A stretch of 64,000 bases of DNA from Patescibacteria group bacterium (GTDB lineage: Bacteria; Patescibacteriota; Minisyncoccia; Phycocordibacterales; UBA918), in assembly GCA_019752815.1 (NCBI GenBank), contig JAIELQ010000014.1, forward strand, positions 1,035-65,034, given 5' to 3'. The position numbers were made by a program, and so were the translations under genes. Under the pieces are notes generated by a model that made no database searches, was not told the origin of the DNA, and saw only the letters and a program-made list of their open reading frames with translations. Positions within the stretch are counted from its first letter, which is position 1; each line of letters begins with the position of its first letter. Below are positions 1 through 64,000 of this stretch, one piece after another.

Positions 1-277
1 TGGGGCAGTCACGTGACTGCATCCCGGCCACTTGTTTATTGGTAACATGAATACCATCGAACGAAATAGCGTATTTCTGTGGGTCTGTTTGAATTTCTTG
101 GAAACCCGCTTGGGTGGCATTGCTTGGAGGCGCCACCAAGGTGGTAATTTCGGCACCGTGTTGACCGGCAAACGCTAGGGCGCTCGTTCGCGGAGCGCTC
201 TTTCCATCAAAAGTAGCAACAAGCAGTGGTCCCAGTTTGAATGTAAACGTGGGCTCGGTGATATTGACTAGTACCAT
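1..277 (-). CDS. hypothetical protein (5' part only; gene runs off window start)
   Basis: Reverse-strand ATG (revcomp of 275-277) preceded 6 nt upstream by GGAGGAA (revcomp of 284-290). Open frame to the window edge: MVLVNITEPTFTFKLGPLLVATFDGKSAPRTSALAFAGQHGAEITTLVAPP... Not in the ORF track because it is incomplete. No family recognised. Confidence 0.45.
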   Translation of the reverse strand, partial: MVLVNITEPTFTFKLGPLLVATFDGKSAPRTSALAFAGQHGAEITTLVAPPSNATQAGFQEIQTDPQKYAISFDGIHVTNKQVAGMQSRDCP

Positions 278-402
278 GTGGTCTTCCTCCCGTTTTTGTG
301 AACGTTCTGCAGAGATACTACCTGGTATAGGGGTAATGTCAACTAAGATTATTTAACGCATTTGTCTTTTTGGAATATAGCGTATAAGCTATAGTCACTA
401 GT

Positions 403-1695
403 ATGGACGACATTAAACACATCCACTTCATAGGTATCGGCGGTATTGGCATGAGTGCGCTCGCGCGACTGTTTTTGCACGACGGCAAAACTGTGTCCGG
501 TAGTGACCGCGCAGCCTCAGCGATAACTGATGCGCTGGTGCACGAAGGAGTTCAATTTTTTCCAACTCAAGAAGCCTCAAATATAAGTACGAGGCAAGAC
601 CTCGACCTGATTGTGTATACCGAGGCGATGGCGCACGATCATCCCGAGATGGTGGCGGCACGGGATCTTGGCGTGCCCATGGTGAATTATTTTGAAGCCC
701 TTGGGATGGTGGCCAACGAGTACTATTTAATTGCCGTTGCCGGTAGTCATGGGAAATCAACAACCACGTCGATGGTGGCTGATGTACTTGAAGAGGCGGG
801 GCTTGACCCAACAGTAATTGTGGGAACACTGCGGAGTAAAACTAAAAGTAACTACCGAGCCGGGAAGAGCAAGTACGCAGTGGTCGAAGCGTGTGAATAC
901 AAGCGAGATTTTTTGCATTTAAAACCTGAAGTGCTGGTGATCACGAATATCGACTACGAACACGTTGACTACTATACAGATTTGGCTGATGTCCAACGAG
1001 CGTTTGCAACACTGGCGCAATCAGTCCCAGAAGGGGGAGCAATTATCACTAATATTACTGACCTCAACATCGCGCCGGTACTTACGGGAGTGTCTGCAAC
1101 GGTTATTGATTATCGACCGTTGATTGACTTAACTATCACGTTACGTCAGCCCGGAATGCATAATCGCATGAACGCAGCAGCCGCGCGTGGCGTGGGGGAA
1201 TTTTTGAAAATCGAGCCCGCAACTATTAATGACGCACTTGAAAATTTCGCTGGTACGTGGCGGCGATTTGAATACAAAGGAGATGTACGCAATACTCCGG
1301 TGTATGATGACTATGCCCATCACCCTACTGAAGTGCGCGCCTCGCTCGCCGGTGCTCGGGAGCTATATCCTGATCGAAAAGTAATTGTCGTGACACAAAC
1401 TCATACGTACTCTCGGACAGCTGAATTATTTGCTGATTTCGTTTCAGCCTATGCGGCCGCTGATCAGGTGTACCTATTACCGATTTATGGGGCTCGTGAA
1501 GAAAATGTATCGGGAGTAACGAGTGAACAGCTAGCCGAAGCTATTACTGAAAAAGGCACTCCTGCTGTAGTCATGCAGACGGCTGCCGGAATTGCGCAAA
1601 CGGTCCGGGAATCACTTAATGAATCGGAACCAGCGGTAATTTTAATTATGGGGGCAGGGGACGTCACGCAGGTTGCTGGTGAATTGACTAAATAG
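403..1695 (+). CDS. murC: UDP-N-acetylmuramate--L-alanine ligase
   Basis: N-terminal HFIGIGGIGMSALA Mur-ligase motif, central GSHGKSTTTSM P-loop, MurC-like length and order. A -10-like TATAGT (390-395) lies 7 nt before the ATG and there is no SD. Confidence 0.9.
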   Translation: MDDIKHIHFIGIGGIGMSALARLFLHDGKTVSGSDRAASAITDALVHEGVQFFPTQEASNISTRQDLDLIVYTEAMAHDHPEMVAARDLGVPMVNYFEALGMVANEYYLIAVAGSHGKSTTTSMVADVLEEAGLDPTVIVGTLRSKTKSNYRAGKSKYAVVEACEYKRDFLHLKPEVLVITNIDYEHVDYYTDLADVQRAFATLAQSVPEGGAIITNITDLNIAPVLTGVSATVIDYRPLIDLTITLRQPGMHNRMNAAAARGVGEFLKIEPATINDALENFAGTWRRFEYKGDVRNTPVYDDYAHHPTEVRASLAGARELYPDRKVIVVTQTHTYSRTAELFADFVSAYAAADQVYLLPIYGAREENVSGVTSEQLAEAITEKGTPAVVMQTAAGIAQTVRESLNESEPAVILIMGAGDVTQVAGELTK

Positions 1696-1769
1696 CTAAA
1701 TTATAGTTGAATAATTACGGAATCAGCCGATGGTAGGGTGGTGACAATGGAGAAGTCGCGGTGACAAAG

Positions 1770-2360
1770 ATGTGGATACTAGTGCCGCTCTCAAACGATG
1801 CGGACAAATTTGAACCTCAGAGAAAATATATGGGGGTGGGACCAAACTCCAAACAACGGATAGCTGAAGCGGTTCAGTGGGCAGAAGAAAAAATTCCCAC
1901 CGAAGAAAAAGTTTGGGTATTTGGTGCCGGAACTCACTATGACTGGCGTCGTGGACAGACTCTCGGTGTCTGGTCAGAAGCGTTCCTGCGAACACTGCTC
2001 CAAAATCCGATCACGGTCATAGCAAACCATCACGACAAAAACTTCTACGGCACCCACGAAGAAATGAAGTGGGGCGTCCGGGCGGTACAGAAAGAACATT
2101 CACCCGGCACGGTAGTTTTTGTCTTCTTTGGTCCGCGCTGGCACTTGCTTCAAGCGCGTGTTGTCTGGCGACTGTTCTTTAAAGCGGATTGGGGCAGGGC
2201 TCGGTTTGTGGAAACCGCGGATGGTGCAGTACCCAGTTGGCCTCATGAAATCAAGAGATATCTCAAGATAGTGGGTCACTGGCTTTTTCCCAAGTGGGTA
2301 AAAACCCAAGACCAAACACCATACCCAGCGGCAGTGTCGCAGTTTGGTATGAGATGCTGA
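1770..2360 (+). CDS. hypothetical Trp-rich protein
   Basis: 197-aa ORF (track starts at GTG 1761; first ATG at 1770). A strong intrinsic terminator follows at 2371-2400. No confident family match; DUF218/YdcF-like is possible. Confidence 0.4.
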   Translation: MWILVPLSNDADKFEPQRKYMGVGPNSKQRIAEAVQWAEEKIPTEEKVWVFGAGTHYDWRRGQTLGVWSEAFLRTLLQNPITVIANHHDKNFYGTHEEMKWGVRAVQKEHSPGTVVFVFFGPRWHLLQARVVWRLFFKADWGRARFVETADGAVPSWPHEIKRYLKIVGHWLFPKWVKTQDQTPYPAAVSQFGMRC

Positions 2361-2370
2361 GTTACTGAGA

Positions 2371-2400
2371 GCGGGGCGAATTCATTCGCCCCGCTTTTTT
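2371..2400 (+). terminator. rho-independent terminator
   Basis: gcggggcgaa / ttcgccccgc: 10-bp GC-rich stem with a 4-nt loop, followed by TTTTTT (2395-2400). Confidence 0.75.
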
Positions 2401-2403
2401 GTA

Positions 2404-2432
2404 ACTTTTGTATCGTGGAGATGGTTTATATA
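2404..2432 (+). promoter_or_regulatory. candidate promoter for the metK leader
   Basis: -10 TATATA (2427-2432) with a weak -35 (ACTTTT/TTTTGT). This places the TSS near 2439, just 5' of the proposed riboswitch P1. Confidence 0.3.
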
Positions 2433-2444
2433 CGGACAACTTAA

Positions 2445-2595
2445 TATGTATCAGCGAGTGTGGACGAGGGATTTGACCCGACGACTCCATCCGCAACCTG
2501 TCATTGTTTTAGTGATAAGGTGCGACTGTCAACACAAATATTTTTGTGAACGATGCTTTACTCATACTGATACAGCGCGCAAGCGTTGTTTTTTT
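2445..2595 (+). promoter_or_regulatory. SAM-I (S-box) riboswitch with expression-platform terminator
   Basis: ATCAGCGAGTGTGGACGAGGGATTTGACCCGACGACTCCATCCGCAACC aligns to the SAM-I core ATCAAGAGAGGTGGAGGGACTGGCCCGATGAAACCCGGCAACC (GAGGGA, GNCCCGANGA and GCAACC conserved). P1 is TGTATCA (2447-2453) / TGATACA (2568-2574). P3 is CGCAACC / GGTGCG with an A bulge. A P4-like hairpin is CACAAA / TTTGTG (2533-2548). The terminator ACAGCGC-GCAA-GCGTTGT plus T7 (2572-2595) overlaps the 3' strand of P1. It lies directly upstream of metK. Confidence 0.55.
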
Positions 2596-2747
2596 GTTGT
2601 CAGAACCTCAAAAATGGCACGCTTCTTTATTGTTCTGCATAAAATTCTCCTCACCGTACAGTTGTACGACTCGTCAATTTTACTTGGACGCCTCGAATCG
2701 CATCCATTTTTGAGATTCTGAACTTTATAAATAATTTTTAAAATAAT

Positions 2748-3695
2748 ATGCTTAAAACAGCTGAATGTGTTTCTCCGGGACATCCCGATAAAATGTGTGA
2801 TCAAATCTCAGACGCCATTCTTGATGCGTATCTAGCCCAAGACCTAAAGAGTCGGGTAGCAATCGAATCTGTAGGGAGTCACGGGGAGGTCTGGGTAACA
2901 GGTGAGGTCACTTCAATGGCTACCGGTATTAATATTGAAGCGATAGTCACAAAAATTGCCGGTCCGGGATTATCTATCCGTACGCACATAGTTGAACAAA
3001 GTCTAGAGATTGCGCACGGAGTTGATACTGGAGGAGCGGGCGATCAGGGAATTATGACGGGTTACGCTACACGCGAGACGGCAACCTACATGCCACGAGA
3101 ATATGAGCTGGCACGAACCTTGTGTCAAAAAGTGTATGCGGAATTTCCGTACGATGGAAAAACGCAAGTAACAATTAATGAAGCGGGCAAGGTATTCTCG
3201 GTGGTCTGTAGTTTTCAAAATGCACCGCGACGGGAACTACAAGCATTAGTGCAGTCAGTTATTCCGGACGCTTCGGAATACCACATCAACCCAGCGGGGG
3301 ATTGGAATCAGGGTGGATTTGATGCTGATGCGGGACTAACAGGTAGAAAAATTATTATCGATAACTATGGACCAGAAATTGCTGTTGGGGGTGGGGCGTT
3401 TTCCGGCAAGGACCCAAGTAAGGTAGACAGGTCAGCTGCGTACATGGCACGCCGGATTGCCGTCGATTATTTAGAATCCCGTCCCAAGGCACAAACAGTA
3501 CTGGTTAAATTAGCGTACGCCATTGGACACCCACAGGCACTGATGGCTGTTGCTATTGTCGATGGTGTAGCGGAAGACGTTGTCGGGTATGATGTCACGC
3601 CCAAAGGCATCCGAGACTTTTTAGGACTCGACGCCCCGATTTATGGCCAGACTGCAGCTTGGGGGCATTTTGGTCGGGGCTTTAGTTGGAAGTAG
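2748..3695 (+). CDS. metK: S-adenosylmethionine synthetase (compact, 315 aa)
   Basis: SPGHPDKMCDQISDAILDA (MetK N-terminal motif), GGAGDQGIMTGYATRET, GGGAFSGKDPSKVDRSAAYMAR and C-terminal GHFGR. Shorter than E. coli MetK (384 aa) but all core motifs are present. Confidence 0.9.
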   Translation: MLKTAECVSPGHPDKMCDQISDAILDAYLAQDLKSRVAIESVGSHGEVWVTGEVTSMATGINIEAIVTKIAGPGLSIRTHIVEQSLEIAHGVDTGGAGDQGIMTGYATRETATYMPREYELARTLCQKVYAEFPYDGKTQVTINEAGKVFSVVCSFQNAPRRELQALVQSVIPDASEYHINPAGDWNQGGFDADAGLTGRKIIIDNYGPEIAVGGGAFSGKDPSKVDRSAAYMARRIAVDYLESRPKAQTVLVKLAYAIGHPQALMAVAIVDGVAEDVVGYDVTPKGIRDFLGLDAPIYGQTAAWGHFGRGFSWK

Positions 3696-3717
3696 AAATA
3701 ATTAATTATTAATTAAC

Positions 3718-3753
3718 AAAGACACACCCTTCGGACGGTGTGTCTTTACTTTT
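3718..3753 (+). terminator. rho-independent terminator after metK
   Basis: aaagacacacc / ggtgtgtcttt: 10-11 bp stem with loop cttcggac, followed by a T-rich tail. Confidence 0.65.
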
Positions 3754-3781
3754 ATAAAAAATATAGTATTGTTCGGACACT

Positions 3782-4459
3782 ATGCAAAAGCCGGGAACAC
3801 TCTATATCGTTGCGACGCCAATTGGAAACATGGAAGATATCACACTCCGCGCACTGCGTATTTTCCGCGAAGTTGAGTATGTGCTGTGTGAGGATACCCG
3901 AACAACAGGGAATCTCACCAAACACCATGGTATTAAAGCTAAGTTAAAGCGGTATGACGCGCACGCGAGTGAGGCGGTTCATGCCGCTATTATCGCTGAC
4001 CTCGAAGCAGGGCACAGTGTTGCCTTAGTGTCTGACGCCGGTACACCAGGTGTATCTGATCCGGGAGTAATGCTGGTACGGATGGCCCGGGCAGCCAATA
4101 TTCGCATTGATGCTATTCCCGGAGCCTCATCAATTACGGCTGCAATTTCCATTGCTGGCGTATCCGGAAATCAATTTAGTTTCCTCGGGTTTGTGCCAAG
4201 TAAAAAGGGACGAGAGACATTTTTTGCTGATTTAGAATTGTATGACCACCCGGTGGTTTTTTTGGAAGCGACTCACCGCATTATTAAGACGCTTGAGAGT
4301 TTAGTGGCGAGCTATCCGACCGCCACGTTGTACCTCGGTCGTGAGCTGACTAAAATGCACGAAGAAATGTTGGTAGGAACTCCAGCTGAGATTCTAGAAA
4401 TTCTGACAAAGTTTACAGTTAAACAAAAAGGGGAGTTTGTGCTCATTTTGAGTTTGTAG
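3782..4459 (+). CDS. rsmI: 16S rRNA (cytidine1402-2'-O)-methyltransferase
   Basis: LYIVATPIGNMEDITLRALRIFREVEYVLCEDTRTTGNL matches the RsmI/tetrapyrrole-methylase-family N-terminus. 225 aa. Confidence 0.85.
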   Translation: MQKPGTLYIVATPIGNMEDITLRALRIFREVEYVLCEDTRTTGNLTKHHGIKAKLKRYDAHASEAVHAAIIADLEAGHSVALVSDAGTPGVSDPGVMLVRMARAANIRIDAIPGASSITAAISIAGVSGNQFSFLGFVPSKKGRETFFADLELYDHPVVFLEATHRIIKTLESLVASYPTATLYLGRELTKMHEEMLVGTPAEILEILTKFTVKQKGEFVLILSL

Positions 4460-4537
4460 CTACCATTTTTAACTTTTCCGTTGTCTAGTTTGTTGTTATT
4501 TGTCTGTCAGACAGGCCTTGGGTTATACTAATCGGTA

Positions 4538-4780
4538 ATGAGCAAAGGCACGCTGGCATTTCTATTAGGTATACTGCTAATTCTACTTCCGTATCTCGGA
4601 ATTCCTTCAGTATGGAAGCAGTATGCGTATGTGGCACTGGGTATCATTCTCGTGTTGCTTGGGTATGCAATTAGACGCGCCCAATATTTTCATGAAATTG
4701 ATAACGGCAATGGTGAACGTGGGGGAGACACCTTTGTCGAAACAACACAAAACCTATTTTCTCAGAGTAAAGCAGAATAG
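4538..4780 (+). CDS. small membrane protein (2 predicted TM helices)
   Basis: Hydrophobic LAFLLGILLILLPYLGI and YVALGIILVLLGYAI segments. A -10-like TATACT sits 8 nt upstream of the ATG. Confidence 0.45.
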   Translation: MSKGTLAFLLGILLILLPYLGIPSVWKQYAYVALGIILVLLGYAIRRAQYFHEIDNGNGERGGDTFVETTQNLFSQSKAE

Positions 4781-4785
4781 GAGAT

Positions 4786-6105
4786 ATGGTATATAAAACG
4801 GTAATTGTCGCCCTCACAGTCTTGGGTCTTGTGGGTGTGTTTGTGTATGCAGCACCGATTGCTACCAAAGTTTCGTATGATGCGAGCGCCATTACGACTG
4901 CCCGAGAATTTACCGAACAGCGCAGTGAAGAAGCGGCTCCAACGGCTCCTGCGACTCCTGTACCTGATACCCGTCCTGTAGTCACACATGTGCCGATGCC
5001 CAAAGCTGTCAAGGCAATTTACATGTCATCGTGTGTCGCTGGCACGCCATCATTTCGTGCTGATTTAGTAAGATTAATTAATGAAACTGAAATCAATAGC
5101 GTGGTGATTGATATCAAAGATTACTCGGGCACCATTTCCTTTGCGCCAACCGACCCTGCCTGGCAGCCAGCTTGGGATAGTGCACGCTGTGGCGCACGTG
5201 ACATGAAAGAATTTATCAAAACACTCCATGATGCGAATATTTTTGTGATTGGTCGCATGACCGTGTTCCAGGACCCCTTTGAAGTTGAACGACGTCCAGA
5301 GTGGGCAGTTAAAAAGGCCGATGGAGTCACCACCTGGCGTGATGGTAAAGGCCTCGCCTTTATTGATGTGGCAGCAACCGGATACTGGGACCATATCATT
5401 AAGCTGGTAGTCGATTCGTACAATATTGGATTTGATGAAATTAACTTTGACTACGTGCGCTATCCCAGTGACGGGAACATGACTGATATCTCGTTTGTCC
5501 TCAGTAACCAATCTCCGTACGGCCGTGATAAACAAGCTAACCTCGAAGCCTTCTTTAAATATCTCAATGAAAAAATTGATGATGAGAAATTATTTTCAGC
5601 TGTTAAACATATAAACACCGGTCGCGCCTCTTCAACACCATATTCCACCGCAGATTTATTTGGAATGACGACGACTAATTATGATGATCTCTCAATCGGG
5701 CAGGTGCAGGAACGAGCAGTACCGTATTTTGATGCGGTGGCTCCGATGGTATACCCGTCGCATTACCCAAATAGTTTCTTGGGGCTGGGTAACCCGAACA
5801 ACTATCCGTATAAAGTCGTGCACTACGCTATGTCAGCCGGTGTGCGCCGACTACAGGCCTCAACCACACCCATGAACGGATTTTTACATACGCGGATTGG
5901 TACCACGACACCAGCTATGTATCAAAAGCCTGTGTATGGTCCTGACAAATTACGTACCTGGATTCAAGATTTTGATTATGGTGGTGATTACGATGCGGCC
6001 GATGTGCGAGCTCAGATTCAAGCCAGTTACGATGCGGGGGTAAACAGCTGGATGATTTGGGCACCAAGTAATCGCTACACCCAGGCGGCGTTACTGCCTG
6101 AGTAG
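4786..6105 (+). CDS. putative glycoside-hydrolase-like TIM-barrel protein (DUF4015/GHL-type), membrane anchored
   Basis: N-terminal TM helix. SVVIDIKDYSGTISF and GFDEINFDYVRYP motifs resemble the DUF4015 'putative glycosyl hydrolase' family. 439 aa. Confidence 0.45.
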   Translation: MVYKTVIVALTVLGLVGVFVYAAPIATKVSYDASAITTAREFTEQRSEEAAPTAPATPVPDTRPVVTHVPMPKAVKAIYMSSCVAGTPSFRADLVRLINETEINSVVIDIKDYSGTISFAPTDPAWQPAWDSARCGARDMKEFIKTLHDANIFVIGRMTVFQDPFEVERRPEWAVKKADGVTTWRDGKGLAFIDVAATGYWDHIIKLVVDSYNIGFDEINFDYVRYPSDGNMTDISFVLSNQSPYGRDKQANLEAFFKYLNEKIDDEKLFSAVKHINTGRASSTPYSTADLFGMTTTNYDDLSIGQVQERAVPYFDAVAPMVYPSHYPNSFLGLGNPNNYPYKVVHYAMSAGVRRLQASTTPMNGFLHTRIGTTTPAMYQKPVYGPDKLRTWIQDFDYGGDYDAADVRAQIQASYDAGVNSWMIWAPSNRYTQAALLPE

Positions 6106-6163
6106 TGTGACAAAATATAAAACGTATGGTTTAATTGCCCAAGGCAATTAGCGGGAGGTCGCC

Positions 6164-6385
6164 ATGGGTGAAAATATCGAAGCTAACGACTATGGTGCGT
6201 GGGAACGAGAACGGCAGGAGTATCTTGCAACATTGCGTTCACTGCCCGCTGAAATTTTTGCTGCTCTCACAATAGATCAGCTCGAAGATTGGCAATTGAA
6301 CTGCTATCAAGAGGTAAAATCTGAGCGCGCAGTGGGTGTCATTCGCTCCAATGTTACTGAGGAGTTGTTGTTCCATAGGGTGTAG
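6164..6385 (+). CDS. small acidic hypothetical protein
   Basis: GGGAGG SD 5 nt upstream of the ATG and a strong terminator immediately downstream. 73 aa. Confidence 0.45.
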   Translation: MGENIEANDYGAWERERQEYLATLRSLPAEIFAALTIDQLEDWQLNCYQEVKSERAVGVIRSNVTEELLFHRV

Positions 6386-6405
6386 CATCAATAGCAAACA
6401 GGTAG

Positions 6406-6436
6406 AATCGGCGACTCATAATCGCCGATTTTTTTT
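6406..6436 (+). terminator. rho-independent terminator
   Basis: aatcggcga / tcgccgatt: perfect 9-bp stem with a 7-nt loop, followed by T8. Confidence 0.8.
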
Positions 6437-6483
6437 GTGCACAGAGCAGGCTATCGCTCATTTTGGTGAGGTATACTAGAGAC

Positions 6484-8073
6484 ATGTACAACGAAGAGCC
6501 AATCGCTCGGCGCTTTTATGCCGTGAGCTATACCGATGATGAGCCCACTGTCTCACTTGGGGCTTTTATCCCACGGAGCAAAAAAACTACGCCTACTTCG
6601 CAAGCTACGCAGCGGTCACAAAAATCAATCTCCTTTACCCCGCAAATTGTAAACATTAATCGTCGAAATACCATCGCCAGTCCGTATGTGGCGACGGTAA
6701 AAATTGTGACGGTGTTTTTATCGGTAGCGCTTCTACTGTTTGTGTCACTATTGTCAGCACCGTTTATCAAAGAAACAGGAGGCTCTTTCCTCGCACAAAT
6801 TTTTGCTGCTACGCAATCGTCAGCACCAGTGATTGTAGAAAACCCGTATACCCAAGCCCAAACTGAATTAAATTACGGTGTGCAGATGTCATTTAGCCAA
6901 CCGAACTTTTTTGCGGAAACCCGCAATGCCTTTATTGCGCAATCAAAAACATTTGTTGAGGCCGACCTCACTACCATGCAGTTGCGCTATTTTAATGAAG
7001 GCATATTAGAGCTTCAGGTTCCGATTGTTGCCAAAGGAGCAAAAGGTTCATGGCTCGAAACACCAGCGGGGTTGTATGAAGTAAAAGCCAAAAAAGAAAA
7101 ACTCTATTCAACATTTGGACAAATGTATACACCATGGAGCATTACCTTCCAGGGTAACTTTATTATTCATGGTTGGCCGTATACGGAAAGCGGCGAAAAG
7201 GTACCAACCGAGTTCCAGGGTGGAGGAATTAGATTGTCTGACGCTGACGCCAAAGCAGTGTATGAGCTCGTTACTGCTGGTACGCCTATTCTCGTACATG
7301 AGGTACCAAGCGAACCTGACGAATTTGTCTATGAACCTAAAATTCCCGAACTTGATACCCCACATTATTTAATCGCTGATGTGGAGACCAATACAGTACT
7401 TGCGAGTTCAGATCTCGATAGCGTGGCTCCAATTGCGTCACTCACCAAACTCATGACCGCTCTTGTGGCGGCTGAGTATATCAATCTAGACGCACGGGTG
7501 TCAGTCGTGCAGCCAACCTTTGTGCAGTCATTGATTCCACGCCTGAGTGGTCTCGGTACGGTTTCAATGTATAGCCTCTTACAGTTACTTTTAGTTGAAT
7601 CATCCAACGAAGCGGCGGAAGTTATTGCCGCCCAAGTGGGACGAGAAAAGTTCATTGAACACATGAATGAAAAAGCCAAGGCGATTGGACTGCAGAATAC
7701 ACAGTTTGCAGATCCGTCAGGACTCAGTGCTGGTAATGCTTCGACCGTCCGTGATTTACTCGGCCTCATTAAGTACATCTATACCACTCGGCAATTTATT
7801 GTTGACCTGACTGCGAATCAAGATTTACCAACCGCCTACGTCAGTGGTGAATTTGGAACGTTGAGTAATTTTAACGAAGTGGAGGGCTTAGATAACTTTA
7901 TTGGGGGTAAAATCGGTGAGACAACTGCTGCAGGACAGACATCAGTGACGCTACATAAAATTACTGTTAAAGGTGATGAGCGAGTGATTGCGATTGTGCT
8001 CCTTGGGTCCGATAGTCGTAATGCAGATGTGACTGAGTTGTTAGGATACGCTACTGCTCGGTTCGGTTCTTAA
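6484..8073 (+). CDS. membrane-anchored fusion: L,D-transpeptidase-like (YkuD) domain plus D-alanyl-D-alanine carboxypeptidase (serine peptidase S11-like)
   Basis: The track starts at TTG 6463; the ATG at 6484 lies 5 nt after TATACT. One TM helix (VTVFLSVALLLFVSLLSA). YkuD-like block: TPAGLYEV...FIIHGWPY...QGGGIRLSDADAKAVYELV, with Gly where the catalytic Cys is expected. PBP5-like block: SLTKLM (SxxK), SSNEAA (SxN), GGKIGETTAAG (KTG-like). Confidence 0.7.
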   Translation: MYNEEPIARRFYAVSYTDDEPTVSLGAFIPRSKKTTPTSQATQRSQKSISFTPQIVNINRRNTIASPYVATVKIVTVFLSVALLLFVSLLSAPFIKETGGSFLAQIFAATQSSAPVIVENPYTQAQTELNYGVQMSFSQPNFFAETRNAFIAQSKTFVEADLTTMQLRYFNEGILELQVPIVAKGAKGSWLETPAGLYEVKAKKEKLYSTFGQMYTPWSITFQGNFIIHGWPYTESGEKVPTEFQGGGIRLSDADAKAVYELVTAGTPILVHEVPSEPDEFVYEPKIPELDTPHYLIADVETNTVLASSDLDSVAPIASLTKLMTALVAAEYINLDARVSVVQPTFVQSLIPRLSGLGTVSMYSLLQLLLVESSNEAAEVIAAQVGREKFIEHMNEKAKAIGLQNTQFADPSGLSAGNASTVRDLLGLIKYIYTTRQFIVDLTANQDLPTAYVSGEFGTLSNFNEVEGLDNFIGGKIGETTAAGQTSVTLHKITVKGDERVIAIVLLGSDSRNADVTELLGYATARFGS

Positions 8074-8090
8074 TTTGCTATACTACTTTT

Positions 8091-10220
8091 ATGAGTTTTG
8101 ACCCTGAGAAAATTACCTTTTTTGCTAAAACTGATGCCCGTGGGCAGAATTTGTCGTTTGGTATTAAAGCGCGCGATCGCCAGCGCCACATGTATATTGT
8201 GGGTAAAACAGGAATGGGTAAGTCGACTTTGCTCGAGAATATGGCCGTGCAAGACATTCAAAATGGCGAGGGGATGGCCTTTATTGACCCGCACGGTTCG
8301 GCAGCAGAACTATTACTCGAATACATTCCTGAACACCGGATTAATGACGTGATTTATTTTGCACCGTTTGATTTAGAAAACCCAATTTCTTTTAACGTGA
8401 TGGAAGACGTGGGGCATGATAAACGACACTTGGTCGTATCGGGTTTGATGTCGACGTTTAAGAAAATTTGGGTGGATGCTTGGAGTGCACGAATGGAGTA
8501 CATTTTAACCAATGCACTTTTAGTTTTAATTGAGTATCCGGATACGACACTGCTGTCAGTGAATCGCATTTTTAATGATAAAGCCTATCGTACTAAAGTG
8601 GTGGATTACTGTACTGACCCGGCGGTTAAATCGTTTTGGGTAGATGAGTTCGCAAATTACACTGAACGGTTTGCCGCCGAAGCCTTGCCGGCGATTCAAA
8701 ATAAAATTGGACAGTTTACCGGGAACCCACTGATTCGAAATATTATCGGTCAACCAAATTCTAGTTTTGATTTCCGTAAATGTATGGACGAGAAAAAAAT
8801 TGTCATCATGAACCTCTCCAAAGGATTAGTGGGGGAGACAAATGCCAACTTGCTCGGGTCCATGTTGACCACCCGCATTTACTTGGCGGCAATGAGTCGC
8901 GCTGATTTACCATTAGCTCAGATGAAGGTGATGCCGAACTTTTACTTCTACGTCGATGAGTTCCAAAGTTTTGCCAATGCCACCTTTGCGAACATTTTAT
9001 CCGAGGCTCGAAAATATCACCTTAACTTGATTATTGCGCACCAGTATATTGAACAAATGGAAGAGGAGGTGCGTGATGCGGTATTTGGTAACGTGGGAAC
9101 TACCATCTCCTTCCGGGTTGGTCCGTTTGATGCCGAAACACTCGAGACGGTATTCACACCGAGGTTCCTGGCGGCAGATTTAGTGAATCTCGGGTTTGCT
9201 CAAATTTATCTTACCCTGATGATTGATGGTATCGGCTCACAGCCGTTTTCTGCCCGTACCCTTGATCCAATTAAACCCCCGGCAATATCCTACAAAGACA
9301 TGGTGATTGCTGCTTCCCGTCGCAACTTCACCAAACCGCGCCTTGAGGTAGAAAAAATCGTTACCGATTTACACACCCCCGAAAAGATAGAAAAAAAAAG
9401 TCCCGTAGTAAAACCGAACCCGTCACCGAAACCACAAGCGGAAGTAAAGCCTCAGCCGAAGGAAGTATCGACCCCCGCGAACTCCGCTAGTGTAACCCCA
9501 GCTCCAATTTCGCCGCGTAATCCTGAACCGTCACCTCGACCGACCCCGGCCATCGCGCGACCAATTGAGCACAAGCCACGCGAAGACAAGCCAGTCCATA
9601 ACAAACGAGAGGAGCGACCGCAGCCACCAAAACCACGAACCGTACCAGCAGCTGAAGTGAAGCGACCAGCAGCGCCGGCCCCAAAGCCAATACCAAAAGT
9701 TGATGACTTACGTTCGATACTAGCCAAAATTGCCCAGTCTAATCAGGCTGATACTAAAAAGCCTGTTTCAGATAGTCCACAAACGACACCGGCAAAAAAC
9801 AACACGAGCCAATCAACGTTTAAAAAAATAGAGTCCAACATTACGCCACTGCAGGCAGCCTTGTCTGAGTTAAAAAAAGTCGGGAATGGCAATGTACCGC
9901 GCGAGTTGCCGCCCCGACCATTTCCGCTACCTCAGCCACAACCACAACCACAACCACAACCATCAGCCTTTACTCCTACTTCAGTTATTATAAAAACCGA
10001 AGCTGAGAACCTGCATTCGGAAATTGAGAGTGTGTTTGCAAACCTCGATAAACAAGTGCCAGCCAAAAATCAATCACCCACACCAGTTCACACTGAAGTA
10101 CCTCAGGCTGAAATTACACCAACACCAACACCAACACCAACACTAACAAATAATCTTGATAGTAAACAACTAGCAAAAATACTCCGCTCTGGTGCTCCCG
10201 AAAAATCGCCGTTCCGGTAA
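8091..10220 (+). CDS. T4SS coupling-protein-like (VirD4/TraG/TraD-type) P-loop NTPase with a ~300-aa Pro-rich disordered C-terminal tail
   Basis: Walker A YIVGKTGMGKSTLLE and Walker B FYFYVDEFQSF. The IIAHQYIEQMEE block resembles the T4CP HQS(L)xQL motif. The tail contains PEPSPRPTPAIARP, (PQ)n and (TP)n runs. TATACT lies 6 nt before the ATG. Confidence 0.5.
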   Translation: MSFDPEKITFFAKTDARGQNLSFGIKARDRQRHMYIVGKTGMGKSTLLENMAVQDIQNGEGMAFIDPHGSAAELLLEYIPEHRINDVIYFAPFDLENPISFNVMEDVGHDKRHLVVSGLMSTFKKIWVDAWSARMEYILTNALLVLIEYPDTTLLSVNRIFNDKAYRTKVVDYCTDPAVKSFWVDEFANYTERFAAEALPAIQNKIGQFTGNPLIRNIIGQPNSSFDFRKCMDEKKIVIMNLSKGLVGETNANLLGSMLTTRIYLAAMSRADLPLAQMKVMPNFYFYVDEFQSFANATFANILSEARKYHLNLIIAHQYIEQMEEEVRDAVFGNVGTTISFRVGPFDAETLETVFTPRFLAADLVNLGFAQIYLTLMIDGIGSQPFSARTLDPIKPPAISYKDMVIAASRRNFTKPRLEVEKIVTDLHTPEKIEKKSPVVKPNPSPKPQAEVKPQPKEVSTPANSASVTPAPISPRNPEPSPRPTPAIARPIEHKPREDKPVHNKREERPQPPKPRTVPAAEVKRPAAPAPKPIPKVDDLRSILAKIAQSNQADTKKPVSDSPQTTPAKNNTSQSTFKKIESNITPLQAALSELKKVGNGNVPRELPPRPFPLPQPQPQPQPQPSAFTPTSVIIKTEAENLHSEIESVFANLDKQVPAKNQSPTPVHTEVPQAEITPTPTPTPTLTNNLDSKQLAKILRSGAPEKSPFR
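9936..9962 (+). repeat. (CCACAA)4 hexanucleotide microsatellite inside the CDS, encoding (PQ)n
   Basis: Direct reading of ccacaaccacaaccacaaccacaacca. Confidence 0.9.
10116..10145 (+). repeat. (ACACCA)4-5 microsatellite inside the CDS, encoding (TP)n
   Basis: Direct reading of acaccaacaccaacaccaacaccaacacta. Confidence 0.9.
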
Positions 10221-10251
10221 CAAATCTGACACTACATCCGTTATATCCTGT

Positions 10252-10944
10252 ATGACCTCACAATCTCAATCTGATACACCTAAAATTCCAAAAATTATCC
10301 ACTACATCTGGGTGGGCGGTAAACCGTTGTCGCCCTTGGCCGAGCAGTGTTTAGCGAGCTGGAAAAAATATTTACCTGAGTACGAACTACGATTGTGGAA
10401 CGAACTCAACAGCCCGATGGCTCATCCCTATGTGGCTGAAATGTATGATCAAAAAAAATGGGCGTTTGTGTCCGACTATATTCGTTTTTGGGCCCTTAAA
10501 AATGAGGGAGGAATTTACCTCGATACCGATATGGAAATCCTCAAACCCCTGACTTCACTGATTGAGACTGTGAGCGGGGAAGGGTTTGTAGGTACCAGTC
10601 GTAGCGGGCAAATTGAATCAAGTATCATTGGAGCTGTAGCCGGGGCTTCATTTGTGAACGAGGCACTCAAATTTTACGAGACTACCCTCGTTTACTCTAC
10701 CAAAGAAACTTCGCCATTGGTACTTAGCCGAGCTATCAATGTAAACCCTGCTAACGTAACTATTTTTCCCGCCACCCATTTTTTTCCCTGCGAAGAAGGT
10801 GAGTACTGCGGACCAAAGAAACTACAAGGAGCCTACGGCCGCCACCACTGGGCCGAATCCTGGGTACCGTATGCCCGAACGAGAAAGGTGCTACGCCGGG
10901 TTGGCGTTATGGGGTTGCTTAAAAAAATAAAGAATCTATTTTAG
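10252..10944 (+). CDS. glycosyltransferase, GT32-like (DXD sugar-binding region)
   Basis: IPKIIHYIWVGGKPLSP...YELRLWNE...DYIRFWALKNEGGIYLDTDME matches the Gly_transf_sug/OCH1-like signature. The track ORF starts at GTG 10192, overlapping the upstream gene; first ATG at 10252. Confidence 0.6.
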   Translation: MTSQSQSDTPKIPKIIHYIWVGGKPLSPLAEQCLASWKKYLPEYELRLWNELNSPMAHPYVAEMYDQKKWAFVSDYIRFWALKNEGGIYLDTDMEILKPLTSLIETVSGEGFVGTSRSGQIESSIIGAVAGASFVNEALKFYETTLVYSTKETSPLVLSRAINVNPANVTIFPATHFFPCEEGEYCGPKKLQGAYGRHHWAESWVPYARTRKVLRRVGVMGLLKKIKNLF

Positions 10945-10950
10945 TAGTTA

Positions 10951-10983
10951 AAAAATCCTTAGAATTTAATTCTAAGGATTTTT
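10951..10983. terminator. bidirectional rho-independent terminator between convergent genes
   Basis: Perfect 16-bp inverted repeat aaaaatccttagaatt-t-aattctaaggattttt, with an A-run and a T-run on either side. Confidence 0.75.
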
Positions 10984-10985
10984 AA

Positions 10986-11936
10986 TTACATGAACGGACT
11001 GCCTTTAAAGTAATTATTCGAAGCCAGCAGTGCATCAAGCTCTTCTTTGGGCATACAGTGTAATTCAGAGCTGTAACCTTGGGGCGGAAGTGTCACACTG
11101 CCATCAATATTTCGATAGTGGATGGTGTACATTTCATTCTGCGCATCGTAGGAGACGCGATCTGATTCAGCGTACGCAATCATTTGTTCATGAGCTTTTT
11201 CCGAAATACGAGGTTCGCCGATATCAAACTTCAGTCCAAACCGGTCACGGTAAATCTCAAAAATATCAGCAATTTTCATGGCCGGTAATGCCGGTACCAC
11301 ACTCACACCGGTTTGCTGTAATGCATACTCTACACATTCAGCCGCTCGGCCACCCTCAATCATGAATCGGGTCATTTCCGTGCCGTAGAGTTTCAAGGTA
11401 TAACCCTTTTCGATTGAATCCCAAATCAAGGGAATGACCGAACCGGTTGAATTGAATACGTTGCCATAAATTACTGACGATAACCGGGTCGTTTCTTTTT
11501 CGGCATTGATGATAAATAGTTCACCCCCCACAAACTTCATCGCACCATACAGGGTAGTCGCAGCGCGACTTTTATCAGTTGAAATAAAGGTGGCGGCCTT
11601 CATCTTATGTTCCAGTGCTACTCGGCGTGAGTTCACTGCACCAATCACAATCGTATCGATAGCTTCCTCAATGTTTTGGTCAACCGCTTCGATTTGTTTG
11701 AGTGATGCGGCAAAAATTCCAATGGTGTGACCAGCACTGGCTTTGTGTAACCGCTCATAATTTTGTACATTGCCAATTACGCAATTTACTTTGGGAAACT
11801 GTTTTTTTATAAAATAGTGTTTGGCTTCGTCACGGCTGTAGACCGTAATTTCGTTGTCGTCGTAGTAGCGTTTGATGAGGTGCTTTCCTAAAAAACCTGC
11901 TCCGCCTGTGATAAATATTTTTTCGCCTTTGAGCAT
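10986..11936 (-). CDS. NAD-dependent sugar epimerase/dehydratase (CapD/PseB-like UDP-sugar 4,6-dehydratase family)
   Basis: IFITGGAGFLGKHL Rossmann motif, YSRDEAKH, short-chain dehydrogenase/epimerase layout. 316 aa. Confidence 0.65.
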   Translation of the reverse strand: MLKGEKIFITGGAGFLGKHLIKRYYDDNEITVYSRDEAKHYFIKKQFPKVNCVIGNVQNYERLHKASAGHTIGIFAASLKQIEAVDQNIEEAIDTIVIGAVNSRRVALEHKMKAATFISTDKSRAATTLYGAMKFVGGELFIINAEKETTRLSSVIYGNVFNSTGSVIPLIWDSIEKGYTLKLYGTEMTRFMIEGGRAAECVEYALQQTGVSVVPALPAMKIADIFEIYRDRFGLKFDIGEPRISEKAHEQMIAYAESDRVSYDAQNEMYTIHYRNIDGSVTLPPQGYSSELHCMPKEELDALLASNNYFKGSPFM

Positions 11937-11997
11937 AGGAATATGGAATTAAGTAGGGCTAGTATATCACTGAAAACAACGCTTTGCCTAGTCAAAA

Positions 11998-12027
11998 TTG
12001 GCTCTATGAGCCTGGTATATCTATGAT
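11998..12027 (+). promoter_or_regulatory. candidate sigma70-type promoter
   Basis: TTGGCT (11998-12003), 18-nt spacer, TATGAT (12022-12027), immediately upstream of the ATGs at 12028 and 12040. Implies a leaderless or very short leader mRNA. Confidence 0.35.
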
Positions 12028-12039
12028 ATGCTAAACATC

Positions 12040-12984
12040 ATGAGTAGCATCTGTATCACCGGTATAGGAGGATATTTGGGCCTAGCAACGGCCTTTAGAT
12101 TGGTGTCAGAGGGATATTCGGTCGTAGGAATCGGCAGTAATGAACAAGCTGCCGAAAACCTGCCACCGGGGGTAGTCTATGCCGGAATTGATATTCGTGA
12201 TCCAGAAGCTCTGGCACAGTTTTTCACTGCTCATCAGGTGACCACGGTCTATCATTTTGCCGCCATTAAATATGTAGGCCAGTGTGAAGCAGATCCGGTA
12301 CTGTGTTATGACATAAACACTAACGGAACAAAAGCGGTGTTGGCAGCAATGAAAACTGCAGCCGTACCGAAAATTATCTACGCCTCAACTTATGCCGTCT
12401 ACGATTGGTCCGGAGACACTATTACGCTCACGGAAAAATCGAGCACCAACCCAGCTACGGTGTATGGCAAATCAAAATTACAAAGCGAACAAATGATTGC
12501 TGAGGCACATACAGCGGGAGAAATTTCCCGGTACCATATTCTCCGGTATGGAAACATTGTAGGGGCGGTACCAGAATTACCTACCCACACTCCACAAAGT
12601 TTTCTCGATAAGATGCTCGTTGCCACAAAAACTGGCGAGACTATCTCACTTACTGGTGGCGATTACACAACTGTCGACGGCACAGTCGCGCGAGATTTTA
12701 TTGATATACGAGATGCGGCTGCCGCCAATGTTCAGGTGCTGTCTCATCCCGAATCAGGAATCTATAACGTCTCCTCATATAGGGCGACAACACTGAAACA
12801 GCTTATGCAGTTGTGCGAGACAGTAACTGGCACAAAAATTTCTGTAACGATTAATCCAAAAATAGGGAATGAACCGTCTTCAATTACTATAGACAATACG
12901 CAACTTATAACGACGTTAGGATTTCAACCGAAGTATTCTCTCATTGAAACTATAGAAGCACTCGCACAAAAGCTAACGAGCTAA
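12040..12984 (+). CDS. NAD-dependent epimerase/dehydratase family protein
   Basis: ICITGIGGYLGLATAFRL Rossmann motif, YxxxK region (YGKSKLQSE). Alternative start at ATG 12028. The 3' end overlaps the convergent gene by 12 nt. Confidence 0.65.
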   Translation: MSSICITGIGGYLGLATAFRLVSEGYSVVGIGSNEQAAENLPPGVVYAGIDIRDPEALAQFFTAHQVTTVYHFAAIKYVGQCEADPVLCYDINTNGTKAVLAAMKTAAVPKIIYASTYAVYDWSGDTITLTEKSSTNPATVYGKSKLQSEQMIAEAHTAGEISRYHILRYGNIVGAVPELPTHTPQSFLDKMLVATKTGETISLTGGDYTTVDGTVARDFIDIRDAAAANVQVLSHPESGIYNVSSYRATTLKQLMQLCETVTGTKISVTINPKIGNEPSSITIDNTQLITTLGFQPKYSLIETIEALAQKLTS

Positions 12985-13797
12985 GGAGCCAATTTCTTTG
13001 GCTGCTAAATCAAAAAATTGCCCTGTGTCCCAGGCGGTGTAGCCTAATACGGCAAGGTCATACACCATGACTTTAGCGGCTTCAGCTGCGGAAATCATAA
13101 ACAGTACTTCATTCGCTGGTAGATTTTTCTCTGTCACGACAGCTAATCCTTTTTGGGTTAACTCCTCGTATACTTGCCAGGCATCTGAAGACGGCCCCTC
13201 AATTAAAGTGGTGGATTTACCAAGTTTGATATCGGTAAATCGTTCGATATTAGAAGTGATGATTATGATGTGTTTGGTATCGAGGTAATTTTTAATCGCT
13301 GCAAAATCGATGTGAGGATTGTATTTAGGGTGAAATGCAAGGGCGTCACCGTACTGCTTGTCTGTCCGTAAAAATTTTTTAAGGATAACTTTAGCGGCAA
13401 TCCAAATAGGCCATTCATGAGCAATACCTTCATGTATAAATTGCTCATTAGATTTTGTAATGAAGGTGTGCGGAAAACAAAAAAGTGTATTACTGTCTTG
13501 ACCGTCTTTTAAAACCGTCTCAAGTTTTTTAGCAAATGCTCGATTGTAACGAAATTGCCAGTTATTAAAATAAATACTAGAACCAAACAAGTACCCAAAG
13601 GTACCATCACCAATTCGAATAATTGAACGATCTGTTTCTGTGATGGCGGTAATAGTTTGGGCACCAGATAAAAATTTATAGTTCAAATAGTCTTTGCTCT
13701 TGGTATCAGCAATGTGTCTCCAGTATAAATTGGTACGCAAAAATGTCAGTATTAAAATAGGATTATCAAGAAATTTTTTGACACGTTGTCTCCACAT
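12973..13797 (-). CDS. hypothetical protein, possibly a GT-D (DUF1792-like) glycosyltransferase
   Basis: 274 aa, last gene of the - strand glycan operon. IRIGDGTFGY resembles the GDGE-type motif of DUF1792 proteins. Weak support. Confidence 0.3.
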   Translation of the reverse strand: MWRQRVKKFLDNPILILTFLRTNLYWRHIADTKSKDYLNYKFLSGAQTITAITETDRSIIRIGDGTFGYLFGSSIYFNNWQFRYNRAFAKKLETVLKDGQDSNTLFCFPHTFITKSNEQFIHEGIAHEWPIWIAAKVILKKFLRTDKQYGDALAFHPKYNPHIDFAAIKNYLDTKHIIIITSNIERFTDIKLGKSTTLIEGPSSDAWQVYEELTQKGLAVVTEKNLPANEVLFMISAAEAAKVMVYDLAVLGYTAWDTGQFFDLAAKEIGSLAR

Positions 13798-13808
13798 AAC
13801 AAGTAACT

Positions 13809-14630
13809 CTATGACTTTTTTATAAATAAATGATCGTGATGTGAAGTTTTCTCAAGTTTGAAATTATACGCTGAGACTAATTGATTGACATCATCTGGAG
13901 TACTACTTTCAATCATGAGACATGATCCCGGCAACATGTTTGTTAACGTACGCGACATTCCTGCTAGTACCTCTAATTCAAAACCCTCGGTATCAATTTT
14001 TATAAAACTAATTTTTGAGGCTTTATCAATTGAAACCACGTCATCAAATACCCTAACAGGCACCTGCAGAATATTATCGCTTTGAATATCGACAATACGG
14101 CCGCCTCCCTTATGTAACGGGTCGCAGGTAAAAGAAACAGTGCTGGTATTGCTTCCTAAGGCATAGTCATGCACGGTAATTTTTTGCGTTAGATTATTTA
14201 AGGAAATATTCTCTCTAAGAATATGCACTACTTCTGGATTTGGTTCGAAGGCTATGACTTCAGCGTATGAATATCTAGTTGGGGCGATAATTGAATACAA
14301 ACCCCGATTGGCTCCAATATCAACAAATACATCTTGAGTTGTTGGGGTAGTAAGCCAGTCTCGAAGGTGTTCTTCAAAATAATCAGAACAGATAGTAGTA
14401 CTGTCATCAAAAGCTTCGACTGCAAAAATCCCAGTTTTGTTTTTAATAATAAATTTATTTTTGGGAAGGCGTGCCACAAGCATGTGAATGGCCGTATCTA
14501 ACATACTGCTTGTGCGCTGTAACAATGAGAAAAGCTTTGTGAGCCAAAACGTTAAAAAAAATGCTGTACGTGAACCGTCAAGAAGTTCCGTAGCTGAATA
14601 TGATTCCTGCAAAACTGATAATTTATTCAT
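13809..14630 (-). CDS. FkbM-family SAM-dependent methyltransferase
   Basis: VDIGANRGLYS...FEPNPEV...IKIDTEGFELEVLAGM (FkbM domain). Start chosen at MNKLSV, 7 nt downstream of the preceding gene's stop; the track ORF is longer (to 14723). Confidence 0.65.
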   Translation of the reverse strand: MNKLSVLQESYSATELLDGSRTAFFLTFWLTKLFSLLQRTSSMLDTAIHMLVARLPKNKFIIKNKTGIFAVEAFDDSTTICSDYFEEHLRDWLTTPTTQDVFVDIGANRGLYSIIAPTRYSYAEVIAFEPNPEVVHILRENISLNNLTQKITVHDYALGSNTSTVSFTCDPLHKGGGRIVDIQSDNILQVPVRVFDDVVSIDKASKISFIKIDTEGFELEVLAGMSRTLTNMLPGSCLMIESSTPDDVNQLVSAYNFKLEKTSHHDHLFIKKS

Positions 14631-14637
14631 AAATTTT

Positions 14638-15402
14638 TTACTTAATAAAGGCTCGGATGATACGCATTTTAACATACAGCCAAAAAAGTGGAGATAAGTA
14701 CAAATTACGTCCTGATGCCTCACGAATAATCGTGGGAATTAGTCGTAACTGATCACTGGTGGAGCGGGTGCGGAGATTTAGTCCCGTAGCGTCGTAGCCG
14801 CTAGTTAGAGTGGTAACAATTGGTTCGTAATAAAAACGAGTATATGTGCCCAGTTCAGCGTAGAATAACCACTCCTCGGCTTGTTTAATGGTGGTAGGGA
14901 AGCGAAGTTTGTGGGTGTCTTTTGTAAGGAGTGACGCGTTAACGCAGTGAGTGGCATCACCTTTGAACCGTCGAGTGATTAAATAATCCCAAATGTATGA
15001 GTACATTTTTTTACTTTCACCAGTGGTAGTTGGGGTAGATTCGTTAGTGCCCCGGGCAGTTACTATCCAGGGTGATGGAGAAGTAGCAATGAGTGCAGTC
15101 AGTTTCGCGAGGGCTTCTGGCGCAAGTGTGTCATCGTCATCAAGAAAAATCACCCAGACACTCTGGCTCGAAACTTTCTCTAGTCCGCGGTTGCGACTGT
15201 AGTTCACTCCTCGATTTGAATCATTTTCTAAAATATGAATCCGACTATCATAAAAAGCTTTAATAGCTTCGGTTGCCCCATCACCTGGATTGTCATTAAC
15301 AATAATCATCTCCCAGTCAGGTACCGATTGAGCTATGACTGACTGTACCGCTCGCATCAATTCACTAGGTCGTTTATAGGTAGGAGTAATGATGGTAAAC
15401 AT
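14638..15402 (-). CDS. glycosyltransferase family 2
   Basis: MFTIITPTYKRPSEL...VIFLDDDDTL (GT2 DxD). Confidence 0.8.
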   Translation of the reverse strand: MFTIITPTYKRPSELMRAVQSVIAQSVPDWEMIIVNDNPGDGATEAIKAFYDSRIHILENDSNRGVNYSRNRGLEKVSSQSVWVIFLDDDDTLAPEALAKLTALIATSPSPWIVTARGTNESTPTTTGESKKMYSYIWDYLITRRFKGDATHCVNASLLTKDTHKLRFPTTIKQAEEWLFYAELGTYTRFYYEPIVTTLTSGYDATGLNLRTRSTSDQLRLIPTIIREASGRNLYLSPLFWLYVKMRIIRAFIK

Positions 15403-15502
15403 AGAAAGGTGATAGAGGAATAGATTTGCATTTATCGCAGAAGTTATGCAGATTGTAAGTAAAGCTTCTGTGCAAGTTTGGTCATGTCACGTAGGTTATA
15501 TT

Positions 15503-16192
15503 TTACTCTTTGGAAAAGTTCCCTGCACTTTTCTCGCCCCAGATACCCATGTAATAATCCCCCTGATCATGTTTAGTGCCGCCAAAGGTGAGTGTCCATT
15601 CGGGGAATTGAGATTGCCACCAGGCTTTGGATCTGATGTGCCACATGCGTTGATGCCACGGTTTTTTCTCACTCCAACACTCAGAAAATGCTAGTACTGA
15701 TCCAGCGGGTGCGACTGCACAAATAGCCCGGCATATTTTTTCTACCTCTTTATCGCGCAGGTGACTCAGAACGCAGCCGGTGATAAATATTGCTGGTTCA
15801 GTCAGTCTAAGCGTAGGAAGTAACTCCTCAGCAAAGCCTTGGTGCCACGTAATATTCGGGTAGGATTCAGCAGGGTAGGCACGTTTAGAGATATCAATCG
15901 CAGCTGCTGAAGGTTCAAGTGCAATGACGTTTAGACCAAGAGAATGGACTGAAGCTGCTACCCAGCCAGTACCACTGCCAATATCAACAGCGGTTTTTAC
16001 ATTAGGATGTTTAGCGAGTAGGTCGCGAATGCCGAAATCAGGCCAGTTGATACGATCTTCTTGAATGTTCTTGTAGCCAGCATCACGATCTTGTTCGAAT
16101 TTTCCTGGAGCTTCGTATTGCGCATTGTGTCGTTTAAAACTCTCTTCCTGACCTTGAATAAATGTGCTAAGTGCTTTAAGAATTTTTTTCAT
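15503..16192 (-). CDS. class I SAM-dependent methyltransferase
   Basis: VDIGSGTGWVAASV motif I, Methyltransf_11/12-like. Confidence 0.6.
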   Translation of the reverse strand: MKKILKALSTFIQGQEESFKRHNAQYEAPGKFEQDRDAGYKNIQEDRINWPDFGIRDLLAKHPNVKTAVDIGSGTGWVAASVHSLGLNVIALEPSAAAIDISKRAYPAESYPNITWHQGFAEELLPTLRLTEPAIFITGCVLSHLRDKEVEKICRAICAVAPAGSVLAFSECWSEKKPWHQRMWHIRSKAWWQSQFPEWTLTFGGTKHDQGDYYMGIWGEKSAGNFSKE

Positions 16193-16200
16193 AATTATGT

Positions 16201-17907
16201 TTACTTACCCAGCCAAAAACGAACCTGCCGGTAGATTGCTTTGGCTACAATACGAATATTTTGTGTGTAATGTAGCTTATATAATACACGTCTTAGAGGA
16301 TGGGGGAATGGATTTGCTACCACATCGATATAAATTTCCTCAAAGCGTTTAATTTGATTAGTGAGCTCATAGTGATCAGTAAAGCGTTGGCGGGCATTTT
16401 GTGACGTTTCTGTATAGTATGTTGTGTCCTGCCTCAGTTTCGTTAACTCGGCTGCGTACTCATCAATGGTTTTGAGCACCTTACCACCGGTACCAATACA
16501 TTCAATGTGGCCATTATTTATTTCGGATACGTGACTCACAATTGGTAGTCCAAAATACATTCCTTCAGCCATAGCCTGAGAGTTTACTTCACCATCCTTG
16601 CGGCCATGTGCGTACACATTAAGCGTAGATAAGAATTTAAAAATAATTTCTGAATCTCCAGTTGTTGGTAGGAACGTAATATTTTTTATGCCAAGTTCCA
16701 ACGCTTGTTTTTGGTAGAGGGTACTTCCTCCGAGCATAATGAACCAGGTATTCTCATTTTCAATTTTTTTGTAGGCTGCTAATGGAAAGGGGGAGAAAAT
16801 ACTATCAGAAGCTCGTTGGTGCATACCGTATATAAATTTGTTATCAAGCGATAACTCAGATCGATAGGTACCGTAATCTCGTGTTTCGATATCAATAGGC
16901 AGAGAAATAATCCGAACTCGTTTGCTATCACCACCACTTTTTATCCATTGATCGGCACTCCACTGGCATATGTGCAGTGATCGCGCAATATTGTATTGGT
17001 TATCGCAACCAGCTTTAAGGGCGATAATTTCGAGGATAGGTGTGCGTTTGATTTTTGTGAATGGGTATTCAGGGTGTCCCGGGCGACCAGTCTGAATAAC
17101 GTCGTATTTTGTTTCGTCAAATTTTTCCCAAAAATCTGTACCGTGCCATGTCTGATACGGGTTAACCATATTTACTTCCCCTACGGTAAAGGGAACAAGA
17201 TTAACATTGTGCGCCTTCATGTATGCAAGCCGGAAAGGGTCAGTATCTGGGTAGTTATATGTAATGCCTCGAAACGGGCTGGCATTACAATAATAGTAGT
17301 CCACATCAAAACGGGTTTTGTCTAAATTAGCAGCAATGATCTGCAACATTTTTTCAGTTCCTCCGGCAGACATTCCACCATATTTCACAAACGCGATTTT
17401 AATTTTAGATGGTGTGTACTGGGTAAGTACTTCTTCGGGGTGGTCAGTGCTAATTAAAATAGTTTGCGCCAGCCCAAATTTCCTACCGGCATCAATATCT
17501 GTTTGACTATCACCAATGAGTATTGATCGTGCAGTATCAATAGGATACTTTGCGGCTGCTTGGCGCAATAGCCCGTCATTGGGTTTTCGGCAATCACACG
17601 TTCCATCTAAATGTGGGCAATAGAATACATCAAGAATAGTTATTCCGTGCTCTTTTAATCCAGTAATCATATGATCGTGAATGGCTGTAAGAGATGCTAA
17701 CGTCATTTTTCCACGAGCCACTCCTTGCTGATTTGTAACTACGATAAACTCAAACCCATCACGAGCAAGAGTTTTTAGTACATTAAATATTCCTTGATTA
17801 AAGACAAAATCACTAACAGAGGTTATGTACTCATGTGGGGGAGCATTGACGTTAATTACTCCATCACGGTCCAAAAAAGCAATTTTTTTAACCCTGACGT
17901 TTTTCAT
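16201..17907 (-). CDS. gmhB: bifunctional fusion: D,D-heptose 1,7-bisphosphate phosphatase (GmhB, HAD) plus GT-B (GT4-like) glycosyltransferase
   Basis: N-terminus: FLDRDGVINV, CDCRKPNDGLL and GDSQTDIDAG (GmhB signatures). C-terminus: YAHGRKDGEVNSQAMAEGMYFGLPIVS (GT4 EX7E region). 568 aa. Confidence 0.7.
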   Translation of the reverse strand: MKNVRVKKIAFLDRDGVINVNAPPHEYITSVSDFVFNQGIFNVLKTLARDGFEFIVVTNQQGVARGKMTLASLTAIHDHMITGLKEHGITILDVFYCPHLDGTCDCRKPNDGLLRQAAAKYPIDTARSILIGDSQTDIDAGRKFGLAQTILISTDHPEEVLTQYTPSKIKIAFVKYGGMSAGGTEKMLQIIAANLDKTRFDVDYYYCNASPFRGITYNYPDTDPFRLAYMKAHNVNLVPFTVGEVNMVNPYQTWHGTDFWEKFDETKYDVIQTGRPGHPEYPFTKIKRTPILEIIALKAGCDNQYNIARSLHICQWSADQWIKSGGDSKRVRIISLPIDIETRDYGTYRSELSLDNKFIYGMHQRASDSIFSPFPLAAYKKIENENTWFIMLGGSTLYQKQALELGIKNITFLPTTGDSEIIFKFLSTLNVYAHGRKDGEVNSQAMAEGMYFGLPIVSHVSEINNGHIECIGTGGKVLKTIDEYAAELTKLRQDTTYYTETSQNARQRFTDHYELTNQIKRFEEIYIDVVANPFPHPLRRVLYKLHYTQNIRIVAKAIYRQVRFWLGK

Positions 17908-18499
17908 TGCGGGCTTGTAAGTGATCGAAATAGTCTTGGAAATATTTAGTTAGTAAGTGCAATATTGCATGATGAACACTTTCCACAACAGTGTAATTCC
18001 CCGGTTCAGTTTTAATGACAATTTTCGCGTCAGCGAGTTCATTTAATTTGCCACCATCAAACCCTGATAAGCCAATGACTGGAACGTGACGTGATTTTGC
18101 AAGTTCTACAGCCTTGATAATGTTAGGTGATTTGCCAGAACTGCTAATCGCGATAATGCAGTCAGCTTCTTGGAGGTAGTTCTGAAGCGGTCCGGCAAAC
18201 ACCATATCAAAACCAATATCATTGGCCCAGGCTGACATTTCCTCTTCAGTAGACGGGAGTCTGATGGCTTGGAAACGACGAGTATGGCCTTCGAGGTTAT
18301 GACTAAAAACAGTTTTGTTAAAGTCACTTACCCAGTGTGTAGCAATCGCGAGTGAGCCTCCGTTACCAAAAATGTAAATTCTGCCATCACGTTCATACAC
18401 CGATTGAAGTATGTGTGTAGCTTTGGCAATTTCGTCAGCTGGAGCGTTTTTGAGGTGGACACAAACATCCTCCATAAAGTCTTCGATAAATTTATGCAT
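17888..18499 (-). CDS. gmhA: phosphoheptose isomerase (SIS domain)
   Basis: GRIYIFGNGGSLAIATHWVSDF...AISSSGKSPNII. Start chosen at MHKFIEDF, where ATGCATAA overlaps the hddA stop by 8 nt; the track ORF extends to 18556. Confidence 0.75.
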   Translation of the reverse strand: MHKFIEDFMEDVCVHLKNAPADEIAKATHILQSVYERDGRIYIFGNGGSLAIATHWVSDFNKTVFSHNLEGHTRRFQAIRLPSTEEEMSAWANDIGFDMVFAGPLQNYLQEADCIIAISSSGKSPNIIKAVELAKSRHVPVIGLSGFDGGKLNELADAKIVIKTEPGNYTVVESVHHAILHLLTKYFQDYFDHLQARNEKRQG

Positions 18500-19508
18500 G
18501 GTGTGAAAGTGAGTTAAATAATACATCTGCTCCAGATTGTGAGAAATCAAAATCAATTTTTTTGAATCCTTCCAAACCTAGTTTTGCTGAACGTTCGCGC
18601 AAGCCTGCTCCAATAGCAGCATGTTTTTCCGGTGGGGCAATAAAGAATAAGCAACCACCACCTCCGGCACCAAGCACCTTGCCACCCCAGGCACCTAAGT
18701 TGCGAGCCTCGGTGTACAGTTCGTCGATAGCTCCTGTTGAAATACCACCTGAGAGACTTTTTTTCCGCTCCCAACCTTCATGTAGCATTTCAGCCATACC
18801 CTTCATGTCACCGGCTACTAATTTATCTCGAAATACGAGTACCGAGTCAGACATTTGTTTGTAGGTTTCAAATTTATCGGCCATGGTTAATTTTTGTTCG
18901 CCTAATACCGCACTCGCAGAACGAGTAATGCCAGTAAAAAAGAGTACGACATGATCTTCTAAATCTGCACGTACTTTGTAATCAATAAAAATCGGATCAA
19001 CATCAACAGTTCCGTCAGGATTGAATTGAAATACGTTAAATCCACCGTACGCGGCCGCATATTGGTCTTGTTTACCAATTGGTTCTTTCAGAATATCTAT
19101 TTCAATTTCACACGCAAGCTTAGCTGCTTGTTCTTTACTCACGGGTATTTTATGGTGAGCATTAATGGCTTTAAGGAGAGCAACGGTAAAGCTAGACGAT
19201 GAACCCAATCCTGTATTGCCAGGCAAATCCGCAAACGAAGCAATCTCAAGTCCCGGCTCCACGACGTTTAAGTGCAGCATAGTCTCACGGAATCGTGTAT
19301 GTTTAAATTCCGAAGGATGTTTCGCTTGTTCTGTCTCTAGGTACTTTATGACAAAGGTATCAAGAAGTCGTCCGTAGTTAATAACGGTATACACATGTTT
19401 ATCAATGGTGGATGAAATGACACGTCCAGGGTATTTTTCATAAAAATCCTTGATATCAGTTCCTCCTCCTACAAAACTAATCCTAAGCGGTGCGCGGGTA
19501 ATTATCAT
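18492..19508 (-). CDS. hddA: D-glycero-D-manno-heptose 7-phosphate kinase (GHMP kinase)
   Basis: RAPLRISFVGGGTD N-terminus and GHMP motif LPGNTGLGSSSSFTVAL. Confidence 0.75.
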   Translation of the reverse strand: MIITRAPLRISFVGGGTDIKDFYEKYPGRVISSTIDKHVYTVINYGRLLDTFVIKYLETEQAKHPSEFKHTRFRETMLHLNVVEPGLEIASFADLPGNTGLGSSSSFTVALLKAINAHHKIPVSKEQAAKLACEIEIDILKEPIGKQDQYAAAYGGFNVFQFNPDGTVDVDPIFIDYKVRADLEDHVVLFFTGITRSASAVLGEQKLTMADKFETYKQMSDSVLVFRDKLVAGDMKGMAEMLHEGWERKKSLSGGISTGAIDELYTEARNLGAWGGKVLGAGGGGCLFFIAPPEKHAAIGAGLRERSAKLGLEGFKKIDFDFSQSGADVLFNSLSHHA

Positions 19509-19509
19509 A

Positions 19510-20280
19510 TTATTGTTTATTATTAGTACAAACAGCCACCATAAACCGGGATCGTTCGAGCCAGGCTGGATCGTCTTTCAAAATAATGTCAGACATCTCA
19601 AGTTCTGGTTTAATCCAGTTAATAATTTTAAGCTTGACGGTATTGTTTATTTTGTAGGGAATAATCCACTTAAAGGTAAAAAGTATTGGATTTACAATTC
19701 TCCAAATGAAATGGTCGTTGTAAACCGGAGTACGCTGTCCAAAGAGACTATCAACTATAAAGTACTCATTTAGTGCAGAGCGAAATTCAGGAATCGTCAT
19801 CTCAAATACGTGATGAGGATTAATTGGTTTTTTAGTACCAGGCGAATAGAGTGTTTTATTAGGTGTAGAGAGATACACTTTGCCGTTTGGTTTTAGTACT
19901 CGTTTAATTTCAGACAAAAATTTTCGCCAATCTGTTAGGTGTTCAAATACTTCAAAAGCAACCACTACATCAAATGTGCTATCTGCAAACGGAATATTCA
20001 TGGAATCACCAATTGAGAATTCAATATTTGGTTCTTGCCAATGTGCTTTAGCGTAATCAATAGCTTCAGTAGCCACGTCAACACCATGCACCTTTTTAAA
20101 TTTTTTAGATAATGTGTTACTGCCGTGTCCACTACCGCATCCAATATCAAGTACAACATGTTCCGTGTTGCCGGTGACAAATTCATACCGAATGATGTGC
20201 TCAAGCAAATTGTTTTTAGCTAAGGCGCTTTTACTGTCGAGACGTTCGCCCCCAAAACGGTTTGTATTAGTTGTTGTCAT
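19510..20280 (-). CDS. class I SAM-dependent methyltransferase
   Basis: VLDIGCGSGHGS...FDVVVAFEVFEHL. Confidence 0.7.
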   Translation of the reverse strand: MTTTNTNRFGGERLDSKSALAKNNLLEHIIRYEFVTGNTEHVVLDIGCGSGHGSNTLSKKFKKVHGVDVATEAIDYAKAHWQEPNIEFSIGDSMNIPFADSTFDVVVAFEVFEHLTDWRKFLSEIKRVLKPNGKVYLSTPNKTLYSPGTKKPINPHHVFEMTIPEFRSALNEYFIVDSLFGQRTPVYNDHFIWRIVNPILFTFKWIIPYKINNTVKLKIINWIKPELEMSDIILKDDPAWLERSRFMVAVCTNNKQ

Positions 20281-21022
20281 TGTTTTTAGTTTTAAAATTC
20301 ATTTGTTTGGGCAATGATTGAGCTTTAGTGTAGTTTTCGAGGTTGCCAATGTCAAGCAAAGTCTCGTCCATTTGGTACACCTGCAATACATCACCATTTT
20401 TTAGCAAAAAAGGGAAGACATGATGTCCAAAATCCAGTACATCATGATTAAGTTCGGATATGGTATGGAGAATACTTGGATCTACCACGTAAATGCCAGC
20501 ATTTGCGTAGTTGCTCGTAATTTGGTGAGGTTGTGGTTTTTCTATAAAGTTGCTAATAACAAATTCGTCATTGTGCTCGATGATGCCTTTCTGCTCAGGG
20601 TGGTGTTCATAGTAGCTTGCAATTGTTACTTTGGCATTCGATTGCTTGTGATGGTCAATCAATTTTTGGTAATCGATATCGGTGAGATTGTCACTGTAGA
20701 TTACTAAAAATGGTTCATCATCACCCAGCCATGACTGGTTCGCACGAATCGTGCCAGCGCTCCCTAATAGCTCTGGCTCATATATAGTACTAATCGACAA
20801 TCTCTTTGGTTGCTGTGATAAATATTCCGCCACAAATTCCTCCATTTGTTGAGAGAGGTAATGAGTGTTAATTCGAACTTCTGTGATGCCATGCTGAAAT
20901 AAATGGTCGAGATGATATGCAAGGAGCGGCTTACCGGCAACGGGTACCAACGGCTTAGGAGTAGTTTCTGTTAATGGCCTGAGACGAGTTCCAAGTCCAG
21001 CGGCGAGAATGAAAGCTTTCAT
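20267..21022 (-). CDS. sugar-phosphate nucleotidyltransferase (HddC-like heptose-1-P guanylyltransferase candidate)
   Basis: MKAFILAAGLGTRLRPLTETTPKPLVPVAGKPLL (NTP_transferase signature), located inside the gmhA/hddA/gmhB cluster. Confidence 0.65.
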   Translation of the reverse strand: MKAFILAAGLGTRLRPLTETTPKPLVPVAGKPLLAYHLDHLFQHGITEVRINTHYLSQQMEEFVAEYLSQQPKRLSISTIYEPELLGSAGTIRANQSWLGDDEPFLVIYSDNLTDIDYQKLIDHHKQSNAKVTIASYYEHHPEQKGIIEHNDEFVISNFIEKPQPHQITSNYANAGIYVVDPSILHTISELNHDVLDFGHHVFPFLLKNGDVLQVYQMDETLLDIGNLENYTKAQSLPKQMNFKTKNNDNN

Positions 21023-21024
21023 AG

Positions 21025-22002
21025 TTATCTTTTAAGTGACCTGTAGGCAGTTGCGATGATATCTTCAATATTGGTATATTGTGGTTTCCATGAAAGCTCA
21101 TTCATGGCTCCCGTGGCGTCAGCAATGAGGCGAGACGGGTCGCCAGGACGACGGTCTTTTTCAATATAGGTCAGTTTTGTACCAGTAATTTTTTCTGCCG
21201 TATCAATTAACTCTCTGACAGAGAAGCCTTTGTTAATACCAAGATTGTATTGTGTACATACTAGATCAGTATCTAATTTAGTAAGTGCACAAATATGGGC
21301 TTGGGCTAAATCAACTACATGAATGTAATCGCGAATACCGGTCCCGTCTGGAGTAGGGTAGTCGGTGCCAAATATTGAAAATGTCTCTCTCCGGCCGAGT
21401 ATTGTTTCAAGCATAGAGGGTATAACGTGAGTTTCAGGTGAATGATACTCTCCTAATTCACCATCAGGATCTGCTCCAGCAGCACAAAAATAGCGAAACG
21501 AAATTGAGGAAATGCTATATGCCGTAAAATACTCTTTGAGCATTTCTTCGGTTACTAGTTTTGTGCGGCCGTAGGGATTAGTGGGGTTTTTAGGATGGTC
21601 CTCTAAAATAATCTCACTTTGTGGCTCTCCGTAGACTGAGGCAGAGGATGAGAAAATAATTTTAGTACAGCCACTTACGCGCATTGCTTCGAGAATGTTG
21701 TAGCTACCCATTACATTAGTTTGGTAGTATTTTGCAGGATTCGTAACTGAATCAGGTACGTTAGCGATAGCCGCAAAATGAAACACGGTGTCAGGGGCGA
21801 GTTTTAGAAATAGCCTGGTCAGTTTTTCAGCATCACAAATATCAAGTTCGTGATACTCCACATTTGATCGAGTGAGGATATTGTTTCGTGATTGCGAAAA
21901 GTTATCAATGACATGAATCATGGTATCAGGCTGATCTGCAAGCAGTTTAACTAGGTGCGCACCAATAAAACCTGCTCCTCCCGTGACGATTATTTTTTTC
22001 AT
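21025..22002 (-). CDS. UDP-glucose 4-epimerase-like NAD-dependent epimerase
   Basis: KIIVTGGAGFIGAHL, YGRTKLVTEE (YxxxK). 325 aa. Confidence 0.8.
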   Translation of the reverse strand: MKKIIVTGGAGFIGAHLVKLLADQPDTMIHVIDNFSQSRNNILTRSNVEYHELDICDAEKLTRLFLKLAPDTVFHFAAIANVPDSVTNPAKYYQTNVMGSYNILEAMRVSGCTKIIFSSSASVYGEPQSEIILEDHPKNPTNPYGRTKLVTEEMLKEYFTAYSISSISFRYFCAAGADPDGELGEYHSPETHVIPSMLETILGRRETFSIFGTDYPTPDGTGIRDYIHVVDLAQAHICALTKLDTDLVCTQYNLGINKGFSVRELIDTAEKITGTKLTYIEKDRRPGDPSRLIADATGAMNELSWKPQYTNIEDIIATAYRSLKR

Positions 22003-22973
22003 TTTTTTATTTTTTTGATTAGGTTTTTGATGCCTTTTGGAATGTAACGATTTACAACATAAATTAGTCGTTGATGACGGTGATAATATTTTTGAATCCA
22101 GTTACGCTTATCAGGGATGTCATTTGGCCAAACATAGTCCCAGATATCAAGCCAATACAGGTTGTCAGCTGAGTACGTAGCAATGAATTCGAGGGCCTTA
22201 CTCACATGCCATTGTGAGCTATCGGCTTTGATACTATATGAAGGATAACCGACTAGCCAATTTTTTGGGGTGTCAGCAAGCCTAAGTCCGACCTCATCTT
22301 TATACTCGTAGTATTTGTTGTTTAATATAAACGATTTAAGAAATATGGGTTGCGTATAGTGTCCAAATTCAAGCAGTTTTGCCCAGCGTTGTTTGCGAAG
22401 GATGCGTTCAAAGTCGACAAATTGGTAGTGTAAAACTTTAATGTGAGGAATACTTATAGCTTTAAATACTAAGCTTTCAGGAATAATCGACAAGTGCGCA
22501 AAGCCCGGTTCAAAATTTACTTTACGGTCGTCAATAAACGCAAATGGTCGGTCAAAATCAGTCCATACCGAACCCTTATCATTACGATATTTGTCCTCAC
22601 TTCTCCATAGTTGCACCCACTGAAACGAAAACGCCGTCCCCGGTTCTTTGTCTTTCACCATTTCGTCAAAAACAAGCGGGTCTAATATATTGGCTGAAAA
22701 AATTTCATCAGCAGCTAAGTGGGCAATAAAGTTATAGCCTTCAATTTTTCGAGCCGCATCAAGAAGGATTTGACGTCTATTACCCTCGTCATATGTCTTA
22801 GCCTCGTTCTGGAAGTATGTAACTTTTGGAAACTTTTTATAAATATTAGGTGTATCATCGGTGCTCTTTTCGTCGGCAATAATGATGTGATCAAAAAATA
22901 GACTGGCACACGTTAGTGTGTGTTCAAGAATCCATTCTTCGTTCTTGATAGGGATAATTAATATTTTTTTCAT
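21999..22973 (-). CDS. glycosyltransferase family 2-like (Glyco_tranf_2_4-type)
   Basis: IIPIKNEEWILEHTL...DHIIIADEKSTDDT. 4-nt ATGA overlap with the downstream epimerase. Confidence 0.5.
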   Translation of the reverse strand: MKKILIIPIKNEEWILEHTLTCASLFFDHIIIADEKSTDDTPNIYKKFPKVTYFQNEAKTYDEGNRRQILLDAARKIEGYNFIAHLAADEIFSANILDPLVFDEMVKDKEPGTAFSFQWVQLWRSEDKYRNDKGSVWTDFDRPFAFIDDRKVNFEPGFAHLSIIPESLVFKAISIPHIKVLHYQFVDFERILRKQRWAKLLEFGHYTQPIFLKSFILNNKYYEYKDEVGLRLADTPKNWLVGYPSYSIKADSSQWHVSKALEFIATYSADNLYWLDIWDYVWPNDIPDKRNWIQKYYHRHQRLIYVVNRYIPKGIKNLIKKIKK

Positions 22974-23029
22974 AAAAGAGATGTGAGTTGAAATAATGGC
23001 AATTAATGTAGCGTAATTTTACTATAAAA

Positions 23030-24310
23030 TCAGCTTATTTTCCGAGTGTTCAATTTTTGCCTAATAGAACTATAGAAAAACGGAATAATTGGTGCGACTG
23101 AATAGGATATGACAGTAGCCCAAGCCGCTCCCGCTCCACCATATTCTGGAATCCATAATAGGTTTAAAATAACATTTAAGACCATAGGTAGAAAGCCAAC
23201 CATGATTTGAATGCGGCGTTTGTTTTCGGTAGCTAGTATGTTACTGATTAAAAAACCAGCTACTACACCGAATAATGACCATACATAAATTTGCACTAAT
23301 GGAATACTGGCAGTGAAGGCCTCACCATAGATTATGGGAATCAACATTGGAGCAAGCAACGTAGTTGCGAGTGAGGCAGTGAGACTGTATCCGCCAATGA
23401 GAACGGTCAGTGCAAGTATCCGTTTACCGTAGTTATTGTCTGCCGCATGGGCGTTTACTAAAGCGGGCAAGAGTGATGCTAGTAATATCATTGGGAGGAC
23501 TTGCCAAATTTCAGTTAGCTGGACGGCAACGCTGTAGTAACCAACAGCAGCGGTATCAAGAAAATGTTTCAAGAGCACCTGATCGATGCGTCCACTTATA
23601 ACAATCGACATTGAGATAAACACAAACGGAATAGAATCGAGTGCTAACCTTTTTGCGTAACTGAGATCAACATACCATTCTCGAATTGAAATGCCGGTAT
23701 ATTTTGTATACATATATACTGTAATAGTGGCAGTGAGCATTTGTTCTAAGAGCATAATACCAGCCAGTACTAAAACTCCTTGGTTTTGAGTCATGGCGAT
23801 TATTTTCATAATACTGATAGTGATATGGACAACTAACTGCATGACAGAAAGATACTTCGTGTCTGCTTTGGCGTAAAAAATATTTTGTGCAACAGTAAAT
23901 GATGAGAGAATTTGGGCAAGACATAATAATCCCACCACAAAAAATGTGATGTCATTGTGTGGAAGATAAAATGTGAGACCAAATACACCTACTATCGTCA
24001 CAAGTGTTCCCAGAACCATGAGTACCCAACCTGTACCTAAAATACTTCGTTGGTTTACTTCTTCTCGTACTAAGTCTCGTACTACTACCGTTGCACTCGC
24101 TATCGCACTAAAAAAGGCGAGTAAGTTTACGATACTGACAGCGTAGCTAAGTTCACCTAAATTTTGGGGTCCTAACGTACGGGCAATATAAAAAGTTGCT
24201 GCCAAAGAGACTATGATGCTGAGAAATTTTGAAATTGTTATCCAGAGTGCTCCCTTTAGATAGCGTTTAGGACTTTTTGCACCCAGGGCAGTGAGGAGTT
24301 TGGTTACCAT
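23030..24310 (-). CDS. polysaccharide flippase (Wzx/MOP superfamily), about 12 TM helices
   Basis: 426 aa, fully hydrophobic multi-helix profile. First gene of the - strand operon, which runs on to the GT-D-like gene. TATACT lies 11 nt upstream of the start on the - strand. Confidence 0.65.
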   Translation of the reverse strand: MVTKLLTALGAKSPKRYLKGALWITISKFLSIIVSLAATFYIARTLGPQNLGELSYAVSIVNLLAFFSAIASATVVVRDLVREEVNQRSILGTGWVLMVLGTLVTIVGVFGLTFYLPHNDITFFVVGLLCLAQILSSFTVAQNIFYAKADTKYLSVMQLVVHITISIMKIIAMTQNQGVLVLAGIMLLEQMLTATITVYMYTKYTGISIREWYVDLSYAKRLALDSIPFVFISMSIVISGRIDQVLLKHFLDTAAVGYYSVAVQLTEIWQVLPMILLASLLPALVNAHAADNNYGKRILALTVLIGGYSLTASLATTLLAPMLIPIIYGEAFTASIPLVQIYVWSLFGVVAGFLISNILATENKRRIQIMVGFLPMVLNVILNLLWIPEYGGAGAAWATVISYSVAPIIPFFYSSIRQKLNTRKIS

Positions 24311-24423
24311 ATGTAATGTGAAGTATAACCTATGTATTAAAGCTGAAGTTACATTTTATAGCTAAGAAACTAAAAGCGCCGCGATTTGTAGATTTTACTT
24401 TTTACCGCTACTATTGCCAGTAT

Positions 24424-25332
24424 ATGAAATTATTCCGGACCGTGGCTGAAGTGATTTTTATCCTAATTCATCCAATTTTTAAACCAGAGTGGGTGCAGTT
24501 ATTTTTGCGACGATTTATTGCATTGCCATATAGTATGGTCAAGTTTTTGGATTACCAAGGAGTAGTACCGTTTGTGGTAAATGGTAAAGAGTTATTTATG
24601 CGGTCGTACAATACCCCCATTGAGATCACAGTGTTTTGGCGGGGAATATTTAACGGTCGCGAAGGGATGGAACTTTCGGTGTGGTCAGACTTATCAAAGA
24701 GTGCAACAACGGCGATTGATATCGGGGCCAATAACGGTATTTATGCGTTGGTATCAAGTGCGTATCCGAATATAAAAATCCATGCGTTTGAACCAGTGCC
24801 AAATGTTTTTGACATGTTGCTTGAGAACAGATTTTTAAATCCTACCAGTAACATCATGCCGCATCAGATGGTGGTGAGTAATCAAAATGGAACGCAAACA
24901 TTGTATGTTCCAAAAGTGGGCTGGGTAGATGTAGCATCACTCGACAAAGAATTTGCCAGTCGCTATACCGAAGGTCGGGAGCTGGTGCAGATTCAGTGTC
25001 GGGCAATCACTCTCGATACATTTTTAACACAAGAGGCCGTGACAGTGGGTGAGCGAGTGATTTGTAAAATTGATGTTGAAGGCGCCGAACCACTTATTTT
25101 GGCGGGAGCGAAAGAAGCCATCGAAAAATATAACGTAGCCTTTTTAATTGAAGCGCTCGATACGTCGGCTTTTGATGAGATTAAAAAGTTCTTCCCCAGT
25201 GACTATCAAATTTACGGTGTCGATAGTAAGTATAAAAAATTATTTAAGACACAAGTTTCATCTGATCGGGCCAATAACTATTTGTTTATCAAACAATTAC
25301 CAACTGAGTTGGTTGGGCATGTAGGGGAGTAG
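24424..25332 (+). CDS. FkbM-family SAM-dependent methyltransferase (second copy)
   Basis: AIDIGANNGIYAL...FEPVPNV...KIDVEGAEPLILAG. Divergent from the flippase operon. Confidence 0.7.
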   Translation: MKLFRTVAEVIFILIHPIFKPEWVQLFLRRFIALPYSMVKFLDYQGVVPFVVNGKELFMRSYNTPIEITVFWRGIFNGREGMELSVWSDLSKSATTAIDIGANNGIYALVSSAYPNIKIHAFEPVPNVFDMLLENRFLNPTSNIMPHQMVVSNQNGTQTLYVPKVGWVDVASLDKEFASRYTEGRELVQIQCRAITLDTFLTQEAVTVGERVICKIDVEGAEPLILAGAKEAIEKYNVAFLIEALDTSAFDEIKKFFPSDYQIYGVDSKYKKLFKTQVSSDRANNYLFIKQLPTELVGHVGE

Positions 25333-25379
25333 AGTATACGTGTATGCAAAAGTATGGCTCAAATTAAGCCTTGTTTTAC

Positions 25380-25408
25380 TTGATTTTTTAGATAAATTGT
25401 GCTATAGT
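25380..25408 (+). promoter_or_regulatory. sigma70-type promoter with extended -10
   Basis: TTGATT (25380-25385), 17-nt spacer, TGC-TATAGT (25400-25408). About 29-nt leader with purine-rich SD AGAAGAGAAG before ATG 25444. Confidence 0.5.
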
Positions 25409-25443
25409 TTTTTTAGTTTCCATTGGCTAGAAGAGAAGAAATA

Positions 25444-26103
25444 ATGGCTGATTATGGATTGGTTCCTTCGTATGAATTACCCCCTGAGTTCCAGTCAGTC
25501 TGGGACGAGATTACTACCTCCAACTTTTACCCACACCGGGCTGAAGCGGTAGTGATTTTTCCTGGACTGCTTAATCCTAATGTGCGTGACACATTTGAAA
25601 TGGTGTGGCTGGATGTTCTGATAAAATTTACGCACCGTTTCATCGCCGGTATTCATACGCCCCACGGGCAGGCAGAGATGAGCACCTTGAGCAAGGCCTC
25701 AGATTGGGCAATCTGGCAGGTTGAAGCCTGGAACACTCCTGATCAGGCGCGATGGACTATCGGGCAGTTGCAGCACGGAGGCATGAACTCTGTTGCGCTT
25801 TACGCACCGAAGTTTCATTTGCCGCGGGCGACGATGACGCTTATCAAAGCCGCTACGGATGCGGGCTGGCAGGGCAAGATCTATCCCCGTGGCTGGTATC
25901 CTGGCAAGGGCAAGCTGGTTCTGGCCGGTTTCGACAATCTGGCTACGCATGATGAACTCATTCCTGGTGAACAAGCCAGGTGGGTGAATTACACGACAAA
26001 GGGAGATGTTGCGACTCCTGAACAGTGGGCGACATTTCGGCCAGAATTACCGCGTAATTCAGTCTCTCGCATGTTTGCAGATTCGCACTGTGGTGATGGA
26101 TAG
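25444..26103 (+). CDS. hypothetical protein (no family recognised)
   Basis: The track starts at 25423; the ATG at 25444 follows the SD. Own promoter and own terminator. Higher GC than the neighbouring glycan genes. 219 aa. Confidence 0.5.
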   Translation: MADYGLVPSYELPPEFQSVWDEITTSNFYPHRAEAVVIFPGLLNPNVRDTFEMVWLDVLIKFTHRFIAGIHTPHGQAEMSTLSKASDWAIWQVEAWNTPDQARWTIGQLQHGGMNSVALYAPKFHLPRATMTLIKAATDAGWQGKIYPRGWYPGKGKLVLAGFDNLATHDELIPGEQARWVNYTTKGDVATPEQWATFRPELPRNSVSRMFADSHCGDG

Positions 26104-26150
26104 TTCATTATAAAACGAGTTCCAAACTTATTCTTAAAAATGCGACGCAA

Positions 26151-26178
26151 AAGCGCGACCCCTGGGCCGCGCTTTTTT
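26151..26178 (+). terminator. rho-independent terminator
   Basis: aagcgcg / cgcgctt stem with a 10-nt loop, followed by TTTTTT (26173-26178). Confidence 0.6.
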
Positions 26179-26220
26179 CTATTCGTTTCTTTTTTAGCGC
26201 GAGAGTTGTTGTATGTATAT

Positions 26221-27222
26221 ATGCAACCTCCGAAAAAAAAGATTGTGGTAATAGGCGGCGGTACGGGAACGTATACGTTACTGCGGGGGTTAAAAGCGTA
26301 CGCTCATGCGGTTGATATAACGGCGATTGTGACGATGGCTGATTCGGGTGGTTCAACCGGACGATTGCGGGATGAGTTTGGTGGTTTGCCTATGGGTGAT
26401 GCTCGGATGGCGCTGTGTGCACTGGCTGACGATGTTGATGCCGATGCCGACGTGCTGCGGGAATTATTTTTATATCGATTTGCTAAAGGGGAGGGTCTAT
26501 CCGGACATAATTTTGGAAATTTACTTTTGACGGCCTTGACTGAAATTGTAGGAGATACAAGTACGGCAATTGAAACCGCGGGAAAAATTTTACGAATTAA
26601 AGGGTCAGTGATTCCGGTGACGAGCGACAACGTACAGTTAGTGGCTACCTATACCAATGGTGTCGTAGTGACGGGAGAACATTATATTGATACACCTCCA
26701 GTTGAAATGCATGATTATCGGATTATTAATTTAGCGGTGACCCCCAAGGCTACGATTAATCCCAAAGCGGCGACTGCAATTACCGAGGCGGATATGGTAG
26801 TACTTGGTCCCGGAGATTTGTATACCAGCATTTTGGCGAACTGTGTGGTTGATGGGGTACAAGAGGCGGTGAGTGCAAGCAACGCAACGATGGTGTACGT
26901 GTGTAACTTGATGTCACGCAGTGGGCAAACAATTGGTATGCATAGTAGGGAGTATGTACATGAAATCGCACAATACGCCGGAGTGATGCCGCAGCATGTC
27001 ATTTATAATACAGCACCATTTTCGCCAACACTGCTCGCCTCATATTCACAGGAAGGCAACCATCAGGTTTTAAATAATATGGATTCGGATTTGTGTACCG
27101 TCCATGAGATAGATGTCGTGTCGACGCAGGCGTATGTAACCAAAGCGGGTGATACTGTCACGCGCAGTTTAATTCGGCATGACAGTGAAAAATTATCTCA
27201 GGCAATTATTAACTTATTGTAG
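26221..27222 (+). CDS. yvcK: YvcK/CofD-family gluconeogenesis factor-like protein (UDP-sugar binding)
   Basis: KKKIVVIGGGTGTYTLLRGLK...AIVTMADSGGSTGRLRDEFG (UPF0052 signature). The track ORF starts upstream, inside the terminator; the ATG at 26221 is preferred. Confidence 0.8.
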   Translation: MQPPKKKIVVIGGGTGTYTLLRGLKAYAHAVDITAIVTMADSGGSTGRLRDEFGGLPMGDARMALCALADDVDADADVLRELFLYRFAKGEGLSGHNFGNLLLTALTEIVGDTSTAIETAGKILRIKGSVIPVTSDNVQLVATYTNGVVVTGEHYIDTPPVEMHDYRIINLAVTPKATINPKAATAITEADMVVLGPGDLYTSILANCVVDGVQEAVSASNATMVYVCNLMSRSGQTIGMHSREYVHEIAQYAGVMPQHVIYNTAPFSPTLLASYSQEGNHQVLNNMDSDLCTVHEIDVVSTQAYVTKAGDTVTRSLIRHDSEKLSQAIINLL

Positions 27223-27276
27223 TTTATTAAGTTCGAGTATTTTTTACGCGCGTAAGTCGCGGTATACTAGTGTCAA

Positions 27277-28602
27277 ATGTCTGATCCTTCTCACTTATCA
27301 AAATTTGATGTCACACAACGCCAAAAGGCGACATTGCAGTACGTGATTGCCGAGGAAGAAAGTGTTAAAAAGCGAGGAGCGGTTGGTCCAAAAGTATCAA
27401 TTGCCGAAGCGCGGCAAGGCGCAACACACTATCAAGCAGTGTCAGATCGTGAGACGACACGTTTACTTTTTATTTCTCAAGAAACATCACTCCTTAATCA
27501 AACGACGCAGAGTCTTGATGGGTATCTCAATATGTCGGACGTGTTTGATGAGGTACATATTTTGGTGATTCAGGTTGGTAAAGCAATCCGCAATCCGGTG
27601 TTACGGGTGACGGATAATGTGTGGCTCTATACGGTATCAGCTCCTGCCGGATTGGCGCTTATGGCGGCAGCTAAAGACATGATTAAACAGCAGCTTGAAT
27701 TTGCAGATGGATTCAGAGCCGATTTGATTGTGGCCCGAGACCCGCTTCTGTCAGGGTATCTCGCACTGTGGGCGAGTCGACACTACGACCGTCCGGCACA
27801 ACTACACATGGTTGAAGATTTTACCCAAAAAAAGCGTTTCCAAAAATTTTCCCACCCGCGACTAATGTCCTGGTTGTACTCGTATGTCTGCAAACAGTTT
27901 GATAGTATTCGAACGAATACCGATAGTCTGACCCAAAAATTGCAGGCCAAGTACCCGCACAAAACCGACATTAAAACCTTGCCGCGGTTTCACAATTTTG
28001 CCAGTTTAGCTCAAGGGGTAGCAACGATAAATATTAAAGACAAGTATCGCCAGTTTTCATTTATTATTCTGTACGTTGGTCAACTTAATTTTGAGTCAAA
28101 AGCGTACCAAGCAATTGATGCGGCACGGAACCTGATGCGCAGTCCGAAGGTGGGATTGGTTATTCTCGGTGATGGTGATGCTCGTGCAGAGTTTATTAAA
28201 CGAGCAGAATTATTGGGTATTGGATCGCAAGTGGTGTTTGAAAAATCAGCTGTTGACGTGTATAGCTATTTAAAATCAGCTGATGTGTTGCTAGTGCCTG
28301 ATACTGATGAAGAGAGTGATGAGCTGGCCATTCAAGCAGCTGCGGCAGGAATTCCGGTTGTTATGGCCGAGTCTCCAAACCGGCATGATTTATTTTTAGC
28401 TGATGAGGCGGCATTATATTTTAATGGGAATGACATTAATGGTATGTCGAATCAAATGAAAAAAGTATTAAATGATCCGGGTGTCAGGCAAGACTTGGTG
28501 CGCCACGCTCGTGACACGGTGGCACTAAAATTACATGAAGATCCGCTCGCGTATCGGTTGGCGTATCGGGACTCAATCGAAGCAGCCCTCTTCACCGAAT
28601 AA
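27277..28602 (+). CDS. glycosyltransferase family 4 (GT-B)
   Basis: C-terminal Glycos_transf_1 region ...LLVPDTDEESDELAIQAAAAGIPVVMAE. TATACT lies 8 nt before the ATG. Confidence 0.75.
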   Translation: MSDPSHLSKFDVTQRQKATLQYVIAEEESVKKRGAVGPKVSIAEARQGATHYQAVSDRETTRLLFISQETSLLNQTTQSLDGYLNMSDVFDEVHILVIQVGKAIRNPVLRVTDNVWLYTVSAPAGLALMAAAKDMIKQQLEFADGFRADLIVARDPLLSGYLALWASRHYDRPAQLHMVEDFTQKKRFQKFSHPRLMSWLYSYVCKQFDSIRTNTDSLTQKLQAKYPHKTDIKTLPRFHNFASLAQGVATINIKDKYRQFSFIILYVGQLNFESKAYQAIDAARNLMRSPKVGLVILGDGDARAEFIKRAELLGIGSQVVFEKSAVDVYSYLKSADVLLVPDTDEESDELAIQAAAAGIPVVMAESPNRHDLFLADEAALYFNGNDINGMSNQMKKVLNDPGVRQDLVRHARDTVALKLHEDPLAYRLAYRDSIEAALFTE

Positions 28603-28872
28603 AACGCCCAAAAATGTTTAATTTCTGCGTTGCGCTGCGGTAAAATATTTCTCACCGTACGTTGGGTACGGCTCGCAATATTTTCCTTGCGCGCCTTGAA
28701 CTTAAATCATTTTTGAACGTTTTATTGTTTGTTGACATCAAGAACCAAGTATTTTTTGGTATAAATGGATGTAATGAATTGCATTCAATTCTGAAACTCC
28801 TACTGCACATAAATGGTACTGAGGATAGCGACAGAGTAATTTGCCAAGTAAATAGAATATACTAGTTACAAT

Positions 28873-29700
28873 ATGCACGTTCAAAAAAATGCTCCCCAAT
28901 TTATTGGTATTGGTGGTAAAGGGTGTGGGCTGGCGCTCGTGACCGACCTCCTTGATGTCCATCCACAAATTAATAGCCCAATTCCGTCGCTACGGTTTTT
29001 TAGTGGGAGCGCCTATACTGAAAATGATTTATCAAAATACGTTGAGGCGTTATGTTTGGTGCCACCGCCGGCGGTGTGTGGCGAATCATGTCCTGAATAC
29101 TTAACCACGAGCGGAGTGGCAGAGAGAATTGCCCATACCTACCCCGATACCAAATTATTTGTAGTAGTACGAAACCCAATTGATCGGGCGATTGTTGAGT
29201 ACCAGCATGCGCGAGCTGCTCAAAAGATTCCAAAAAACATGACGTGTGCGCAGTATCTGACGAATCATCCTGAAGCTCAGACTGACGGTTTCTTTGGACG
29301 ACACCTGACACAATATTTCACCATTTACACGTCGCTTCAATTGTATGTGATGGTCTATGAAGATTTTGTAAAAGAACCTTTGAAATCAATGCAGAAACTG
29401 TATGATTTTTTAGAGATTGATAAAGAGTTTGTCCCCAAACGATTAGCCGCCTATGCGCCACCCCCGGAAGAACCAAAACATCCAGGACGCATCAAGAGGC
29501 TCTTTAGGTTGATAGGGAAGTTGCTGAAAAAAATTCATCCCAAAAAAGAGTTTGGTCCGCTCACGCCACCGGCACCTACTCATCTTAATTATTTTAGCGA
29601 GGCTGAGCTCGCAGTGTTTAAAAGAACCTTTGCTGCGGATGCGGCACAGTTGTCTAATTTGGTGCATAGAGACATGGTGGTTGAATGGAGTTTGGAGTAG
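28873..29700 (+). CDS. sulfotransferase-family protein (putative)
   Basis: FIGIGGKGCG (5'-PSB-like K loop), VVVRNPIDRAIVEY (3'-PB RNPxDR motif), YEDFVKEPLKSMQKLYDFLEI. TATACT lies 9 nt before the ATG. Confidence 0.5.
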   Translation: MHVQKNAPQFIGIGGKGCGLALVTDLLDVHPQINSPIPSLRFFSGSAYTENDLSKYVEALCLVPPPAVCGESCPEYLTTSGVAERIAHTYPDTKLFVVVRNPIDRAIVEYQHARAAQKIPKNMTCAQYLTNHPEAQTDGFFGRHLTQYFTIYTSLQLYVMVYEDFVKEPLKSMQKLYDFLEIDKEFVPKRLAAYAPPPEEPKHPGRIKRLFRLIGKLLKKIHPKKEFGPLTPPAPTHLNYFSEAELAVFKRTFAADAAQLSNLVHRDMVVEWSLE

Positions 29701-29876
29701 TTGCCTCTAAAAACGAAGTATTTCGTTGTTGCATTTCAAAAAATAATATTCAACGTACAAAAAGTACGCCTCATATTATTTTTTTCATGCGCCTAGAACT
29801 ACACTCGTTTTTAAAGACAACTTTCGACTAATTTATGTTAATGACTGGGTTTTTATCTAGTTTTGCACTGACTGTG

Positions 29877-29905
29877 GCACCTCGTCTAGGGTGGGGTGCT
29901 TTTTT
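29877..29905 (+). terminator. weak candidate terminator
   Basis: gcacc / ggtgc 5-bp stem followed by TTTTTT. Confidence 0.3.
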
Positions 29906-29991
29906 GGATATGGTATATTTATCACTATTATGAACTCAGGGTCACCTGAGGGCACAGGTATAGTATCCATTAATTATAATTTATAAAGAGT

Positions 29992-32208
29992 ATGTCGAAC
30001 CAAACACAAAAGTCACAAAATGGCATCGCTGATATTTTAAAAGGAATAATTTTTATTGGTTTGTTTGCGGTCCCGTTTTTGACACTCTATGTCGAAAATG
30101 ATTTTTTCTTTCCTTTTATTACCGGTAAAAACTTTTTGTTTCGGATTATTGTAGAAATTGTGTTGGCGGCTTGGGTAGTGTTGGCACTCTATGATACGCG
30201 GTACCGTCCAAAGTTTTCCTGGATTCTGGGAACGTTTGGGATTTTAATTGCAGTGATGTTAGCTGCGAACTTGCAGGCCGAGCACGTGCTGACTGCTATC
30301 TGGAGTAACTTTGAACGAATGGATGGGTACGTCACACTGGTGCACGTGTTCGCCTATTTTGTGGTGCTCGGTACTATGCTCCAAACACCAAAGGCCTGGT
30401 CGTATTTCCTCCATACGACGGTAGTGGTGGCTGGTATTGTAGCGTTGAAGGGGCTTTCACAGTTATCGGGTAGTGCGACTCGGGTAGATAGTACGCTTGG
30501 TAACGCAGCCTACATGGCCGTGTACATGTTGTTCCATATCTTCTTTTTGTTCTATCTGTTTATCCAAACTAAGGTCACGCCCTATCGTGTTGTCTACGTG
30601 TTGTTGGCCATCCTCTTTATGTATGTGTTGCTGCAAACCGGAACACGGGGGACAGCAATTGGATTAGTGACCGGTTCGATTGCGATGGTGGGGTACATTG
30701 CGTTGTTTGGTTCACGATTTAAACAAGCGCGAAAATATGCGTTGGGGGCACTTGTGGGTATTGTGCTTTTGTCAGCTGGGTTTATGGCTGCACGAGACAC
30801 GGCATTTATTCAAAATAACCCGTCTCTCTCACGTGTTGCCAATATTGACTTAGGGAACGACCTGCGCATTCGATCTATTATTTGGGGGATGTCAGTCGAA
30901 GGTATCAAAGAAAAACCATTGCTCGGCTGGGGTCAAGGTAACTTCAACTACGTTTTTAATGAGCAGTACGATCCGCGCCTCTTCCAGCAAGAACAATGGT
31001 TCGATCGCGTGCACAACATTGTGTTTGACTGGTTGATTGCAGGTGGTATTATCGGACTCGTATCATACTTCTCGATTTTTGCAGCTCTGTTCTACTATCT
31101 AGTAATCAAGCCAATTCGTCATCCCGATACATCGATGACAGTGATTGAACGAGGGGTGCTCGTGGGGTTGATTGTGGGCTACGTTACGCACAATTTGGTG
31201 GTATTTGATAATATCGTCAGTTACATTTTCTTTGGTACTATCATTGCGCTCATTCACAGCAAGATTAGTACACCGATACCAAAAGTGATGGCGTTTAAAA
31301 TGCCATCAGTTCTCGTGACACAAATTGTGTTGCCGGCGATGATTGTCGTTACAGGAGCAGTTGTCTATTTTGTGAACATTCCGAGTATGCAAGCAGCGGG
31401 TGATGTGATTGTTGCGTTCCAAGGAACAACACTTGAAGCGCGGTACGATGGATTTGATGTGGCACTTAATCGTGATTCATTTGCTAAACAAGAAATTGTT
31501 GAACAATTTGCGCAACAAGCAATGGGTATTGCCCAAACGACTGAAGGTGTGGATCCGGCTACAAAAGAAAAATTCATGACCCGGGCTGAGACAGAGTTGC
31601 TTAAGATGGTAGAAGAAAAACCAGGCGATGCTCGACTCCATGTATTTCTAGCAAGTTACTACCGGGCTACGGGAAATATTGAGAAGGCTAAAGAACAAAT
31701 GGCTACCGCACGGTCTCTTTCGCCAGGTAAGCAAGCAATTATCCTACAACAAGGGGCAATTGAATTGTCGTTGGGTAACAACACTGGCGCGCGGGATTTC
31801 TTTAAAGAAGCGTACGAGCTCGATACAACCAATGACGAAGCCAAAGAGTATTACATTGCATCGTTGTTCTATACCAAAGAGCCAGCAATGGCACAAACAC
31901 TCATTACTGAATCAACTCCCGAGTTCACGGCTCGATTGGCAGCAAGCGACTTTGTTTTAAGTGCTGTGAATGCAGCGGGCGAATATGCCACCCTCGCCAC
32001 ACTCTACGAAGCGCGTGTTACAAACAATGGTAGTAATGCCCAGGACTGGGCGAGCCTTGCCTTTGTGTACTACCAACTTAAACAAAACGATAAAGCTATC
32101 GAGACACTAACGCGCGCTAAAACAGCCGTGCCGTCGTTTAGTACTGCCGCAGAGTGTTTCAGTGCTAACATTGCAAAAGGAGTGTCTCCAGAAGTTGGTT
32201 GTCAGTAG
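29992..32208 (+). CDS. O-antigen-ligase/Wzy-like polytopic membrane protein with C-terminal TPR domain
   Basis: About 12 TM helices in the first 460 aa, then soluble TPR-like repeats (HVFLASYYRATGNIEKAKEQ..., AFVYYQLKQNDKAIE). A perfect TATAAT lies upstream. Confidence 0.55.
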   Translation: MSNQTQKSQNGIADILKGIIFIGLFAVPFLTLYVENDFFFPFITGKNFLFRIIVEIVLAAWVVLALYDTRYRPKFSWILGTFGILIAVMLAANLQAEHVLTAIWSNFERMDGYVTLVHVFAYFVVLGTMLQTPKAWSYFLHTTVVVAGIVALKGLSQLSGSATRVDSTLGNAAYMAVYMLFHIFFLFYLFIQTKVTPYRVVYVLLAILFMYVLLQTGTRGTAIGLVTGSIAMVGYIALFGSRFKQARKYALGALVGIVLLSAGFMAARDTAFIQNNPSLSRVANIDLGNDLRIRSIIWGMSVEGIKEKPLLGWGQGNFNYVFNEQYDPRLFQQEQWFDRVHNIVFDWLIAGGIIGLVSYFSIFAALFYYLVIKPIRHPDTSMTVIERGVLVGLIVGYVTHNLVVFDNIVSYIFFGTIIALIHSKISTPIPKVMAFKMPSVLVTQIVLPAMIVVTGAVVYFVNIPSMQAAGDVIVAFQGTTLEARYDGFDVALNRDSFAKQEIVEQFAQQAMGIAQTTEGVDPATKEKFMTRAETELLKMVEEKPGDARLHVFLASYYRATGNIEKAKEQMATARSLSPGKQAIILQQGAIELSLGNNTGARDFFKEAYELDTTNDEAKEYYIASLFYTKEPAMAQTLITESTPEFTARLAASDFVLSAVNAAGEYATLATLYEARVTNNGSNAQDWASLAFVYYQLKQNDKAIETLTRAKTAVPSFSTAAECFSANIAKGVSPEVGCQ

Positions 32209-32219
32209 GTCTCACAGTC

Positions 32220-33230
32220 ATGTCGTATCAGGTTCAATCAAAGGTGGCTTTGGCACCGTACACGACATTAAAAACGGGTGGCGATGCTGAATACTTTGTT
32301 ACCGTTGAAAATACCGAAGATCTAAAAAAGGCAGTTGCGTTTGCAAAGCAAGCGCAACTGCCTTTTTGTGTCCTTGGTGGTGGTTCAAATATGCTGGTAC
32401 CTGACGCAGGCTACCCGGGGGTAGTGATACAGATGAAGCTGGCTGGAGTGACCTATACGACTTTGGATGAGACCACGTACACGGTGACCGTGGCAGCCGG
32501 GGAAGTGCTTGATGTGCTCGTGGAAGCTACAGTAGCGAGACAATTGTGGGGCCTCGAAAACCTGTCTCATATTCCCGGGAGTGTGGGTGCGACGCCAGTA
32601 CAAAATGTTGGAGCCTACGGCGTTGAAGTTGCTGATGTGATTAGTGAAGTAATAGTATTCGACACAAATACAAATAAAATTATCACACTACAAAATTCTG
32701 ATTGTCAGTTTTCGTATCGACATTCAATCTTTAAAGAAAAAAATAATCTAATCATATTGAGTGTTACGTTCATACTGCACAAAAATCCCAATCCAAAAAT
32801 TGCGTATGCAGATTTAGCACAGCGGACACCAAAGAATCCATTCCCACGTGATGTGCGCACTACGGTCATTGCCATCCGTGCAGAGAAATTTCCTGACTGG
32901 ACTATTGTGGGCACGGCCGGTTCGTTTTTTAAAAACCCCATGGTACCCCACGCGCATGCACAGGAGTTAGCATTAAAATACCCTGCATTACCAATGTATC
33001 CGAGCAGCGATGGACAGACTAAAATATCGTTAGGCTATGTGCTGGATAAAATTTGTGGACTCAAAGGTTTTGCAATTGGTCCAGTACGATTGTATGAGAA
33101 GCAGGCGTTAGTGTTGGTGGCAGAAGCTGGTGCAACAACTACGGACATAAAAAATTTTGTAAAAATAATTTCTGAAAAAGTTTTTGCACACACCGCAATA
33201 AAAATTTCTCAAGAAGTGACTGAAATATAA
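32220..33230 (+). CDS. murB: UDP-N-acetylenolpyruvoylglucosamine reductase
   Basis: LAPYTTLKTGGDAEYF, FCVLGGGSNML (FAD-binding MurB signatures). ATG at 32220; the track starts at an upstream alternative start codon. Confidence 0.85.
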   Translation: MSYQVQSKVALAPYTTLKTGGDAEYFVTVENTEDLKKAVAFAKQAQLPFCVLGGGSNMLVPDAGYPGVVIQMKLAGVTYTTLDETTYTVTVAAGEVLDVLVEATVARQLWGLENLSHIPGSVGATPVQNVGAYGVEVADVISEVIVFDTNTNKIITLQNSDCQFSYRHSIFKEKNNLIILSVTFILHKNPNPKIAYADLAQRTPKNPFPRDVRTTVIAIRAEKFPDWTIVGTAGSFFKNPMVPHAHAQELALKYPALPMYPSSDGQTKISLGYVLDKICGLKGFAIGPVRLYEKQALVLVAEAGATTTDIKNFVKIISEKVFAHTAIKISQEVTEI

Positions 33231-33294
33231 TTTTAAAAAAATAAAAAATATTTTTTACAAAAAAATCTTATCCACATTTTTATTTTAAAAAAAA

Positions 33295-33323
33295 TTGTGC
33301 TAACTATTTTTACGAGGGATAAT
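33295..33323 (+). promoter_or_regulatory. candidate sigma70 promoter
   Basis: TTGTGC, 17-nt spacer, GATAAT, in an AT-rich spacer after murB. Confidence 0.4.
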
Positions 33324-33423
33324 ACTAGTAAGCAGACATTTCTCATTGATAAGTTCTTTGAAAAATAAAGAGGGTGTCATGCGGTCGAAATTTAATCACT
33401 AAAAATCTCACCACAAAAATTTT

Positions 33424-33585
33424 ATGGCAGTAGCAAAAAAGAAGGTAGCCAAGAAAGCGGTAAAGAAAGTAGCTAAGAAGGCTGTAAAGAAAGTAGCCAA
33501 GAAAGCGGTAAAGAAAGTAGCAAAAAAAGCTACTAAGAAAGTAGTAAAGAAGGCAGCAAAAAAAGCACCAGCACGCAAGAAATAA
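33424..33585 (+). CDS. small lysine/alanine-rich tandem-repeat protein (histone H1/Hc1/HU-tail-like nucleoid protein)
   Basis: MAVAKKKVAKKAVKKVAKKAVKKVAKKAVKKVAKKATKKVVKKAAKKAPARKK. About 4.5 tandem 24-nt units of gcggtaaagaaagtagcyaagaar. Terminator immediately downstream. Below the 60-aa ORF-track cutoff. The 60-aa - strand ORF over the same DNA is judged to be its antisense shadow. Confidence 0.5.
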   Translation: MAVAKKKVAKKAVKKVAKKAVKKVAKKAVKKVAKKATKKVVKKAAKKAPARKK

Positions 33586-33613
33586 AACATTTGCGCGTGC
33601 GCTTTATAGCATA

Positions 33614-33644
33614 ATCGCTCCTCCGGGAGCGATTTTGCTTTTTT
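33614..33644 (+). terminator. rho-independent terminator
   Basis: atcgctcc / ggagcgat 8-bp stem with loop tccg, followed by tttgctttttt. Confidence 0.75.
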
Positions 33645-33680
33645 GTGTTTAGGTTCAAAACCATATATACTAGGCGGATT

Positions 33681-36197
33681 ATGTCATTTTTAGATAAATT
33701 TTTTGGTCCAAGCTACGAGCGTGAGTTGGCGCTTTTAGCACCGTTAGTGGTCGCGATTAATGCGCAAGAGACTGACACTGTGAAGTTAACTGATGCTGAG
33801 CTTGTTGCCCGCACTCAATCGCTTAAGGAGCGTGTGCAAAACGGTGAGTCACTTGATGATGTGCTCGTCGAGGCATTTGCGCTGGTGCGCGAATCGAGCA
33901 AGCGAACGATGAGCATGCGACATTTTGATGTACAGCTCTTAGGAGGTATTTTGTTGCATCAGGGAAAAATTACTGAAATGCGTACCGGAGAAGGTAAGAC
34001 CCTCGTTGGGACGTTGCCGGCGTATTTAAATGCCCTTAGTGGTAATGGAGTTCATGTCGTAACTGTGAACGATTACTTGGCACGACGTGACGGGGTGTGG
34101 ATGGGACAAATCTATGCTGCCTTGGGCTTGAGTGTCGGTATTATCAATGGCAGCGGATCATATTTGTATGACCCAACACATTCAGAGCAAGATGCACAGC
34201 GTGATGAGACCGGTTCATTTAAAATTGTGTATGATTTTCTGCGTCCGTGTACTCGCAAAGAAGCCTACGCTGCTGATATTACCTACGGTACCAATAGTGA
34301 GTTTGGGTTTGACTACCTTCGTGACAATATTGAATTTGAGGCAGAGCATGTACGACAACGCGGCCATCACTTCGCCATTATTGACGAAATCGACTCAATT
34401 TTAATTGATGAGGCCCGAACACCATTAATTATTTCAGCTCCGGCAGCAGACTCAGAAAATCTCTATGAGCTGTTTGCTTCCATTGCCCGGAATTTAAAAA
34501 AAGACGAACACTTTACTGTAGATGAAAAACTCCGTAGCGCTACGCTAACTGATGCGGGGATCGAAGCGGCCGAAAAAATGCTGGGTGTTGAAAATATTTA
34601 TACCGACAAAGGTATTAAGTATGTGCACCATTTGGAAACAGCGGTCAAAGCCAAGGCTCTATATAACGCTGATAAAGAGTACGTGGTGCGTGATAACGAG
34701 ATAGTTATTGTTGATGAGTTTACAGGACGTATGCAACCGGGTCGTCGCTGGTCTGATGGGTTGCACCAAGCCGTTGAAGCCAAAGAAGGAGTGCAGATAC
34801 AACGTGAATCACGTACCTATGCCTCGGTAACCTACCAAAACTATTTCCGTATGTATGATAAGTTGGCAGGCATGACGGGAACGGCCCTTACCTCACAAGA
34901 AGAGTTTTATACCGTGTATAAACTAGAAGTAGTACCAGTGCCAACTCACCGTAAGGTACAGCGAACTGACTTAAACGATTTAATCTACCAAAATGAAGCC
35001 GGGAAATTTACCGCTATTATTAATCGGGTGAAGGAGGTGAATGCGACCAAACAGCCGCTCTTGATTGGTACCGCATCCATTGAATCAAACGAACGGTTGT
35101 CGGCAGCACTTTCTAAAGCCGGAGTACAACATGAGATGCTTAACGCTAAAAATCACGAACGAGAAGGTGAAATTATTGCGGGCGCCGGGAGAATGGGTGC
35201 CGTAACGCTCGCCACCAACATGGCCGGTCGTGGGGTAGATATTAAGCTCGGTGGCCCAACTGCGACTGAAGAAGAAGCAGCCGCTGTTAAAGCGCTCGGT
35301 GGGCTATTTGTCCTCGGTACTGAGCGACACGAAGCGCGTCGCATCGATAACCAGTTACGCGGCCGTTCAGGACGGCAGGGAGATTTAGGAACGACTCAAT
35401 TTTTCGTTTCGATGGAAGACTCGCTCATGCGTATTTTTGGTGGGGAGCGTGTTAAACGCCTCATGGGCACATTTGGTATTCCAGAAGATCAACCTATTGA
35501 AATGAAGATGATATCGCGGCAACTTGAATCAGCCCAAACGCGTATTGAAGGTTTCCACTTTGATGCCCGCAAGCAAGTGTTGGCGTACGATGATATTCTA
35601 AATCAGCAACGTATCGCAACCTATGCTCGCAGACGAAAATTACTCGTCGGTGACGAAGAAGAAGTGGCTGCAGTGTTGTCGGAATTGATTGCCCTTTCGG
35701 ATGAGGCAGCGGCTGCAGTAGCAGCCAAACGAGCTGAATTAGGTGAAGAGCAATTCATGAAGCTTTTCCAGCGACTGGCCCTGCAAATGATTGATACCCT
35801 GTGGGTAGAGCATCTTGAAGTAATGAACTACACTCGTAACAGTGTGAATTTGCGCGCCTACGGTCAACGTGATCCACTGGTTGAATACCGCACTGAAGGT
35901 ACCCGATTATTTGCTGAAATGAAAGCAGCAGTCCTTTCCCGCATAATGGAAGTGCTACCAAAAATGGTGCCACAAATTGTTGAACGTGAAGCAGCGGCAC
36001 TGCAAAAACAAGCCGAAGCAGTTATCGCCAGTAGTACCCAAAAGAGCGAAACCGCACCAACGAACAAGCCTGCAGTGGCACCTGATGAACCAAATCGCAA
36101 TGATATCGTTACCATTACCAATGGAACAGAAACAAAAGAATTAAAGTATAAAAAAGCGGCTGAGTTTATCGCTAACGGATGGGTACTCAAAAAGTAG
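33681..36197 (+). CDS. secA: preprotein translocase ATPase SecA
   Basis: HFDVQLLGGILLHQGKITEMRTGEGKTLV (DEAD motor Walker A), LAGMTGTA, TNMAGRGVDIKLGG. TATACT lies 9 nt before ATG 33681. Confidence 0.9.
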   Translation: MSFLDKFFGPSYERELALLAPLVVAINAQETDTVKLTDAELVARTQSLKERVQNGESLDDVLVEAFALVRESSKRTMSMRHFDVQLLGGILLHQGKITEMRTGEGKTLVGTLPAYLNALSGNGVHVVTVNDYLARRDGVWMGQIYAALGLSVGIINGSGSYLYDPTHSEQDAQRDETGSFKIVYDFLRPCTRKEAYAADITYGTNSEFGFDYLRDNIEFEAEHVRQRGHHFAIIDEIDSILIDEARTPLIISAPAADSENLYELFASIARNLKKDEHFTVDEKLRSATLTDAGIEAAEKMLGVENIYTDKGIKYVHHLETAVKAKALYNADKEYVVRDNEIVIVDEFTGRMQPGRRWSDGLHQAVEAKEGVQIQRESRTYASVTYQNYFRMYDKLAGMTGTALTSQEEFYTVYKLEVVPVPTHRKVQRTDLNDLIYQNEAGKFTAIINRVKEVNATKQPLLIGTASIESNERLSAALSKAGVQHEMLNAKNHEREGEIIAGAGRMGAVTLATNMAGRGVDIKLGGPTATEEEAAAVKALGGLFVLGTERHEARRIDNQLRGRSGRQGDLGTTQFFVSMEDSLMRIFGGERVKRLMGTFGIPEDQPIEMKMISRQLESAQTRIEGFHFDARKQVLAYDDILNQQRIATYARRRKLLVGDEEEVAAVLSELIALSDEAAAAVAAKRAELGEEQFMKLFQRLALQMIDTLWVEHLEVMNYTRNSVNLRAYGQRDPLVEYRTEGTRLFAEMKAAVLSRIMEVLPKMVPQIVEREAAALQKQAEAVIASSTQKSETAPTNKPAVAPDEPNRNDIVTITNGTETKELKYKKAAEFIANGWVLKK

Positions 36198-36577
36198 CTC
36201 TCGAACTTTCTCAAACGGTGAATGAAGAAACGAGCGTAGCGATTATTCTGAATTTCACCACAAGGGCATACCCATTTTTATGGTCGAGCAAAGCTCTTCC
36301 TAAAAATTAGATAATGTCCCGATTTTTCCTCCTAAGGAAAATCGCTGGACCGCATTTCGTCGATATTTCCCTTGCCCTTCTTACAGAAGCTGTCCACTCA
36401 TTGGCTAGGTTGTTTCTCAAGTTCACAACCTAACTCAATGAGTCTTGCGGAAGCTCTTTAGTTCGCTTCCTCACCTAGAACTTTAGTCATTTATTGAAGG
36501 TTTGACCGTAGCCTAAAATCGCGGAAAATAAGCCGAGTCATTGCTAATTCGGTATATTAATGGTATTACTTAGGGCT

Positions 36578-37546
36578 ATGTTTGTAGATCAATTAACACT
36601 ATTTGCCAAAGCCGGTAAGGGAGGGGACGGGGTAGAACGGTGGCGACATGAAAAATTCGTTGCTATGGCAGGGCCGGCGGGTGGCGATGGGGGAAATGGG
36701 GGCGACATTTATGTCGAGGCTGTTCGTGATCTAGGGCTCCTTTCTAAGTATACGGGTGACCCTGTATTTGAAGCTGATAACGGTGAGGATGGACAAAACG
36801 GCAGTAAACACGGCCGTAGTGCCAAGGACCTGACTATTAAAGTTCCTGTAGGGTCCATTGTGACTGATGTTAAACGTAACCGTACCTACGAGTTTTTTAC
36901 CGAGGGTGTGCGTGAGCGAGTGTTTAAAGGTGGTCAGGGAGGCTTGGGTAATGAACACTTTAAATCATCTACTAACCGATCACCAAAAGAAACTACAAAA
37001 GGGAAGCCTGGCGAAGAGGGAGAGCTCAAAGTTGAGCTGACGCTCGTCGTTGATGTTGGGTTAATTGGGCAACCAAATGCCGGCAAGTCGACGCTTTTAA
37101 ATACCTTTACCAACGCCAAGAGTGCTGTCGGAGCGTACCCGTTTACCACCTTACAACCACACCTAGGAGATTTATTTGGGTTTGTTATTGCGGACATCCC
37201 AGGTCTTATTGAGGGTGCTTCACAGGGGAAGGGGTTGGGGCATACGTTCCTGCGTCACGTTACTCGAACAAAAATGCTCATGCACCTCGTGTCACTCGAG
37301 CATGAAGACCCAGTAAAAGAGTACTACACCATTTTAAATGAGCTATCTTCATACCACAAAGACTTGCTAGAAAAAGAAGAATGGATTATTTTTACTAAAA
37401 AAGACCTTGCAAATCAACACCAATTAGACGCTATACAAAAGTTTATTGACAGCTCTGAGAAACGTGTCTTTGTTATATCTACAGAAAGTGGAGAAGGAGT
37501 AAAAAATCTCCAGGATACCCTTGTGCAGCACTTACGTACCGCGTAA
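36578..37546 (+). CDS. obg: GTPase Obg
   Basis: MFVDQLTLFAKAGKGGDGVERWRHEKF...GGDGGNGGDIYV Obg fold, then VGLIGQPNAGKSTLL and DIPGLIEGAS G-domain motifs. Confidence 0.9.
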   Translation: MFVDQLTLFAKAGKGGDGVERWRHEKFVAMAGPAGGDGGNGGDIYVEAVRDLGLLSKYTGDPVFEADNGEDGQNGSKHGRSAKDLTIKVPVGSIVTDVKRNRTYEFFTEGVRERVFKGGQGGLGNEHFKSSTNRSPKETTKGKPGEEGELKVELTLVVDVGLIGQPNAGKSTLLNTFTNAKSAVGAYPFTTLQPHLGDLFGFVIADIPGLIEGASQGKGLGHTFLRHVTRTKMLMHLVSLEHEDPVKEYYTILNELSSYHKDLLEKEEWIIFTKKDLANQHQLDAIQKFIDSSEKRVFVISTESGEGVKNLQDTLVQHLRTA

Positions 37547-37556
37547 AATTACCCCC

Positions 37557-38960
37557 ATGTACACACCAACGATCGGACTTGAAGTCCATGCCGAATTAAA
37601 AACACTTAGTAAAATGTTTTGCGGATGTAAAAATAGTCCACACGACAGCGAACCAAACCAAAATATTTGTCCCGTCTGCATGGCACACCCTGGCACACTT
37701 CCGGTGGCGAACGAAACTGCCATCGCACACGTGCTTCTTTTCGGAAAAGCCGTCGGGGGGACGCTCGCTTCCTACGCTGAGTTTGACCGAAAAAATTATT
37801 TTTATCCGGACATCCCAAAGGCCTACCAGATTAGTCAGTACGCATTTCCATTTGTAACGGGCGGAGAATTGGGTGGAGTCAAATTAACACGAGTCCATCT
37901 AGAAGAAGACACGGCTCGCAGTCAACATGATAAAGGGGAGGAGAGTCTGGTTGATTTTAACCGGGCCGGGGTTCCACTGATGGAACTGGTGACTGAACCG
38001 GTAATCCATGACGCCAAGACAGCTGGAAATTTTGCAAAAGAGTTGCAATTATTATTACGGACTTTAGGCATCTCGGACGCCAATATGGAGAAGGGGGAGA
38101 TGCGCGTTGAAGCTAATATTTCTATTAGCGCTGATGCCACCTTGGGTACAAAAGTTGAGGTAAAAAATCTAAACTCATTTAAATCAGTGGAGGGGGCAAT
38201 TGCATTTGAGATCGAACGGCAAAAAGAACTGCTCGAGAAAGGGGAGACAATTGCCCAAGAGACTCGTGGGTGGGATGAAGTCAAAGGCAAGACATTCAGT
38301 CAGCGCTCAAAAGAAACAGCTAAAGACTATCGATACTTCCCAGATCCAGACCTGCCAAAGATGAAAATTGACGTTTATGAGGCATTTTCAGACACTCGTC
38401 TAGCCGAGATAATGCCAGAATTACCACAAGAAAAGCGTTTAAAATATAGTGATATCGGATTAACGAGTAATCAAGTAGAGGTTTTGATGCAAAGTGATGT
38501 CCTCGTTAGATATTTTGATGCGTTGGTGGACTTACAATTATCGAATGAAGTGTTAGTGGTTGCGGCTAATTATTTACTTACCGACTTTTCGCAAATGCTT
38601 TTGGGAGCTTCGGCTGATGATGCTGTACTTAGCCCGACGAATTTTGGACTGCTGATCACTATGGTTCATGCTAAAAAGATTTCGTCACGCGTGGCTAAAG
38701 ATATCATTATTGCGATAGGTTTACAGGATACTGACCCGGTTGTGTATGCTAATGAGCACAACCTTCTGTCATCATTTACTCCAGAACAATTACTCGGTTT
38801 GGTACGGGATATTATCGATGCTCACCCAACGGTGGTGACTGAATATAAAGGTGGCAAAGTAGCATCCCTACAGTTCCTCTTGGGTCAGGCGATGAAGCAG
38901 ACAAAAGGAGCGGTAGATCCCGTCACACTTAAGACCACTTTTGAAACCGAGTTAGCCTAA
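37557..38960 (+). CDS. gatB: Asp-tRNA(Asn)/Glu-tRNA(Gln) amidotransferase subunit B
   Basis: MYTPTIGLEVHAELKTLSKMFCGC...ICPVCMAHPGTLPV (GatB N-terminus), then FDRKNYFYPDIPKAYQISQ. Confidence 0.9.
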   Translation: MYTPTIGLEVHAELKTLSKMFCGCKNSPHDSEPNQNICPVCMAHPGTLPVANETAIAHVLLFGKAVGGTLASYAEFDRKNYFYPDIPKAYQISQYAFPFVTGGELGGVKLTRVHLEEDTARSQHDKGEESLVDFNRAGVPLMELVTEPVIHDAKTAGNFAKELQLLLRTLGISDANMEKGEMRVEANISISADATLGTKVEVKNLNSFKSVEGAIAFEIERQKELLEKGETIAQETRGWDEVKGKTFSQRSKETAKDYRYFPDPDLPKMKIDVYEAFSDTRLAEIMPELPQEKRLKYSDIGLTSNQVEVLMQSDVLVRYFDALVDLQLSNEVLVVAANYLLTDFSQMLLGASADDAVLSPTNFGLLITMVHAKKISSRVAKDIIIAIGLQDTDPVVYANEHNLLSSFTPEQLLGLVRDIIDAHPTVVTEYKGGKVASLQFLLGQAMKQTKGAVDPVTLKTTFETELA

Positions 38961-39038
38961 ACAAGATAAATAGATTTATCAACACTAAACACCAGCCATC
39001 TCGGCTAGGTGTTTTTTGTTTCTGGTATACTAACGGTA

Positions 39039-40052
39039 ATGGAAACTATTGAAGATAATGGAGTTACCTACGTAAAAGCGACTGCTCTTGCAAAAAAGCA
39101 CCGTTATACTACAGACTATATCGGCCAACTGTGTCGGAGTGGCAAAGTTGACGCTAAACTAATCGGGCGTGCCTGGTTTGTAAATGAAGTCACGCTTCAA
39201 AGTCACAAAAGTGATCGATATTCTACGCCTCGTTCAGCCGAGATAACTATAAATAAAAGCCTAGTTTCAGATCGTGCTGCTCACCCAGTAGCATTACGCC
39301 GTGAAGTGCGACCAGTGCTTTCAAAGTCAGTTCATCGATCATTATTGCAAAATTCAGAACCTAAAACGTATAATTTTGAATCACGTGGTGCTGGTCTAGT
39401 CTCTACCTATCATCAGGACGAAGAATTACTTGAACCCCATGTGTCTATAAAACCAAAGCCTGAAGTTGCACACAATCCTGCTGAGTTGGAAACTAAAACA
39501 ATTGAAAAAGCACAAAAAATAAGTGTTTCTTTAGGTGAAAAAGCTTCACAAAAGCTTGCATTTGAAGAATTGCCCGAGGTGTTGTTGCGGGGCGATTTAA
39601 AGGTCGATTCGCTCGATGACCCTGATTTGTTCACTGAAGTTGAGCCGGTTAGGGCCGAGCATATTCAATTTGCACCTCAATCTGTTCTAAAAACAGCTGT
39701 AATCGCTACAAATCCCGATCAAACAGGGGTCACGCATCCAAAAGTGAGGGTTCATCACGTTGAGTCTAGGCAAGTACCTAAAAACCAGGTACGCAATGTA
39801 GTTCCACCTCTCAAAGTTGCTACTGTAATTTATCAGCCTGTGGTAGCACGTGCAGAAACAAATGACATTCCAAAACCGGCAGTGCGATTCATTGTGGTGC
39901 CCGTGTTAGTCACTACTGCGCTGGTAGTTTGTGTAGTGATGTTGGGTCTCGTCAGTTATGCAGAAACCGACGGTTTGCAGTTTCGTCAGTCAGTGAAATT
40001 TTCACCCGCAACTGTCATTGAAGCGGTCTCAAAAATAGTAGAAAGTTATTAA
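39039..40052 (+). CDS. membrane-anchored protein with N-terminal excisionase/MerR-type HTH (HTH_17-like); paralog A
   Basis: YVKATALAKKHRYTTDYIGQLCRSGKVDAKLIGRAWFV fits the HTH_17 pattern (..a..l.vs..ti.rl.r.GkipavkiGrrwri). A long charged linker, then a C-terminal TM (VVPVLVTTALVVCVVMLGLV). TATACT lies 7 nt before the ATG. Confidence 0.5.
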   Translation: METIEDNGVTYVKATALAKKHRYTTDYIGQLCRSGKVDAKLIGRAWFVNEVTLQSHKSDRYSTPRSAEITINKSLVSDRAAHPVALRREVRPVLSKSVHRSLLQNSEPKTYNFESRGAGLVSTYHQDEELLEPHVSIKPKPEVAHNPAELETKTIEKAQKISVSLGEKASQKLAFEELPEVLLRGDLKVDSLDDPDLFTEVEPVRAEHIQFAPQSVLKTAVIATNPDQTGVTHPKVRVHHVESRQVPKNQVRNVVPPLKVATVIYQPVVARAETNDIPKPAVRFIVVPVLVTTALVVCVVMLGLVSYAETDGLQFRQSVKFSPATVIEAVSKIVESY

Positions 40053-40111
40053 CATTAGGGGGCATCAAAATTACCGTTTTACCTATAAAATAATAGGTAT
40101 AACAGTTTTTT

Positions 40112-40828
40112 ATGTCTGCGAAAAGTTTAGTAAAAAAATCTGACTCGATACCGCTCTCGGTAGCAGTCACACTCGTCTCATACTCGCGTGATTACATCGG
40201 TCGACTGGCTCGCGAAGGCAAGATTGTTGCCGAGCAAATTGATCGTGAATGGTACGTCAGTCGAGCGTCACTTTTAAACTTCGCAGAACATTCAACTCTT
40301 GAAGATTCGGTCAAGAAAAAAATCCTTAGTTTGTCGCGAAAAAATGATTTAGAGGTTAAAGATTTTTATACTCAAAAAGTTTCAAATATTAACACTCGTC
40401 AATATTTGGCCCGCACTCAAAGTCTGGTGTTAACGCTTATTATGCTTTTGGGAGGATCATTTCCTGGCTATCTTTTTTACACAAACGCTAATTTGCTTAC
40501 AGGTGCAAAGCCAGTTTCGATTGCAGAAACTCTCGGTTATCTTGATGTCGTCGGGTCTACACAAAGTGCTTTGGTGCCTGCTTCCTCACGGGAAAATGCC
40601 GCGGTGTGGACCGAGGGGTTGGTCGTTGAATCACAAGAATCTATCCCGATGGATGGGGGAATTGTCTTGTTTCCAACCCTGCAACCAAGCGACAAAGCAA
40701 CGGTTGAGGATCTGTTTTCGGATGATGTGACCGTGGTAATAACCAGTACGACAACTGGTTTTGTGCGTTCGGCTGATGGTACGTCCGAGCTACCGTTTGT
40801 GCGCGTGCCTGAGACTACGTCTTTTTAA
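40112..40828 (+). CDS. membrane-anchored protein with N-terminal excisionase/MerR-type HTH; paralog B
   Basis: VTLVSYSRDYIGRLAREGKIVAEQIDREWYV, paralogous to 39039. Central TM (LVLTLIMLLGGSFPGYLFY) then about 110 extracytoplasmic residues. Its stop is 3 nt before the ATG of the giant gene. Confidence 0.5.
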   Translation: MSAKSLVKKSDSIPLSVAVTLVSYSRDYIGRLAREGKIVAEQIDREWYVSRASLLNFAEHSTLEDSVKKKILSLSRKNDLEVKDFYTQKVSNINTRQYLARTQSLVLTLIMLLGGSFPGYLFYTNANLLTGAKPVSIAETLGYLDVVGSTQSALVPASSRENAAVWTEGLVVESQESIPMDGGIVLFPTLQPSDKATVEDLFSDDVTVVITSTTTGFVRSADGTSELPFVRVPETTSF

Positions 40829-40831
40829 AAT

Positions 40832-43800
40832 ATGAGTTTTTACCCGTCAAAAAATAAATCACGTACCGTACTGATAGCCTCAGGACTCCTTTTGATTTTA
40901 GGGATTTATTTCATGGCGAGTTTGGTGAGTGTAGTATGGGCGGCGCCTAATTTGCAGATTAACTACCAAGGTAAACTCACTAACGCCAGCAACGTCGCCG
41001 TCGCAGACGCCGGGTACCAAATGGAATTTAGCTTGTACACGACTGACGTCGGTGGGACTGCCATCTGGACAGAAACCCGTACCGGTGTGAATGAAGTAAT
41101 TGTCGACAACGGTCTGTTCTCAGTAATGCTCGGTAGTGTCAATTCGCTTGCCGGCGTTGATTTTAATCAAACGCTGTATCTGGGAGTAACCGTTGAGGCT
41201 GATTCAGAAATGACCCCGCGCAAGGTCCTAGGTGCAACACCAGCTGCCTTTGAGGCAAATAACGCGACTACGGTAGGTGGAGTAGCCTCAACATCATTGT
41301 TGCGAAATGATCGCATTGGTACGATCGCAACCACCTCAGCATCAACCCTGCTTACTATTACGCAAAGCGGCACCGGTGATATTTTAAATTTGTTTGATGG
41401 CGGTACTGAAGTCTTTAGTGTGCTCGATGGTGGAAATGTTGGGATTGGCTCAACCTCACCATCAGCTAGATTAACAGTGGGTGGGAATGCCTTTATCGCG
41501 GGTAACCTCACCGCTACCGGCTCTCTGAACATTGCTGGCACCTCCACCCTCGCCACTACCACTGTCTCTTCGCTCGCTATCGGTTCACTATCAGGTCTCT
41601 TGTTCGGTACCGCAGGCAACGTATCTACCATCGCTACCTCAACCCTCGCGATTGCACTCGCAGACACCACCGGCACCTTAGCTGCTACTCGTGGCGGAAC
41701 CGGACTCTCCACCATTACCCAAAACCAACTGCTGATTGGTGGAGCCGGTAACACCTGGACACAAGTGGCGACGAGTTCATTGGGGCTCTCCGCTGCCTTC
41801 ACCACCATTGCGCAACTCGACACCCTCATCACTGACGTGACCGGCGTGACCGGTACCGGCAGCTTTGTATTGTCGGCGTCACCGACATTCACCGGCACCA
41901 GTATCTTTGCTAACTCCAGTACCACCAATGCCACCACTACCAACGCCACCACCACGAACTTCACTATTACCGGGCTGACTTCTGGCCGGGTACCGTTTAT
42001 CACAACTGGTGGACGACTTACTGATTCGGCGAACTTGGCGTTTGATGGGACACGTTTGTCGACAGTTAACTTTGGTGCGAGTGGCACGTCATCGCTTTTA
42101 GGTGCTGTTTCAATCGGAACATCCACCCAGCCCTATCTCCTCACGGTGGCGGGTACATTTGGGGTAGTTTCATCGAGTCTCAGTCCAGTGTTTACGGCTG
42201 ATGCGACTACCGGTCGCGTTGCTATTGGCACCAGTACAGCTTCAACTACTGAGACGCTGACGATTGCCGGGGGTTCAATTGATGTACTTCCAAGCGGGCT
42301 CCGTATTGTCGGACAGCTCGACACACTCACTGATAGTCAGGCCGGTCTCGTAGTTGAAGATGGCATTGTGTATGGAGTATCTAATAATCCAGCGACTGAT
42401 TTACATATTGTTGACGCTAGTAATCCACAAAGCCCACGTATCCTTAGTGAGACTAGTGCACCGAGTTCGGGGGATCTAGTTAAAGTTGGAAATTACTTGT
42501 ATATGTTTGGTGGACTCAGTTCTATTGGCGAAGTTGAAGACATTTCTAATCCAAGTGCACCAGTCACAGTCGGAACATTTGATATGGGACAAACAACGCG
42601 AGAAGCAGTTGTGGATGGAAACTACATTTTTGTGGGCACTAATAGTGCGACGACATCTGTGGTTGTGTATGACATCACAAACCGTATCAACCCACAACAA
42701 ATTGCCATCATTAATGCAGGAGCAGCGGTCACTGATTTATCAGTACACCAAAACAAACTCTATCTTGCACTTGCGAGTACTACCGCTGCTTTGCGCATTT
42801 ATAATATTCAAAATCCTGTCGTGCCGACTCTCCTGGGTACGGCTGCTGCCTCATCAACACCAACTGCTATTACCGCGACTAACGACCGGGTGTACCTCGG
42901 TGCGAACGTCAGTGGTAACCGAGAATTGTATGTCTACCAAACGACTAACCCGACTAGTATCCAACTCTTGACCTCGATTGATATTACGACCTCGGTCAGT
43001 GACATGATGGCGGTGGACGAGACCTTATATGTGACGGGTAACTCAGTCCGGGCTTTTATCGCGTATGATATTTCTTCGAGTACGCAGATTATTGAGCAGG
43101 GTCGAGTAAGTCTTGGAGCCAGCACGATCTATGATTTTGATATTGAAGGGCAGTATGCCTATGTGGGTGGACAGGTTCCGACTCAGGGCTTAGCAATTAT
43201 CAAACTATCTGGACTCACTGCACCATCTGTTCAATCGGGCGCCCTCTACGCTGAACAATTACGTGCCCTGCAAGCAAATATTTCCGGCAATCTTAATGTC
43301 GCTGGTCGAGTCGCTTTTGGTCTCGATGCTTCAATTGCCCGAAGGCTTGATGTCGGAACGTCTCTAACAATCGGTACCACGTCAACTTCAAGTAACGCAC
43401 TGACGGTGGCTGGAAACGCGGCATTATTTGGCAATCTCACAATAACTGGTACCACCACCATCTCTAACCTCGCCCTCACCGGCGTCTTCCGCGACGCCAC
43501 CAACGCCTCCGGCACCCTCGGCCAAATCCTCCAATCAACCGGCACTTCAACTCGCTGGGTCGCCACCTCATCACTCGGCCTCCTTACTTCTGCTATCACC
43601 GGTATTGGTCCAGCTGGTCAAATCCAATCAGGCCCAACTATCACCCTTGCCACCTCAACCGGCTCATTTAACGGTCTCACCCTTGGTACCACCATCACCG
43701 CCACCGGCAACACCATCACCTACACCCCAAGTATCACTGGAGCGCTCACCAATGCCGGCATCGCCACCCCATGGTTATCATTTGCAACCACCAGTACCGG

Positions 43801-46800
43801 ATCAGATATTAGTTTCAGTAGTGCCTCATCAACTCTTGGTGGTACCGTTACCCTTAATATTCCGAACGCCGGCCCGTCTGCACGTGGACTCTTAACCAGT
43901 GCTGACTGGACTACCTTTAACGGCAAGATCTCCAGTACCTCACTTGATACCATTGCGGAACTCGACACCCTCATCACTGACGTGACCGGCGTGACCGGTA
44001 CCGGCAGCTTTGTGCTTTCAACCTCACCGACATTTACAGGGACCGCATCATTTGCGAGTACTACGAACTCCGGACAACTCACCGTGACTGGTACTTCAAC
44101 TCTCGCTACAACTAGCGTTTCCTCCCTCGCGATCGGTTCACTCTCTGGTCTCTTATTTGGTACCGCAGGCAACGTATCTACCATCGCTACCTCAACCCTC
44201 GGTATCGCGCTGTCTGACACCACCGGCACACTGGCTGCTACTCGTGGTGGAACCGGACTTTCCTCATATGCTACTGGTGATTTGATTTATGCCTCTGGCG
44301 CGAACACACTCGCTAATCGAACTATCGGCTCAACCGGTAATGTACTCTCGGTGGTTGGTGGGGTGCCAACGTGGGTGGCTACCTCGACACTTGGTTTGAG
44401 TGGGTTGTCGACGTTCCTCGGGCTAACTGATACACCATCTTCATACACTGCCAACCGTATCTTCTTTACTAATTCAGGGGCTACCGCGGTGACTGACAGT
44501 GCGAACTTTACCTTTGATGGGACACGATTGTCGACACTTAATCTCGCAGTAACTGGCACTTCAACATTCACTGGCACCTCAACCTTTGCCACCAGTACTT
44601 TTAGTCGAATTAACATCGGCACCACAACATCAGCAGGATTGATTACACTCGCCGGTGGCGGTGTGGTCGCTACTACGCCTAATAATCTTCGTGTCGCGGG
44701 CACCTTTAACACGAGTGGGAGTGCAAACGGAGTAGCGGTTTCTGGACGCTATGCGTACGTGGCTGATAGTTCTGCTGGTCTGCAGATTATAGATATCTCG
44801 CGACCAAGTAGCCCGTCTCTTGAGGGTACCTTTAATACGTCTGGTAACGCATATGACGTGAAAGTGGTTGGACGCTATGCGTACGTCGCAGATGGTGCGA
44901 GCGGTCTACAGATTATTGATATTAGTAATCCAGCCAGTACGACATTGGTTGGAACATATGATACAAATAACGCCGAAGGTCTTGATGTGTCTGGCCGGTA
45001 CGCGTACATCGCTGATGCAACCACTGGTTTAGTAATTGTTGATATCAGTAACCCAAGTAACCCAACCTTGGTAGTGAGTTATGACACTACGGGTATATTT
45101 GCAACTGATGTGGCGGTGGTTGGCCGCTACGCATATGTCGCAGATGGACTTGCCGGTCTTCAGATTATTGATGTGACCAATCCAGCGGTACCGGTTTTGA
45201 TGAGTACGTTTAATACTGCTGATAATGCGACGGGTGTGTATGTTGTGGGCCGCTATGCGTACGTCGCAGATGGTGGTTCGGGTCTGCAAATCGTAGATAT
45301 TAGTAATCCAGCAATTCCAACCCTCGCTGGTTCAGTTGATACACCAGGCACCGCTAACGATGTGGTGGTAGCGGGTGGTATTGCATATCTCTCAGACTTC
45401 TCAAGTAGTCTCCAGGTGATTGATGTTTCAAATGCAACTTCTCCATTTATTCTCCAGTCATTTGTTACAACTGGAATTATGAACAATGTCGCCATCGCGG
45501 GTCGGTATTTGTATGCTGGTGACAATACAGCTGGACTCCAGATTGTCGATATTAACGGCTCTGATTTCTCGTCACTATTTGCGGGTGCTCTGGGAGCAAC
45601 GGAGGCAAATTTCGATAGTAATTTGATCGTTGGAAACGACATTACTGTTGGAGGCAAACTGTCAGTCGGGCATGATTCGATAATTAACGGCGGACTTACC
45701 ATTATAGGTACCGCGTCTTCTACATTGCTCGGTAATAACACTGGTCCTGGTTTGGTGGTTGCCACTGGCAACGTCGGCATCGGCTCAACCTCACCATCGG
45801 CAAAACTTACCGTTGCAGGTGCTGGATTCTTTGGTGGTAACCTCACTGCTACCGGATCCCTCGCTATTTTCGGAACCAGCACCCTCGCCACCACTTCTAT
45901 CGCTCGACTCGCTCTCGCTGGAGCGTTCCTTGATTCAACGAATGACAGTGGCACTTCTGGTATGGTCTTGCAATCATCCGGCACCTCAACTCGCTGGGTT
46001 GCTACCTCAACGCTTGGTTTTGCAACCGGGGTTTCAAACTTCCTTGCTCTCTCCGACACACCGGATGTATTTACCGCTAATCGAATTCCATTTACGAATG
46101 GTGCAGCGACTGCCTTAGTTGATAATGACAACTTTACTTACTCAAGTAGTACCCAGTTCCTCACTCTAGGGGGTAATCCTTCACTTGAGTATGGTATCAA
46201 CTTTGGCGGAGCGGGCAGAATTTATGGAACAAATTCGTTAGGCACTGAAGATCTTGTTATGATTAGTTCAAACAATATTTTCTTGGCTAGTGGTGATGAT
46301 TCTAGTAGTATTGATGTGAGTCTCGGAGGCGTATTTAGTATCTTCGCAGCCACTTCGACTACTATAATTAGTCCAGTCATTACTGCATTGGGTGACCTTA
46401 CTGTAACAGGATCTCTTGGTATCTCAGGCACCACCACCCTCGCCACCACTACCGTGACAGATTTGTTTGTCTCGGCTGCACTGCGTGACACAACAAATTC
46501 GGCGGGTACCCTTGGTCAAATCCTCCAATCAACCGGCACCTCAACTCGTTGGGTTGCCACTTCAACCCTCGGCTTTTCTGCCGCCTTCACCACCATCGCT
46601 CAACTCGACGCCCTCATCTCAGACGTGACCGGAGTGACTGGTACTGGAAGCTTTGTGTTATCAGCGTCACCGACGTTTACCGGCACCAGTATCTTCGCGA
46701 ACTCAAGCACCACAAACGCGACAACGACTAACGCCACTACAACTAACTTTGCGATTACCGGACTGACTTCAGGTCGGGTGCCGTTTATTACTACTGGAGG

Positions 46801-49800
46801 GCGACTAACAGACTCGACAAACTTTACCTTTGATGGTTCACGACTCTCAACCCTCAACCTTAATGTGACCGGCACCTCAACATTTACCGGTACTTCGACG
46901 TTTGCGGGGAATGTGGGGATAGGTACTACTACCCCTAGTAGTGTGTTAAGTATTGTAGGGTCACTTGCTCAGCAGGAGTTTGGATTCGGGGATGCCCAAT
47001 ATATTCTTAGAGGTACAAATAGCTCAACAGGTCGTGCTTTCTTTGCTGGTGTGGCCGGTAACGGAGCGTCTGAGCGAGCGGGATATATGAGTGTTGGTTT
47101 AACTGAGATGGTAGTAGGGACACAAAGTTTAGGAGGTAGTATCCCACTCCGTTTTATGACTAATGATGCGATGCGTATGACTATTGATACTAATGGCAAT
47201 ATTGGTATTGGTACAACGACACCAGCATCACGGCTTGATGTATGGGGTGATTTCCGCGTTGGGACAAGTAGTAGCGCGTTAGTGTATGCCAATACACTAA
47301 ATCGACAATTTGTAGTGGGAAGTTCGAGTCTCATAACCGAGAACAATAATGGAGACATTCCACGTATGGCCATTGTTGGTACCCGCACTTCTGGCCGGCC
47401 AACAATGCTCTTAATTGAAGAGGAGGGTGTGGGCCAATTTGAGTCTGCAGCACTGCAATTTGATCGGGCTACTCCATTAACAAATTCCAGCATGGGCCAG
47501 ATAAACTTTATGGATGCGGGGAGTATTGATGCCTGGACTGATGTGGGAGATAATGCCGCTGGTTCACTTCGCTTTAATACTGATACACCAAGTGCAGGTG
47601 GTGTTGTTGAGCAAATGCGCATTACCTCTAGTGGTAATGTTGGAATCGGTACTACAACACCAAATTCACGCCTCACCGTCTCAGGTAACACCTTCCTCGG
47701 TGGCAACCTCACCGCCACTGGCACGCTCGCAATCCTCGGCACCTCAACCCTTGCCACCACTTCTATCACTCGACTGGCTCTCGCCGGCGCCTTCCTCGAT
47801 TCAACTAATGCTTCAGGTACCTTGGGTATGGTGTTGCAGTCAACGGGTACTAGTACTCGCTGGGTGGCAACTTCGACACTTGGTTTCTCAGGTGGCGGAG
47901 CGTCTACCTTCCTCGCTTTAACTGATACTCCGTCTTCATACACCGCCAATCGGGTAATGTTTACTAATGGAGGAGCGACTGCCTTGACGGATAGTGCGAA
48001 CTTCACTTTTGATGGTTCACGACTCTCAACCCTCAATCTAAATGTGACCGGTACAAGTACATTTATTGGTACGACAACCCTCGCTACTACAACTATTAAC
48101 GGTTTAGTGCAGATGGGCACCACCTCAGTAGATTCGCGATTTAATTTGGATGTAAACAATTTTGCGGTGGCTGGTACAGCGGGACTTAACCGCTACTACA
48201 CATCGACCAATGCAGCGAGTGGTACCGTACAATTTGGTGAGTTGGCGTACAGCCGACTCAATACAACTGCTACCACAACGTATGTCGGTAGTATGTTCCG
48301 CGTGGAAGACAGTACGACACGGGGTAATACGGTGCGAGGACTCGAAGTGCAAACCAACCGGGGCTCAAATACCCAAGGTGAAAACACGGCACTCTCTGGA
48401 TTTGCACGAACATTCGGTGTTCGTGGATTCACCAGTGCCGACGCGGGTAGTGTGTTTGAACCAGCAGGAGGATACTTTGAAACGGGCGGTACAACGCAAG
48501 GTAACGCCATTCGCGGATACTCATCAACGATCACGAGTGCCGGATTGCTCTCGTTGTTCCAGGATACTTCAGTGTTTTCAGGAACTGGTTTGACGATGAA
48601 TCTGGGTAACGGTACCGGTTCATTTACGGGTAAGTTCGTGGATTTACAAGTGGCAGGATCAAGTCGTTTCAACGTTGCGTCTACCGGAACAATGTTTACG
48701 CTCGGTGATATTAGTATCAATTCAACCAACACTGACCCAGCCGCTAATAATGTGGTGGGAATGTACCTCGGAGCTAATGGTTTTGCTAGTATCAACCGTT
48801 CAGCGAATCCAGCGATGAATCTCGGTCGCAGTAACGACGGCGCTGTCTTACAGTTCTACAGTGCGGGTGCAGTCCAAGGCAGTGTCAGTATCGCTGGCGC
48901 AACAGTGTCATACAACGCGTTTACCGGTAGTCACTTTGGGCTTACGGGCAGTACAACCTACCCAATGGGTACACTGATGCAATTGTCAGGTGATAATCAA
49001 AGTTACAACGATGATCCAGCCTCAGAAATCCTCTACGGCATGGAAGAAACAACCGAAGAAAATAGTAGTCTCGTCATTGGATCATACCTCTCGGTGCTCG
49101 AACCATCACAAGCAGAATCAACGGCAAACCCAACTCTCGTCATGGCGGTGGGTAACGGAGCGCTGTGGGTGGCTGATCAAGGTGAAGATATTACACGCGG
49201 TGATTACTTGATCTCATCAAATATTGCCGGACATGCCGAGCGTGATCCACAAACAGCCCCAACTAGTTACATCATCGCCCGGGCATCAGAAGATATTAAC
49301 TGGAACGAAGTAACGACTGAAATTAATGGTGTGAAGCATAAGCGCATTACGGTCTTCTTTGAAAACTTCACTAGGTCAAATATTGACTTGGCACTGATTG
49401 CTTCAAGTACGGTTGAACTAGCAGACATTACCGAAGAATCACAAACCGGACAATTTATGACAGGACTATTTGCGAAGTTAACCGAATGGTTTGGTAGTGC
49501 GCAAAACGGTATCGAAGATATGTATGCGAACGTCTTTAATGCGAGTGAACGCATCTGTGTTGATGGTGAATGTCTCACCGCGGACGATATCCGCGACCTC
49601 AAGGATGCGTTGCAAGGCGGAGGAAGTAATAACCCGCCACCACAAAATAGTGGCGACGGAGGTGGGTCTGGTGAGAGTGGTGACACGGGCGGAGAAACTC
49701 CACCACCAAGTGACGAAGGAGGTGGAGAGGCAGGAGGTGGTGGTGATGAAATTCCACCACCAGCTGAGGGTGGTGACACGGGCGGAGAAACTCCACCACC

Positions 49801-49876
49801 AAGTGACGAAGGAGGAAGTGTCGGAGGGGATGGAAGTAGTGAAGGCGGGACAGGAGGAGACGGTAGTGGCGTATAA
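40832..49876 (+). CDS. giant surface protein (3014 aa): signal/TM anchor, fibre-like repeats, two LVIVD-repeat beta-propellers, acidic Gly/Pro-rich C-terminal tail
   Basis: N-terminal hydrophobic segment. Repeated GN(L)TATGSLxIxGTSTLATTS and TSTRWVATS modules. Canonical LVIVD repeats RYAYVADxxxGLQIIDISNPxxPxLxGTxxT, 9 copies or more (about 44.7-45.6 kb). C-terminus GGETPPPSDEGG repeats. Confidence 0.7.
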   Translation: MSFYPSKNKSRTVLIASGLLLILGIYFMASLVSVVWAAPNLQINYQGKLTNASNVAVADAGYQMEFSLYTTDVGGTAIWTETRTGVNEVIVDNGLFSVMLGSVNSLAGVDFNQTLYLGVTVEADSEMTPRKVLGATPAAFEANNATTVGGVASTSLLRNDRIGTIATTSASTLLTITQSGTGDILNLFDGGTEVFSVLDGGNVGIGSTSPSARLTVGGNAFIAGNLTATGSLNIAGTSTLATTTVSSLAIGSLSGLLFGTAGNVSTIATSTLAIALADTTGTLAATRGGTGLSTITQNQLLIGGAGNTWTQVATSSLGLSAAFTTIAQLDTLITDVTGVTGTGSFVLSASPTFTGTSIFANSSTTNATTTNATTTNFTITGLTSGRVPFITTGGRLTDSANLAFDGTRLSTVNFGASGTSSLLGAVSIGTSTQPYLLTVAGTFGVVSSSLSPVFTADATTGRVAIGTSTASTTETLTIAGGSIDVLPSGLRIVGQLDTLTDSQAGLVVEDGIVYGVSNNPATDLHIVDASNPQSPRILSETSAPSSGDLVKVGNYLYMFGGLSSIGEVEDISNPSAPVTVGTFDMGQTTREAVVDGNYIFVGTNSATTSVVVYDITNRINPQQIAIINAGAAVTDLSVHQNKLYLALASTTAALRIYNIQNPVVPTLLGTAAASSTPTAITATNDRVYLGANVSGNRELYVYQTTNPTSIQLLTSIDITTSVSDMMAVDETLYVTGNSVRAFIAYDISSSTQIIEQGRVSLGASTIYDFDIEGQYAYVGGQVPTQGLAIIKLSGLTAPSVQSGALYAEQLRALQANISGNLNVAGRVAFGLDASIARRLDVGTSLTIGTTSTSSNALTVAGNAALFGNLTITGTTTISNLALTGVFRDATNASGTLGQILQSTGTSTRWVATSSLGLLTSAITGIGPAGQIQSGPTITLATSTGSFNGLTLGTTITATGNTITYTPSITGALTNAGIATPWLSFATTSTGSDISFSSASSTLGGTVTLNIPNAGPSARGLLTSADWTTFNGKISSTSLDTIAELDTLITDVTGVTGTGSFVLSTSPTFTGTASFASTTNSGQLTVTGTSTLATTSVSSLAIGSLSGLLFGTAGNVSTIATSTLGIALSDTTGTLAATRGGTGLSSYATGDLIYASGANTLANRTIGSTGNVLSVVGGVPTWVATSTLGLSGLSTFLGLTDTPSSYTANRIFFTNSGATAVTDSANFTFDGTRLSTLNLAVTGTSTFTGTSTFATSTFSRINIGTTTSAGLITLAGGGVVATTPNNLRVAGTFNTSGSANGVAVSGRYAYVADSSAGLQIIDISRPSSPSLEGTFNTSGNAYDVKVVGRYAYVADGASGLQIIDISNPASTTLVGTYDTNNAEGLDVSGRYAYIADATTGLVIVDISNPSNPTLVVSYDTTGIFATDVAVVGRYAYVADGLAGLQIIDVTNPAVPVLMSTFNTADNATGVYVVGRYAYVADGGSGLQIVDISNPAIPTLAGSVDTPGTANDVVVAGGIAYLSDFSSSLQVIDVSNATSPFILQSFVTTGIMNNVAIAGRYLYAGDNTAGLQIVDINGSDFSSLFAGALGATEANFDSNLIVGNDITVGGKLSVGHDSIINGGLTIIGTASSTLLGNNTGPGLVVATGNVGIGSTSPSAKLTVAGAGFFGGNLTATGSLAIFGTSTLATTSIARLALAGAFLDSTNDSGTSGMVLQSSGTSTRWVATSTLGFATGVSNFLALSDTPDVFTANRIPFTNGAATALVDNDNFTYSSSTQFLTLGGNPSLEYGINFGGAGRIYGTNSLGTEDLVMISSNNIFLASGDDSSSIDVSLGGVFSIFAATSTTIISPVITALGDLTVTGSLGISGTTTLATTTVTDLFVSAALRDTTNSAGTLGQILQSTGTSTRWVATSTLGFSAAFTTIAQLDALISDVTGVTGTGSFVLSASPTFTGTSIFANSSTTNATTTNATTTNFAITGLTSGRVPFITTGGRLTDSTNFTFDGSRLSTLNLNVTGTSTFTGTSTFAGNVGIGTTTPSSVLSIVGSLAQQEFGFGDAQYILRGTNSSTGRAFFAGVAGNGASERAGYMSVGLTEMVVGTQSLGGSIPLRFMTNDAMRMTIDTNGNIGIGTTTPASRLDVWGDFRVGTSSSALVYANTLNRQFVVGSSSLITENNNGDIPRMAIVGTRTSGRPTMLLIEEEGVGQFESAALQFDRATPLTNSSMGQINFMDAGSIDAWTDVGDNAAGSLRFNTDTPSAGGVVEQMRITSSGNVGIGTTTPNSRLTVSGNTFLGGNLTATGTLAILGTSTLATTSITRLALAGAFLDSTNASGTLGMVLQSTGTSTRWVATSTLGFSGGGASTFLALTDTPSSYTANRVMFTNGGATALTDSANFTFDGSRLSTLNLNVTGTSTFIGTTTLATTTINGLVQMGTTSVDSRFNLDVNNFAVAGTAGLNRYYTSTNAASGTVQFGELAYSRLNTTATTTYVGSMFRVEDSTTRGNTVRGLEVQTNRGSNTQGENTALSGFARTFGVRGFTSADAGSVFEPAGGYFETGGTTQGNAIRGYSSTITSAGLLSLFQDTSVFSGTGLTMNLGNGTGSFTGKFVDLQVAGSSRFNVASTGTMFTLGDISINSTNTDPAANNVVGMYLGANGFASINRSANPAMNLGRSNDGAVLQFYSAGAVQGSVSIAGATVSYNAFTGSHFGLTGSTTYPMGTLMQLSGDNQSYNDDPASEILYGMEETTEENSSLVIGSYLSVLEPSQAESTANPTLVMAVGNGALWVADQGEDITRGDYLISSNIAGHAERDPQTAPTSYIIARASEDINWNEVTTEINGVKHKRITVFFENFTRSNIDLALIASSTVELADITEESQTGQFMTGLFAKLTEWFGSAQNGIEDMYANVFNASERICVDGECLTADDIRDLKDALQGGGSNNPPPQNSGDGGGSGESGDTGGETPPPSDEGGGEAGGGGDEIPPPAEGGDTGGETPPPSDEGGSVGGDGSSEGGTGGDGSGV

Positions 49877-49926
49877 AATTAATCACGACAAAACAAAAGT
49901 CAGCATCTAGAACATTACACATATAT

Positions 49927-50694
49927 ATGTACAGCAATCAAACACAATCACTCAATCATCTCGTACACAGAGTATTTTCTGTGTGGATTTTTGTACTGTT
50001 AGTACTGATGTTCGGGGTATGTCTCTCATTTTTGGTGGTACACAATGATGCATATGCTGCCGGTGTTGACTCCTGGGCCACCCCATCAGCTGCTGGTGAT
50101 AATGATATTTGGAATAGCGTGACCTTCGGTAATGGAGTATATGTTGCAGTGGCGTCAAGTACTGTTGCCGGGGGTAATAATGCGGTGATGTATTCTAGTG
50201 ACGGTATCACCTGGGCCACGACTTCAGTGTCTGGTGATAATGATATTTGGAATAGCGTGACCTTCGGTAACGGTCTTTTTCTAGCAGTGGGAGCAGGGTT
50301 GGGTATCGACCGGGTCATGTATTCTGATAATGGTATCACCTGGGCCACGACTTCTGCCGCTGGTAATAACGATCTTTGGAATGATGTTACCTATGGTAAT
50401 GGTGTATATGTTGCGGTGGCGTCAAGTACCGTAGCGGGAGGTAATCATGCAGTGATGTACTCCAGTGATGGTGTTACCTGGACTACTGCCACGGCCGCTG
50501 ATGATAATGACTATTGGGAAAGTGTCACTTTTGGCAACGGTCGTTTTGTGGCCGTTGGTCGTGGTGGTGACCGAGTCATGTATTCGAGTAACGGTATTGC
50601 CTGGACCGCTGCGACCCCTGCCGGTAATGATGATACTTGGATGTCTGTTACCTACGGCAACGGTCGATATGTGGCGGTGAACCGGGGCCGATAG
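49927..50694 (+). CDS. N-terminal fragment of second giant surface protein (TM anchor plus BNR/Asp-box repeats); frame broken at 50686-50694
   Basis: YSSDGITWATTS...GDNDIWNSVTFGNGV repeats (SxDGxTW Asp-box). The same repeat continues in the +1 frame in the next ORF. Confidence 0.55.
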   Translation: MYSNQTQSLNHLVHRVFSVWIFVLLVLMFGVCLSFLVVHNDAYAAGVDSWATPSAAGDNDIWNSVTFGNGVYVAVASSTVAGGNNAVMYSSDGITWATTSVSGDNDIWNSVTFGNGLFLAVGAGLGIDRVMYSDNGITWATTSAAGNNDLWNDVTYGNGVYVAVASSTVAGGNHAVMYSSDGVTWTTATAADDNDYWESVTFGNGRFVAVGRGGDRVMYSSNGIAWTAATPAGNDDTWMSVTYGNGRYVAVNRGR

Positions 50695-50698
50695 AGTC

Positions 50699-53600
50699 AT
50701 GTACTCAAACGATGGTATTACCTGGGCCACCTCAAGTGCCGCCGGTAATAATGATAGCTGGATATCGGTCACGTATGGTAATGGGCATTATGTGGGAGTT
50801 GGTAATTCTGGTGACCGAGTCATGTACTCAAACGATGGTATTACCTGGGCCACCACCACTGCTTCCGGTGATAATGATAGCTGGAATAGTATCACGTACA
50901 TAAATGGTCGATTTACGGTAGTCGGATCTGGACCGGGTACTAACCGAGTCATGTACGCGAATGCTTTTAATATTCTAGAACAAACGGCGTTTCGTTTCCG
51001 GGCTGATGACGGCAGTGAAATTGCGGCCAGTTATCGTGGAGGGCAAAACCAAAACCTCACCACTCCTACCAGTACCGCATTTCGATTGCGTGCTCAGGTA
51101 GCATCAACCATTGATCAGAATCTCCTTGGTGGATTTAAACTGCAGTACCGAGAAACTACTGATGATAGCTGGTTTGATGTCGGAGTTGATCAGGGTGCGC
51201 CATCAATTGTGGCGGCCACTTCAAGTCGTACTGCTGGGGACGTGCTCTCTCGTACTGTCGCGTTACCGACTTGTACGGCCGGAAATCTTTTGTTAGCGGT
51301 CGTTAGTTATGATGGTGTCGGTTCGGCAACTACCACGCTTTCTCAGGGTTGGACCAAATTTGCGGAACGCTCCAATGCACTTGTCGTATCGAGTGTGCTG
51401 TTTTGGAAATATTCGACGGGGAACGATACTCTCACTGTGCAAACCCCGGTGTCGGAGGAAAGTTCACATGTTGTGTACTGTATTGCAAATGCTGGTGCCC
51501 CATCAGCTTCGGGGGCTGATAGTAGTGGTACCGGCAGTAATCCACCCTTACATCGCGCCGGGCCAACCAGACAGCATCTCTGGATTGTGGTCCGTTCGGG
51601 TGATGCGCAAATACAGGCGACGGCGGCACCAACAGGCTATACAGCACCCATTGTGATAACGGCCAATACCCTTACTGGTGCTTCAACGTATACAGCATTC
51701 TCCATGTTCCTGTCTTCGACAACTGACCCCGGTACTTTTACGAATGCGGTTGAAGAGTGGGTGGCCTGGACGATTGCGGTGCCGCCACGACATACACCAG
51801 TCGTGGGGACGGCTGGCATGATGACCCATGCGACTGCAACCGGTGCCAATAATACCCAATATGGTTCGATTGCCTGGACTAATCCAAACAATGCTCGTTC
51901 ATCTGATAATGCTCGGGCGACCTTGACGGTCTCTAGTACGACAGCTTCTAACAACCTAACGGTTTCAAGTCTTGGTTTTGCAATTCCAGCCGGAGCAACC
52001 ATTCTGGGGATTGAGGCTGAAGTAGAAAAAACTCAGACGGGTGGTGCAGCAGGTAATGTGCGTGACAACAGTATCCGACTGCTAAAAAATGGTACGACTA
52101 CAGGTATTGCCAATCTTGCTCAGACAGCCACCAACTGGCTGTTGACCACCGATTACCTTATTACCTACGGGAGTACAACCGAGTTGTGGGGGACGACGTG
52201 GACGCCTGCTGATATTAACAACTCGGGCTTCGGTCTCGCAATTGCCGTCCAGGGTGCTGCTGTGGGAGCTAACCGGGTGGCTAACATTGATAACGTGATT
52301 ATCCGTGTACACTACCGCTTACCGGGTAGTATTGCGCTGGCCTCATCAACGTTTATAGCCAGTGGGGCACCGTCAACCACTGCACAACTGCTAACCCCGG
52401 GCACCATTGCCGCTACCTCAACCGGCTTTTCGGCTGGTCGGGTGACCGATGATGTGGCCGTGCTCAATCAGTTGTCAGTCGTTACCAGTCGTTATACCGA
52501 ACTCGAGTGGACACTGGTTGCTACGGGTACGGCCACGACCGGTTCACAATATTTACTTCGGGTGGTTTCTGAGAATGGGGACCCACTGCAAGCCTACAAG
52601 ACAACACCATTTGTACGTATCAGCAACGCAACCACTACCGGAGTGATAAACATTTCAGGCAGAGTGCTCGGTCCAACCGGTTCTGCAACCATACCAGCAG
52701 GTGTACCGATTGTGGCTGCGGTAGGGCAATTAAATCCTGTGCTATACGCCACTACCACCTCCGCCACTGGTGCGTATACATTTTCCATAGCTACCGGGAC
52801 CACACCGGGTGCGAGCTGGGATGGAGTATCAGCTGTGGGTAATAATGATATCTGGCAAAGTGTGACCTACGGCAATGGTCTCTTTGTGGCCGTGGGTAGT
52901 ACATCAGTTGATAATGTTATGATTTCAACTGACGGAATCGCCTGGGCTACTACTTCAGCGGTCGGTAACAACGACTCGTGGGAGAGTGTAACCTACGGCA
53001 ACGGCCGCTTTGTGGCAGTGGGTGATGCCGGGGATCGGGTGATGTATTCAGATGAGGGTATTGTCTGGAACACCACCTCAGTGGCTGGCAATAATGATAG
53101 TTGGCGAAGTGTAACCTACGGCAACGGCCGCTTCGTAGCGGTGGGTAGTGCTGGTGACCGGGTGATGTATTCAGACGATGGTATATCCTGGACTGTAGTG
53201 ACGGCTCTTGGTAATAATGATTTCTGGCAAAGTGTAACCTACGGCAACGGCCGCTTCGTAGCGGTGGGTGATTACCTGCAGCCTGGAGATGGGGTGATGT
53301 ATTCAGACGATGGTATATCCTGGACTGTAGTTTCAGCTGCTGGAAGTGACGATACGTGGCGATCGGTAACCTACGGCAACGGCCGCTTTGTAGCGGTGGG
53401 TGAGGGTGGTGACACTCGTGTCATGTATTCGACTGACGGTATCTCTTGGACTACCGCTTCTGCTTTAGGAAACAACGATACTTGGACATCAATAACCTAC
53501 GGCAACGGCCGGTTTGTAGCGGTGGGTGTTGGTGATGTTGTCAGTGAACAGGCGATGTATTCGACTGACGGCATCTCTTGGACGGTAGCGTCTGCACCAG

Positions 53601-56600
53601 CAGGAGCTAATACGTGGCGATCGGTAACCTACGGCAACGGCCGCTTTGTAGCGGTCAGTGCTTCTGGTCAGCCAGTGATGCTTTCTGATGCCGGTATTGG
53701 CGACACTACTCCTGCCGTCGTCTACACCAATAACGCCACTACCAGTGCAGCGGGTTTTATGATGGGACTCTCTGGCACCACCAGTCAAAGTAATGTCGTA
53801 CTGTATCAAAATGATGTCACCGTATTAAATGCCACCACCTCAGCGACCTCTAGTATTACCAAACTCGATGACATGACTTTCTTTGACAGTTCATTTGATA
53901 GTAATGTGGGCTATAGTGCGTCCCGAGACGGTACCCTCACCTTCACAGATGACCTCCGGGTTGCGACCGGCACTGCTCAGTTTTTGGGTAGAGATTTTAG
54001 AGTCGAGCAAGAAGTTGAGATTCAAGGGGTATTAGATTTATTTGGAACAGCATCAAACACGATTAATAGTCTCGTAGTCGCTACATCAGGTCGACTGGTG
54101 GGAACGCGTAATGGTTTGATAGTCGGCAGCTACAACAATAATGGGACGGTGGTTACGAATGGGGCGACTACGACCTTTGTTGGTTTAACTGGATACAACA
54201 CGCAGTATCCCGTGTTTCAAACCAGTACGACCACCGAATCTGTAGGTAGCACAATGAATGGTATTGCTATGTCTGAAGATGGGACAAAGTTTTTCTATAC
54301 TAACTTTGACCAAGTAAAAGAAGTGACGCTCAGTGTCCCGTACGACCTGCGGACTGGTTCCATCACTCATACTGTAGATCTAGAGAATGGATTTTATATT
54401 ACGACTGAAAGTCTGCATGTGGTGCAGGATGGTCGCAAAATGTATGTCAGTGGCTGGCAAAATGACACGATTAAAGAATACACCCTGAGCGTGCCATGGA
54501 ATCTCTCCACTGCCACGTTTACGGCAAGTACTAGTTTGGGGGCAAATAACTTCCCGCATTCAGTCTTTGTGTCAGACGATGGTCAACATTTGTACTCGAC
54601 CGTGCGGTCGCCAGAGCGAATTCGGCAATACCGCTTTGCGGTGCCGTACGATATCACGAGTCTCGTTTTCGTAGCTTCAACCAGTAATAATGAACGAATT
54701 GCAAGTAACGCTATTTGGGCCAGTCCCGATGGCGAATTTCTGATACAAGCAGGCGCTCAGGGGTCTATTAATCGCTTGCGGATGACGACGCCGTGGGATA
54801 TCACATCCCTAGTGACAGATAACAGTGGCAACAGTGTTTTGACTGAGTTAATCACAGACAATAATCGAGATGTGGAGGGTTTTTGGTTTGATCGTACCGG
54901 TACCAAAATGGTGGCCATAACTGCTGATCGAATCGCGGCCCTCTACACCCTCGGGGCAGACATTGGTGGTAATCTCACGGGGTCATCATCACTTGGTAGT
55001 GTTGTGTTTGACGGTGGGAAGAGCACGTTTGTCTCGTCAGCGAGTACTACCAATTTGCACGTCAATCCGAACGCAATTTTGGTGGCTCCGACGACTACGC
55101 TTAGCATAGCAGGTAATTACCTCAACACAGGTGAGTTTGATCATGCGAGTTTTAACGGTACCGTGGTATTAAGTGGTACAAGTAGTAGTATTACTGGGAG
55201 TACTACCGGTACCAGTAGCTTGAATAATCTGGTAGTAACGGGGAATTATTCGTTTGCTGGGGCCGGTACTACATCGGTGCGTAATATGACGGTGGTACCA
55301 GGTGCAACGCTTAATTTTGTAGCTAATAGTGGACTTGAGGTAGCGGAGAATTATACAAATAATGGTACTACAACTCTCCCAACCACACGCATAGTCGCTA
55401 CTGGTCGGGGGTTTGACTTGTCTCAGGCCCCACTGGGGAACGAATATTCTGTAGGGGCGCAAACCTTTGAACCTCGTGGAATTGAGTTTTCAGCTACCGG
55501 AAGCCTCATGTACATCACTGAGACTAGTTCAAATCAAATATTGGCCTACCGTTTAGGTATTCCGTGGGAGGTGTCAACCGCTAGTTATCTATATGCCACC
55601 AGTGTCGGAGCGGTCTCTTCAAATGTGACCTCGATTAGGTTTAAGCCGGATGGGATGCGCTTATTTGTCACAAATTATGATAATGATTTCATTGCCGAAT
55701 ATGCCCTCTCAGTGCCGTGGGATATCCGTACGACGTCGTTTCTGGCTACGACTTCGTCAGCCTTTAACATAACTAGTATTGATTTCTCTCGTGATGGTAC
55801 GAGGTTCTATGTACATGGTATCCAAAACAATGGCGTAACAAAGCAGTATACCCTGGGTGTCCCGTGGGACCTCAGTACACAAACGTACACTGACGGGTAT
55901 TATAGTACTCCAGCATTTACCTTGGCTAGTACCATTAGTGCTGATGGGACCAGCTTCTTCCAAAAAGTGGGAAGCGCTATAAGACAGTATCGGTTATTGG
56001 TACCACATGACTTTAATACCGTCCAAATTGTCGGTGATTTTGATTTGTCGCCATTTATGGATCATAACGGTGTCGAAGAAATGACCTTTGATAATGATGG
56101 TACACGGATGTACCTCACGAGTAACTTTACTGACAGTGTCTTTCAATTTAATCTGATTGACTCGCAAACGTTCGGAGGCACTATGACCGGCACTTCATCT
56201 CTGGCTAACTTCCGCGCCTCCAGCACGCTGCCGCTAACATTTGCCGCGACCGCTTCCACGAGTGACTTTACGATTGTGCCTGGCGCAGTAGTATACGCTC
56301 CAACCTCTACCCTGATTGTGTCAGGTAATTTCACTAATGCTGGCACCTTTATCCCGCGTGCTGGTACTACTACACTCTCTGGTACTGCTAGAACTATCAC
56401 CGGGAATATCACCTCATTGGACTCTGTCACCAACAGTCCTGACTACGGTCTTGCCAATATTACTGGAACCTATACATATATAGGTAACGGTACGACTTCA
56501 GCGCTCACGATTAATTCCGGTGCGTCTTTGACAGCTCCGAGTAACGGTAGACTAATGATTGCGCATGATTTTATCAATCGCGGTACGTATACCAATAACG

Positions 56601-59600
56601 GTGCGACGACTACGCTTGGGGGTAACTTGCGCTCGGCTGCGACGGGGACTAATGCGCTCGGGAACACTGTTATTGATGCTCGGAGTCAGGGGCAAAACTG
56701 GCAGGCGCTGACACCGGCGGGAAATAATGATGCCTGGATGGATGTCACCTATGGAGAAGGTCGTTTTGTAGCAGTGAGTCAGTTTAGTGGTGACAAAGTG
56801 ATGTACTCAGATGATGGGGTGTCGTGGACCGCATCGGCTGGTACGGCAGGCGATTGGAATGCCGTTACCTACGGCAACGGCCGTTTTGTCGCGGTGGGGT
56901 TTGCAGGCTCTAACCGGGTGATGTATTCCGATGATGGTATCACCTGGAACGCGGTATCGGTTTTCGGTGATAATGACAGCTGGGTGAGTATCACTTACGG
57001 CAACGGCCGTTTCGTAGCCGGGGCGTCTAGTGGCGATAACCGGGTGATGTATTCGGACGATGGTATCTCGTGGAATGCAGTTTCGGTGTTTGGTAATAAC
57101 GATGAATGGAATGCCGTCACCTACGGCAACGGCCGCTTTGTGGCGGTAGGTGCTGATTGTGGTTCGAGTCCTAGTATGATGTATTCCGCTGACGGAATTA
57201 ATTGGGCATCTTCAACTATTGGTATATGTAAAGTGTACGGTGTCACCTACGGTAACGGCCGCTTCGTGGCGGTGGGAGCATTCAGCGGTACCCCAATTCA
57301 GTATAGTGAGGATGGTGTCACCTGGACCCCAACCACAATCTCTTCAGGTAATTGGTATGATGTCACCTACGGTAACGGCCGCTTCGTGGCGGTTGGTAAT
57401 TTTGCGGCGGGTGACGGTTTGGCATATTCGTCTGATGGTGTTAATTGGGCAACCTCATCAGTTGCCGGAAACGACGAATGGTGGCAGGGTATTGCCTACG
57501 GCAACGGCCGTTTCGTAGCAGTGGCTGAAGACGGCACAAATCGTGCAATGGTTGCTCTCCCGCAAACGATATTCAACCAAAACGCCTCCACCACTAACCT
57601 CACCATTACCGGTAGCTCAACGTTAAACGCCTCTGGTACTACAGTCTCTGTTGCTGGCAACTACCAAAACCTCGGTACGCTCACAGCCTCCACTTCGACC
57701 TTTGTATTTAACGGTACTGGACCACAAGTCGCCAGCGGTACGATGTCAGCGAGCAGTAGCTTCCGCAACCTAACCCTCAGTAACACCTCCGGCAACGGCA
57801 CCACCTCACGTTCGATTACCTTTGGCGCACCACTCTCAGTCACGGGAACTTCGACGATTACCGCGAGTACCTCGGTAGCCTTCCAAGCGGGCGCCACCTC
57901 GACGTTCTCGCAGGTGTCGTGGCAGGGGACAGCAGGATCGCCCGTATGGCTACGATCAACTGCCACTGGTACACCATGGAACCTCACCATTACCGGTAAT
58001 AAAACTGTGGATTATGTTAATGTGCGTGATAGTAACGCAACCTCGACGGTGGGTGGTATTACACCTACAAATAGTACGAATGCCGGCAATAATACCAACT
58101 GGATCTTTGGTGGTGGACCGGTAGCGCAGGTTTGGAACGCAACAGATTGGACCTTGTTCGATACCATTACTATTCAAGAAGAAAACATCGATGCCACCCT
58201 CACTGATTTCCCGGTGTACGTTAATCTCGCTGATCTCAGTAGTACATTCTGGAGTACTACACCTGCGGGAGCTGCCTTGGTTGGTACGGACATTCGCGTA
58301 ACAACTGCTGATAATATCGAGATACCTCGTGAACTGGTGTTTGCATCTTCGACACTTGATACGGGTGAGCTACACTTTAGAGCGCCACAGATTTTATCGA
58401 CTACTGATACCACATTTAAGATTTGGTACAACGGGACAACGACGGGGGATTATGCTCGCACCGCCACCTACGGAACTGAGAATGTGTGGACGAATGATTA
58501 TGTAGCCGTCCTTCACCTTAATGAAGTGGGTAACAGCACTGCAAACGGCTATCTCGATTCAACAACAAATGGTTTTGATGGTACCGGTATCTCTATGACA
58601 GCCACTAGTTCGGTTACTGGAAAGTTAGGTGTTGCTCAAGATCTTGACGGTGTCAGTGACTATATCGATTTGGTTGGAAGTGTCACCTTGGGTAGTTCAA
58701 CCATTAGTACGTGGGTTAATGTTGCCAGTGCAGATCTTCAGCCGTGTGATGGTCTGGTTTTCTCACGCGGGACAAATGTGAGTGGTATTAATGTCGGAAA
58801 CTGTTCCGATGGTTTAAATGTCGGCTATCACTGGAATGATGCACAGTTTGGATGGGCTACCGGTTCGCCAGTGGTGACAAACCGATGGTCCTATATAGCA
58901 CTTGCAGTTGGGGCAGATAGAGCTACTACGTTCAGTAATGGTACATCAACAACAAATGTAGCCACGCACGCAACTTCAACATTTGATGATATACGCATTG
59001 GTGAAGATGAATTTAATGACCGACGATTCAATGGTCAGGTTGATGAGGTTCGCATAGCCTCTACTACTCGTTCGGCAGCTTGGCTCAAAGCTGAGTACAC
59101 AAACCAATCCACCACCACCAACTTCTACACCGTTAACTTGTCTGGGGTAGTTGGCTCGTCTACAATCAGTAACTCCGTCGCGGGGCAGGTTGGGAACGCC
59201 TTCACCTCCCAGAACGTGACCGACGGTACGCTCTATAGCTTCAGGGTAGTACCAAATAGTGGTACAGCTGATGCCACCGAAGTGAGAATTGACGTTACCG
59301 GCCTCCAGAACGTTAACCCTGAAAACTTTAGTAACATGCGGATAGCGTGGGACTTTAATGAAAATGGAACTTTCGACGTTGAAGATTTTGTGATTGTCGA
59401 CAGCGGCCTCTTTACCGCAAATGGTCAAAACGGTTCAATCGCATTTGATGATAATAACGTAACCTTTGGTGGCTCAAATACTCTAACCGGACCAATTAAC
59501 CTGCTTATAATCGCTAACTGGACTGCTCCGCAGAACGGATCGTTTATGACTCTCCGCTTGAATCCTAGTGGACTGACCCTTGTTGATGGTAACGGTGTGC

Positions 59601-60247
59601 AACAAATATTCGGTTCAGTATCGAGTGTTCAGCACTTCCGTAATAATCGTGGTGGTGGTGGCAGTAGTGCTAGTGCTGGCGGTAACGCGCCAGCTGGAGC
59701 AGGGAACGTGGGTGGTGGTGGCAGTACGGGTGGAGAAAATATTGGCAATGATCCAGATTTCTTCTCACCAAGTAGTAATAGTGGATCGTGGTCAAGTGGC
59801 GCCAATGCCTATGACGGTGTTGACGGCACGTATGCCACAACGAGTGCCGCCTACAATCATAGTTACAGTAATCATGGTTTTGGTATCCCAGGCACCAACG
59901 TGATTAGTGGAATTATTGTGAAGTTAGAGTTATCTGGTTCAACTGCGGCTGGAACAGTTAATGTGCAATTGTCATGGGATGGAGGTAATACCTGGACTAC
60001 TGCCAAGACCAGTCCAACCCTCACGACTGCTGATGCGGTCAGAACCTTTGGTTCTCCGAGTGATCTCTGGGGTCGTGCGTGGAGTGCGAGTGAATTTACC
60101 AACCCTAACTTTGCGGTGCGCATTGCCGGTAATCCAAGTAGTAATACCGTGAGGCTCGACGCGATACAGGTTCGGGTATACCACACCGCCGGTGGTGGTG
60201 GGGCCGGAGGAGGAGGTGGAGCAGGTGGTGGCGGGGGAGGAATCTAA
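50699..60247 (+). CDS. second giant surface protein, main part (3182 aa): BNR/Asp-box propeller repeats, SVPWDxxT repeat module, LamG/ConA-like domain, poly-Gly C-terminus
   Basis: 12 or more copies of VMYSxDGIxWxxxS...NDxWxSVTYGNGRFVAVG. LamG-like: FDGTGISMTATSS...DGVSDYIDLVG...RFNGQVDEVRIASTTRSAAWLKAEY. C-terminus AGGGGAGGGGGAGGGGGGI. Confidence 0.65.
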   Translation: MYSNDGITWATSSAAGNNDSWISVTYGNGHYVGVGNSGDRVMYSNDGITWATTTASGDNDSWNSITYINGRFTVVGSGPGTNRVMYANAFNILEQTAFRFRADDGSEIAASYRGGQNQNLTTPTSTAFRLRAQVASTIDQNLLGGFKLQYRETTDDSWFDVGVDQGAPSIVAATSSRTAGDVLSRTVALPTCTAGNLLLAVVSYDGVGSATTTLSQGWTKFAERSNALVVSSVLFWKYSTGNDTLTVQTPVSEESSHVVYCIANAGAPSASGADSSGTGSNPPLHRAGPTRQHLWIVVRSGDAQIQATAAPTGYTAPIVITANTLTGASTYTAFSMFLSSTTDPGTFTNAVEEWVAWTIAVPPRHTPVVGTAGMMTHATATGANNTQYGSIAWTNPNNARSSDNARATLTVSSTTASNNLTVSSLGFAIPAGATILGIEAEVEKTQTGGAAGNVRDNSIRLLKNGTTTGIANLAQTATNWLLTTDYLITYGSTTELWGTTWTPADINNSGFGLAIAVQGAAVGANRVANIDNVIIRVHYRLPGSIALASSTFIASGAPSTTAQLLTPGTIAATSTGFSAGRVTDDVAVLNQLSVVTSRYTELEWTLVATGTATTGSQYLLRVVSENGDPLQAYKTTPFVRISNATTTGVINISGRVLGPTGSATIPAGVPIVAAVGQLNPVLYATTTSATGAYTFSIATGTTPGASWDGVSAVGNNDIWQSVTYGNGLFVAVGSTSVDNVMISTDGIAWATTSAVGNNDSWESVTYGNGRFVAVGDAGDRVMYSDEGIVWNTTSVAGNNDSWRSVTYGNGRFVAVGSAGDRVMYSDDGISWTVVTALGNNDFWQSVTYGNGRFVAVGDYLQPGDGVMYSDDGISWTVVSAAGSDDTWRSVTYGNGRFVAVGEGGDTRVMYSTDGISWTTASALGNNDTWTSITYGNGRFVAVGVGDVVSEQAMYSTDGISWTVASAPAGANTWRSVTYGNGRFVAVSASGQPVMLSDAGIGDTTPAVVYTNNATTSAAGFMMGLSGTTSQSNVVLYQNDVTVLNATTSATSSITKLDDMTFFDSSFDSNVGYSASRDGTLTFTDDLRVATGTAQFLGRDFRVEQEVEIQGVLDLFGTASNTINSLVVATSGRLVGTRNGLIVGSYNNNGTVVTNGATTTFVGLTGYNTQYPVFQTSTTTESVGSTMNGIAMSEDGTKFFYTNFDQVKEVTLSVPYDLRTGSITHTVDLENGFYITTESLHVVQDGRKMYVSGWQNDTIKEYTLSVPWNLSTATFTASTSLGANNFPHSVFVSDDGQHLYSTVRSPERIRQYRFAVPYDITSLVFVASTSNNERIASNAIWASPDGEFLIQAGAQGSINRLRMTTPWDITSLVTDNSGNSVLTELITDNNRDVEGFWFDRTGTKMVAITADRIAALYTLGADIGGNLTGSSSLGSVVFDGGKSTFVSSASTTNLHVNPNAILVAPTTTLSIAGNYLNTGEFDHASFNGTVVLSGTSSSITGSTTGTSSLNNLVVTGNYSFAGAGTTSVRNMTVVPGATLNFVANSGLEVAENYTNNGTTTLPTTRIVATGRGFDLSQAPLGNEYSVGAQTFEPRGIEFSATGSLMYITETSSNQILAYRLGIPWEVSTASYLYATSVGAVSSNVTSIRFKPDGMRLFVTNYDNDFIAEYALSVPWDIRTTSFLATTSSAFNITSIDFSRDGTRFYVHGIQNNGVTKQYTLGVPWDLSTQTYTDGYYSTPAFTLASTISADGTSFFQKVGSAIRQYRLLVPHDFNTVQIVGDFDLSPFMDHNGVEEMTFDNDGTRMYLTSNFTDSVFQFNLIDSQTFGGTMTGTSSLANFRASSTLPLTFAATASTSDFTIVPGAVVYAPTSTLIVSGNFTNAGTFIPRAGTTTLSGTARTITGNITSLDSVTNSPDYGLANITGTYTYIGNGTTSALTINSGASLTAPSNGRLMIAHDFINRGTYTNNGATTTLGGNLRSAATGTNALGNTVIDARSQGQNWQALTPAGNNDAWMDVTYGEGRFVAVSQFSGDKVMYSDDGVSWTASAGTAGDWNAVTYGNGRFVAVGFAGSNRVMYSDDGITWNAVSVFGDNDSWVSITYGNGRFVAGASSGDNRVMYSDDGISWNAVSVFGNNDEWNAVTYGNGRFVAVGADCGSSPSMMYSADGINWASSTIGICKVYGVTYGNGRFVAVGAFSGTPIQYSEDGVTWTPTTISSGNWYDVTYGNGRFVAVGNFAAGDGLAYSSDGVNWATSSVAGNDEWWQGIAYGNGRFVAVAEDGTNRAMVALPQTIFNQNASTTNLTITGSSTLNASGTTVSVAGNYQNLGTLTASTSTFVFNGTGPQVASGTMSASSSFRNLTLSNTSGNGTTSRSITFGAPLSVTGTSTITASTSVAFQAGATSTFSQVSWQGTAGSPVWLRSTATGTPWNLTITGNKTVDYVNVRDSNATSTVGGITPTNSTNAGNNTNWIFGGGPVAQVWNATDWTLFDTITIQEENIDATLTDFPVYVNLADLSSTFWSTTPAGAALVGTDIRVTTADNIEIPRELVFASSTLDTGELHFRAPQILSTTDTTFKIWYNGTTTGDYARTATYGTENVWTNDYVAVLHLNEVGNSTANGYLDSTTNGFDGTGISMTATSSVTGKLGVAQDLDGVSDYIDLVGSVTLGSSTISTWVNVASADLQPCDGLVFSRGTNVSGINVGNCSDGLNVGYHWNDAQFGWATGSPVVTNRWSYIALAVGADRATTFSNGTSTTNVATHATSTFDDIRIGEDEFNDRRFNGQVDEVRIASTTRSAAWLKAEYTNQSTTTNFYTVNLSGVVGSSTISNSVAGQVGNAFTSQNVTDGTLYSFRVVPNSGTADATEVRIDVTGLQNVNPENFSNMRIAWDFNENGTFDVEDFVIVDSGLFTANGQNGSIAFDDNNVTFGGSNTLTGPINLLIIANWTAPQNGSFMTLRLNPSGLTLVDGNGVQQIFGSVSSVQHFRNNRGGGGSSASAGGNAPAGAGNVGGGGSTGGENIGNDPDFFSPSSNSGSWSSGANAYDGVDGTYATTSAAYNHSYSNHGFGIPGTNVISGIIVKLELSGSTAAGTVNVQLSWDGGNTWTTAKTSPTLTTADAVRTFGSPSDLWGRAWSASEFTNPNFAVRIAGNPSSNTVRLDAIQVRVYHTAGGGGAGGGGGAGGGGGGI

Positions 60248-60337
60248 GATATGTGATATCCCCAGACCATACGTACAACGTAAAATTATTACTAAAAAGG
60301 TTGCTAAAATAATAATAAATAAATTAATAAAAAATAT

Positions 60338-61027
60338 ATGAAGTCAACATTAACTCTTACCGTAACAATCAAGCAGGCGTTTGTTACCGCACTTATCGCT
60401 ATGGTTATCAGCGCAGTTTCATTTGGTATACTAGAGCCAGCGCTTGGGCACGCCCAAACTGATGAATTTCTTGTCACCCAAACGATCACAAGTGAAATTT
60501 CATTTGTTGCCTCTACATCGGATGTGGTAATGACACCCAACCTTCAGTCTCTCACCGGAGGAACTAGTCTTGGTACTACGACAGTGGTGATTCGTACCAA
60601 CGACAATGACGGATATAACTTGACGATTCATTTCTCGAGTACTACAGCTATGGCTAGAAATGGCGGTGGTGGCGTAATCAATAACTATGTCGCGACAGCA
60701 ACACCTGACTTTGCGTATAATACCGGACAAGTGTTTGGTCAGCTAGCCTACCGGGTTACTGGTGCACAGGCGGCTGATGTTGACCCGACCTTCCGAGACA
60801 ATGGTGCCGCGTGTGGTACTGGAGGCGGTAACACCTACGGCGCTTGCTGGATGGGTCCGGAAACAGCCGGTAATGCCGAAATGATTATTAACCGGGCCTC
60901 TTCGACACCTGGTGGCGGATCAACTACAACATTAAACTTTAGAGTGACTATTCCAGCTAACCCAAACCCAACTATTCCTGACGGAGTGTACGTAGCTACT
61001 TCTACATTGACTGCCGTTACCAACTAA
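60338..61027 (+). CDS. secreted Cys-loop protein, WxL-domain-like (paralog 1)
   Basis: Signal peptide. CGTGGGNTYGAC loop. C-terminal GVYVATSTLTAVTN resembles the WxL distal motif GxYxGxLTWTL with W replaced by L. Confidence 0.4.
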   Translation: MKSTLTLTVTIKQAFVTALIAMVISAVSFGILEPALGHAQTDEFLVTQTITSEISFVASTSDVVMTPNLQSLTGGTSLGTTTVVIRTNDNDGYNLTIHFSSTTAMARNGGGGVINNYVATATPDFAYNTGQVFGQLAYRVTGAQAADVDPTFRDNGAACGTGGGNTYGACWMGPETAGNAEMIINRASSTPGGGSTTTLNFRVTIPANPNPTIPDGVYVATSTLTAVTN

Positions 61028-61051
61028 CGTACACTGGCACTAACATAGGTT

Positions 61052-62098
61052 ATGTCCAGTCTCACCTTCAGACTCCAGTTCGTCACGTTTGCGCTATTTG
61101 CAATGTTACTGATGCCAGGAATCATTCTTGCGCAAACTGCTACTACTACACCAACTGCTTCTACCACTCCTGTTGCTGCACCAGTACCTGATACGGTACT
61201 ACCTGATACATATCGCATTGAACAATTGTTTGGTGACGAGGTGGTAGGTGACTTTGTGGTAGGACCAGGCAAGGTGGAATTACAAATAGCGCCTGGACAG
61301 AGTAAAACGGTAACAATTAGTGTATCCAATCGTACCGGAGCAGCCAAGCTCTTTAAGCTAGAAATGGAAGATGCGGCTGGCTCACAAGATCCCAACACAC
61401 CGATTGTTCTCCTTGGTGAACAAACGGGACCATATACGATGAAAGATTTCATTAGGGTAGCTGATGATTCTTTTATCATTGAGCACAACAAGCGTGTGCA
61501 GATTCCCGTAACGATTACACTGCCTGTTAATGCTGAGCCGGGAGGACTGTATGGGAGCCTCTTGGTAACTACTAGTTCGCTCACTCCAGAAACTGAATCT
61601 GGTGCGCCTCGTTCAGCGATTGTCAGTCGAATTGGTACATTGTTTTTTATCACCGTACCAGGTGCTGTTGAACGAAGTGGAGAAATGATTGATTTTTCAA
61701 CTGTCCCTGAGAAAAAGTTTTACACAAAAGGACCAGTCACCATGGGTGTTTTATTTGAGAACACTGGTTCAATGCATCTCAATCCCTACGGTTCGATAAC
61801 AGTCAAAAATACCTTTGGTGAAGAAGTTGGTTTCGTTGAAATTGAACCGTGGTTTGTGATGCCTAAGTCATTGCGTTTGCGTGAGATAACCTGGGACAGA
61901 GAGTTATTGTTTGGGCGCTACGCCATTACTGCTGAAATTAATCGGGGGTATGATGATGTGGTTGATACCAAAGTTATGTATATTTGGGTCTTACCATGGC
62001 CAGTTATGTTGGGGTTGTTTACAACGGTGTTCCTTATGTTTATCTTTATTAAATTCATTGCCAGTCGATTTGAATTCAAGCGTAAATCAGTACGCTAA
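61052..62098 (+). CDS. surface protein with N-terminal signal peptide and C-terminal TM anchor plus basic tail (DUF916/DUF3324 CscA-like topology)
   Basis: MSSLTFRLQFVTFALFAMLLMPGIILAQT... ends PWPVMLGLFTTVFLMFIFIKFIASRFEFKRKSVR. Confidence 0.45.
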   Translation: MSSLTFRLQFVTFALFAMLLMPGIILAQTATTTPTASTTPVAAPVPDTVLPDTYRIEQLFGDEVVGDFVVGPGKVELQIAPGQSKTVTISVSNRTGAAKLFKLEMEDAAGSQDPNTPIVLLGEQTGPYTMKDFIRVADDSFIIEHNKRVQIPVTITLPVNAEPGGLYGSLLVTTSSLTPETESGAPRSAIVSRIGTLFFITVPGAVERSGEMIDFSTVPEKKFYTKGPVTMGVLFENTGSMHLNPYGSITVKNTFGEEVGFVEIEPWFVMPKSLRLREITWDRELLFGRYAITAEINRGYDDVVDTKVMYIWVLPWPVMLGLFTTVFLMFIFIKFIASRFEFKRKSVR

Positions 62099-62101
62099 AC
62101 T

Positions 62102-62866
62102 ATGGTCCAGATAGTCACCCGTTCTTTCTTGTATGCGGTAAGTACCACTCTTTTAGTGGTTCTTTTGCTTGATGTGGGGAGTGCGCAGGTGATGGAAAGT
62201 AATAATTATAAAATGCAAAGTGACAGCCTCAATGCTGGTGGGGGACTGTCTAACTCAGAGTCCTTTAAAATGGAGGATACAGTCGGTGAGATTGCTACCG
62301 GTAATAGCACGAGCACCAGTTTTAATCTCAGAGCCGGCTATCAGCAAATGCAGGAAGTGTTTCTGGGTCTATCGGCGATTCCAGATGCTATTTTGTCACC
62401 AAATCTCGGAGGAGTGACAGGAGGTACTTCAACTGGGTCGACAACGTTTGTGGTAACTACTGATAGTCCGTCAGGATATACAGCGACGATTGAGGGTTCA
62501 AATAGTCCTGCAATGCGCAGTGGTAGTAATTCAATTGCAGATTATGTCCCAGTAGGCGGTGTGCCCGATTTTGCCCTGATTACTGATTCAAACGAAGCTC
62601 ATTTGGCCTATAGTCCTGAAGGGACTGATATTGCTGTGCGATTTCAAGATGCGGGTAGTGTCTGTGGTGTCGCCGGTAGCGATACACCCAATCGGTGTTA
62701 TCAAGGATTATCCACGACCCCGGTGGAGATAGTGCGGCGTACGACCCCTAATCATCCTGCTGGTTCCACTACTACCATTAAGTTTAGTGTTGGTATTGGT
62801 GGTACTATAGATGTACCCGAGGGTGTGTATGTAGCGACGACCACCATCACGGCGTTGCCATTATGA
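62102..62866 (+). CDS. secreted Cys-loop protein, WxL-domain-like (paralog 2)
   Basis: Signal peptide. CGVAGSDTPNRC loop. C-terminal EGVYVATTTITALPL, paralogous to 60338. Confidence 0.4.
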   Translation: MVQIVTRSFLYAVSTTLLVVLLLDVGSAQVMESNNYKMQSDSLNAGGGLSNSESFKMEDTVGEIATGNSTSTSFNLRAGYQQMQEVFLGLSAIPDAILSPNLGGVTGGTSTGSTTFVVTTDSPSGYTATIEGSNSPAMRSGSNSIADYVPVGGVPDFALITDSNEAHLAYSPEGTDIAVRFQDAGSVCGVAGSDTPNRCYQGLSTTPVEIVRRTTPNHPAGSTTTIKFSVGIGGTIDVPEGVYVATTTITALPL

Positions 62867-64000
62867 TGACACTCCAAAAATTTTGCTATGGGCTTTTGGT
62901 ACTAACGCTCTTTACACCTGGCGCACTGTTTGCAGTTGGTGATGATATTACCATTTCACAACAAATTGGAATTGATACTGCGCCACCGACTACCCCAATT
63001 TTACAAACCGTGGTTCCGGTTGCTACAACCCAAATTGATGTGACTTGGTCAGCCTCGACTGACGATATTGCAGTAGCAGGGTATCGGTTATTCCGCGGAG
63101 GAGTACAAATCGCAACCACCACGCTATTGTCCTATAGTGATACCGGACTTACACCTAGTACGACGTATCAGTATACCGTTGATGCGTTTGATACTTCTTT
63201 TAACTTTTCCTCCACATCACCGCAAGTCTCAACCACTACCTTAAATATAGTCGTCACGCCAACCCCTTCAAGTACAGGAACTACGAGTGGCTCTTCTGGT
63301 ACTCGGACGGCACCAAATGTCGTATCTTTTCAAATTACCACCACTGAACGAAGTGCATTTTTTACTTGGGAAACAAGTAATCCTACCCAGTATGTCATCG
63401 CCTGGGGGCGTACGACCGCCTATGAATTAGGGTCAGTATCAGGTAGTACATACAAACAAAATCACACTACGGTAATTGATGCGCTTGAGCCGGGTACTCG
63501 GTACTATTATGAGTTACGAGCAATCAATGTCCGTGGCATAACTACTGTTCTGTCAGCTGACAGCTTTACTACTAAAAGCGCGGTGACTACAGGTACACTG
63601 CCAAACGTACAGGGCTTTATCGCCCAAGCGCGAGACACTGACGTTGTCTTGTCCTGGAGGAATGTCTTTTCAAATCCTGACTATTATGTTCGGATTGTGC
63701 GAAGCCATTTCTTTTACCCCAGCAACATTCAAGGTGGGGCAGTAGTGTATGAAGGTAAGGGAGAGTCTTTTACCGATCGTGACGCACTGGCGTTGCGCTC
63801 GCCCCAGTATTACACGATTTTTGTACGTAATACCTCGGGTGACGTCTCGTCGGGTGCAATTGCCCGAGCGTTCAAAATGATTGAGGGAGGGAATGGTCAG
63901 CCCACTGGTACGCAGTCAACGAATACTCAAGCAACGAGCACTATTCCCGCTGATATTGGTGACGATACCATTTTGCGGGCTATCGACATCACTATTGTGC
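62866..64000 (+). CDS. secreted protein with 3 or more fibronectin-type-III-like domains (3' end beyond window)
   Basis: ATG 62866 overlaps the upstream stop (TGATG). Signal peptide, then FN3-like units (TQIDVTWSASTDDIAVAGYRLFRGG...TTYQYTVDAFD; FFTWETSNPTQYVIAWG...GTRYYYELRAIN). Not in the ORF track because it is incomplete. Confidence 0.55.
   Translation, partial: MTLQKFCYGLLVLTLFTPGALFAVGDDITISQQIGIDTAPPTTPILQTVVPVATTQIDVTWSASTDDIAVAGYRLFRGGVQIATTTLLSYSDTGLTPSTTYQYTVDAFDTSFNFSSTSPQVSTTTLNIVVTPTPSSTGTTSGSSGTRTAPNVVSFQITTTERSAFFTWETSNPTQYVIAWGRTTAYELGSVSGSTYKQNHTTVIDALEPGTRYYYELRAINVRGITTVLSADSFTTKSAVTTGTLPNVQGFIAQARDTDVVLSWRNVFSNPDYYVRIVRSHFFYPSNIQGGAVVYEGKGESFTDRDALALRSPQYYTIFVRNTSGDVSSGAIARAFKMIEGGNGQPTGTQSTNTQATSTIPADIGDDTILRAIDITIV

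Follow-up and report, generated by a model that had tools for sequence, protein, structure and literature searches.

The interval from 10252 to 32208 of the window (the whole 64,000-nt stretch of DNA analyzed here) is a genuine, rather unremarkable cluster of genes for surface sugars from a CPR/Patescibacteria bacterium with a tiny genome. It consists of a strain-variable glycan-assembly locus (~10.2–25.3 kb) and an adjoining conserved Paceibacteria envelope neighborhood. We favor, with a probability of roughly 0.62, the explanation that a variable heptose-glycan assembly locus lies beside conserved envelope genes, with Wzx and a Wzy_C-TPR protein serving export and transfer. The product is most likely a lipid-linked, O-methylated, heptose-containing oligosaccharide that Wzx would flip and the Wzy_C-TPR protein, which resembles ligases and O-oligosaccharyltransferases (O-OTases), would transfer outside. 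The organism is a Patescibacterium whose nearest relative in our comparison is a Candidatus Kaiserbacteria MAG, and this identity is in keeping with a cell that lacks an outer membrane. A heptose module has already been noted as Paceibacteria-specific among freshwater CPR (PMC9166423).

Families were called with Pfam and NCBIfam profile searches, and best-matching structures came from the PDB. All gene types listed in an earlier reading of this DNA (the original prediction) were recovered in place by the Pfam and NCBIfam searches. A minus-strand operon of 12 genes (24310→12973, intergenic gaps ≤100 nt) runs in the order wzx, GT2-like, galE, NTase (nucleotidyltransferase), MT11, hddA, gmhA, gmhB::GT4, MT25, GT2, fkbM, GT-D, and so places GmhA, HddA, GmhB, and a sugar-1-phosphate nucleotidyltransferase together with Wzx, GalE, four glycosyltransferase domains, and three methyltransferases. 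Clustering of this kind, with 12 same-strand genes, small gaps, and an order kept in sister genomes, is far above chance. The conserved neighborhood to the right holds yvcK, a GT4 gene, a sulfotransferase-like gene, wzy_C-TPR, murB, and secA; the core gene yvcK (26140–27222) falls within the interval that had been named as a glycan island.

Proposed glycan assembly, export and transfer

Six glycosyltransferase domains were counted (GT32-like, GT-D, GT2, the GT4 of the fusion, GT2-like, and the GT4 near yvcK), where four or five had been predicted. They would build the oligosaccharide on a polyprenyl carrier, with the primer enzyme encoded elsewhere, but Pfam and NCBIfam searches of the 64-kb window found no priming phosphoglycosyltransferase, chain-length regulator, or LCP ligase, which counts against our explanation. 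After flipping by the Wzx/MOP flippase, the first gene of the operon (23030–24310, minus strand; Polysacc_synt 68.5 bits, Polysacc_synt_3 43 bits), the unit would be transferred or polymerized by Wzy_C-TPR onto a surface acceptor, for which a protein and a wall polymer are both possible.

The Wzy_C (O-antigen-ligase family) membrane protein (29992–32208, plus strand; Wzy_C 58.9 bits plus TPR matches) combines an external loop and four subsequent transmembrane segments with a C-terminal TPR superhelix of ~270 aa, which hydropathy predicts to lie outside the cell. In its AF2 model (pLDDT 86), the tail resembles CTPR and OGT TPR structures. The invariant positions comprise residues of the ligase type and a pair of cysteines in the tail (R219, R281, R294, H341, G352, G355, C722, and C737). 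The protein has >4000 full-length homologues. The gene order Wzy_C-TPR-MurB-SecA-Obg-GatB is kept in Nomurabacteria/Paceibacterota loci L047 and L048, and identity to these genomes (53–54%) is comparable to that of MurB (47–49%), while the glycan genes upstream differ among them. We regard the gene as conserved core and its product as a candidate glycan ligase or O-OTase. The pairing of Wzy_C with a C-terminal TPR has been reported for the S-layer/pilin O-OTases WsfB and PglL (PMC2943079), and the protein here has the same domain architecture, in line with the S-layer-glycan-like arrangement originally proposed.

A possible though less probable product of the same genes is a polymerized secondary cell-wall or capsular polysaccharide, made with no protein O-glycosylation; Wzy_C-TPR would then be the Wzy polymerase or would ligate the product to peptidoglycan or lipid. 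Wzx and one Wzy_C-family protein do form a minimal Wzx/Wzy set, wzy_C-TPR overlaps murB and adjoins other peptidoglycan genes, and the Pfam Wzy_C family includes polymerases besides ligases. However, Wzy_C-TPR is highly conserved (53–88% identity among the best 120 homologues listed) while the adjoining glycan genes change completely between genomes, and Wzy polymerases normally vary as much as their repeat unit does; ligases and O-OTases, by contrast, tolerate diverse glycans. The protein also carries an invariant His-Asn-x9-Gly-xx-Gly motif, which we take to be typical of ligases.

Between yvcK and this candidate ligase lie a GT4 glycosyltransferase (27277–28602, plus strand; Glycos_transf_1 66 bits) and a sulfotransferase-fold protein (28873–29700, plus strand; Sulfotransfer_1 47.5 bits; matching structure 3rnl and heparan-sulfate 3-OSTs). 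YvcK, GT4, and the sulfotransferase-like protein are syntenic in L001 and L009, at 52–55%, 44%, and 31–33% identity, respectively. The 5′-PSB of the sulfotransferase-like protein reads GGKGCGL versus KKGGT in 3-OST, the Ser of its 3′-PB is replaced by Val, and neither the Lys nor the first Arg is present in its positional orthologues. Given this degeneracy of the PAPS-binding motifs and their lack of conservation among the orthologues, the sulfation suggested originally is doubtful.

A heptose cassette with a GmhB::GT4 fusion

The heptose-activation route appears, from family matches, to be complete, clustered, and of the HddA (alpha-anomer) type, as had been proposed. GmhA, the sedoheptulose-7-phosphate isomerase (17888–18556, minus strand; SIS_2 62.6 bits), has phosphoheptose isomerase as its top NCBIfam match (TIGR00441, 93 bits) and C. 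jejuni GmhA (1tk9) as its top solved structure; its true start is probably an internal ATG giving a product of ~203 aa. The HddA-type GHMP kinase (D-glycero-D-manno-heptose-7-P 1-kinase, alpha anomer; 18492–19508, minus strand; NF049969, 179 bits) matches the heptose kinases 3k85, WcbL 4usk, and 4n3o at ~165 bits versus 58 bits for fucokinase. As a correction to the original list, GmhB turns out to be fused to a GT4 glycosyltransferase, forming the N-terminal part of a 568-aa protein, GmhB::GT4 (16201–17907, minus strand; PRK08942, 148 bits), with GmhB 4pnh, 3l8e, and 2gmw as top structures and the DxDGxIN, TNQ, CPH..CxCRKP, and GDSxxD motifs (catalytic and Zn-loop) all intact. The three predicted assignments held on profile search as best matches; they are not certified equivalogs, with scores below the NCBIfam cut-offs (93 vs 209 for GmhA, 179 vs 600 for HddA, 148 vs 178 for GmhB), and this counts against our explanation. 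GmhA would isomerize sedoheptulose-7-P, the kinase would add a phosphate at C1 (alpha anomer), and the GmhB domain would remove the one at C7, a chemistry that we infer from families whose assignment is itself observed.

The fusion comprises the heptose-1,7-bisphosphate 7-phosphatase (aa 1–165), a retaining GT-B glycosyltransferase (aa ~168–530), and a C-terminal amphipathic tail. Its AF2 model (pLDDT 92.6) resembles GmhB 3l8h and 3l8e in the N-terminal domain and the GT4 enzymes HepE, MshA, BshA, and WaaG in the C-terminal domain, where the EX7E motif (E440–E448) is invariant among 63 homologues. The fusion was found in ~30 protein clusters, and its retaining GT4 domain is a candidate heptosyltransferase and the best candidate for adding the alpha-heptose.

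A GalE-(NTase)-MT11-HddA-GmhA-GmhB::GT block is colinear in nine distinct sister loci (identities 70–94% for GmhA, 58–88% for HddA, and 64–91% for MT11), so that the heptose genes are conserved in sister genomes, not scattered. GalE, the UDP-hexose 4-epimerase and first cassette gene (21025–22002, minus strand; TIGR01179 378 bits, above the cut-off of 262), is 54–83% identical in all fusion loci with a long enough flank (all except the truncated L008) and may supply UDP-Gal or UDP-GalNAc. Locus L009 retains the series Wzx..GT2-like, GT, MT25...Sulfo-GT4-YvcK without heptose genes, a scaffold that fits cassette insertion; the GT2-like and GT4 genes are adjacent in genomes lacking the heptose block, which here sits between the two. 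From these gene orders, the block reads as an accessory cassette.

It is also possible, though we think it rather unlikely, that the fusion is an accident of gene neighborhood, and that GT4, MT25, and GT2-like build a methylated core that lacks heptose and is shared by many Patescibacteria, with heptose added by GT2 or GT-D or not being the methylated sugar. We compared 19 informative loci in which the GT was at least 48% identical, seeking HddA within 10 kb and homologues of GT2-like and MT25 within 3 kb. No HddA heptose kinase was found within 10 kb in 9 of the 19, yet GT2-like and MT25 neighbors were kept (13/19 and 11/19, respectively), and MT25 and the GT co-occur in loci without heptose genes, of which the L009 scaffold is one case. 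Stand-alone homologues of the fused GT are 52–58% identical, and their loci without a heptose kinase suggest that the fused GT is possibly not heptose-specific. Against an accident, the cassette and fused GT form one unit in L007, L011, L020, and L025, where GT2-like and MT25 are on the opposite strand; stand-alone GT loci L010, L012, and L013 have heptose genes 3–5 kb away; and genomes seemingly without heptose genes could carry them elsewhere.

Our preferred reading further has the heptose-1-P activated by the NTase (20267–21022, minus strand; NTP_transferase 149 bits), most likely to GDP-D-glycero-alpha-D-manno-heptose. A nucleotidyltransferase is thus present where an HddC-like one was predicted, but by its matches it lies closer to GDP-mannose pyrophosphorylases (110–125 bits) than to other classes, HddC included. 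Its top NCBIfam match is mannose-1-P guanylyltransferase (125 bits) versus 80 bits for the HddC model (cut-off 300), and its structural matches are GMPPB 7d72 (110 bits) and Yersinia HddC 5xhw (72 bits). We consider it a probable guanylyltransferase for heptose-1-P, so that GDP, originally taken as given, becomes an inference from this resemblance. An ADP-, CDP-, UDP-, or dTDP-linked heptose, or a GDP-mannose-forming NTase serving a mannose-containing glycan, is improbable. Several other nucleotidyltransferase classes do reach 100–120 bits in NCBIfam, loci L001, L004, and L048 contain a cytidylyltransferase-like gene and a cupin gene, and the cassettes of L001 and L020 lack the NTase, which counts against our explanation and suggests that the activating nucleotide may differ among relatives. 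Yet the best NCBIfam and PDB matches are both mannose-1-P guanylyltransferases, the NTase lies between galE and MT11-hddA in six of eight informative sister loci, and neither manB nor manA was found in the window. To our knowledge, characterized HddA-type routes (Aneurinibacillus, Campylobacter, Burkholderia, and Yersinia) all end in GDP-heptose.

Methyltransferases and other sugar genes

Up to four SAM methyltransferases may O-methylate the sugars. The two FkbM and two class-I enzymes predicted are all present, with heptose as a possible target, and the one embedded in the cassette is class-I MT11 (19510–20280, minus strand; Methyltransf_11 96.6 bits). MT11 belongs to a tight ~252-aa family whose named members are only of Patescibacteria type, and lies immediately upstream of HddA in seven of nine distinct fusion loci; in L006 a different class-I methyltransferase takes its slot, and L008 is truncated. 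Because MT11 travels with the heptose genes, we consider it the best candidate for the heptose O-methyltransferase, though homologues in glycan locus L046, which lacks heptose genes, count against this. FkbM-type heptose methylation in the Campylobacter capsule, invoked originally, is borne out: Cj1426 has been assigned genetically, from knockout and phase-variant NMR evidence, as the heptose 6-O-methyl transferase (PMC3546167), and Cj1426c is listed as FkbM-family in a genome-annotation table (PMC9112162). The cassette methyltransferase here differs in not being FkbM.

FkbM 1 (13809–14723, minus strand; Methyltransf_21 66.8 bits; TIGR01444 105 bits vs cut-off 37.7) is a strain-specific insertion, missing at the matching GT2/GT-D junction of L004 and L005. 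FkbM 2 (24424–25332, plus strand; Methyltransf_21 55.7 bits; TIGR01444 77 bits) is divergent from wzx, and locus L047, from Nomurabacteria, has the same divergent pair, with Wzx 45% and FkbM2 42% identical. Class-I MT25 (15503–16192, minus strand; Methyltransf_25 37.6 bits) often neighbors the GT4 family, also where heptose genes are absent.

A 6-deoxy-HexNAc may be supplied by a short PseB/CapE-type nucleotide-sugar 4,6-dehydratase (10986–11936, minus strand; Polysacc_synt_2 137 bits; PseB 165 vs cut-off 408), which shows STDK and YGAMK motifs in translation and probably acts on UDP-HexNAc, and by its likely partner, an SDR epimerase/reductase (12028–12984, plus strand; Epimerase 151 bits; GalE model 179 vs cut-off 262). 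The remaining glycosyltransferases of the variable part are a GT32-like DXD enzyme (10192–10944, plus strand; Gly_transf_sug 48.6, TcdA_TcdB 45.4, Caps_synth 29.5 bits) with a probable start at ATG 10252 and a syntenic counterpart in Kaiserbacteria locus L004 (70% identity); a GT-D fold enzyme, last in the operon (12973–13797, minus strand; GT-D 54 bits; TIGR03728 65 bits); a GT2 (14638–15402, minus strand; Glycos_transf_2 94.7 bits); and the GT2-like enzyme that usually neighbors the GT4 family (21999–22973, minus strand; Glyco_tranf_2_4 35.5 bits). A 226-aa protein (25423–26103, plus strand) with neither a Pfam nor an NCBIfam match has a 48% homologue within the L005 glycan cluster and is possibly associated with the cluster here.

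Base composition and origin of the locus

The predicted low-GC region is modest but real: mean GC is 0.414 for the gene set at 10192–25332 versus 0.481 in the remainder of the window (Mann–Whitney on gene GC, p=1e-5). The dip is limited to 12973–25332 (gene GC 0.37–0.44), where FkbM 1, at 0.372, equals MT11 and is among the lowest of all window genes. The right-hand part (27277–32208, GC 0.453) belongs to the conserved neighborhood, and YvcK, GT4, the sulfotransferase-like gene, and Wzy_C-TPR have normal GC. Given an envelope gene order conserved across Paceibacteria and variable glycan genes upstream of it, the so-called island is one allele of a hypervariable glycan locus: the left part lies at a fixed site beside a conserved ligase-like membrane protein, and nothing shows foreign DNA. 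Recent horizontal acquisition from outside Patescibacteria is very improbable: the GC difference, the strain-specific FkbM gene, and heptose enzymes 78–85% identical to those of L001 (YvcK, 52%) would fit it, but an integrase, tRNA, or repeat boundary was sought and not found, cassette GC tracks each host locus (0.34–0.43 in sister loci), the nearest named relatives of the fusion, MT11, and Wzy_C-TPR all come from Patescibacteria, and the nearest relative, L004, is colinear with similarly related flanks (TrwB-like 93%, LDT-DacC 79%, cassette 80–95%).

Gene content and the predicted heptose pathway

The genes between 10252 and 32208 are best read, from their predicted products, as specifying a heptose-containing, O-methylated surface glycan. 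This much of the original prediction, which had described a methylated and possibly sulfated heptose polymer, stands, but sulfation is unlikely. ORF listing and profile searches bore out its gene inventory for 10.2-32.2 kb, whereas its boundaries and gene structure required correction. A 12-gene minus-strand operon spans 24310-12973; no gap between its genes exceeds 100 nt, and several stop and start codons overlap. In order, it encodes a Wzx flippase (23030-24310; Polysacc_synt 68.5 bits and Polysacc_synt_3 43 bits, placing it in the MOP family), a GT2-like protein (21999-22973), GalE (21025-22002; TIGR01179 378 bits, cut-off 262), an NTP_transferase-family sugar-1-phosphate nucleotidyltransferase (20267-21022), a class-I methyltransferase termed MT11 (19510-20280), an HddA-type GHMP kinase (18492-19508), GmhA (17888-18556), a GmhB-glycosyltransferase fusion (16201-17907), a second class-I methyltransferase, MT25 (15503-16192), a GT2 (14638-15402), an FkbM methyltransferase, FkbM1 (13809-14723), and a GT-D (12973-13797). 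To its left lie genes for a GT32-like DXD transferase, a short PseB/CapE-type 4,6-dehydratase and an SDR; to its right are a second FkbM gene (FkbM2, 24424-25332(+)), an uncharacterised gene, yvcK, a GT4 gene, a sulfotransferase-like gene and a gene for a Wzy_C protein with a TPR tail (Wzy_C-TPR, 29992-32208(+)), which overlaps murB. Promoter-like sites were not enriched (41 found versus 46.8 expected from shuffles).

The original assignments of HddA, GmhA and GmhB were recovered as clear best matches among NCBIfam models and solved structures, but all three scored below the NCBI curated equivalog cut-offs, so the assignments hold at family level; such scores are expected for a deep-branching lineage. 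The kinase matched the HddA model NF049969 best (179 bits, next family 78, curated cut-off 600) and the heptose kinases 3k85, WcbL (4usk) and 4n3o at ~165 bits, compared with 58 for fucokinase. GmhA, by family a SIS-domain sedoheptulose-7-phosphate isomerase, exceeded the Pfam cut-off for SIS_2 (62.6 bits) and matched phosphoheptose isomerases best in NCBIfam, at 93 bits compared with an equivalog cut-off of 209; among structures, C. jejuni GmhA ranked first (1tk9, 85 bits, versus 55 for DiaA). The GmhB domain, by family a HAD-IIIA heptose-1,7-bisphosphate 7-phosphatase, scored 148 bits against PRK08942 (cut-off 178), 129 bits against TIGR01656 (above the cut-off of 84) and 94 bits against structures 4pnh, 3l8e and 2gmw, and its HAD motifs and Cys/His zinc loop align (DRDGVIN, TNQ, CPH..CDCRKP and GDSQTD).

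GHMP-family heptose-7-phosphate 1-kinases separate the alpha/GDP route to activated heptose from the HldE-dependent beta/ADP route. The type of kinase encoded here points to the alpha/GDP route and not the ADP route, and no HldE-type kinase occurs in the window. The final step had been ascribed to an HddC-like nucleotidyltransferase; an NTP_transferase gene does sit among the heptose genes, but its product scored 80 bits against the HddC model (cut-off 300). It most resembled mannose-1-phosphate guanylyltransferases (NCBIfam 125 bits; human GMPPB 7d72 at 110 bits versus Yersinia HddC 5xhw at 72), matches that make GDP a plausible, and the most likely, activating nucleotide. This gene is absent from the corresponding cassette in two relatives (L001 and L020). 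Heptose synthesis is not itself new to the lineage, since a heptose module in Paceibacteria was noted earlier from KEGG-style annotation (PMC9166423).

The locus resembles the S-layer glycan cluster of Aneurinibacillus thermoaerophilus (gmhA, hddA, gmhB and hddC) as that cluster is generally described: there, too, the same four steps, with a kinase of the GHMP (alpha-anomer) type, are clustered with glycosyltransferases for a surface-destined glycan in a cell with no outer membrane. Unlike that cluster, the window has gmhB fused to a GT4 gene, a nucleotidyltransferase that is GDP-Man-pyrophosphorylase-like and not HddC-like, a class-I methyltransferase gene and galE inside the cassette, Wzx export in place of an ABC transporter, and no identified S-layer gene.

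The window's ORFs of at least 120 aa gave no Bac_transf or Glycos_transf_4 match that would indicate an initiating phosphoglycosyltransferase (WbaP/PglC or WecA/MraY type), and neither the window nor the called genes of L001 included a priming phosphoglycosyltransferase, a chain-length regulator or an LCP-type ligase. If the Wzx route is used, the primer enzyme must therefore be encoded elsewhere in the genome. The window likewise gave no Wzz/PCP match; it encodes one Wzy_C-family protein, which behaves as a conserved core gene product.

A GmhB-GT4 fusion and its sugar donor

The original prediction missed that GmhB forms the N-terminal 165 residues of a two-domain, 568-aa protein (16201-17907(-)). 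In an AlphaFold2 model of this fusion (63 homologues, pLDDT 92.6), the N-terminal domain superposes on GmhB structures and the C-terminal domain on retaining GT4 enzymes of the GT-B fold (HepE, MshA, BshA, WaaG and PglA); the GT4 EX7E motif (E440-E448) is invariant. The fusion occurs in ~30 protein clusters, while stand-alone homologues of ~408 aa, 52-62% identical, number in the hundreds. We found no paper describing a GmhB-glycosyltransferase fusion. Its fold did not yield a donor specificity: the model search returned only generic GT4 relatives (with UDP-, GDP- and ADP-sugar donors). A PDB sequence search with the GT domain gave no match.

We compared 19 loci that encode a glycosyltransferase at least 48% identical to the fused domain and that extend 5 kb or more to either side of it. 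The glycosyltransferase was fused in 8 of the 19 and an HddA homologue lay within 10 kb in 10, which excludes a strict tie of this family to heptose genes; neighbours included Wzx (14/19), the GT2-like protein (13/19) and MT25 (11/19). One locus (L009) presents the frame without any heptose gene, in the order Wzx..GT2-like, GT, MT25, followed by the sulfotransferase-like gene, GT4 and YvcK. The simplest reading would have a heptose cassette entering a widespread scaffold at the junction of its GT2-like and GT4 genes, with the terminal gene of the cassette becoming fused to the glycosyltransferase gene. On this reading the donor of the fused enzyme is uncertain and methylation need not fall on heptose. 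That the enzyme is a heptosyltransferase is uncertain, though the fusion itself and the movement of the block as a unit argue for it.

A variable glycan locus at a fixed chromosomal site

Because the contig index contained no exact match for the window's HddA or fusion protein, relatives were reached through homologues. The fusion protein and Wzy_C-TPR each have a 100% identical NCBI entry, from a 'Patescibacteria group bacterium' contig of 74 kb. The nearest species-level genome, a Candidatus Kaiserbacteria MAG (L004, 80% identity), is colinear from the genes for an L,D-transpeptidase/carboxypeptidase and a TraD-like ATPase through the whole operon, with identities of 79-93% in the flanks and 68-95% among cluster genes (80-95% in the cassette); it differs in lacking FkbM1 and in carrying other genes on the wzx side. 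The first of these flanking genes (6463-8073(+)) is one ORF with YkuD L,D-transpeptidase and Peptidase_S11 D,D-carboxypeptidase domains, 79% identical in L004. The second (8091-10220(+)) encodes a coupling ATPase resembling TraD, VirD4 and TrwB that ends in ~300 aa of Pro-rich, low-complexity sequence; the ATPase part shares 93% identity with L004 and 85% with a second relative, L005, and the gene always forms the left border of the glycan locus.

The original prediction would have failed had the heptose genes been scattered in sister genomes. Instead, the cassette order GalE-(nucleotidyltransferase)-MT11-HddA-GmhA-GmhB-GT is kept across nine distinct fusion-bearing loci, labelled Kaiserbacteria, Taylorbacteria, Doudnabacteria, generic Patescibacteria and, in some automatically labelled cases, 'Saccharibacteria' (identities: GmhA 70-94%, HddA 58-88%, MT11 64-91%).

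The description of the region as a low-GC island fits the genes at 12973-25332 (GC 0.37-0.44) but not 27277-32208 (0.453, near the window mean of 0.457). For the genes across 10192-25332, GC3 is 0.375 compared with 0.434 elsewhere (Mann-Whitney p=0.004 for GC3 and p=1e-5 for GC). A foreign signature of the cassette across hosts is ruled out, as its GC in relatives (0.34-0.43) tracks each host locus, and neither a tRNA nor an integrase gene was found at the locus borders. A dip in GC is common in surface-glycan loci, and recent foreign origin is not indicated. The region's highest GC (0.518) belongs to a 226-aa protein without a family match (25423-26103(+)); it may belong to the pathway, since L005 has a 48% identical homologue within its glycan cluster, flanked by an SDR and a PseB-like gene.

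Two further genomes, the complete Candidatus Nomurabacteria genome CP060227.1 (L047) and a Paceibacterota MAG (L048), share the window's order of Wzy_C-TPR (53-54% identity), MurB (47-49%), SecA (72-74%), Obg (61%), GatB (63%), two uncharacterised genes and a giant protein; the identity of Wzy_C-TPR falls inside the range spanned by its four named neighbours. In both, the 10 kb upstream of Wzy_C-TPR are a glycan locus of different content: L047 has three GT4, three FkbM, Wzx, two GT-D and one GT25 but no heptose genes, and L048 has LicD, a methyltransferase, Wzx, SDRs and a cytidylyltransferase-like plus cupin gene. The YvcK-GT4-sulfotransferase-like group is syntenic in L001 and L009. With flanks conserved and upstream glycan genes differing, the 'island' is a single allele of a glycan locus whose content is hypervariable but whose chromosomal position is fixed, with a conserved ligase-like gene on its flank; the genes on the Wzy_C-TPR side are core genes.

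This arrangement recalls hypervariable O-antigen and capsule loci at fixed sites, such as galF-gnd in Enterobacteriaceae, in having conserved flanks (yvcK; wzy_C-TPR-murB-secA), gene content that varies between relatives and GC below the genome average; it differs in lying in ~1-Mb Patescibacteria genomes and in that the ligase-like gene is itself one conserved flank. A ~242-aa protein joining a cytidylyltransferase-like domain (PF01467) to a mannose-6-phosphate-isomerase-type cupin (PF01050) recurs beside SDR genes in Paceibacteria glycan loci (L001 1-532, L004 284-1012 and L048 5817-6551) and has no counterpart in the window, and it may provide an alternative means of forming or modifying sugar nucleotides.

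Predicted glycan modification and transfer to the surface

Both FkbM genes pass TIGR01444 (105 and 77 bits, cut-off 37.7). The original prediction had likened them to FkbM-type enzymes that O-methylate heptose in Campylobacter capsules, and the precedent supports this: Cj1426 is the 6-O-methyl transferase of capsule heptose (PMC3546167) and is named an FkbM-family methyltransferase in a genome-annotation table (PMC9112162). The C. jejuni capsule region (Cj1423 hddC, Cj1424 gmhA2, Cj1425 hddA and Cj1426) also resembles the window in placing GDP-heptose genes next to a methyltransferase acting on heptose (PMC3546167, PMC9112162) and in being strain-variable. A difference is that the heptose-linked methyltransferase here is class I and not FkbM. 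Neither FkbM gene is in the conserved cassette: L004 and L005 lack FkbM1, and FkbM2 keeps its pairing with wzx even in L047, a locus with no heptose genes. Campylobacter further differs in its diderm envelope, Kps/ABC export and remodelling of heptose by epimerases and reductases that are absent from the window, and the locus has no G/C homopolymer tracts of at least 8 nt of the kind associated with phase variation there, only A/T runs of 8-9.

MT11 is one of a close-knit group of proteins ~252 aa long, among which all named sources are Patescibacteria, including a Magasanikbacteria member near GHMP, SIS and HAD genes. The family is not strictly tied to heptose genes, as a 48% identical homologue lies in a glycan locus without GHMP, SIS or HAD genes; in one relative (L006), the position of MT11 is taken by another class-I methyltransferase. 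Heptose is nonetheless a plausible candidate for the methylated sugar.

FkbM1 (13809-14723(-)) looks like a recent single-gene insertion: it is missing exactly at the GT2/GT-D junction in the otherwise colinear L004 and L005, and its GC (0.372) is among the window's lowest, tied with MT11. Its true start is probably internal because, as annotated from a GTG, it reaches 86 nt into the upstream GT2 gene.

Sulfation of the glycan is unlikely. The 275-aa protein at 28873-29700(+) has a sulfotransferase fold (Sulfotransfer_1 47.5 bits, cut-off 22; 3rnl 58 bits; heparan-sulfate 3-O-sulfotransferases, 3-OSTs, 40-48 bits), but its PAPS-binding motifs (5'-PSB K-x-G-T-T/S and 3'-PB R..S) are degenerate. 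The 5'-PSB reads GGKGCGL where 3-OST has KKGGT, keeping the Lys without any Thr/Ser; the 3'-PB reads RNPIDRAIVEY, with Val in place of Ser; and the positional orthologues (L001 18585-19457 and L009 16351-17199) lack both the Lys and the first Arg. The 64-kb window contains no gene for PAPS synthesis (ATP sulfurylase or APS kinase). A sulfotransferase-fold family adjoins GT4-yvcK as a conserved feature of Paceibacteria while its PAPS-binding residues are not conserved, suggesting a non-sulfotransferase or non-catalytic role.

Full-length homologues of the Wzy_C-TPR protein (Wzy_C domain 58.9 bits) number over 4000; the top 120 listed are all ~730 aa and 53-88% identical, with named sources including Parcubacteria, Paceibacterota, Nomurabacteria and Pacebacteria. 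Across 48 homologues, R219, R281, R294 and H341 are invariant, as are two cysteines near the C-terminus and the pattern H341-N-x9-G352-xx-G355, which is typical of WaaL ligases. A hydropathy scan placed four transmembrane segments, with Lys/Arg-rich loops between them, from the large external loop (270-340) to the tail, which by this simple method suggests that the TPR domain lies outside the cell. In the AF2 model (pLDDT 86), ~9 TPR repeats form a superhelix that matches consensus TPR and OGT TPR structures; a PDB sequence search with the membrane domain gave no match to solved structures. Our literature searches returned no paper describing this Patescibacteria family and nothing relevant on O-antigen or cell-envelope glycosyltransferases of the CPR or on Parcubacteria glycosylation.

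WsfB, PglL and WaaL have in common with this protein the Wzy_C domain and, in a large external loop, conserved Arg and His residues. According to a review of S-layer glycosylation, two of them, the O-oligosaccharyltransferases WsfB (from Paenibacillus alvei) and PglL, also carry a C-terminal TPR (PMC2943079); PglL is the Neisseria enzyme. The tail here is much longer (~270 aa, ~9 repeats). A polymerase function is possible, but a ligase or O-oligosaccharyltransferase tolerant of many glycans would fit better than a Wzy polymerase because a conserved transferase adjoins variable glycan genes. A strong terminator-like hairpin at 29876-29900(+) (11-bp stem with 6 GC pairs, then a T-run) separates wzy_C-TPR from the sulfotransferase-like gene, which suggests that wzy_C-TPR-murB is transcribed on its own.

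The block that contains Wzy_C-TPR is fixed in composition and also includes murB, secA, obg, gatB and genes for giant, putatively surface-exposed proteins. Two giant proteins are encoded at 40832-49876(+) (3014 aa, seven LVIVD repeats and a beta-propeller) and 50699-60247(+) (3182 aa, a faint EPTP match), followed at 61052-62098(+) by a protein with a WxL-interacting peptidoglycan-binding domain; L047 and L048 have a giant gene at the same position, after gatB and two uncharacterised genes. These products are candidate surface complexes and possible glycan acceptors, and by analogy the S-layer-like protein glycosylation originally proposed would be an attractive possibility. A broader scheme, which we consider unlikely, is that Paceibacteria have a general O-linked protein glycosylation system in which Wzy_C-TPR would place strain-specific methylated oligosaccharides, here containing heptose, on giant LVIVD-repeat or other surface proteins; the adjacent hypervariable locus would determine serotype, with a role in attaching to hosts or evading phages, and the GmhB-GT4 fusion a dedicated alpha-heptosyltransferase coupling the last pathway steps to transfer.

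With genomes of ~1 Mb, Patescibacteria (CPR) spend their lives attached to other cells, and almost nothing is known of their surface chemistry. Some 20 kb is devoted here to a decorated glycan and to making one of its sugars, an activated heptose, de novo. The glycan genes occupy a fixed but hypervariable site next to a strongly conserved gene for a ligase-like protein, an arrangement reminiscent of a serotype locus of the O-antigen type, but in bacteria that lack an outer membrane. The biochemistry is unsurprising, as all components come from known families; two notable details are the GmhB-GT4 fusion and the conserved Wzy_C-TPR gene flanking the variable site, which together with MT11 provide concrete, testable candidates.

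About 7 kb from this locus with its four SAM-dependent methyltransferases, a SAM-I riboswitch (2445-2559(+); RF00162, 52 bits, gathering score 44) precedes a shortened S-adenosylmethionine synthetase gene (2748-3695, 315 aa).

What the first reader, a model, noticed from the sequence alone, without database searches (positions are those of the whole stretch)
16201..17907. GmhB heptose-bisphosphate phosphatase fused to a GT-B glycosyltransferase
A single 568-aa ORF carries a complete GmhB HAD domain (DRDGVIN, CDCRKP, GDSxxD) and a C-terminal GT4-like domain with the EX7E region. I am not aware of a pathway phosphatase fused to a transferase having been characterised. The fusion could channel the heptose intermediate or dock the pathway at the membrane assembly site. 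The predicted start overlaps the gmhA 3' end by 20 nt.
Basis: partly seen in the sequence, partly recalled or inferred. Interest (0 to 1): 0.55.

Follow-up and report, generated by a model that had tools for sequence, protein, structure and literature searches.

The report
GmhB phosphatase fused to glycosyltransferase
A real single gene in a Patescibacteria surface-sugar cluster joins a heptose-pathway phosphatase to a glycosyltransferase, but close relatives keep the two as separate neighbouring genes, so it is an uncharacterised yet fairly ordinary gene fusion.

Summary
Window 16201-17907 (minus strand) is one uninterrupted 568-aa ORF whose start overlaps the gmhA-like ORF by 20 nt. Residues 1-165 are a GmhB-type HAD-IIIA phosphatase with every catalytic and Zn-loop residue. 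Residues 168-530 fold as a GT4-like retaining GT-B glycosyltransferase with an invariant EX7E. A cationic amphipathic tail follows.

The fusion is not an artefact. Thirty cluster representatives from independent assemblies (50-83% identity) carry it, all with intact catalytic residues in both halves.

It is confined to one clade of Patescibacteria. In relatives with the same gene order, gmhB and the GT are separate adjacent genes: TAA followed by ATG, ATGA overlaps, or a 7-nt insertion in an 80%-identical relative. So the fusion arose by merging two translationally coupled neighbours and is reversible.

Channelling is unlikely. GmhB (step 3) and the transferase (step 5) are separated by the nucleotidyltransferase step.

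The GT family also occurs in clusters with no heptose genes within 10 kb. Its more constant neighbours are a GT2-like protein and a methyltransferase, so a heptosyltransferase role is plausible (about 0.45) but unproven.

Phosphatase-GT fusions are already characterised (for example TPS-TPP). This architecture is new but modest: interest 0.27.

The parts
16201..17907 (-). Whole fused ORF, 568 aa plus stop (GmhB-type HAD, then linker, then GT4-like GT-B, then amphipathic tail)
   Evidence: identical to NCBI protein P0001 'HAD-IIIA family hydrolase [Patescibacteria group bacterium]'
17413..17907 (-). GmhB-type HAD-IIIA phosphatase domain, aa 1-165
   Evidence: NCBIfam PRK08942 2e-43, TIGR01656 and TIGR01662 above cut-off; PDB GmhB 4pnh/3l8e/2gmw E 1e-25; Foldseek 3l8h/3l8e target-normalised TM 0.74-0.76, 33-34% identity
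17851..17871 (-). HAD motif I DRDGVIN (nucleophile D13, acid/base D15)
   Evidence: Aligned to E. coli GmhB DRDGTIN; D13 and D15 conserved in 30/30 fused homologues
17581..17619 (-). Zn-loop and motif III: C97-P-H99 ... C104-D-C106-R107-K108-P
   Evidence: Aligned to CPH...CDCRKP of E. coli and Burkholderia GmhB; all ligands conserved 30/30
17497..17514 (-). HAD motif IV GDSQTD (D133, D137)
   Evidence: D133 30/30; D137 is D or E
17407..17442 (-). Inter-domain linker (HPEEVLTQYTPS, aa 156-167); the place where relatives carry a stop/start, an ATGA overlap or a 7-nt insertion
16318..17406 (-). GT4-like GT-B glycosyltransferase domain, aa 168-530
   Evidence: AF2 pLDDT 87; Foldseek HepE 4xsu E 8e-15, also MshA, BshA, WaaG; homologues carry PF00534/PF13692; stand-alone homologues of about 406 aa start exactly at K168
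16564..16590 (-). EX7E motif (E440 VNSQAMA E448)
   Evidence: Invariant in alignment A1 and in 31/31 long homologues
16204..16317 (-). C-terminal basic amphipathic tail, aa 531-568 (NPFPHPLRR...RIVAKAIYRQVRFWLGK)
   Evidence: Highest helical hydrophobic moment in the protein (0.64), 8 K/R and no D/E, no transmembrane segment; conserved in stand-alone GT homologues
17888..18556 (-). gmhA-like sedoheptulose-7-P isomerase (SIS); its 3' end overlaps the fusion start by 20 nt
18492..19508 (-). HddA-like GHMP heptose-7-P kinase
   Evidence: NCBIfam HddA model 1.4e-52, below cut-off; Pfam GHMP kinase
19510..20280 (-). SAM methyltransferase embedded in the heptose operon, 64-91% conserved in relatives
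20267..21022 (-). HddC-like sugar-1-P nucleotidyltransferase (the step between GmhB and any transferase)
21999..22973 (-). GT2-like (Glyco_tranf_2_4) protein; its homologue is the most constant neighbour of this GT family
15503..16192 (-). Methyltransferase immediately downstream; its homologue lies 13-156 bp from the GT in 13 of the loci held

Best explanation
This is a genuine bifunctional gene made by in-frame merging of two adjacent, translationally coupled genes of a surface-glycan cluster.

The N-terminal GmhB-type HAD-IIIA phosphatase removes the 7-phosphate from D-glycero-D-manno-heptose 1,7-bisphosphate. That substrate is made by the neighbouring GmhA isomerase and HddA-type GHMP kinase. 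The resulting heptose 1-phosphate is released and activated by the separate HddC-like nucleotidyltransferase.

The C-terminal divergent GT4-like retaining GT-B transferase then works on the same glycan at the membrane surface, held there by its cationic amphipathic tail. It is either the heptosyltransferase (my estimate 0.45) or a conserved backbone transferase that works with the GT2-like and methyltransferase neighbours.

The fusion gives fixed 1:1 expression and brings the phosphatase to the membrane. It does not channel substrate and is not essential, because close relatives run the same pathway with split genes.

Shown: the architecture, intact catalytic residues, the folds, conservation, and the split/fused polymorphism. 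Inferred: substrates, membrane binding, and any benefit of the fusion.
For: - Continuous ORF with a 20-nt overlap onto gmhA.
- GmhB-type domain with all catalytic and Zn residues.
- GT4-like fold and EX7E.
- 30 fused cluster representatives at 50-83% per-domain identity, with catalytic residues of both halves conserved.
- The operon encodes GmhA, an HddA-like kinase and an HddC-like transferase.
- Relatives with the same synteny have separate gmhB and GT genes: L008 TAA then ATG in the same frame; ATGA overlaps in L009, L012 and L029; a short overlap in another frame in L023; L051-L053, 80% identical, with a 7-nt insertion, in three assemblies.
- In a neighbour-joining (NJ) tree of the GT domain, all gmhB-adjacent GTs form one clade, with split L051 nested among fused members. 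A neighbouring clade in the same tree has a divergent heptose operon 2-4 kb away.
- Amphipathic tail of charge +8.
Against: - No enzymology exists.
- The GmhB equivalog models score below their curated cut-offs.
- The window protein itself does not reach Pfam GT thresholds, and there is no sequence-level PDB match for the GT half.
- Stand-alone GT homologues at 49-56% identity lie in clusters with no heptose genes within 10 kb (L003/L016, L010, L017, L019, L020, L022, L024, L030, L031). This weakens the heptosyltransferase reading.
- An HddC homologue is absent from the held flanks of two relatives with the same gene order, L001 (fused) and L023 (split).
- No inter-domain confidence (PAE) was available to judge whether the two domains contact each other.
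Confidence: 0.7

Rival explanations
1. Metabolic channelling or metabolon: the fusion exists to hand the heptose intermediate directly from phosphatase to transferase.
For: The two activities belong to one operon and one glycan. The fusion is kept across 30 cluster representatives.
Against: The two steps are not consecutive; HddC-like activation lies between them and is a separate protein. The fusion is lost in an 80%-identical relative and absent in sister lineages with the same operon.
Confidence: 0.08
2. Non-canonical order of reactions. Either the GT domain consumes the GmhB product heptose 1-phosphate directly, as a phosphorylase-like donor or as an acceptor like the GT4 enzyme GlgM. Or the HAD domain removes the 7-phosphate after transfer, as in synthase/phosphatase fusions such as TPS-TPP.
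For: Under this reading the fused domains would catalyse consecutive steps. GlgM, a GT4 acting on a sugar 1-phosphate, is among the fold matches. The HddC homologue is missing from the L001 and L023 clusters, and none was recognisable on L001's 756-kb contig (the last is weak evidence). Characterised HAD-GT fusions work on consecutive steps (PMC3634074).
Against: The window and most relatives encode a complete canonical GmhA/HddA/GmhB/HddC set. Split relatives have an ordinary stand-alone GmhB. GlgM is only rank 15 among generic GT4 matches. The GT family also occurs without any heptose genes nearby.
Confidence: 0.05
3. Sequencing or assembly artefact: two genes wrongly joined by a missed stop or frameshift.
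For: Split versions differ from fused ones by as little as one stop codon or a 7-nt indel. Reads could not be inspected.
Against: 30 full-length fused cluster representatives come from NCBI, ENA, JGI and Logan assemblies, diverged to about 50% identity, all in frame with a variable-length linker.
Confidence: 0.02
4. The HAD domain is not a heptose phosphatase but another HAD-IIIA enzyme (histidinol-phosphatase-like or similar) recruited to the glycan cluster.
For: Scores are below the curated cut-offs of all three GmhB models. The generic TIGR01656 'histidinol-ppas' domain model is the one passed.
Against: The best hits by sequence and structure are GmhB. The GmhB-type Zn loop CPH..CxC is present. 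It lies directly next to gmhA and an HddA-like kinase in every relative.
Confidence: 0.05

Closest known systems
GmhB, D-glycero-D-manno-heptose-1,7-bisphosphate 7-phosphatase (HAD-IIIA; E. coli 2gmw/3l8e, B. bronchiseptica 3l8h, 4pnh)
   Same: Capless HAD-IIIA fold, DxDx(T/V) motif, TNQ, CRKP lysine, GDxxxD, and the CPH...CxC Zn loop. It lies next to gmhA and a heptose kinase.
   Different: It is about 33% identical to solved GmhBs and falls below the NCBIfam equivalog cut-offs. It is covalently joined to a 400-aa glycosyltransferase. It sits in an HddA/HddC-type (GDP-alpha-heptose) context, not the HldE/ADP-heptose LPS context.
GT4-family retaining GT-B glycosyltransferases (Anabaena HepE 4xsu, MshA 3c48, BshA, WaaG, PimA-type)
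   Same: Two-Rossmann GT-B fold (target-normalised TM about 0.65-0.74). EX7E in the C-terminal domain, with a conserved Arg 75 residues upstream.
   Different: Only 11-17% identity. There is no sequence-level PDB hit, and the window protein is below Pfam thresholds. The canonical Lys shortly after the Arg is not evident. It has an extra basic amphipathic C-terminal tail. Donor and acceptor are unknown.
Bifunctional synthase/phosphatase fusions (TPS-TPP such as Thermoproteus tenax TPSP, PMC3634074; SPS with SPP-like domain; GgpPS; mannosyl-3-phosphoglycerate synthase/phosphatase)
   Same: One polypeptide combining a GT-B glycosyltransferase with a HAD phosphatase of the same pathway.
   Different: In those fusions the phosphatase acts on the phosphorylated product of the transferase (consecutive steps), is a capped HAD, and is usually C-terminal. 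Here the HAD is N-terminal, of capless IIIA type, and acts two steps upstream of the transferase.
Other multi-domain heptose-pathway enzymes (HldE kinase/adenylyltransferase; HddC-GmhB and GmhA-GmhB fusions seen here as P0226/P0237 and P0265)
   Same: Fusion of neighbouring genes of the nucleotide-heptose pathway.
   Different: Those fusions join two precursor-synthesis enzymes. This one joins a precursor enzyme to a glycan-assembly enzyme.

Membership tests
GmhB / HAD-IIIA heptose-bisphosphate phosphatase | HAD core motifs I-IV (DxDx[TV]; T/S; K; [GS]DxxxD) | tested here: met
   D13/D15, T58, K108 and D133/D137 align to E. coli GmhB and are conserved in 30/30 fused homologues.
GmhB / HAD-IIIA heptose-bisphosphate phosphatase | GmhB/HisB-type Zn-binding loop CxH...CxC | tested here: met
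   C97, H99, C104 and C106 are aligned to the CPH...CDC of 3l8e/4pnh and are invariant. Metal binding itself was not tested.
GmhB / HAD-IIIA heptose-bisphosphate phosphatase | Score above the curated family cut-off | tested here: not met
   PRK08942 147.9 vs 178; TIGR00213 119.5 vs 149.6; NF050049 119.4 vs 250. The broader TIGR01656 and TIGR01662 models are passed.
GmhB / HAD-IIIA heptose-bisphosphate phosphatase | Fold of solved GmhB | tested here: met
   Foldseek 3l8h, 3l8e and 2gmw at E 3e-10 to 5e-9, target-normalised TM 0.73-0.76.
GmhB / HAD-IIIA heptose-bisphosphate phosphatase | Genomic association with gmhA plus a heptose kinase and nucleotidyltransferase | tested here: met
   The window operon; the same block in L001, L005-L008, L012, L023, L029 and L051.
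GmhB / HAD-IIIA heptose-bisphosphate phosphatase | Hydrolysis of heptose 1,7-bisphosphate at C7; anomer preference | not testable with these tools
   Needs an enzyme assay.
GT4-like retaining GT-B glycosyltransferase (Pfam Glycos_transf_1) | GT-B two-Rossmann fold | tested here: met
   AF2 pLDDT 87; HepE, MshA, BshA and WaaG matches at E 8e-15 to 3e-9.
GT4-like retaining GT-B glycosyltransferase (Pfam Glycos_transf_1) | EX7E motif | tested here: met
   E440 and E448 are invariant.
GT4-like retaining GT-B glycosyltransferase (Pfam Glycos_transf_1) | Pfam PF00534/PF13439 gathering score | tested here: not met
   The window protein has only Glyco_transf_4 at 20.5 bits vs 28.5, and no PF00534 hit. 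Many homologues have precomputed PF00534/PF13692 hits.
GT4-like retaining GT-B glycosyltransferase (Pfam Glycos_transf_1) | Glycosyl transfer with retention; identity of donor | not testable with these tools
   Context gives only partial support for heptose.
Synthase/phosphatase bifunctional enzymes (TPS-TPP type) | Phosphatase dephosphorylates the product of the fused transferase (consecutive steps) | tested here: inconclusive
   Pathway logic from the operon places GmhB upstream of nucleotide activation. Split relatives have an ordinary GmhB. There is no biochemical test.
Synthase/phosphatase bifunctional enzymes (TPS-TPP type) | GT20/GT4 synthase homology and a TPP/SPP-type capped HAD | tested here: not met
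   The HAD is of IIIA GmhB type. GT fold matches are generic GT4, with sucrose-phosphate synthase only at rank 12 and 46.

The most novel reading that the evidence does not exclude
The fusion may mark a non-canonical heptose route in which the two fused domains do catalyse consecutive steps. In one version, the GT4-like domain uses the GmhB product heptose 1-phosphate directly, as donor or as acceptor, bypassing or preceding nucleotide activation. In the other, the HAD domain removes the 7-phosphate only after a heptose-7-phosphate residue has been transferred. The apparent lack of an HddC homologue in the L001 and L023 clusters is the only hint.
Probability: 0.05. Interest if true: 0.7.

Novelty: new variant of a known kind. 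Interest (0 to 1): 0.27.

Why it matters
The fusion gives a Rosetta-stone style link between the GDP-heptose pathway and a large, uncharacterised GT4-like family. That family is abundant in Patescibacteria glycan clusters and has no sequence-level match among solved structures. Public annotation of the exact protein names only the phosphatase half.

The link nominates a candidate heptosyltransferase, or heptose-glycan transferase, for organisms whose surface glycans are essentially unknown.

It also offers a clean natural experiment in gene fusion and fission. The fused and split states differ by a stop codon, a 1-nt frame change or a 7-nt indel.

It does not reveal a new kind of enzyme or mechanism.

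Tried and rejected
- **Assembly or frameshift artefact.** Rejected on conservation across 30 cluster representatives.
- **Is GmhB-GT fusion a recurrent theme?** The 50%-identity representative library holds only one representative with this architecture (P0022). The one GmhB+GT2 fusion found (P0224) is a singleton; all its relatives are stand-alone GT2 proteins. Recurrence is rejected.
- **Is the GT always tied to heptose genes?** No. About half of the homologues at 48% identity or more have none within 10 kb.
- **Whole-contig presence of HddC, inferred by matching contig lengths between searches**. Suggestive for L001 but unreliable, because L008's known HddC was not recognisable in the list either.
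- **afdb50 fold search.** The library was unavailable.
- **Literature searches for a GmhB-glycosyltransferase fusion or heptose in Patescibacteria.** Nothing relevant beyond a note that Paceibacteria encode heptose synthesis.
- **Sequence search of the PDB with the profile.** No hit for the GT half.
- **Donor specificity from fold matches.** Not inferable; the top hits use UDP-Glc, UDP-GlcNAc or GDP sugars alike.
Full report
**1. Observation**

The ORF reported at 16201-17907 is real. It lies on the minus strand, starts with ATG and encodes 568 aa without interruption. The quoted motifs are all present: DRDGVIN (aa 13-19), CDCRKP (aa 104-109), GDSQTD (aa 132-137) and E440-x7-E448. The exact protein is in NCBI as 'HAD-IIIA family hydrolase [Patescibacteria group bacterium]' (P0001). 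So the source is a candidate-phyla-radiation bacterium, and that name covers only the phosphatase half; other sources label fused relatives as heptose 1,7-bisphosphate phosphatase.

**2. The two halves**

*N-terminal half (aa 7-165).*
- It matches GmhB models best: PRK08942 at 2e-43, TIGR00213 at 1e-34, and the alpha-specific NF050049 at 1e-34. All three fall below their curated cut-offs.
- It passes the broader HAD-IIIA models TIGR01656 and TIGR01662.
- Against solved structures it hits only GmhB and the related HisB-N domain: 4pnh, 3l8e and 2gmw at about 1e-25.
- The nucleophile and acid/base Asp pair, TNQ, the CPH...CDCRKP zinc loop and GDxxxD all align residue for residue.

*C-terminal half.*
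- It is weakly recognised on this sequence: Pfam Glyco_transf_4 at 20.5 bits, below cut-off.
- It has no sequence-level PDB match.
- An AlphaFold2 model built on alignment A1 is confident (mean pLDDT 87, pTM 0.74).
- Foldseek places residues about 168-530 among retaining GT4 GT-B enzymes: HepE 4xsu at E 8e-15 with target-normalised TM 0.67-0.73, then MshA, BshA, WaaG and others. The N-terminal part matches GmhB structures at TM 0.73-0.76 and 33-34% identity.

*C-terminal tail.* The last 38 residues form a basic amphipathic tail. It has the highest helical hydrophobic moment in the protein (0.64), eight K/R and no D/E, and no transmembrane segment. This fits a peripheral membrane anchor, but that is an inference.

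**3. The fusion is real and conserved**

The protein search returned 30 full-length fused cluster representatives (559-583 aa), including the query. Identity to the query is 50-79% in the HAD half and 51-83% in the GT half. They come from NCBI, ENA, JGI and Logan assemblies. All 30 keep D13, D15, T/S58, K108, D133, the four Zn ligands, R365, H434, R436, E440 and E448. Both halves are therefore under purifying selection, which rules out a one-off frameshift or assembly artefact.

The architecture is narrow. In the library of 1.84 billion 50%-identity representatives, only one representative (P0022) has it. Genome loci with the fusion are labelled Kaiserbacteria, Taylorbacteria and 'Saccharibacteria'/Patescibacteria.

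**4. How the fusion arose**

Hundreds of stand-alone homologues of the GT half (about 406 aa, 53-62% identity) begin exactly at K168, in the motif KKIRIAFVKYGG.

Relatives share the gene order GalE-like, HddC, methyltransferase, HddA, GmhA, GmhB, GT, methyltransferase. In many of them gmhB and the GT are separate but abutting genes:

| Locus | Junction between gmhB and the GT |
|---|---|
| L008 | TAA directly followed by ATG, in the same frame |
| L009, L012, L029 | ATGA-type stop/start overlaps, in different frames |
| L023 | short overlap, in another frame |
| L051-L053 (P0017) | 32-nt overlap; GT half 80% identical to the window |

P0017 is found in three independent assemblies. Its overlap is created by a 7-nt insertion (CTATGAA) relative to the fused sequences.

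In a rough neighbour-joining (NJ) tree of the GT domain, all gmhB-adjacent GTs, fused or split, form one clade. The split L051 is nested among fused members.

The simplest history is that two translationally coupled neighbours merged by loss of the stop or a frame change, with at least one later fission. The fusion is therefore tolerated, and perhaps mildly useful, but not required.

**5. Context and likely function**

The window operon encodes a complete GDP-D-glycero-alpha-D-manno-heptose-type pathway:
- GmhA (17888-18556)
- a GHMP kinase closest to HddA (18492-19508)
- the GmhB domain
- an HddC/ManC-like nucleotidyltransferase (20267-21022)

It sits in a larger glycan cluster containing:
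- a Wzx flippase (23030-24310)
- a GalE-like epimerase (21025-22002)
- four methyltransferases
- GT2, GT-D, GT2_4-like and further glycosyltransferases

GmhB is step 3 and any Leloir transferase is step 5, with the separate HddC enzyme between them. Direct channelling between the fused domains therefore does not follow from the pathway. Fixed stoichiometry, and tethering of the phosphatase to the membrane-associated transferase, are the most the fusion is likely to provide.

**6. Is the GT a heptosyltransferase?**

*For.*
- The gmhB-adjacent clade, and a neighbouring clade in the same tree (L011, L013, L014, L018, L026), are each linked to heptose genes.
- The heptose genes of that neighbouring clade are a strongly divergent set (GmhB 31-38%, HddA 40-45% identity to the window's; GmhB and HddA were each found in four of its five loci). 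This suggests more than inherited synteny.
- Several further stand-alone GTs appear to share a contig with an HddC orthologue: P0034, P0060, P0068 and P0080, judged by matching contig lengths.

*Against.*
- Homologues at 49-56% identity have no heptose genes within 10 kb: L003/L016, L010, L017, L019, L020, L022, L024, L030 and L031.
- The most constant neighbours of the family are a homologue of the GT2_4-like protein (21999-22973) and of the methyltransferase (15503-16192). This also holds outside Patescibacteria.
- The GT family is fusion-prone in general. Many representatives are 570-940 aa, with C-terminal methyltransferase, FkbM, GT2 or second GT4 domains.

I put the heptosyltransferase reading at about 0.45. 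The alternative is a conserved backbone transferase that merely sits next to gmhB.

**7. Comparison with what is known**

- Each half belongs to a known superfamily. The membership table gives the features tested; note that both halves fail the strict curated score cut-offs.
- Fusions of a GT-B transferase with a HAD phosphatase are well characterised. An example is the Thermoproteus tenax TPS-TPP (PMC3634074). SPS/SPP-like, GgpPS and MpgS/MpgP fusions are established knowledge.
- Those fusions join consecutive steps, use capped HAD types and usually have the opposite domain order. This protein is not a member of that group.
- GmhB itself is also found fused to HddC (P0226, P0237) and to GmhA (P0265).
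- A GmhB+GT2 fusion (P0224) is a singleton.
- I found no paper describing a GmhB-GT4 fusion.

**8. Unresolved**

- An HddC homologue is missing from the held flanks of L001 (fused) and L023 (split).
- None was recognisable on L001's 756-kb contig. That test is weak, because L008's known HddC was not recognisable either.
- This leaves a small opening (about 0.05) for a non-canonical route in which the fused domains act consecutively.

**9. Verdict**

This is a new domain architecture combining two known enzyme kinds. It is restricted to one Patescibacteria clade, evolutionarily labile and uncharacterised. Its main use is as a functional link for an abundant unannotated GT family. Interest is 0.27.

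Noticed in passing
window 21999-22973 (-) and 15503-16192 (-); loci L010-L040: A GT2_4-like protein and a small methyltransferase accompany this GT family far more consistently than heptose genes do. They are often within 10-200 bp, and the pairing extends beyond Patescibacteria (loci labelled Anaerolineales and Sumerlaeota). This suggests a conserved three-gene glycan module of unknown product.
   Followed up: partly
proteins P0121-P0136 and P0084: The same GT family is very often the N-terminal part of 570-940 aa proteins that carry methyltransferase (Methyltransf_24, FkbM), GT2 or second GT4 domains. It is a generally fusion-prone module.
   Followed up: partly
L001 1-17713; L023 1-11518: Two relatives with the same gene order (L001 fused, L023 split) lack the HddC-like nucleotidyltransferase that sits between the GalE-like gene and the methyltransferase in the window. 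L001 instead has a carbamoyltransferase gene next to the fusion.
   Followed up: partly
window 19510-20280 (-): A SAM methyltransferase is embedded between HddC and HddA and is 64-91% conserved in all relatives with this operon. This hints at a methylated heptose.
   Followed up: no
proteins P0224, P0226, P0237, P0265: GmhB-like domains about 50% identical to this one also occur fused to a GT2 (a singleton), to HddC-like nucleotidyltransferases and to a GmhA/SIS domain.
   Followed up: partly
window 12001-24000: The glycan cluster has lower G+C (0.40-0.42) than the flanks (0.45-0.49), as is usual for mosaic surface-polysaccharide loci.
   Followed up: no
window 40832-49876 (+) and 50699-60247 (+): There are two giant ORFs of 3014 and 3182 aa. 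The first has LVIVD repeats and a beta-propeller signal. The second has no Pfam match at all.
   Followed up: partly
window 8091-10220 (+) and 10192-10944 (+): A VirD4/TraD-like coupling ATPase is followed by a small glycosyltransferase with a TcdA/TcdB-type DXD sugar-binding region, just upstream of the glycan cluster.
   Followed up: no
window 29992-32208 (+); 26140-27222 (+): There is a Wzy_C (O-antigen ligase/polymerase-like) protein with C-terminal TPR repeats, and a CofD-family protein, downstream of the cluster.
   Followed up: no
L016 and L017 record titles: Contigs carrying typical Patescibacteria-type glycan clusters are labelled 'uncultured Gammaproteobacteria' in their records. Automated taxonomic labels of these MAGs look unreliable.
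   Followed up: no

What the first reader, a model, noticed from the sequence alone, without database searches (positions are those of the whole stretch)
39039..60247. Operon of two membrane-anchored HTH paralogs translationally coupled to two giant beta-propeller surface proteins
Two paralogous proteins (39039-40052 and 40112-40828) share an N-terminal excisionase/MerR-type HTH (YxxDYIGxLxRxGKxxAxxIxRxW). Each also has one TM helix, placed differently: at the C-terminus in A and centrally in B, so only B carries an extracytoplasmic domain. B ends 3 nt before the ATG of a 3014-aa protein built from fibre-like repeats and LVIVD propellers. A second giant gene of 3430 aa or more follows 51 nt later, with Asp-box propellers, a LamG domain and a poly-Gly tail. 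Taken together, a DNA-binding domain tethered in the membrane, an extracytoplasmic sensor on B, and co-transcription with surface adhesin-like giants suggest a one-component transmembrane regulatory or anchoring module specific to these giant proteins. That would explain how a reduced-genome, possibly episymbiotic cell controls its attachment apparatus. I do not recognise this arrangement as a described system.
Basis: partly seen in the sequence, partly recalled or inferred. Interest (0 to 1): 0.75.

Follow-up and report, generated by a model that had tools for sequence, protein, structure and literature searches.

The report
Membrane-tethered HTH pair heading surface-appendage locus
Two related membrane proteins with DNA-binding-type heads sit at the start of a conserved gene cluster for giant surface fibres and a CPR-type pilus in a group of ultra-small bacteria; they are plausible but unproven controllers of the cell's attachment gear.

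Summary
A (39039-40052) and B (40112-40828) share an N-terminal Xis/MerR-type winged HTH, and each has one TM helix, N-in/C-out. B's stop lies 3 nt before a 3014-aa LVIVD-propeller giant. The second giant is split by a frameshift near 50686.

The window is a Patescibacteria (Paceibacteria-type) contig. The gatB-A-B order was present in every related locus complete enough to show it, 42 loci from representative genomes in all. A starts a transcription unit. A giant ORF abuts B's stop in 32 of 36 informative loci.

Four species have no giant. There A-B, with B's ectodomain motifs intact, directly precedes homologues of window genes C-F (60338 to the window end). These resemble the recently described CPR Pam pilus operon. 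So A-B is not specific to the giants.

A unique, covarying 13-bp inverted repeat lies just before B's ATG. DnaA-box-like motifs lie upstream of A, B, C and secA.

Best reading (about 0.4): a new variant of membrane-bound one-component regulators, as with ToxR/TcpP or ArnR/ArnR1. An anchoring role, or a role unrelated to the surface genes, is not excluded. DNA binding is untested.

The parts
38976..38984 (+). DnaA-box-like motif TTATCAACA, 63 nt upstream of A's ATG
   Evidence: TTATN[AC]ACA sits at -61 to -67 from A's ATG in 14 of 43 loci.
38990..39017 (+). Terminator-like hairpin plus T-run after gatB (CACCAGCC..GGCTAGGTG TTTTTT)
   Evidence: Read from the sequence. An equivalent hairpin plus T-run is visible after gatB in many of the loci printed (not counted). 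The scan tool reports it only on the minus strand because of a bulge.
39023..39031 (+). Extended -10 promoter element TGGTATACT, 7 nt before A's ATG (leaderless or near-leaderless mRNA)
   Evidence: TGnTAnnnT ends 6-14 nt before A's ATG in 41 of 43 loci, against a background of 0.05 per 40 nt. An SD-like sequence is present in only 3 of 43.
39039..40052 (+). Gene A: cytoplasmic Xis/MerR-type wHTH (1-62), about 220-residue disordered linker with conserved short motifs, TM 284-302, 31-residue external tail
40046..40054 (+). DnaA-box-like motif TTATTAACA overlapping A's stop codon, 66 nt upstream of B's ATG
   Evidence: The motif lies at -59 to -66 from B's ATG in 28 of 43 loci (one more at -72, 29 in all), plus 5 loci where it overlaps A's stop.
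40080..40099 (+). Inverted repeat TACCTAT-N6-ATAGGTA just upstream of B's ATG. Candidate RNA hairpin and/or operator overlapping a TATAAT-like element
   Evidence: Single exact copy in the window. In 42 species, 13 pairs are 86% paired and 9 covary, against 27-48% for slid controls. G-U:A-C mismatch ratio is 45:13. No second copy in any locus. RNA fold z-scores -3.0 to -5.0.
40112..40828 (+). Gene B: cytoplasmic wHTH (10-50), continuous helix 51-130 (charged coiled-coil-like segment plus TM 104-122), variable linker, conserved extracytoplasmic beta-alpha-beta-beta-beta domain (about 180-233)
40832..49876 (+). Giant 1 (3014 aa): N-terminal signal-anchor, fibre-like Thr/Ser/Gly-rich repeats, LVIVD propellers, Gly/Pro/Glu-rich tail. 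ATG is 3 nt after B's stop
   Evidence: (Bdello_MAT_N-like N-terminus at 22.5 bits; choice_anch_B).
49927..50694 (+). Giant 2, 5' fragment (255 aa): signal-anchor plus Asp-box-like repeats. Ends at the frameshift
50683..50690 (+). Frameshift site in a CGGGGC run. The repeat unit continues in the next frame
50699..60247 (+). Giant 2, 3' fragment (3182 aa; the reading frame is open from 50687): propeller repeats, Laminin_G_3, poly-Gly tail
60338..61027 (+). Gene C: secreted pilin-like protein, paralogue of E
   Evidence: 38% identity over 166 aa, E 6e-21.
61052..62098 (+). Gene D: signal peptide, WxLIP_PGBD-like domain, C-terminal TM and basic tail. Same architecture as the membrane-anchored chaperones PamC/PamD
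   Evidence: 27.1 bits against cut-off 27.3; L044 orthologue 28.4 bits; EfmWxLIP1, E 0.0014.
62102..62866 (+). Gene E: PamT-like secreted pilin-like protein
   Evidence: NF058579 CPR_pilus_PamT, E 1.3e-12, 47.7 bits (equivalog cut-off 240); NF058581, E 0.027.
62872..64000 (+). Gene F (runs off the window): signal peptide plus fibronectin-III-type repeats, possibly PamR-like
   Evidence: (fn3 in the L044 orthologue).

Best explanation
A and B are a lineage-wide, single-copy, always-adjacent pair of bitopic membrane proteins (N-in/C-out). Their cytoplasmic heads are Xis/MerR-type winged HTH domains.

Locus layout (shown):
- A and B open a transcription unit. It starts at a conserved extended -10 just after the gatB terminator, so the A mRNA is leaderless or nearly so.
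- In most species one or two highly variable giant fibre/propeller proteins follow. The first abuts or overlaps B's stop.
- A Pam-like, chaperone-assisted pilus gene set (C-F) comes next.

Most likely mechanism (inferred): A and B act as membrane-bound one-component DNA-binding regulators, working like ToxR/TcpP or ArnR/ArnR1. B would dimerise through its long juxtamembrane helix and read an envelope or contact signal with its small conserved ectodomain. It would act on the unique inverted repeat around the TATAAT-like element in front of its own gene. This would set expression of B and of the giant adhesin coupled to it.

A has a roughly 220-residue disordered linker with conserved short motifs. 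It would be a partner or modulator.

Shown: fold, topology, synteny, the promoter element and the cis-elements. Inferred: DNA binding, the target sites, signal sensing and co-transcription.
For: Fold:
- AlphaFold2 models both N-termini at pLDDT above 92, as beta-alpha-alpha-beta-beta winged HTHs.
- 34 of 40 B-family members hit Pfam HTH_17.
- The invariant residues cluster in the recognition helix and the wing.

Topology: one TM helix each, with the K/R-rich side facing the HTH. In B the wHTH runs straight into an 80-residue helix.

Operon head: TGnTAnnnT ends 6-14 nt before A's ATG in 41 of 43 loci.

Coupling to the giant: the gap between B's stop and the next ORF is -20 to +11 nt in 32 of 36 informative loci.

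Candidate operator: a 13-bp-arm inverted repeat before B's ATG, with covariation in 9 of 13 pairs, one copy per locus.

Precedent: two paralogous membrane-bound regulators control surface-appendage genes in Sulfolobus (PMC6396743).

Within the A-to-F cluster, A and B are the only genes found to carry a DNA-binding-type domain.
Against: - No DNA-binding or expression data exist.
- Mismatches in the inverted repeat are mostly G-U on the sense strand (45 against 13). This points to an RNA hairpin rather than, or as well as, a DNA operator.
- The -60 boxes match the DnaA-box consensus. Upstream of secA the motif is the perfect TTATCCACA in 17 of 32 loci. DnaA, not A or B, may therefore read them.
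- Tight translational coupling to a 3000-aa structural protein is more typical of assembly partners than of regulators.
- A has almost no ectodomain and a very long disordered linker, unlike ToxR-type regulators.
- The whole neighbourhood (Wzy-MurB-SecA-Obg-GatB ... GAPDH) is syntenic, so adjacency alone is weak evidence of a functional link.
Confidence: 0.4

Rival explanations
1. Assembly or anchoring partners. B, and perhaps A, is a structural membrane platform for the surface filaments. B's ectodomain would dock the conserved N-terminal base of the giant fibre or the Pam-like pilus. The cytoplasmic wHTH would act as a protein-interaction or nucleoid-contact module, as RodZ's HTH binds MreB (from my own knowledge).
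For: - B's stop and the giant's start are translationally coupled in 32 of 36 loci.
- Wherever a giant is present (32 of 36 informative loci), G1-like similarity begins right after B and extends into the giant, while the giants' lengths and domain content vary.
- B's ectodomain has invariant motifs: G.LLFP, LFSD.V, PFV.VP.
- A carries conserved short linear motifs in a long disordered linker.
- Protein-binding MerR-like folds exist: CbpM, DafA.
Against: - B, with its ectodomain motifs intact, persists in four species that lack any giant.
- The HTH keeps the signature of DNA-binding excisionase/MerR domains, and it is the most conserved part of both proteins.
- The Pam pilus paper lists no such component.
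Confidence: 0.22
2. A core lineage-specific function unrelated to the surface genes, for example envelope or division housekeeping. The giants would simply occupy a permissive, well-expressed slot downstream of B in a very stable syntenic block.
For: - A-B occurs at one locus per genome and is present at every related locus, always between gatB and the surface genes, within a block of housekeeping genes.
- The giants are variable in size and content and are absent in four species.
- The B family is large and uniform, with 265 50%-identity clusters at E <= 1e-30.
Against: - Wherever a giant is present it abuts or overlaps B's stop, over deep divergence (27-50% identity in B).
- When the giants are absent, the next genes are still surface-filament genes.
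Confidence: 0.2
3. Chromosome-membrane tether (RacA-like), or a device that holds the locus at the membrane. The membrane-anchored wHTHs would bind DNA near their own genes and so favour co-transcriptional, co-translational export of the very long secreted proteins.
For: - RacA is among the structural matches.
- secA lies 3 kb upstream, and a shared box motif precedes secA, A, B and C.
- Giant 1, giant 2 and C-F all carry N-terminal signal-anchors.
Against: - This is purely inferential.
- The boxes fit DnaA better.
- The palindrome has one copy per locus and a bias that suggests RNA.
Confidence: 0.1

Closest known systems
ArnR/ArnR1 of Sulfolobus acidocaldarius (membrane-bound one-component regulators of the archaellum and pili; PMC6396743)
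   Same: Two paralogous membrane-anchored HTH proteins that regulate surface-appendage genes. The cytoplasmic DNA-binding head is at the N-terminus.
   Different: ArnR/ArnR1 are archaeal. They differ in HTH class and sensor architecture and have C-terminal TM segments. Their promoter binding has been shown experimentally. Here nothing has been tested, and the HTH is of the Xis/MerR type.
ToxR/TcpP, CadC (ToxR-like bitopic transcription activators; from my own knowledge)
   Same: N-in/C-out bitopic topology, a cytoplasmic winged HTH and a periplasmic sensor domain. Two such proteins cooperate to control pilus and virulence genes.
   Different: The ToxR family uses an OmpR/PhoB-type wHTH and short linkers, and has partner proteins (ToxS, TcpH). 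A and B have Xis/MerR-type wHTHs. A has a 220-residue disordered linker and almost no ectodomain.
Excisionase / MerR N-terminal wHTH superfamily (Pfam HTH_17; Pukovnik Xis 4j2n, BldC 6amk, GlnR/TnrA, RacA)
   Same: The same beta-alpha-alpha-beta-beta fold, and the sequence signature R..GK(I/V).A..IGR.W.V.
   Different: The known members named here are soluble proteins: recombination directionality factors, transcription factors and a chromosome anchor. A and B are fused to TM helices. They sit in a chromosomal, non-mobile context with no integrase and no PHROG hits.
RodZ (from my own knowledge)
   Same: A bitopic protein with an N-terminal cytoplasmic HTH, a linker, one TM helix and an external domain. 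Its HTH binds a protein (MreB), not DNA.
   Different: RodZ has an XRE-type HTH and a RodZ_C domain. Neither appeared among the Pfam matches, and the fold here is Xis/MerR type.
Pam pilus system of CPR bacteria (Troman et al. 2026, bioRxiv 10.64898/2026.03.03.709456), for the downstream genes C-F
   Same: Secreted pilin-like paralogues, one with PamT similarity. A chaperone-like protein with a C-terminal TM helix. An FnIII protein. A tail-fibre-like giant neighbour.
   Different: The paper reports the highest Pam pilin prevalence in Saccharimonadia and Microgenomatia. The window is from a Paceibacteria-type lineage. Scores are far below the NCBIfam equivalog cut-offs. The paper describes no HTH-TM genes.

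Membership tests
HTH_17 / excisionase-MerR winged-HTH superfamily | Sequence match to Pfam PF12728 at the gathering score | tested here: inconclusive
   Window B scores 18 bits against a cut-off of 27 (E 0.0036), and A has no hit. Across the family, 34 of 40 B homologues match at E <= 0.01, best 7.6e-7. The A and B N-termini are homologous (hhalign 97.9%).
HTH_17 / excisionase-MerR winged-HTH superfamily | beta-alpha-alpha-beta-beta winged-helix fold superposable on Xis/MerR N-domains | tested here: met
HTH_17 / excisionase-MerR winged-HTH superfamily | Binds DNA | not testable with these tools
   Only candidate sites were found: the inverted repeat before B and the -60 boxes.
Membrane-bound one-component regulators (ToxR/CadC type) | N-terminal cytoplasmic DNA-binding domain, a single TM helix and a C-terminal extracytoplasmic sensor domain | tested here: met
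   Met for B: wHTH 10-50, TM 104-122, and a conserved external domain of about 55-110 residues. Only partly met for A, whose external tail is 31 residues.
Membrane-bound one-component regulators (ToxR/CadC type) | OmpR/PhoB-type winged HTH (Trans_reg_C) | tested here: not met
   There is no Trans_reg_C hit, and the fold matches are Xis/MerR. A and B therefore work like this family at most; they are not members.
Membrane-bound one-component regulators (ToxR/CadC type) | Binds promoters of target genes and changes their transcription | not testable with these tools
   Needs EMSA or DAP-seq, and expression data.
MerR-family transcription regulators | wHTH followed by a long dimerisation helix and a C-terminal effector domain, with a palindromic operator inside an over-long -35/-10 spacer | tested here: inconclusive
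   B has a wHTH followed by a long helix, but the helix leads into a TM segment, which implies a parallel arrangement rather than the antiparallel MerR coiled coil. The palindrome overlaps a TATAAT-like element, but no -35 element or 19-20 bp spacer was identified.
RodZ | XRE-type HTH (HTH_25 or similar) and a RodZ_C periplasmic domain | tested here: not met
   Neither family appeared among the Pfam matches, and the fold is Xis/MerR type.
Pam pilus system (genes C-F only) | Pilin or tip pilin matching the NCBIfam Pam models at their cut-offs | tested here: not met
   E matches NF058579 PamT at 47.7 bits against a cut-off of 240 (E 1.3e-12), and NF058581 at 14.6 against 55. C has no hit but is a paralogue of E. 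These are homologous or similar genes, not equivalogs.
Pam pilus system (genes C-F only) | Secreted two-domain chaperone retained by a C-terminal TM helix | tested here: inconclusive
   D has a signal peptide, a WxLIP_PGBD-like domain and a C-terminal TM helix with a KRK tail.
Prophage or mobile element (excisionase context) | Integrase, capsid or terminase genes, phage protein families, variable chromosomal location | tested here: not met
   A, B, C, D, E and the ends of giant 1 give no PHROG hits. The position between gatB and the surface genes is fixed in all 42 related loci.

The most novel reading that the evidence does not exclude
A and B would define a new class of membrane-tethered Xis/MerR-type DNA-binding (or RNA-binding) proteins. 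They would act as the lineage-wide master switch of the Paceibacteria attachment apparatus. They would bind cis-elements in their own locus (the unique palindrome or hairpin before B, and the boxes before secA, A, B and C). In doing so they would hold the locus at the membrane and gate transcription and translation, and so co-translational export, of the giant adhesins and a Pam-like pilus in response to host contact sensed by B's ectodomain.
Probability: 0.15. Interest if true: 0.8.

Novelty: new variant of a known kind. Interest (0 to 1): 0.55.

Why it matters
Very little is known about gene regulation in Patescibacteria, or about how these episymbionts control host attachment.

- This locus brings together a conserved pair of membrane-anchored HTH proteins, hypervariable giant fibre/propeller proteins, and a gene set resembling the Pam pilus described in 2026.
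- If A and B regulate or anchor this apparatus, they are the first handle on how attachment is controlled in a large part of the CPR.
- The conserved cis-elements make the hypothesis directly testable in vitro without cultivation: the leaderless promoter, the covarying hairpin or palindrome before B, and the DnaA-box-like motifs.
- If A and B turn out to be unrelated core proteins, the finding still stands as a well-defined hotspot for giant surface genes.

Tried and rejected
- **Alternative genetic code for the break in giant 2:** rejected. The break is a frame change, not an in-frame stop, and the repeat unit continues in the next frame.
- **Prophage or excisionase remnant** (HTH_17, a 'tail-fibre-like' giant, and a holin_4_2 gene in relatives): rejected. 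There are no PHROG hits, the chromosomal position is fixed in all 42 related loci, and no integrase was seen.
- **RodZ and ToxR-family membership:** rejected on HTH class.
- **Sequence search of the PDB with the B profile:** no hits. C and E also gave no meaningful PDB sequence hits.
- **HTH-only profile search for distant HTH-TM relatives in other CPR classes:** returned only 12 short fragments. The two contexts I inspected were again Obg-GatB-linked. Association outside this lineage therefore could not be tested.
- **afdb50 fold library:** unavailable.
- **The -60 box as a general promoter element:** rejected. Only three copies occur in the 64-kb window, upstream of the small ORF/secA, of A and of B.
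- **The -60 box as an operator specific to A and B:** left open. It fits the DnaA-box consensus, and the copy upstream of secA is a perfect match.
- **A second copy of the palindrome elsewhere in the loci:** none in 42 loci, 638 kb in total.

Full report
**1. What is in the sequence**

ORF listing and translation confirm A (ATG 39039-40052, 337 aa) and B (40112-40828, 238 aa).

- Their similarity is confined to the first 55-70 residues, the shared motif being Y-[ST]-x-D-Y-I-G-x-L-x-R-x-G-K. Pairwise BLASTP gives E 5e-8. Profile-profile hhalign gives 97.9% probability, E 5.5e-13.
- An HMM of this domain finds only A and B among all six-frame ORFs of the window.
- Each protein has one strongly hydrophobic segment: A 284-302 and B 104-122. 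K/R residues are richer on the HTH side, which gives an N-in/C-out orientation.
- B's stop is 3 nt before the ATG of a 3014-aa ORF with a signal-anchor and LVIVD propellers.
- The second giant starts 50 nt later. A frameshift in a CGGGGC run near 50686 splits it into 255-aa and 3182-aa ORFs, and the repeat unit runs on in the other frame. It carries Asp-box-like repeats, a Laminin_G_3 domain (51.1 bits) and a poly-Gly tail.

**2. Structure of A and B**

AlphaFold2, run with family alignments, gives these models:

- **B:** a beta-alpha-alpha-beta-beta domain (residues 12-50, pLDDT 93-97). It continues into an unbroken helix (51-130) that includes the TM segment. A variable linker and a small beta-alpha-beta-beta-beta ectodomain follow.
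- **A:** the same head (pLDDT above 92), a disordered stretch from residue 65 to 285, the TM helix, and a confident 31-residue hairpin-plus-helix tail.

Pfam HTH_17 is sub-threshold for the window's B but matches 34 of 40 family members. The same fold also appears in the protein-binding members CbpM, DafA and TorI, so the fold alone does not prove DNA binding.

**3. Organism and conservation**

A and B are 100% identical to NCBI proteins from a 'Patescibacteria group bacterium' contig of 74 kb.

- B-type proteins form a large, uniform family: 265 50%-identity clusters at E <= 1e-30, nearly all 225-336 aa long.
- A scan of the collection holding one genome per GTDB species returned 42 loci, labelled Kaiserbacteria, Nomurabacteria, Paceibacterota and similar. 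The gatB-A-B order was present in every locus complete enough to show it; two loci are short end-of-contig fragments.
- Where it could be inspected, the wider block Wzy_C-MurB-SecA-(holin_4_2)-Obg-GatB-A-B is also conserved.

**4. Relation to the giants**

- Of 36 loci with enough downstream sequence, 32 have a large ORF starting -20 to +11 nt from B's stop. Often this is an ATGA overlap. G1-like similarity begins right after B's stop in these loci.
- The giants differ greatly in length and domain content, from 1844 to 3164 aa when complete.
- 23 of the 42 public contigs end within 2.5 kb of B, as expected for repetitive or heterogeneous genes.
- Four species (L028, L033, L044, L049) have no giant. 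There B is followed after 113-316 nt by homologues of window genes C, D, E and F, and then by GAPDH, RpiB, Rpe and transketolase.
- B's ectodomain motifs (G.LLLP, LFSD.V, PFVVVP) are fully conserved in those four species.

A-B is therefore a constant of the locus and the giants are a variable insert. A-B cannot be a module that exists only for the giants.

**5. The downstream genes resemble a Pam pilus operon**

- E hits NCBIfam NF058579 'CPR-type pilus protein PamT' at E 1.3e-12, far below the equivalog cut-off.
- C is a paralogue of E.
- D has a signal peptide, a WxLIP_PGBD-like domain and a C-terminal TM helix with a basic tail. [quoted passage not shown]
- F carries FnIII repeats, as PamR does.

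The Pam paper (bioRxiv 10.64898/2026.03.03.709456) notes that a tail-fibre-like protein co-localises with pam operons. It found the highest Pam pilin prevalence in Saccharimonadia and Microgenomatia. It mentions no HTH proteins.

**6. Cis-elements**

- **(a) Promoter of A.** After gatB there is a hairpin plus T-run. TGnTAnnnT then ends 6-14 nt before A's ATG in 41 of 43 loci, against a background of 0.05 per 40 nt. There is almost never a Shine-Dalgarno sequence. A therefore starts a transcription unit with a leaderless or near-leaderless mRNA.
- **(b) Inverted repeat before B.**
  - Just before B's ATG lies an inverted repeat with arms of up to 13 bp, centred on a TATAAT-like sequence (window 40080-40099).
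  - Over 42 species, 86% of cells pair, against 27-48% for slid controls.
  - 9 of 13 pairs change on both sides.
  - Mismatches are G-U on the sense strand 45 times and A-C 13 times, which favours an RNA hairpin.
  - It folds with z-scores of -3 to -5.
  - There is exactly one copy per locus.
  - It may be an RNA element controlling B and the coupled giant, an operator overlapping an internal -10, or both.
- **(c) Box motif.**
  - TTATN[AC]ACA lies at -59 to -66 from B's ATG in 28 of 43 loci (one more at -72), plus 5 loci where it overlaps A's stop, including window 40046.
  - It lies at -61 to -67 from A's ATG in 14 of 43 loci, including window 38976.
  - Density in these regions is 3-9 per kb, against 0.16 per kb overall.
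  - It also precedes C in 7 of 8 loci.
  - A perfect DnaA box, TTATCCACA, lies upstream of a small Lys/Ala-rich ORF and secA in 17 of 32 loci, including window 33268.
  - These may be true DnaA boxes rather than sites for A or B.

**7. Interpretation**

The anatomy is secure. It comprises two N-in/C-out bitopic proteins with Xis/MerR-type heads at the start of an operon, a coupled variable giant adhesin, and a Pam-like pilus set next door.

The best-supported mechanism, at about 0.4, is a membrane-bound one-component regulator pair. It would be analogous to ArnR/ArnR1 (PMC6396743) or ToxR/TcpP. It is not a member of either family, because the HTH class differs.

Three rivals remain:
- an anchoring or assembly platform, favoured by the translational coupling but weakened by the giant-less species;
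- a core function unrelated to the surface genes, with the giants sitting in a hotspot;
- a DNA-membrane tether.

None can be excluded without binding or expression data.

**8. Novelty and score**

The A/B family is unannotated: NCBI calls the proteins 'hypothetical' and 'winged HTH domain-containing'. It has no NCBIfam model and is not mentioned in the Pam paper. Membrane-tethered regulators beside surface-organelle genes are, however, a known kind. I rate it a new variant of a known kind, interest 0.55.

Noticed in passing
window 60338-64000: Four genes after the giants resemble the CPR Pam pilus operon. C and E are pilin-like paralogues, and E has PamT similarity. D is a WxLIP-like chaperone candidate with a C-terminal TM helix. 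F is an FnIII protein. [quoted passage not shown]
   Followed up: partly
window 40080-40099 (extended stem about 40073-40106): A covarying inverted repeat or RNA hairpin lies directly upstream of B's ATG. It is conserved in 42 species, has one copy per locus, and shows a G-U bias on the sense strand. It gave no Rfam match at gathering threshold.
   Followed up: yes
window 33268-33276, 38976-38984, 40046-40054: DnaA-box-like 9-mers (TTATCCACA, TTATCAACA, TTATTAACA), all on the + strand. They sit at fixed distances upstream of the small ORF/secA, of A and of B, and upstream of C in relatives. There are only three copies in 64 kb.
   Followed up: partly
window 39023-39041: A conserved extended -10 (TGGTATACT) lies 7 nt before A's ATG with no Shine-Dalgarno sequence, which implies a leaderless or near-leaderless mRNA. 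The same arrangement is seen in 41 of 43 loci.
   Followed up: yes
window 50683-50690: A frameshift in a CGGGGC run splits giant 2 into 255-aa and 3182-aa ORFs. It could be an assembly error, a pseudogene or a variable tract.
   Followed up: partly
window 33426-33587: A small ORF of about 53 aa made of Lys/Ala-rich repeats (AKKAVKKVAKK...). It looks histone-H1-like. It lies upstream of secA and is conserved as a 53-57-aa ORF in related loci.
   Followed up: no
window 36198-36559: A 360-nt gap between secA and obg with no ORF of 60 aa or more on the + strand. Most relatives encode a 111-113-aa Phage_holin_4_2-family membrane protein here. tblastn finds no remnant in the window.
   Followed up: partly
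window 40916-41143 (giant 1 residues 29-104): The N-terminus of giant 1 weakly matches NCBIfam Bdello_MAT_N, the mosaic adhesive trimer fibre of Bdellovibrio (22.5 bits, E 8e-5). This suggests a trimeric fibre base.
   Followed up: no
loci L009-L043 (public MAG contigs): 23 of the 42 representative-genome contigs end within 2.5 kb downstream of B. Assemblies systematically break inside the giant genes.
   Followed up: partly
window 2445-2559: SAM riboswitch (RF00162, 52.1 bits) upstream of the ORF at 2748-3695.
   Followed up: no
L050 9392-9637 (-) and L051 9027-9323 (-): In two other Paceibacteria-type contigs (L050 is labelled Zambryskibacteria), a small soluble MerR/HTH_17 gene lies on the opposite strand between gatB and the A-like gene. 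In L050, dnaA and dnaN lie about 8 kb upstream.
   Followed up: no
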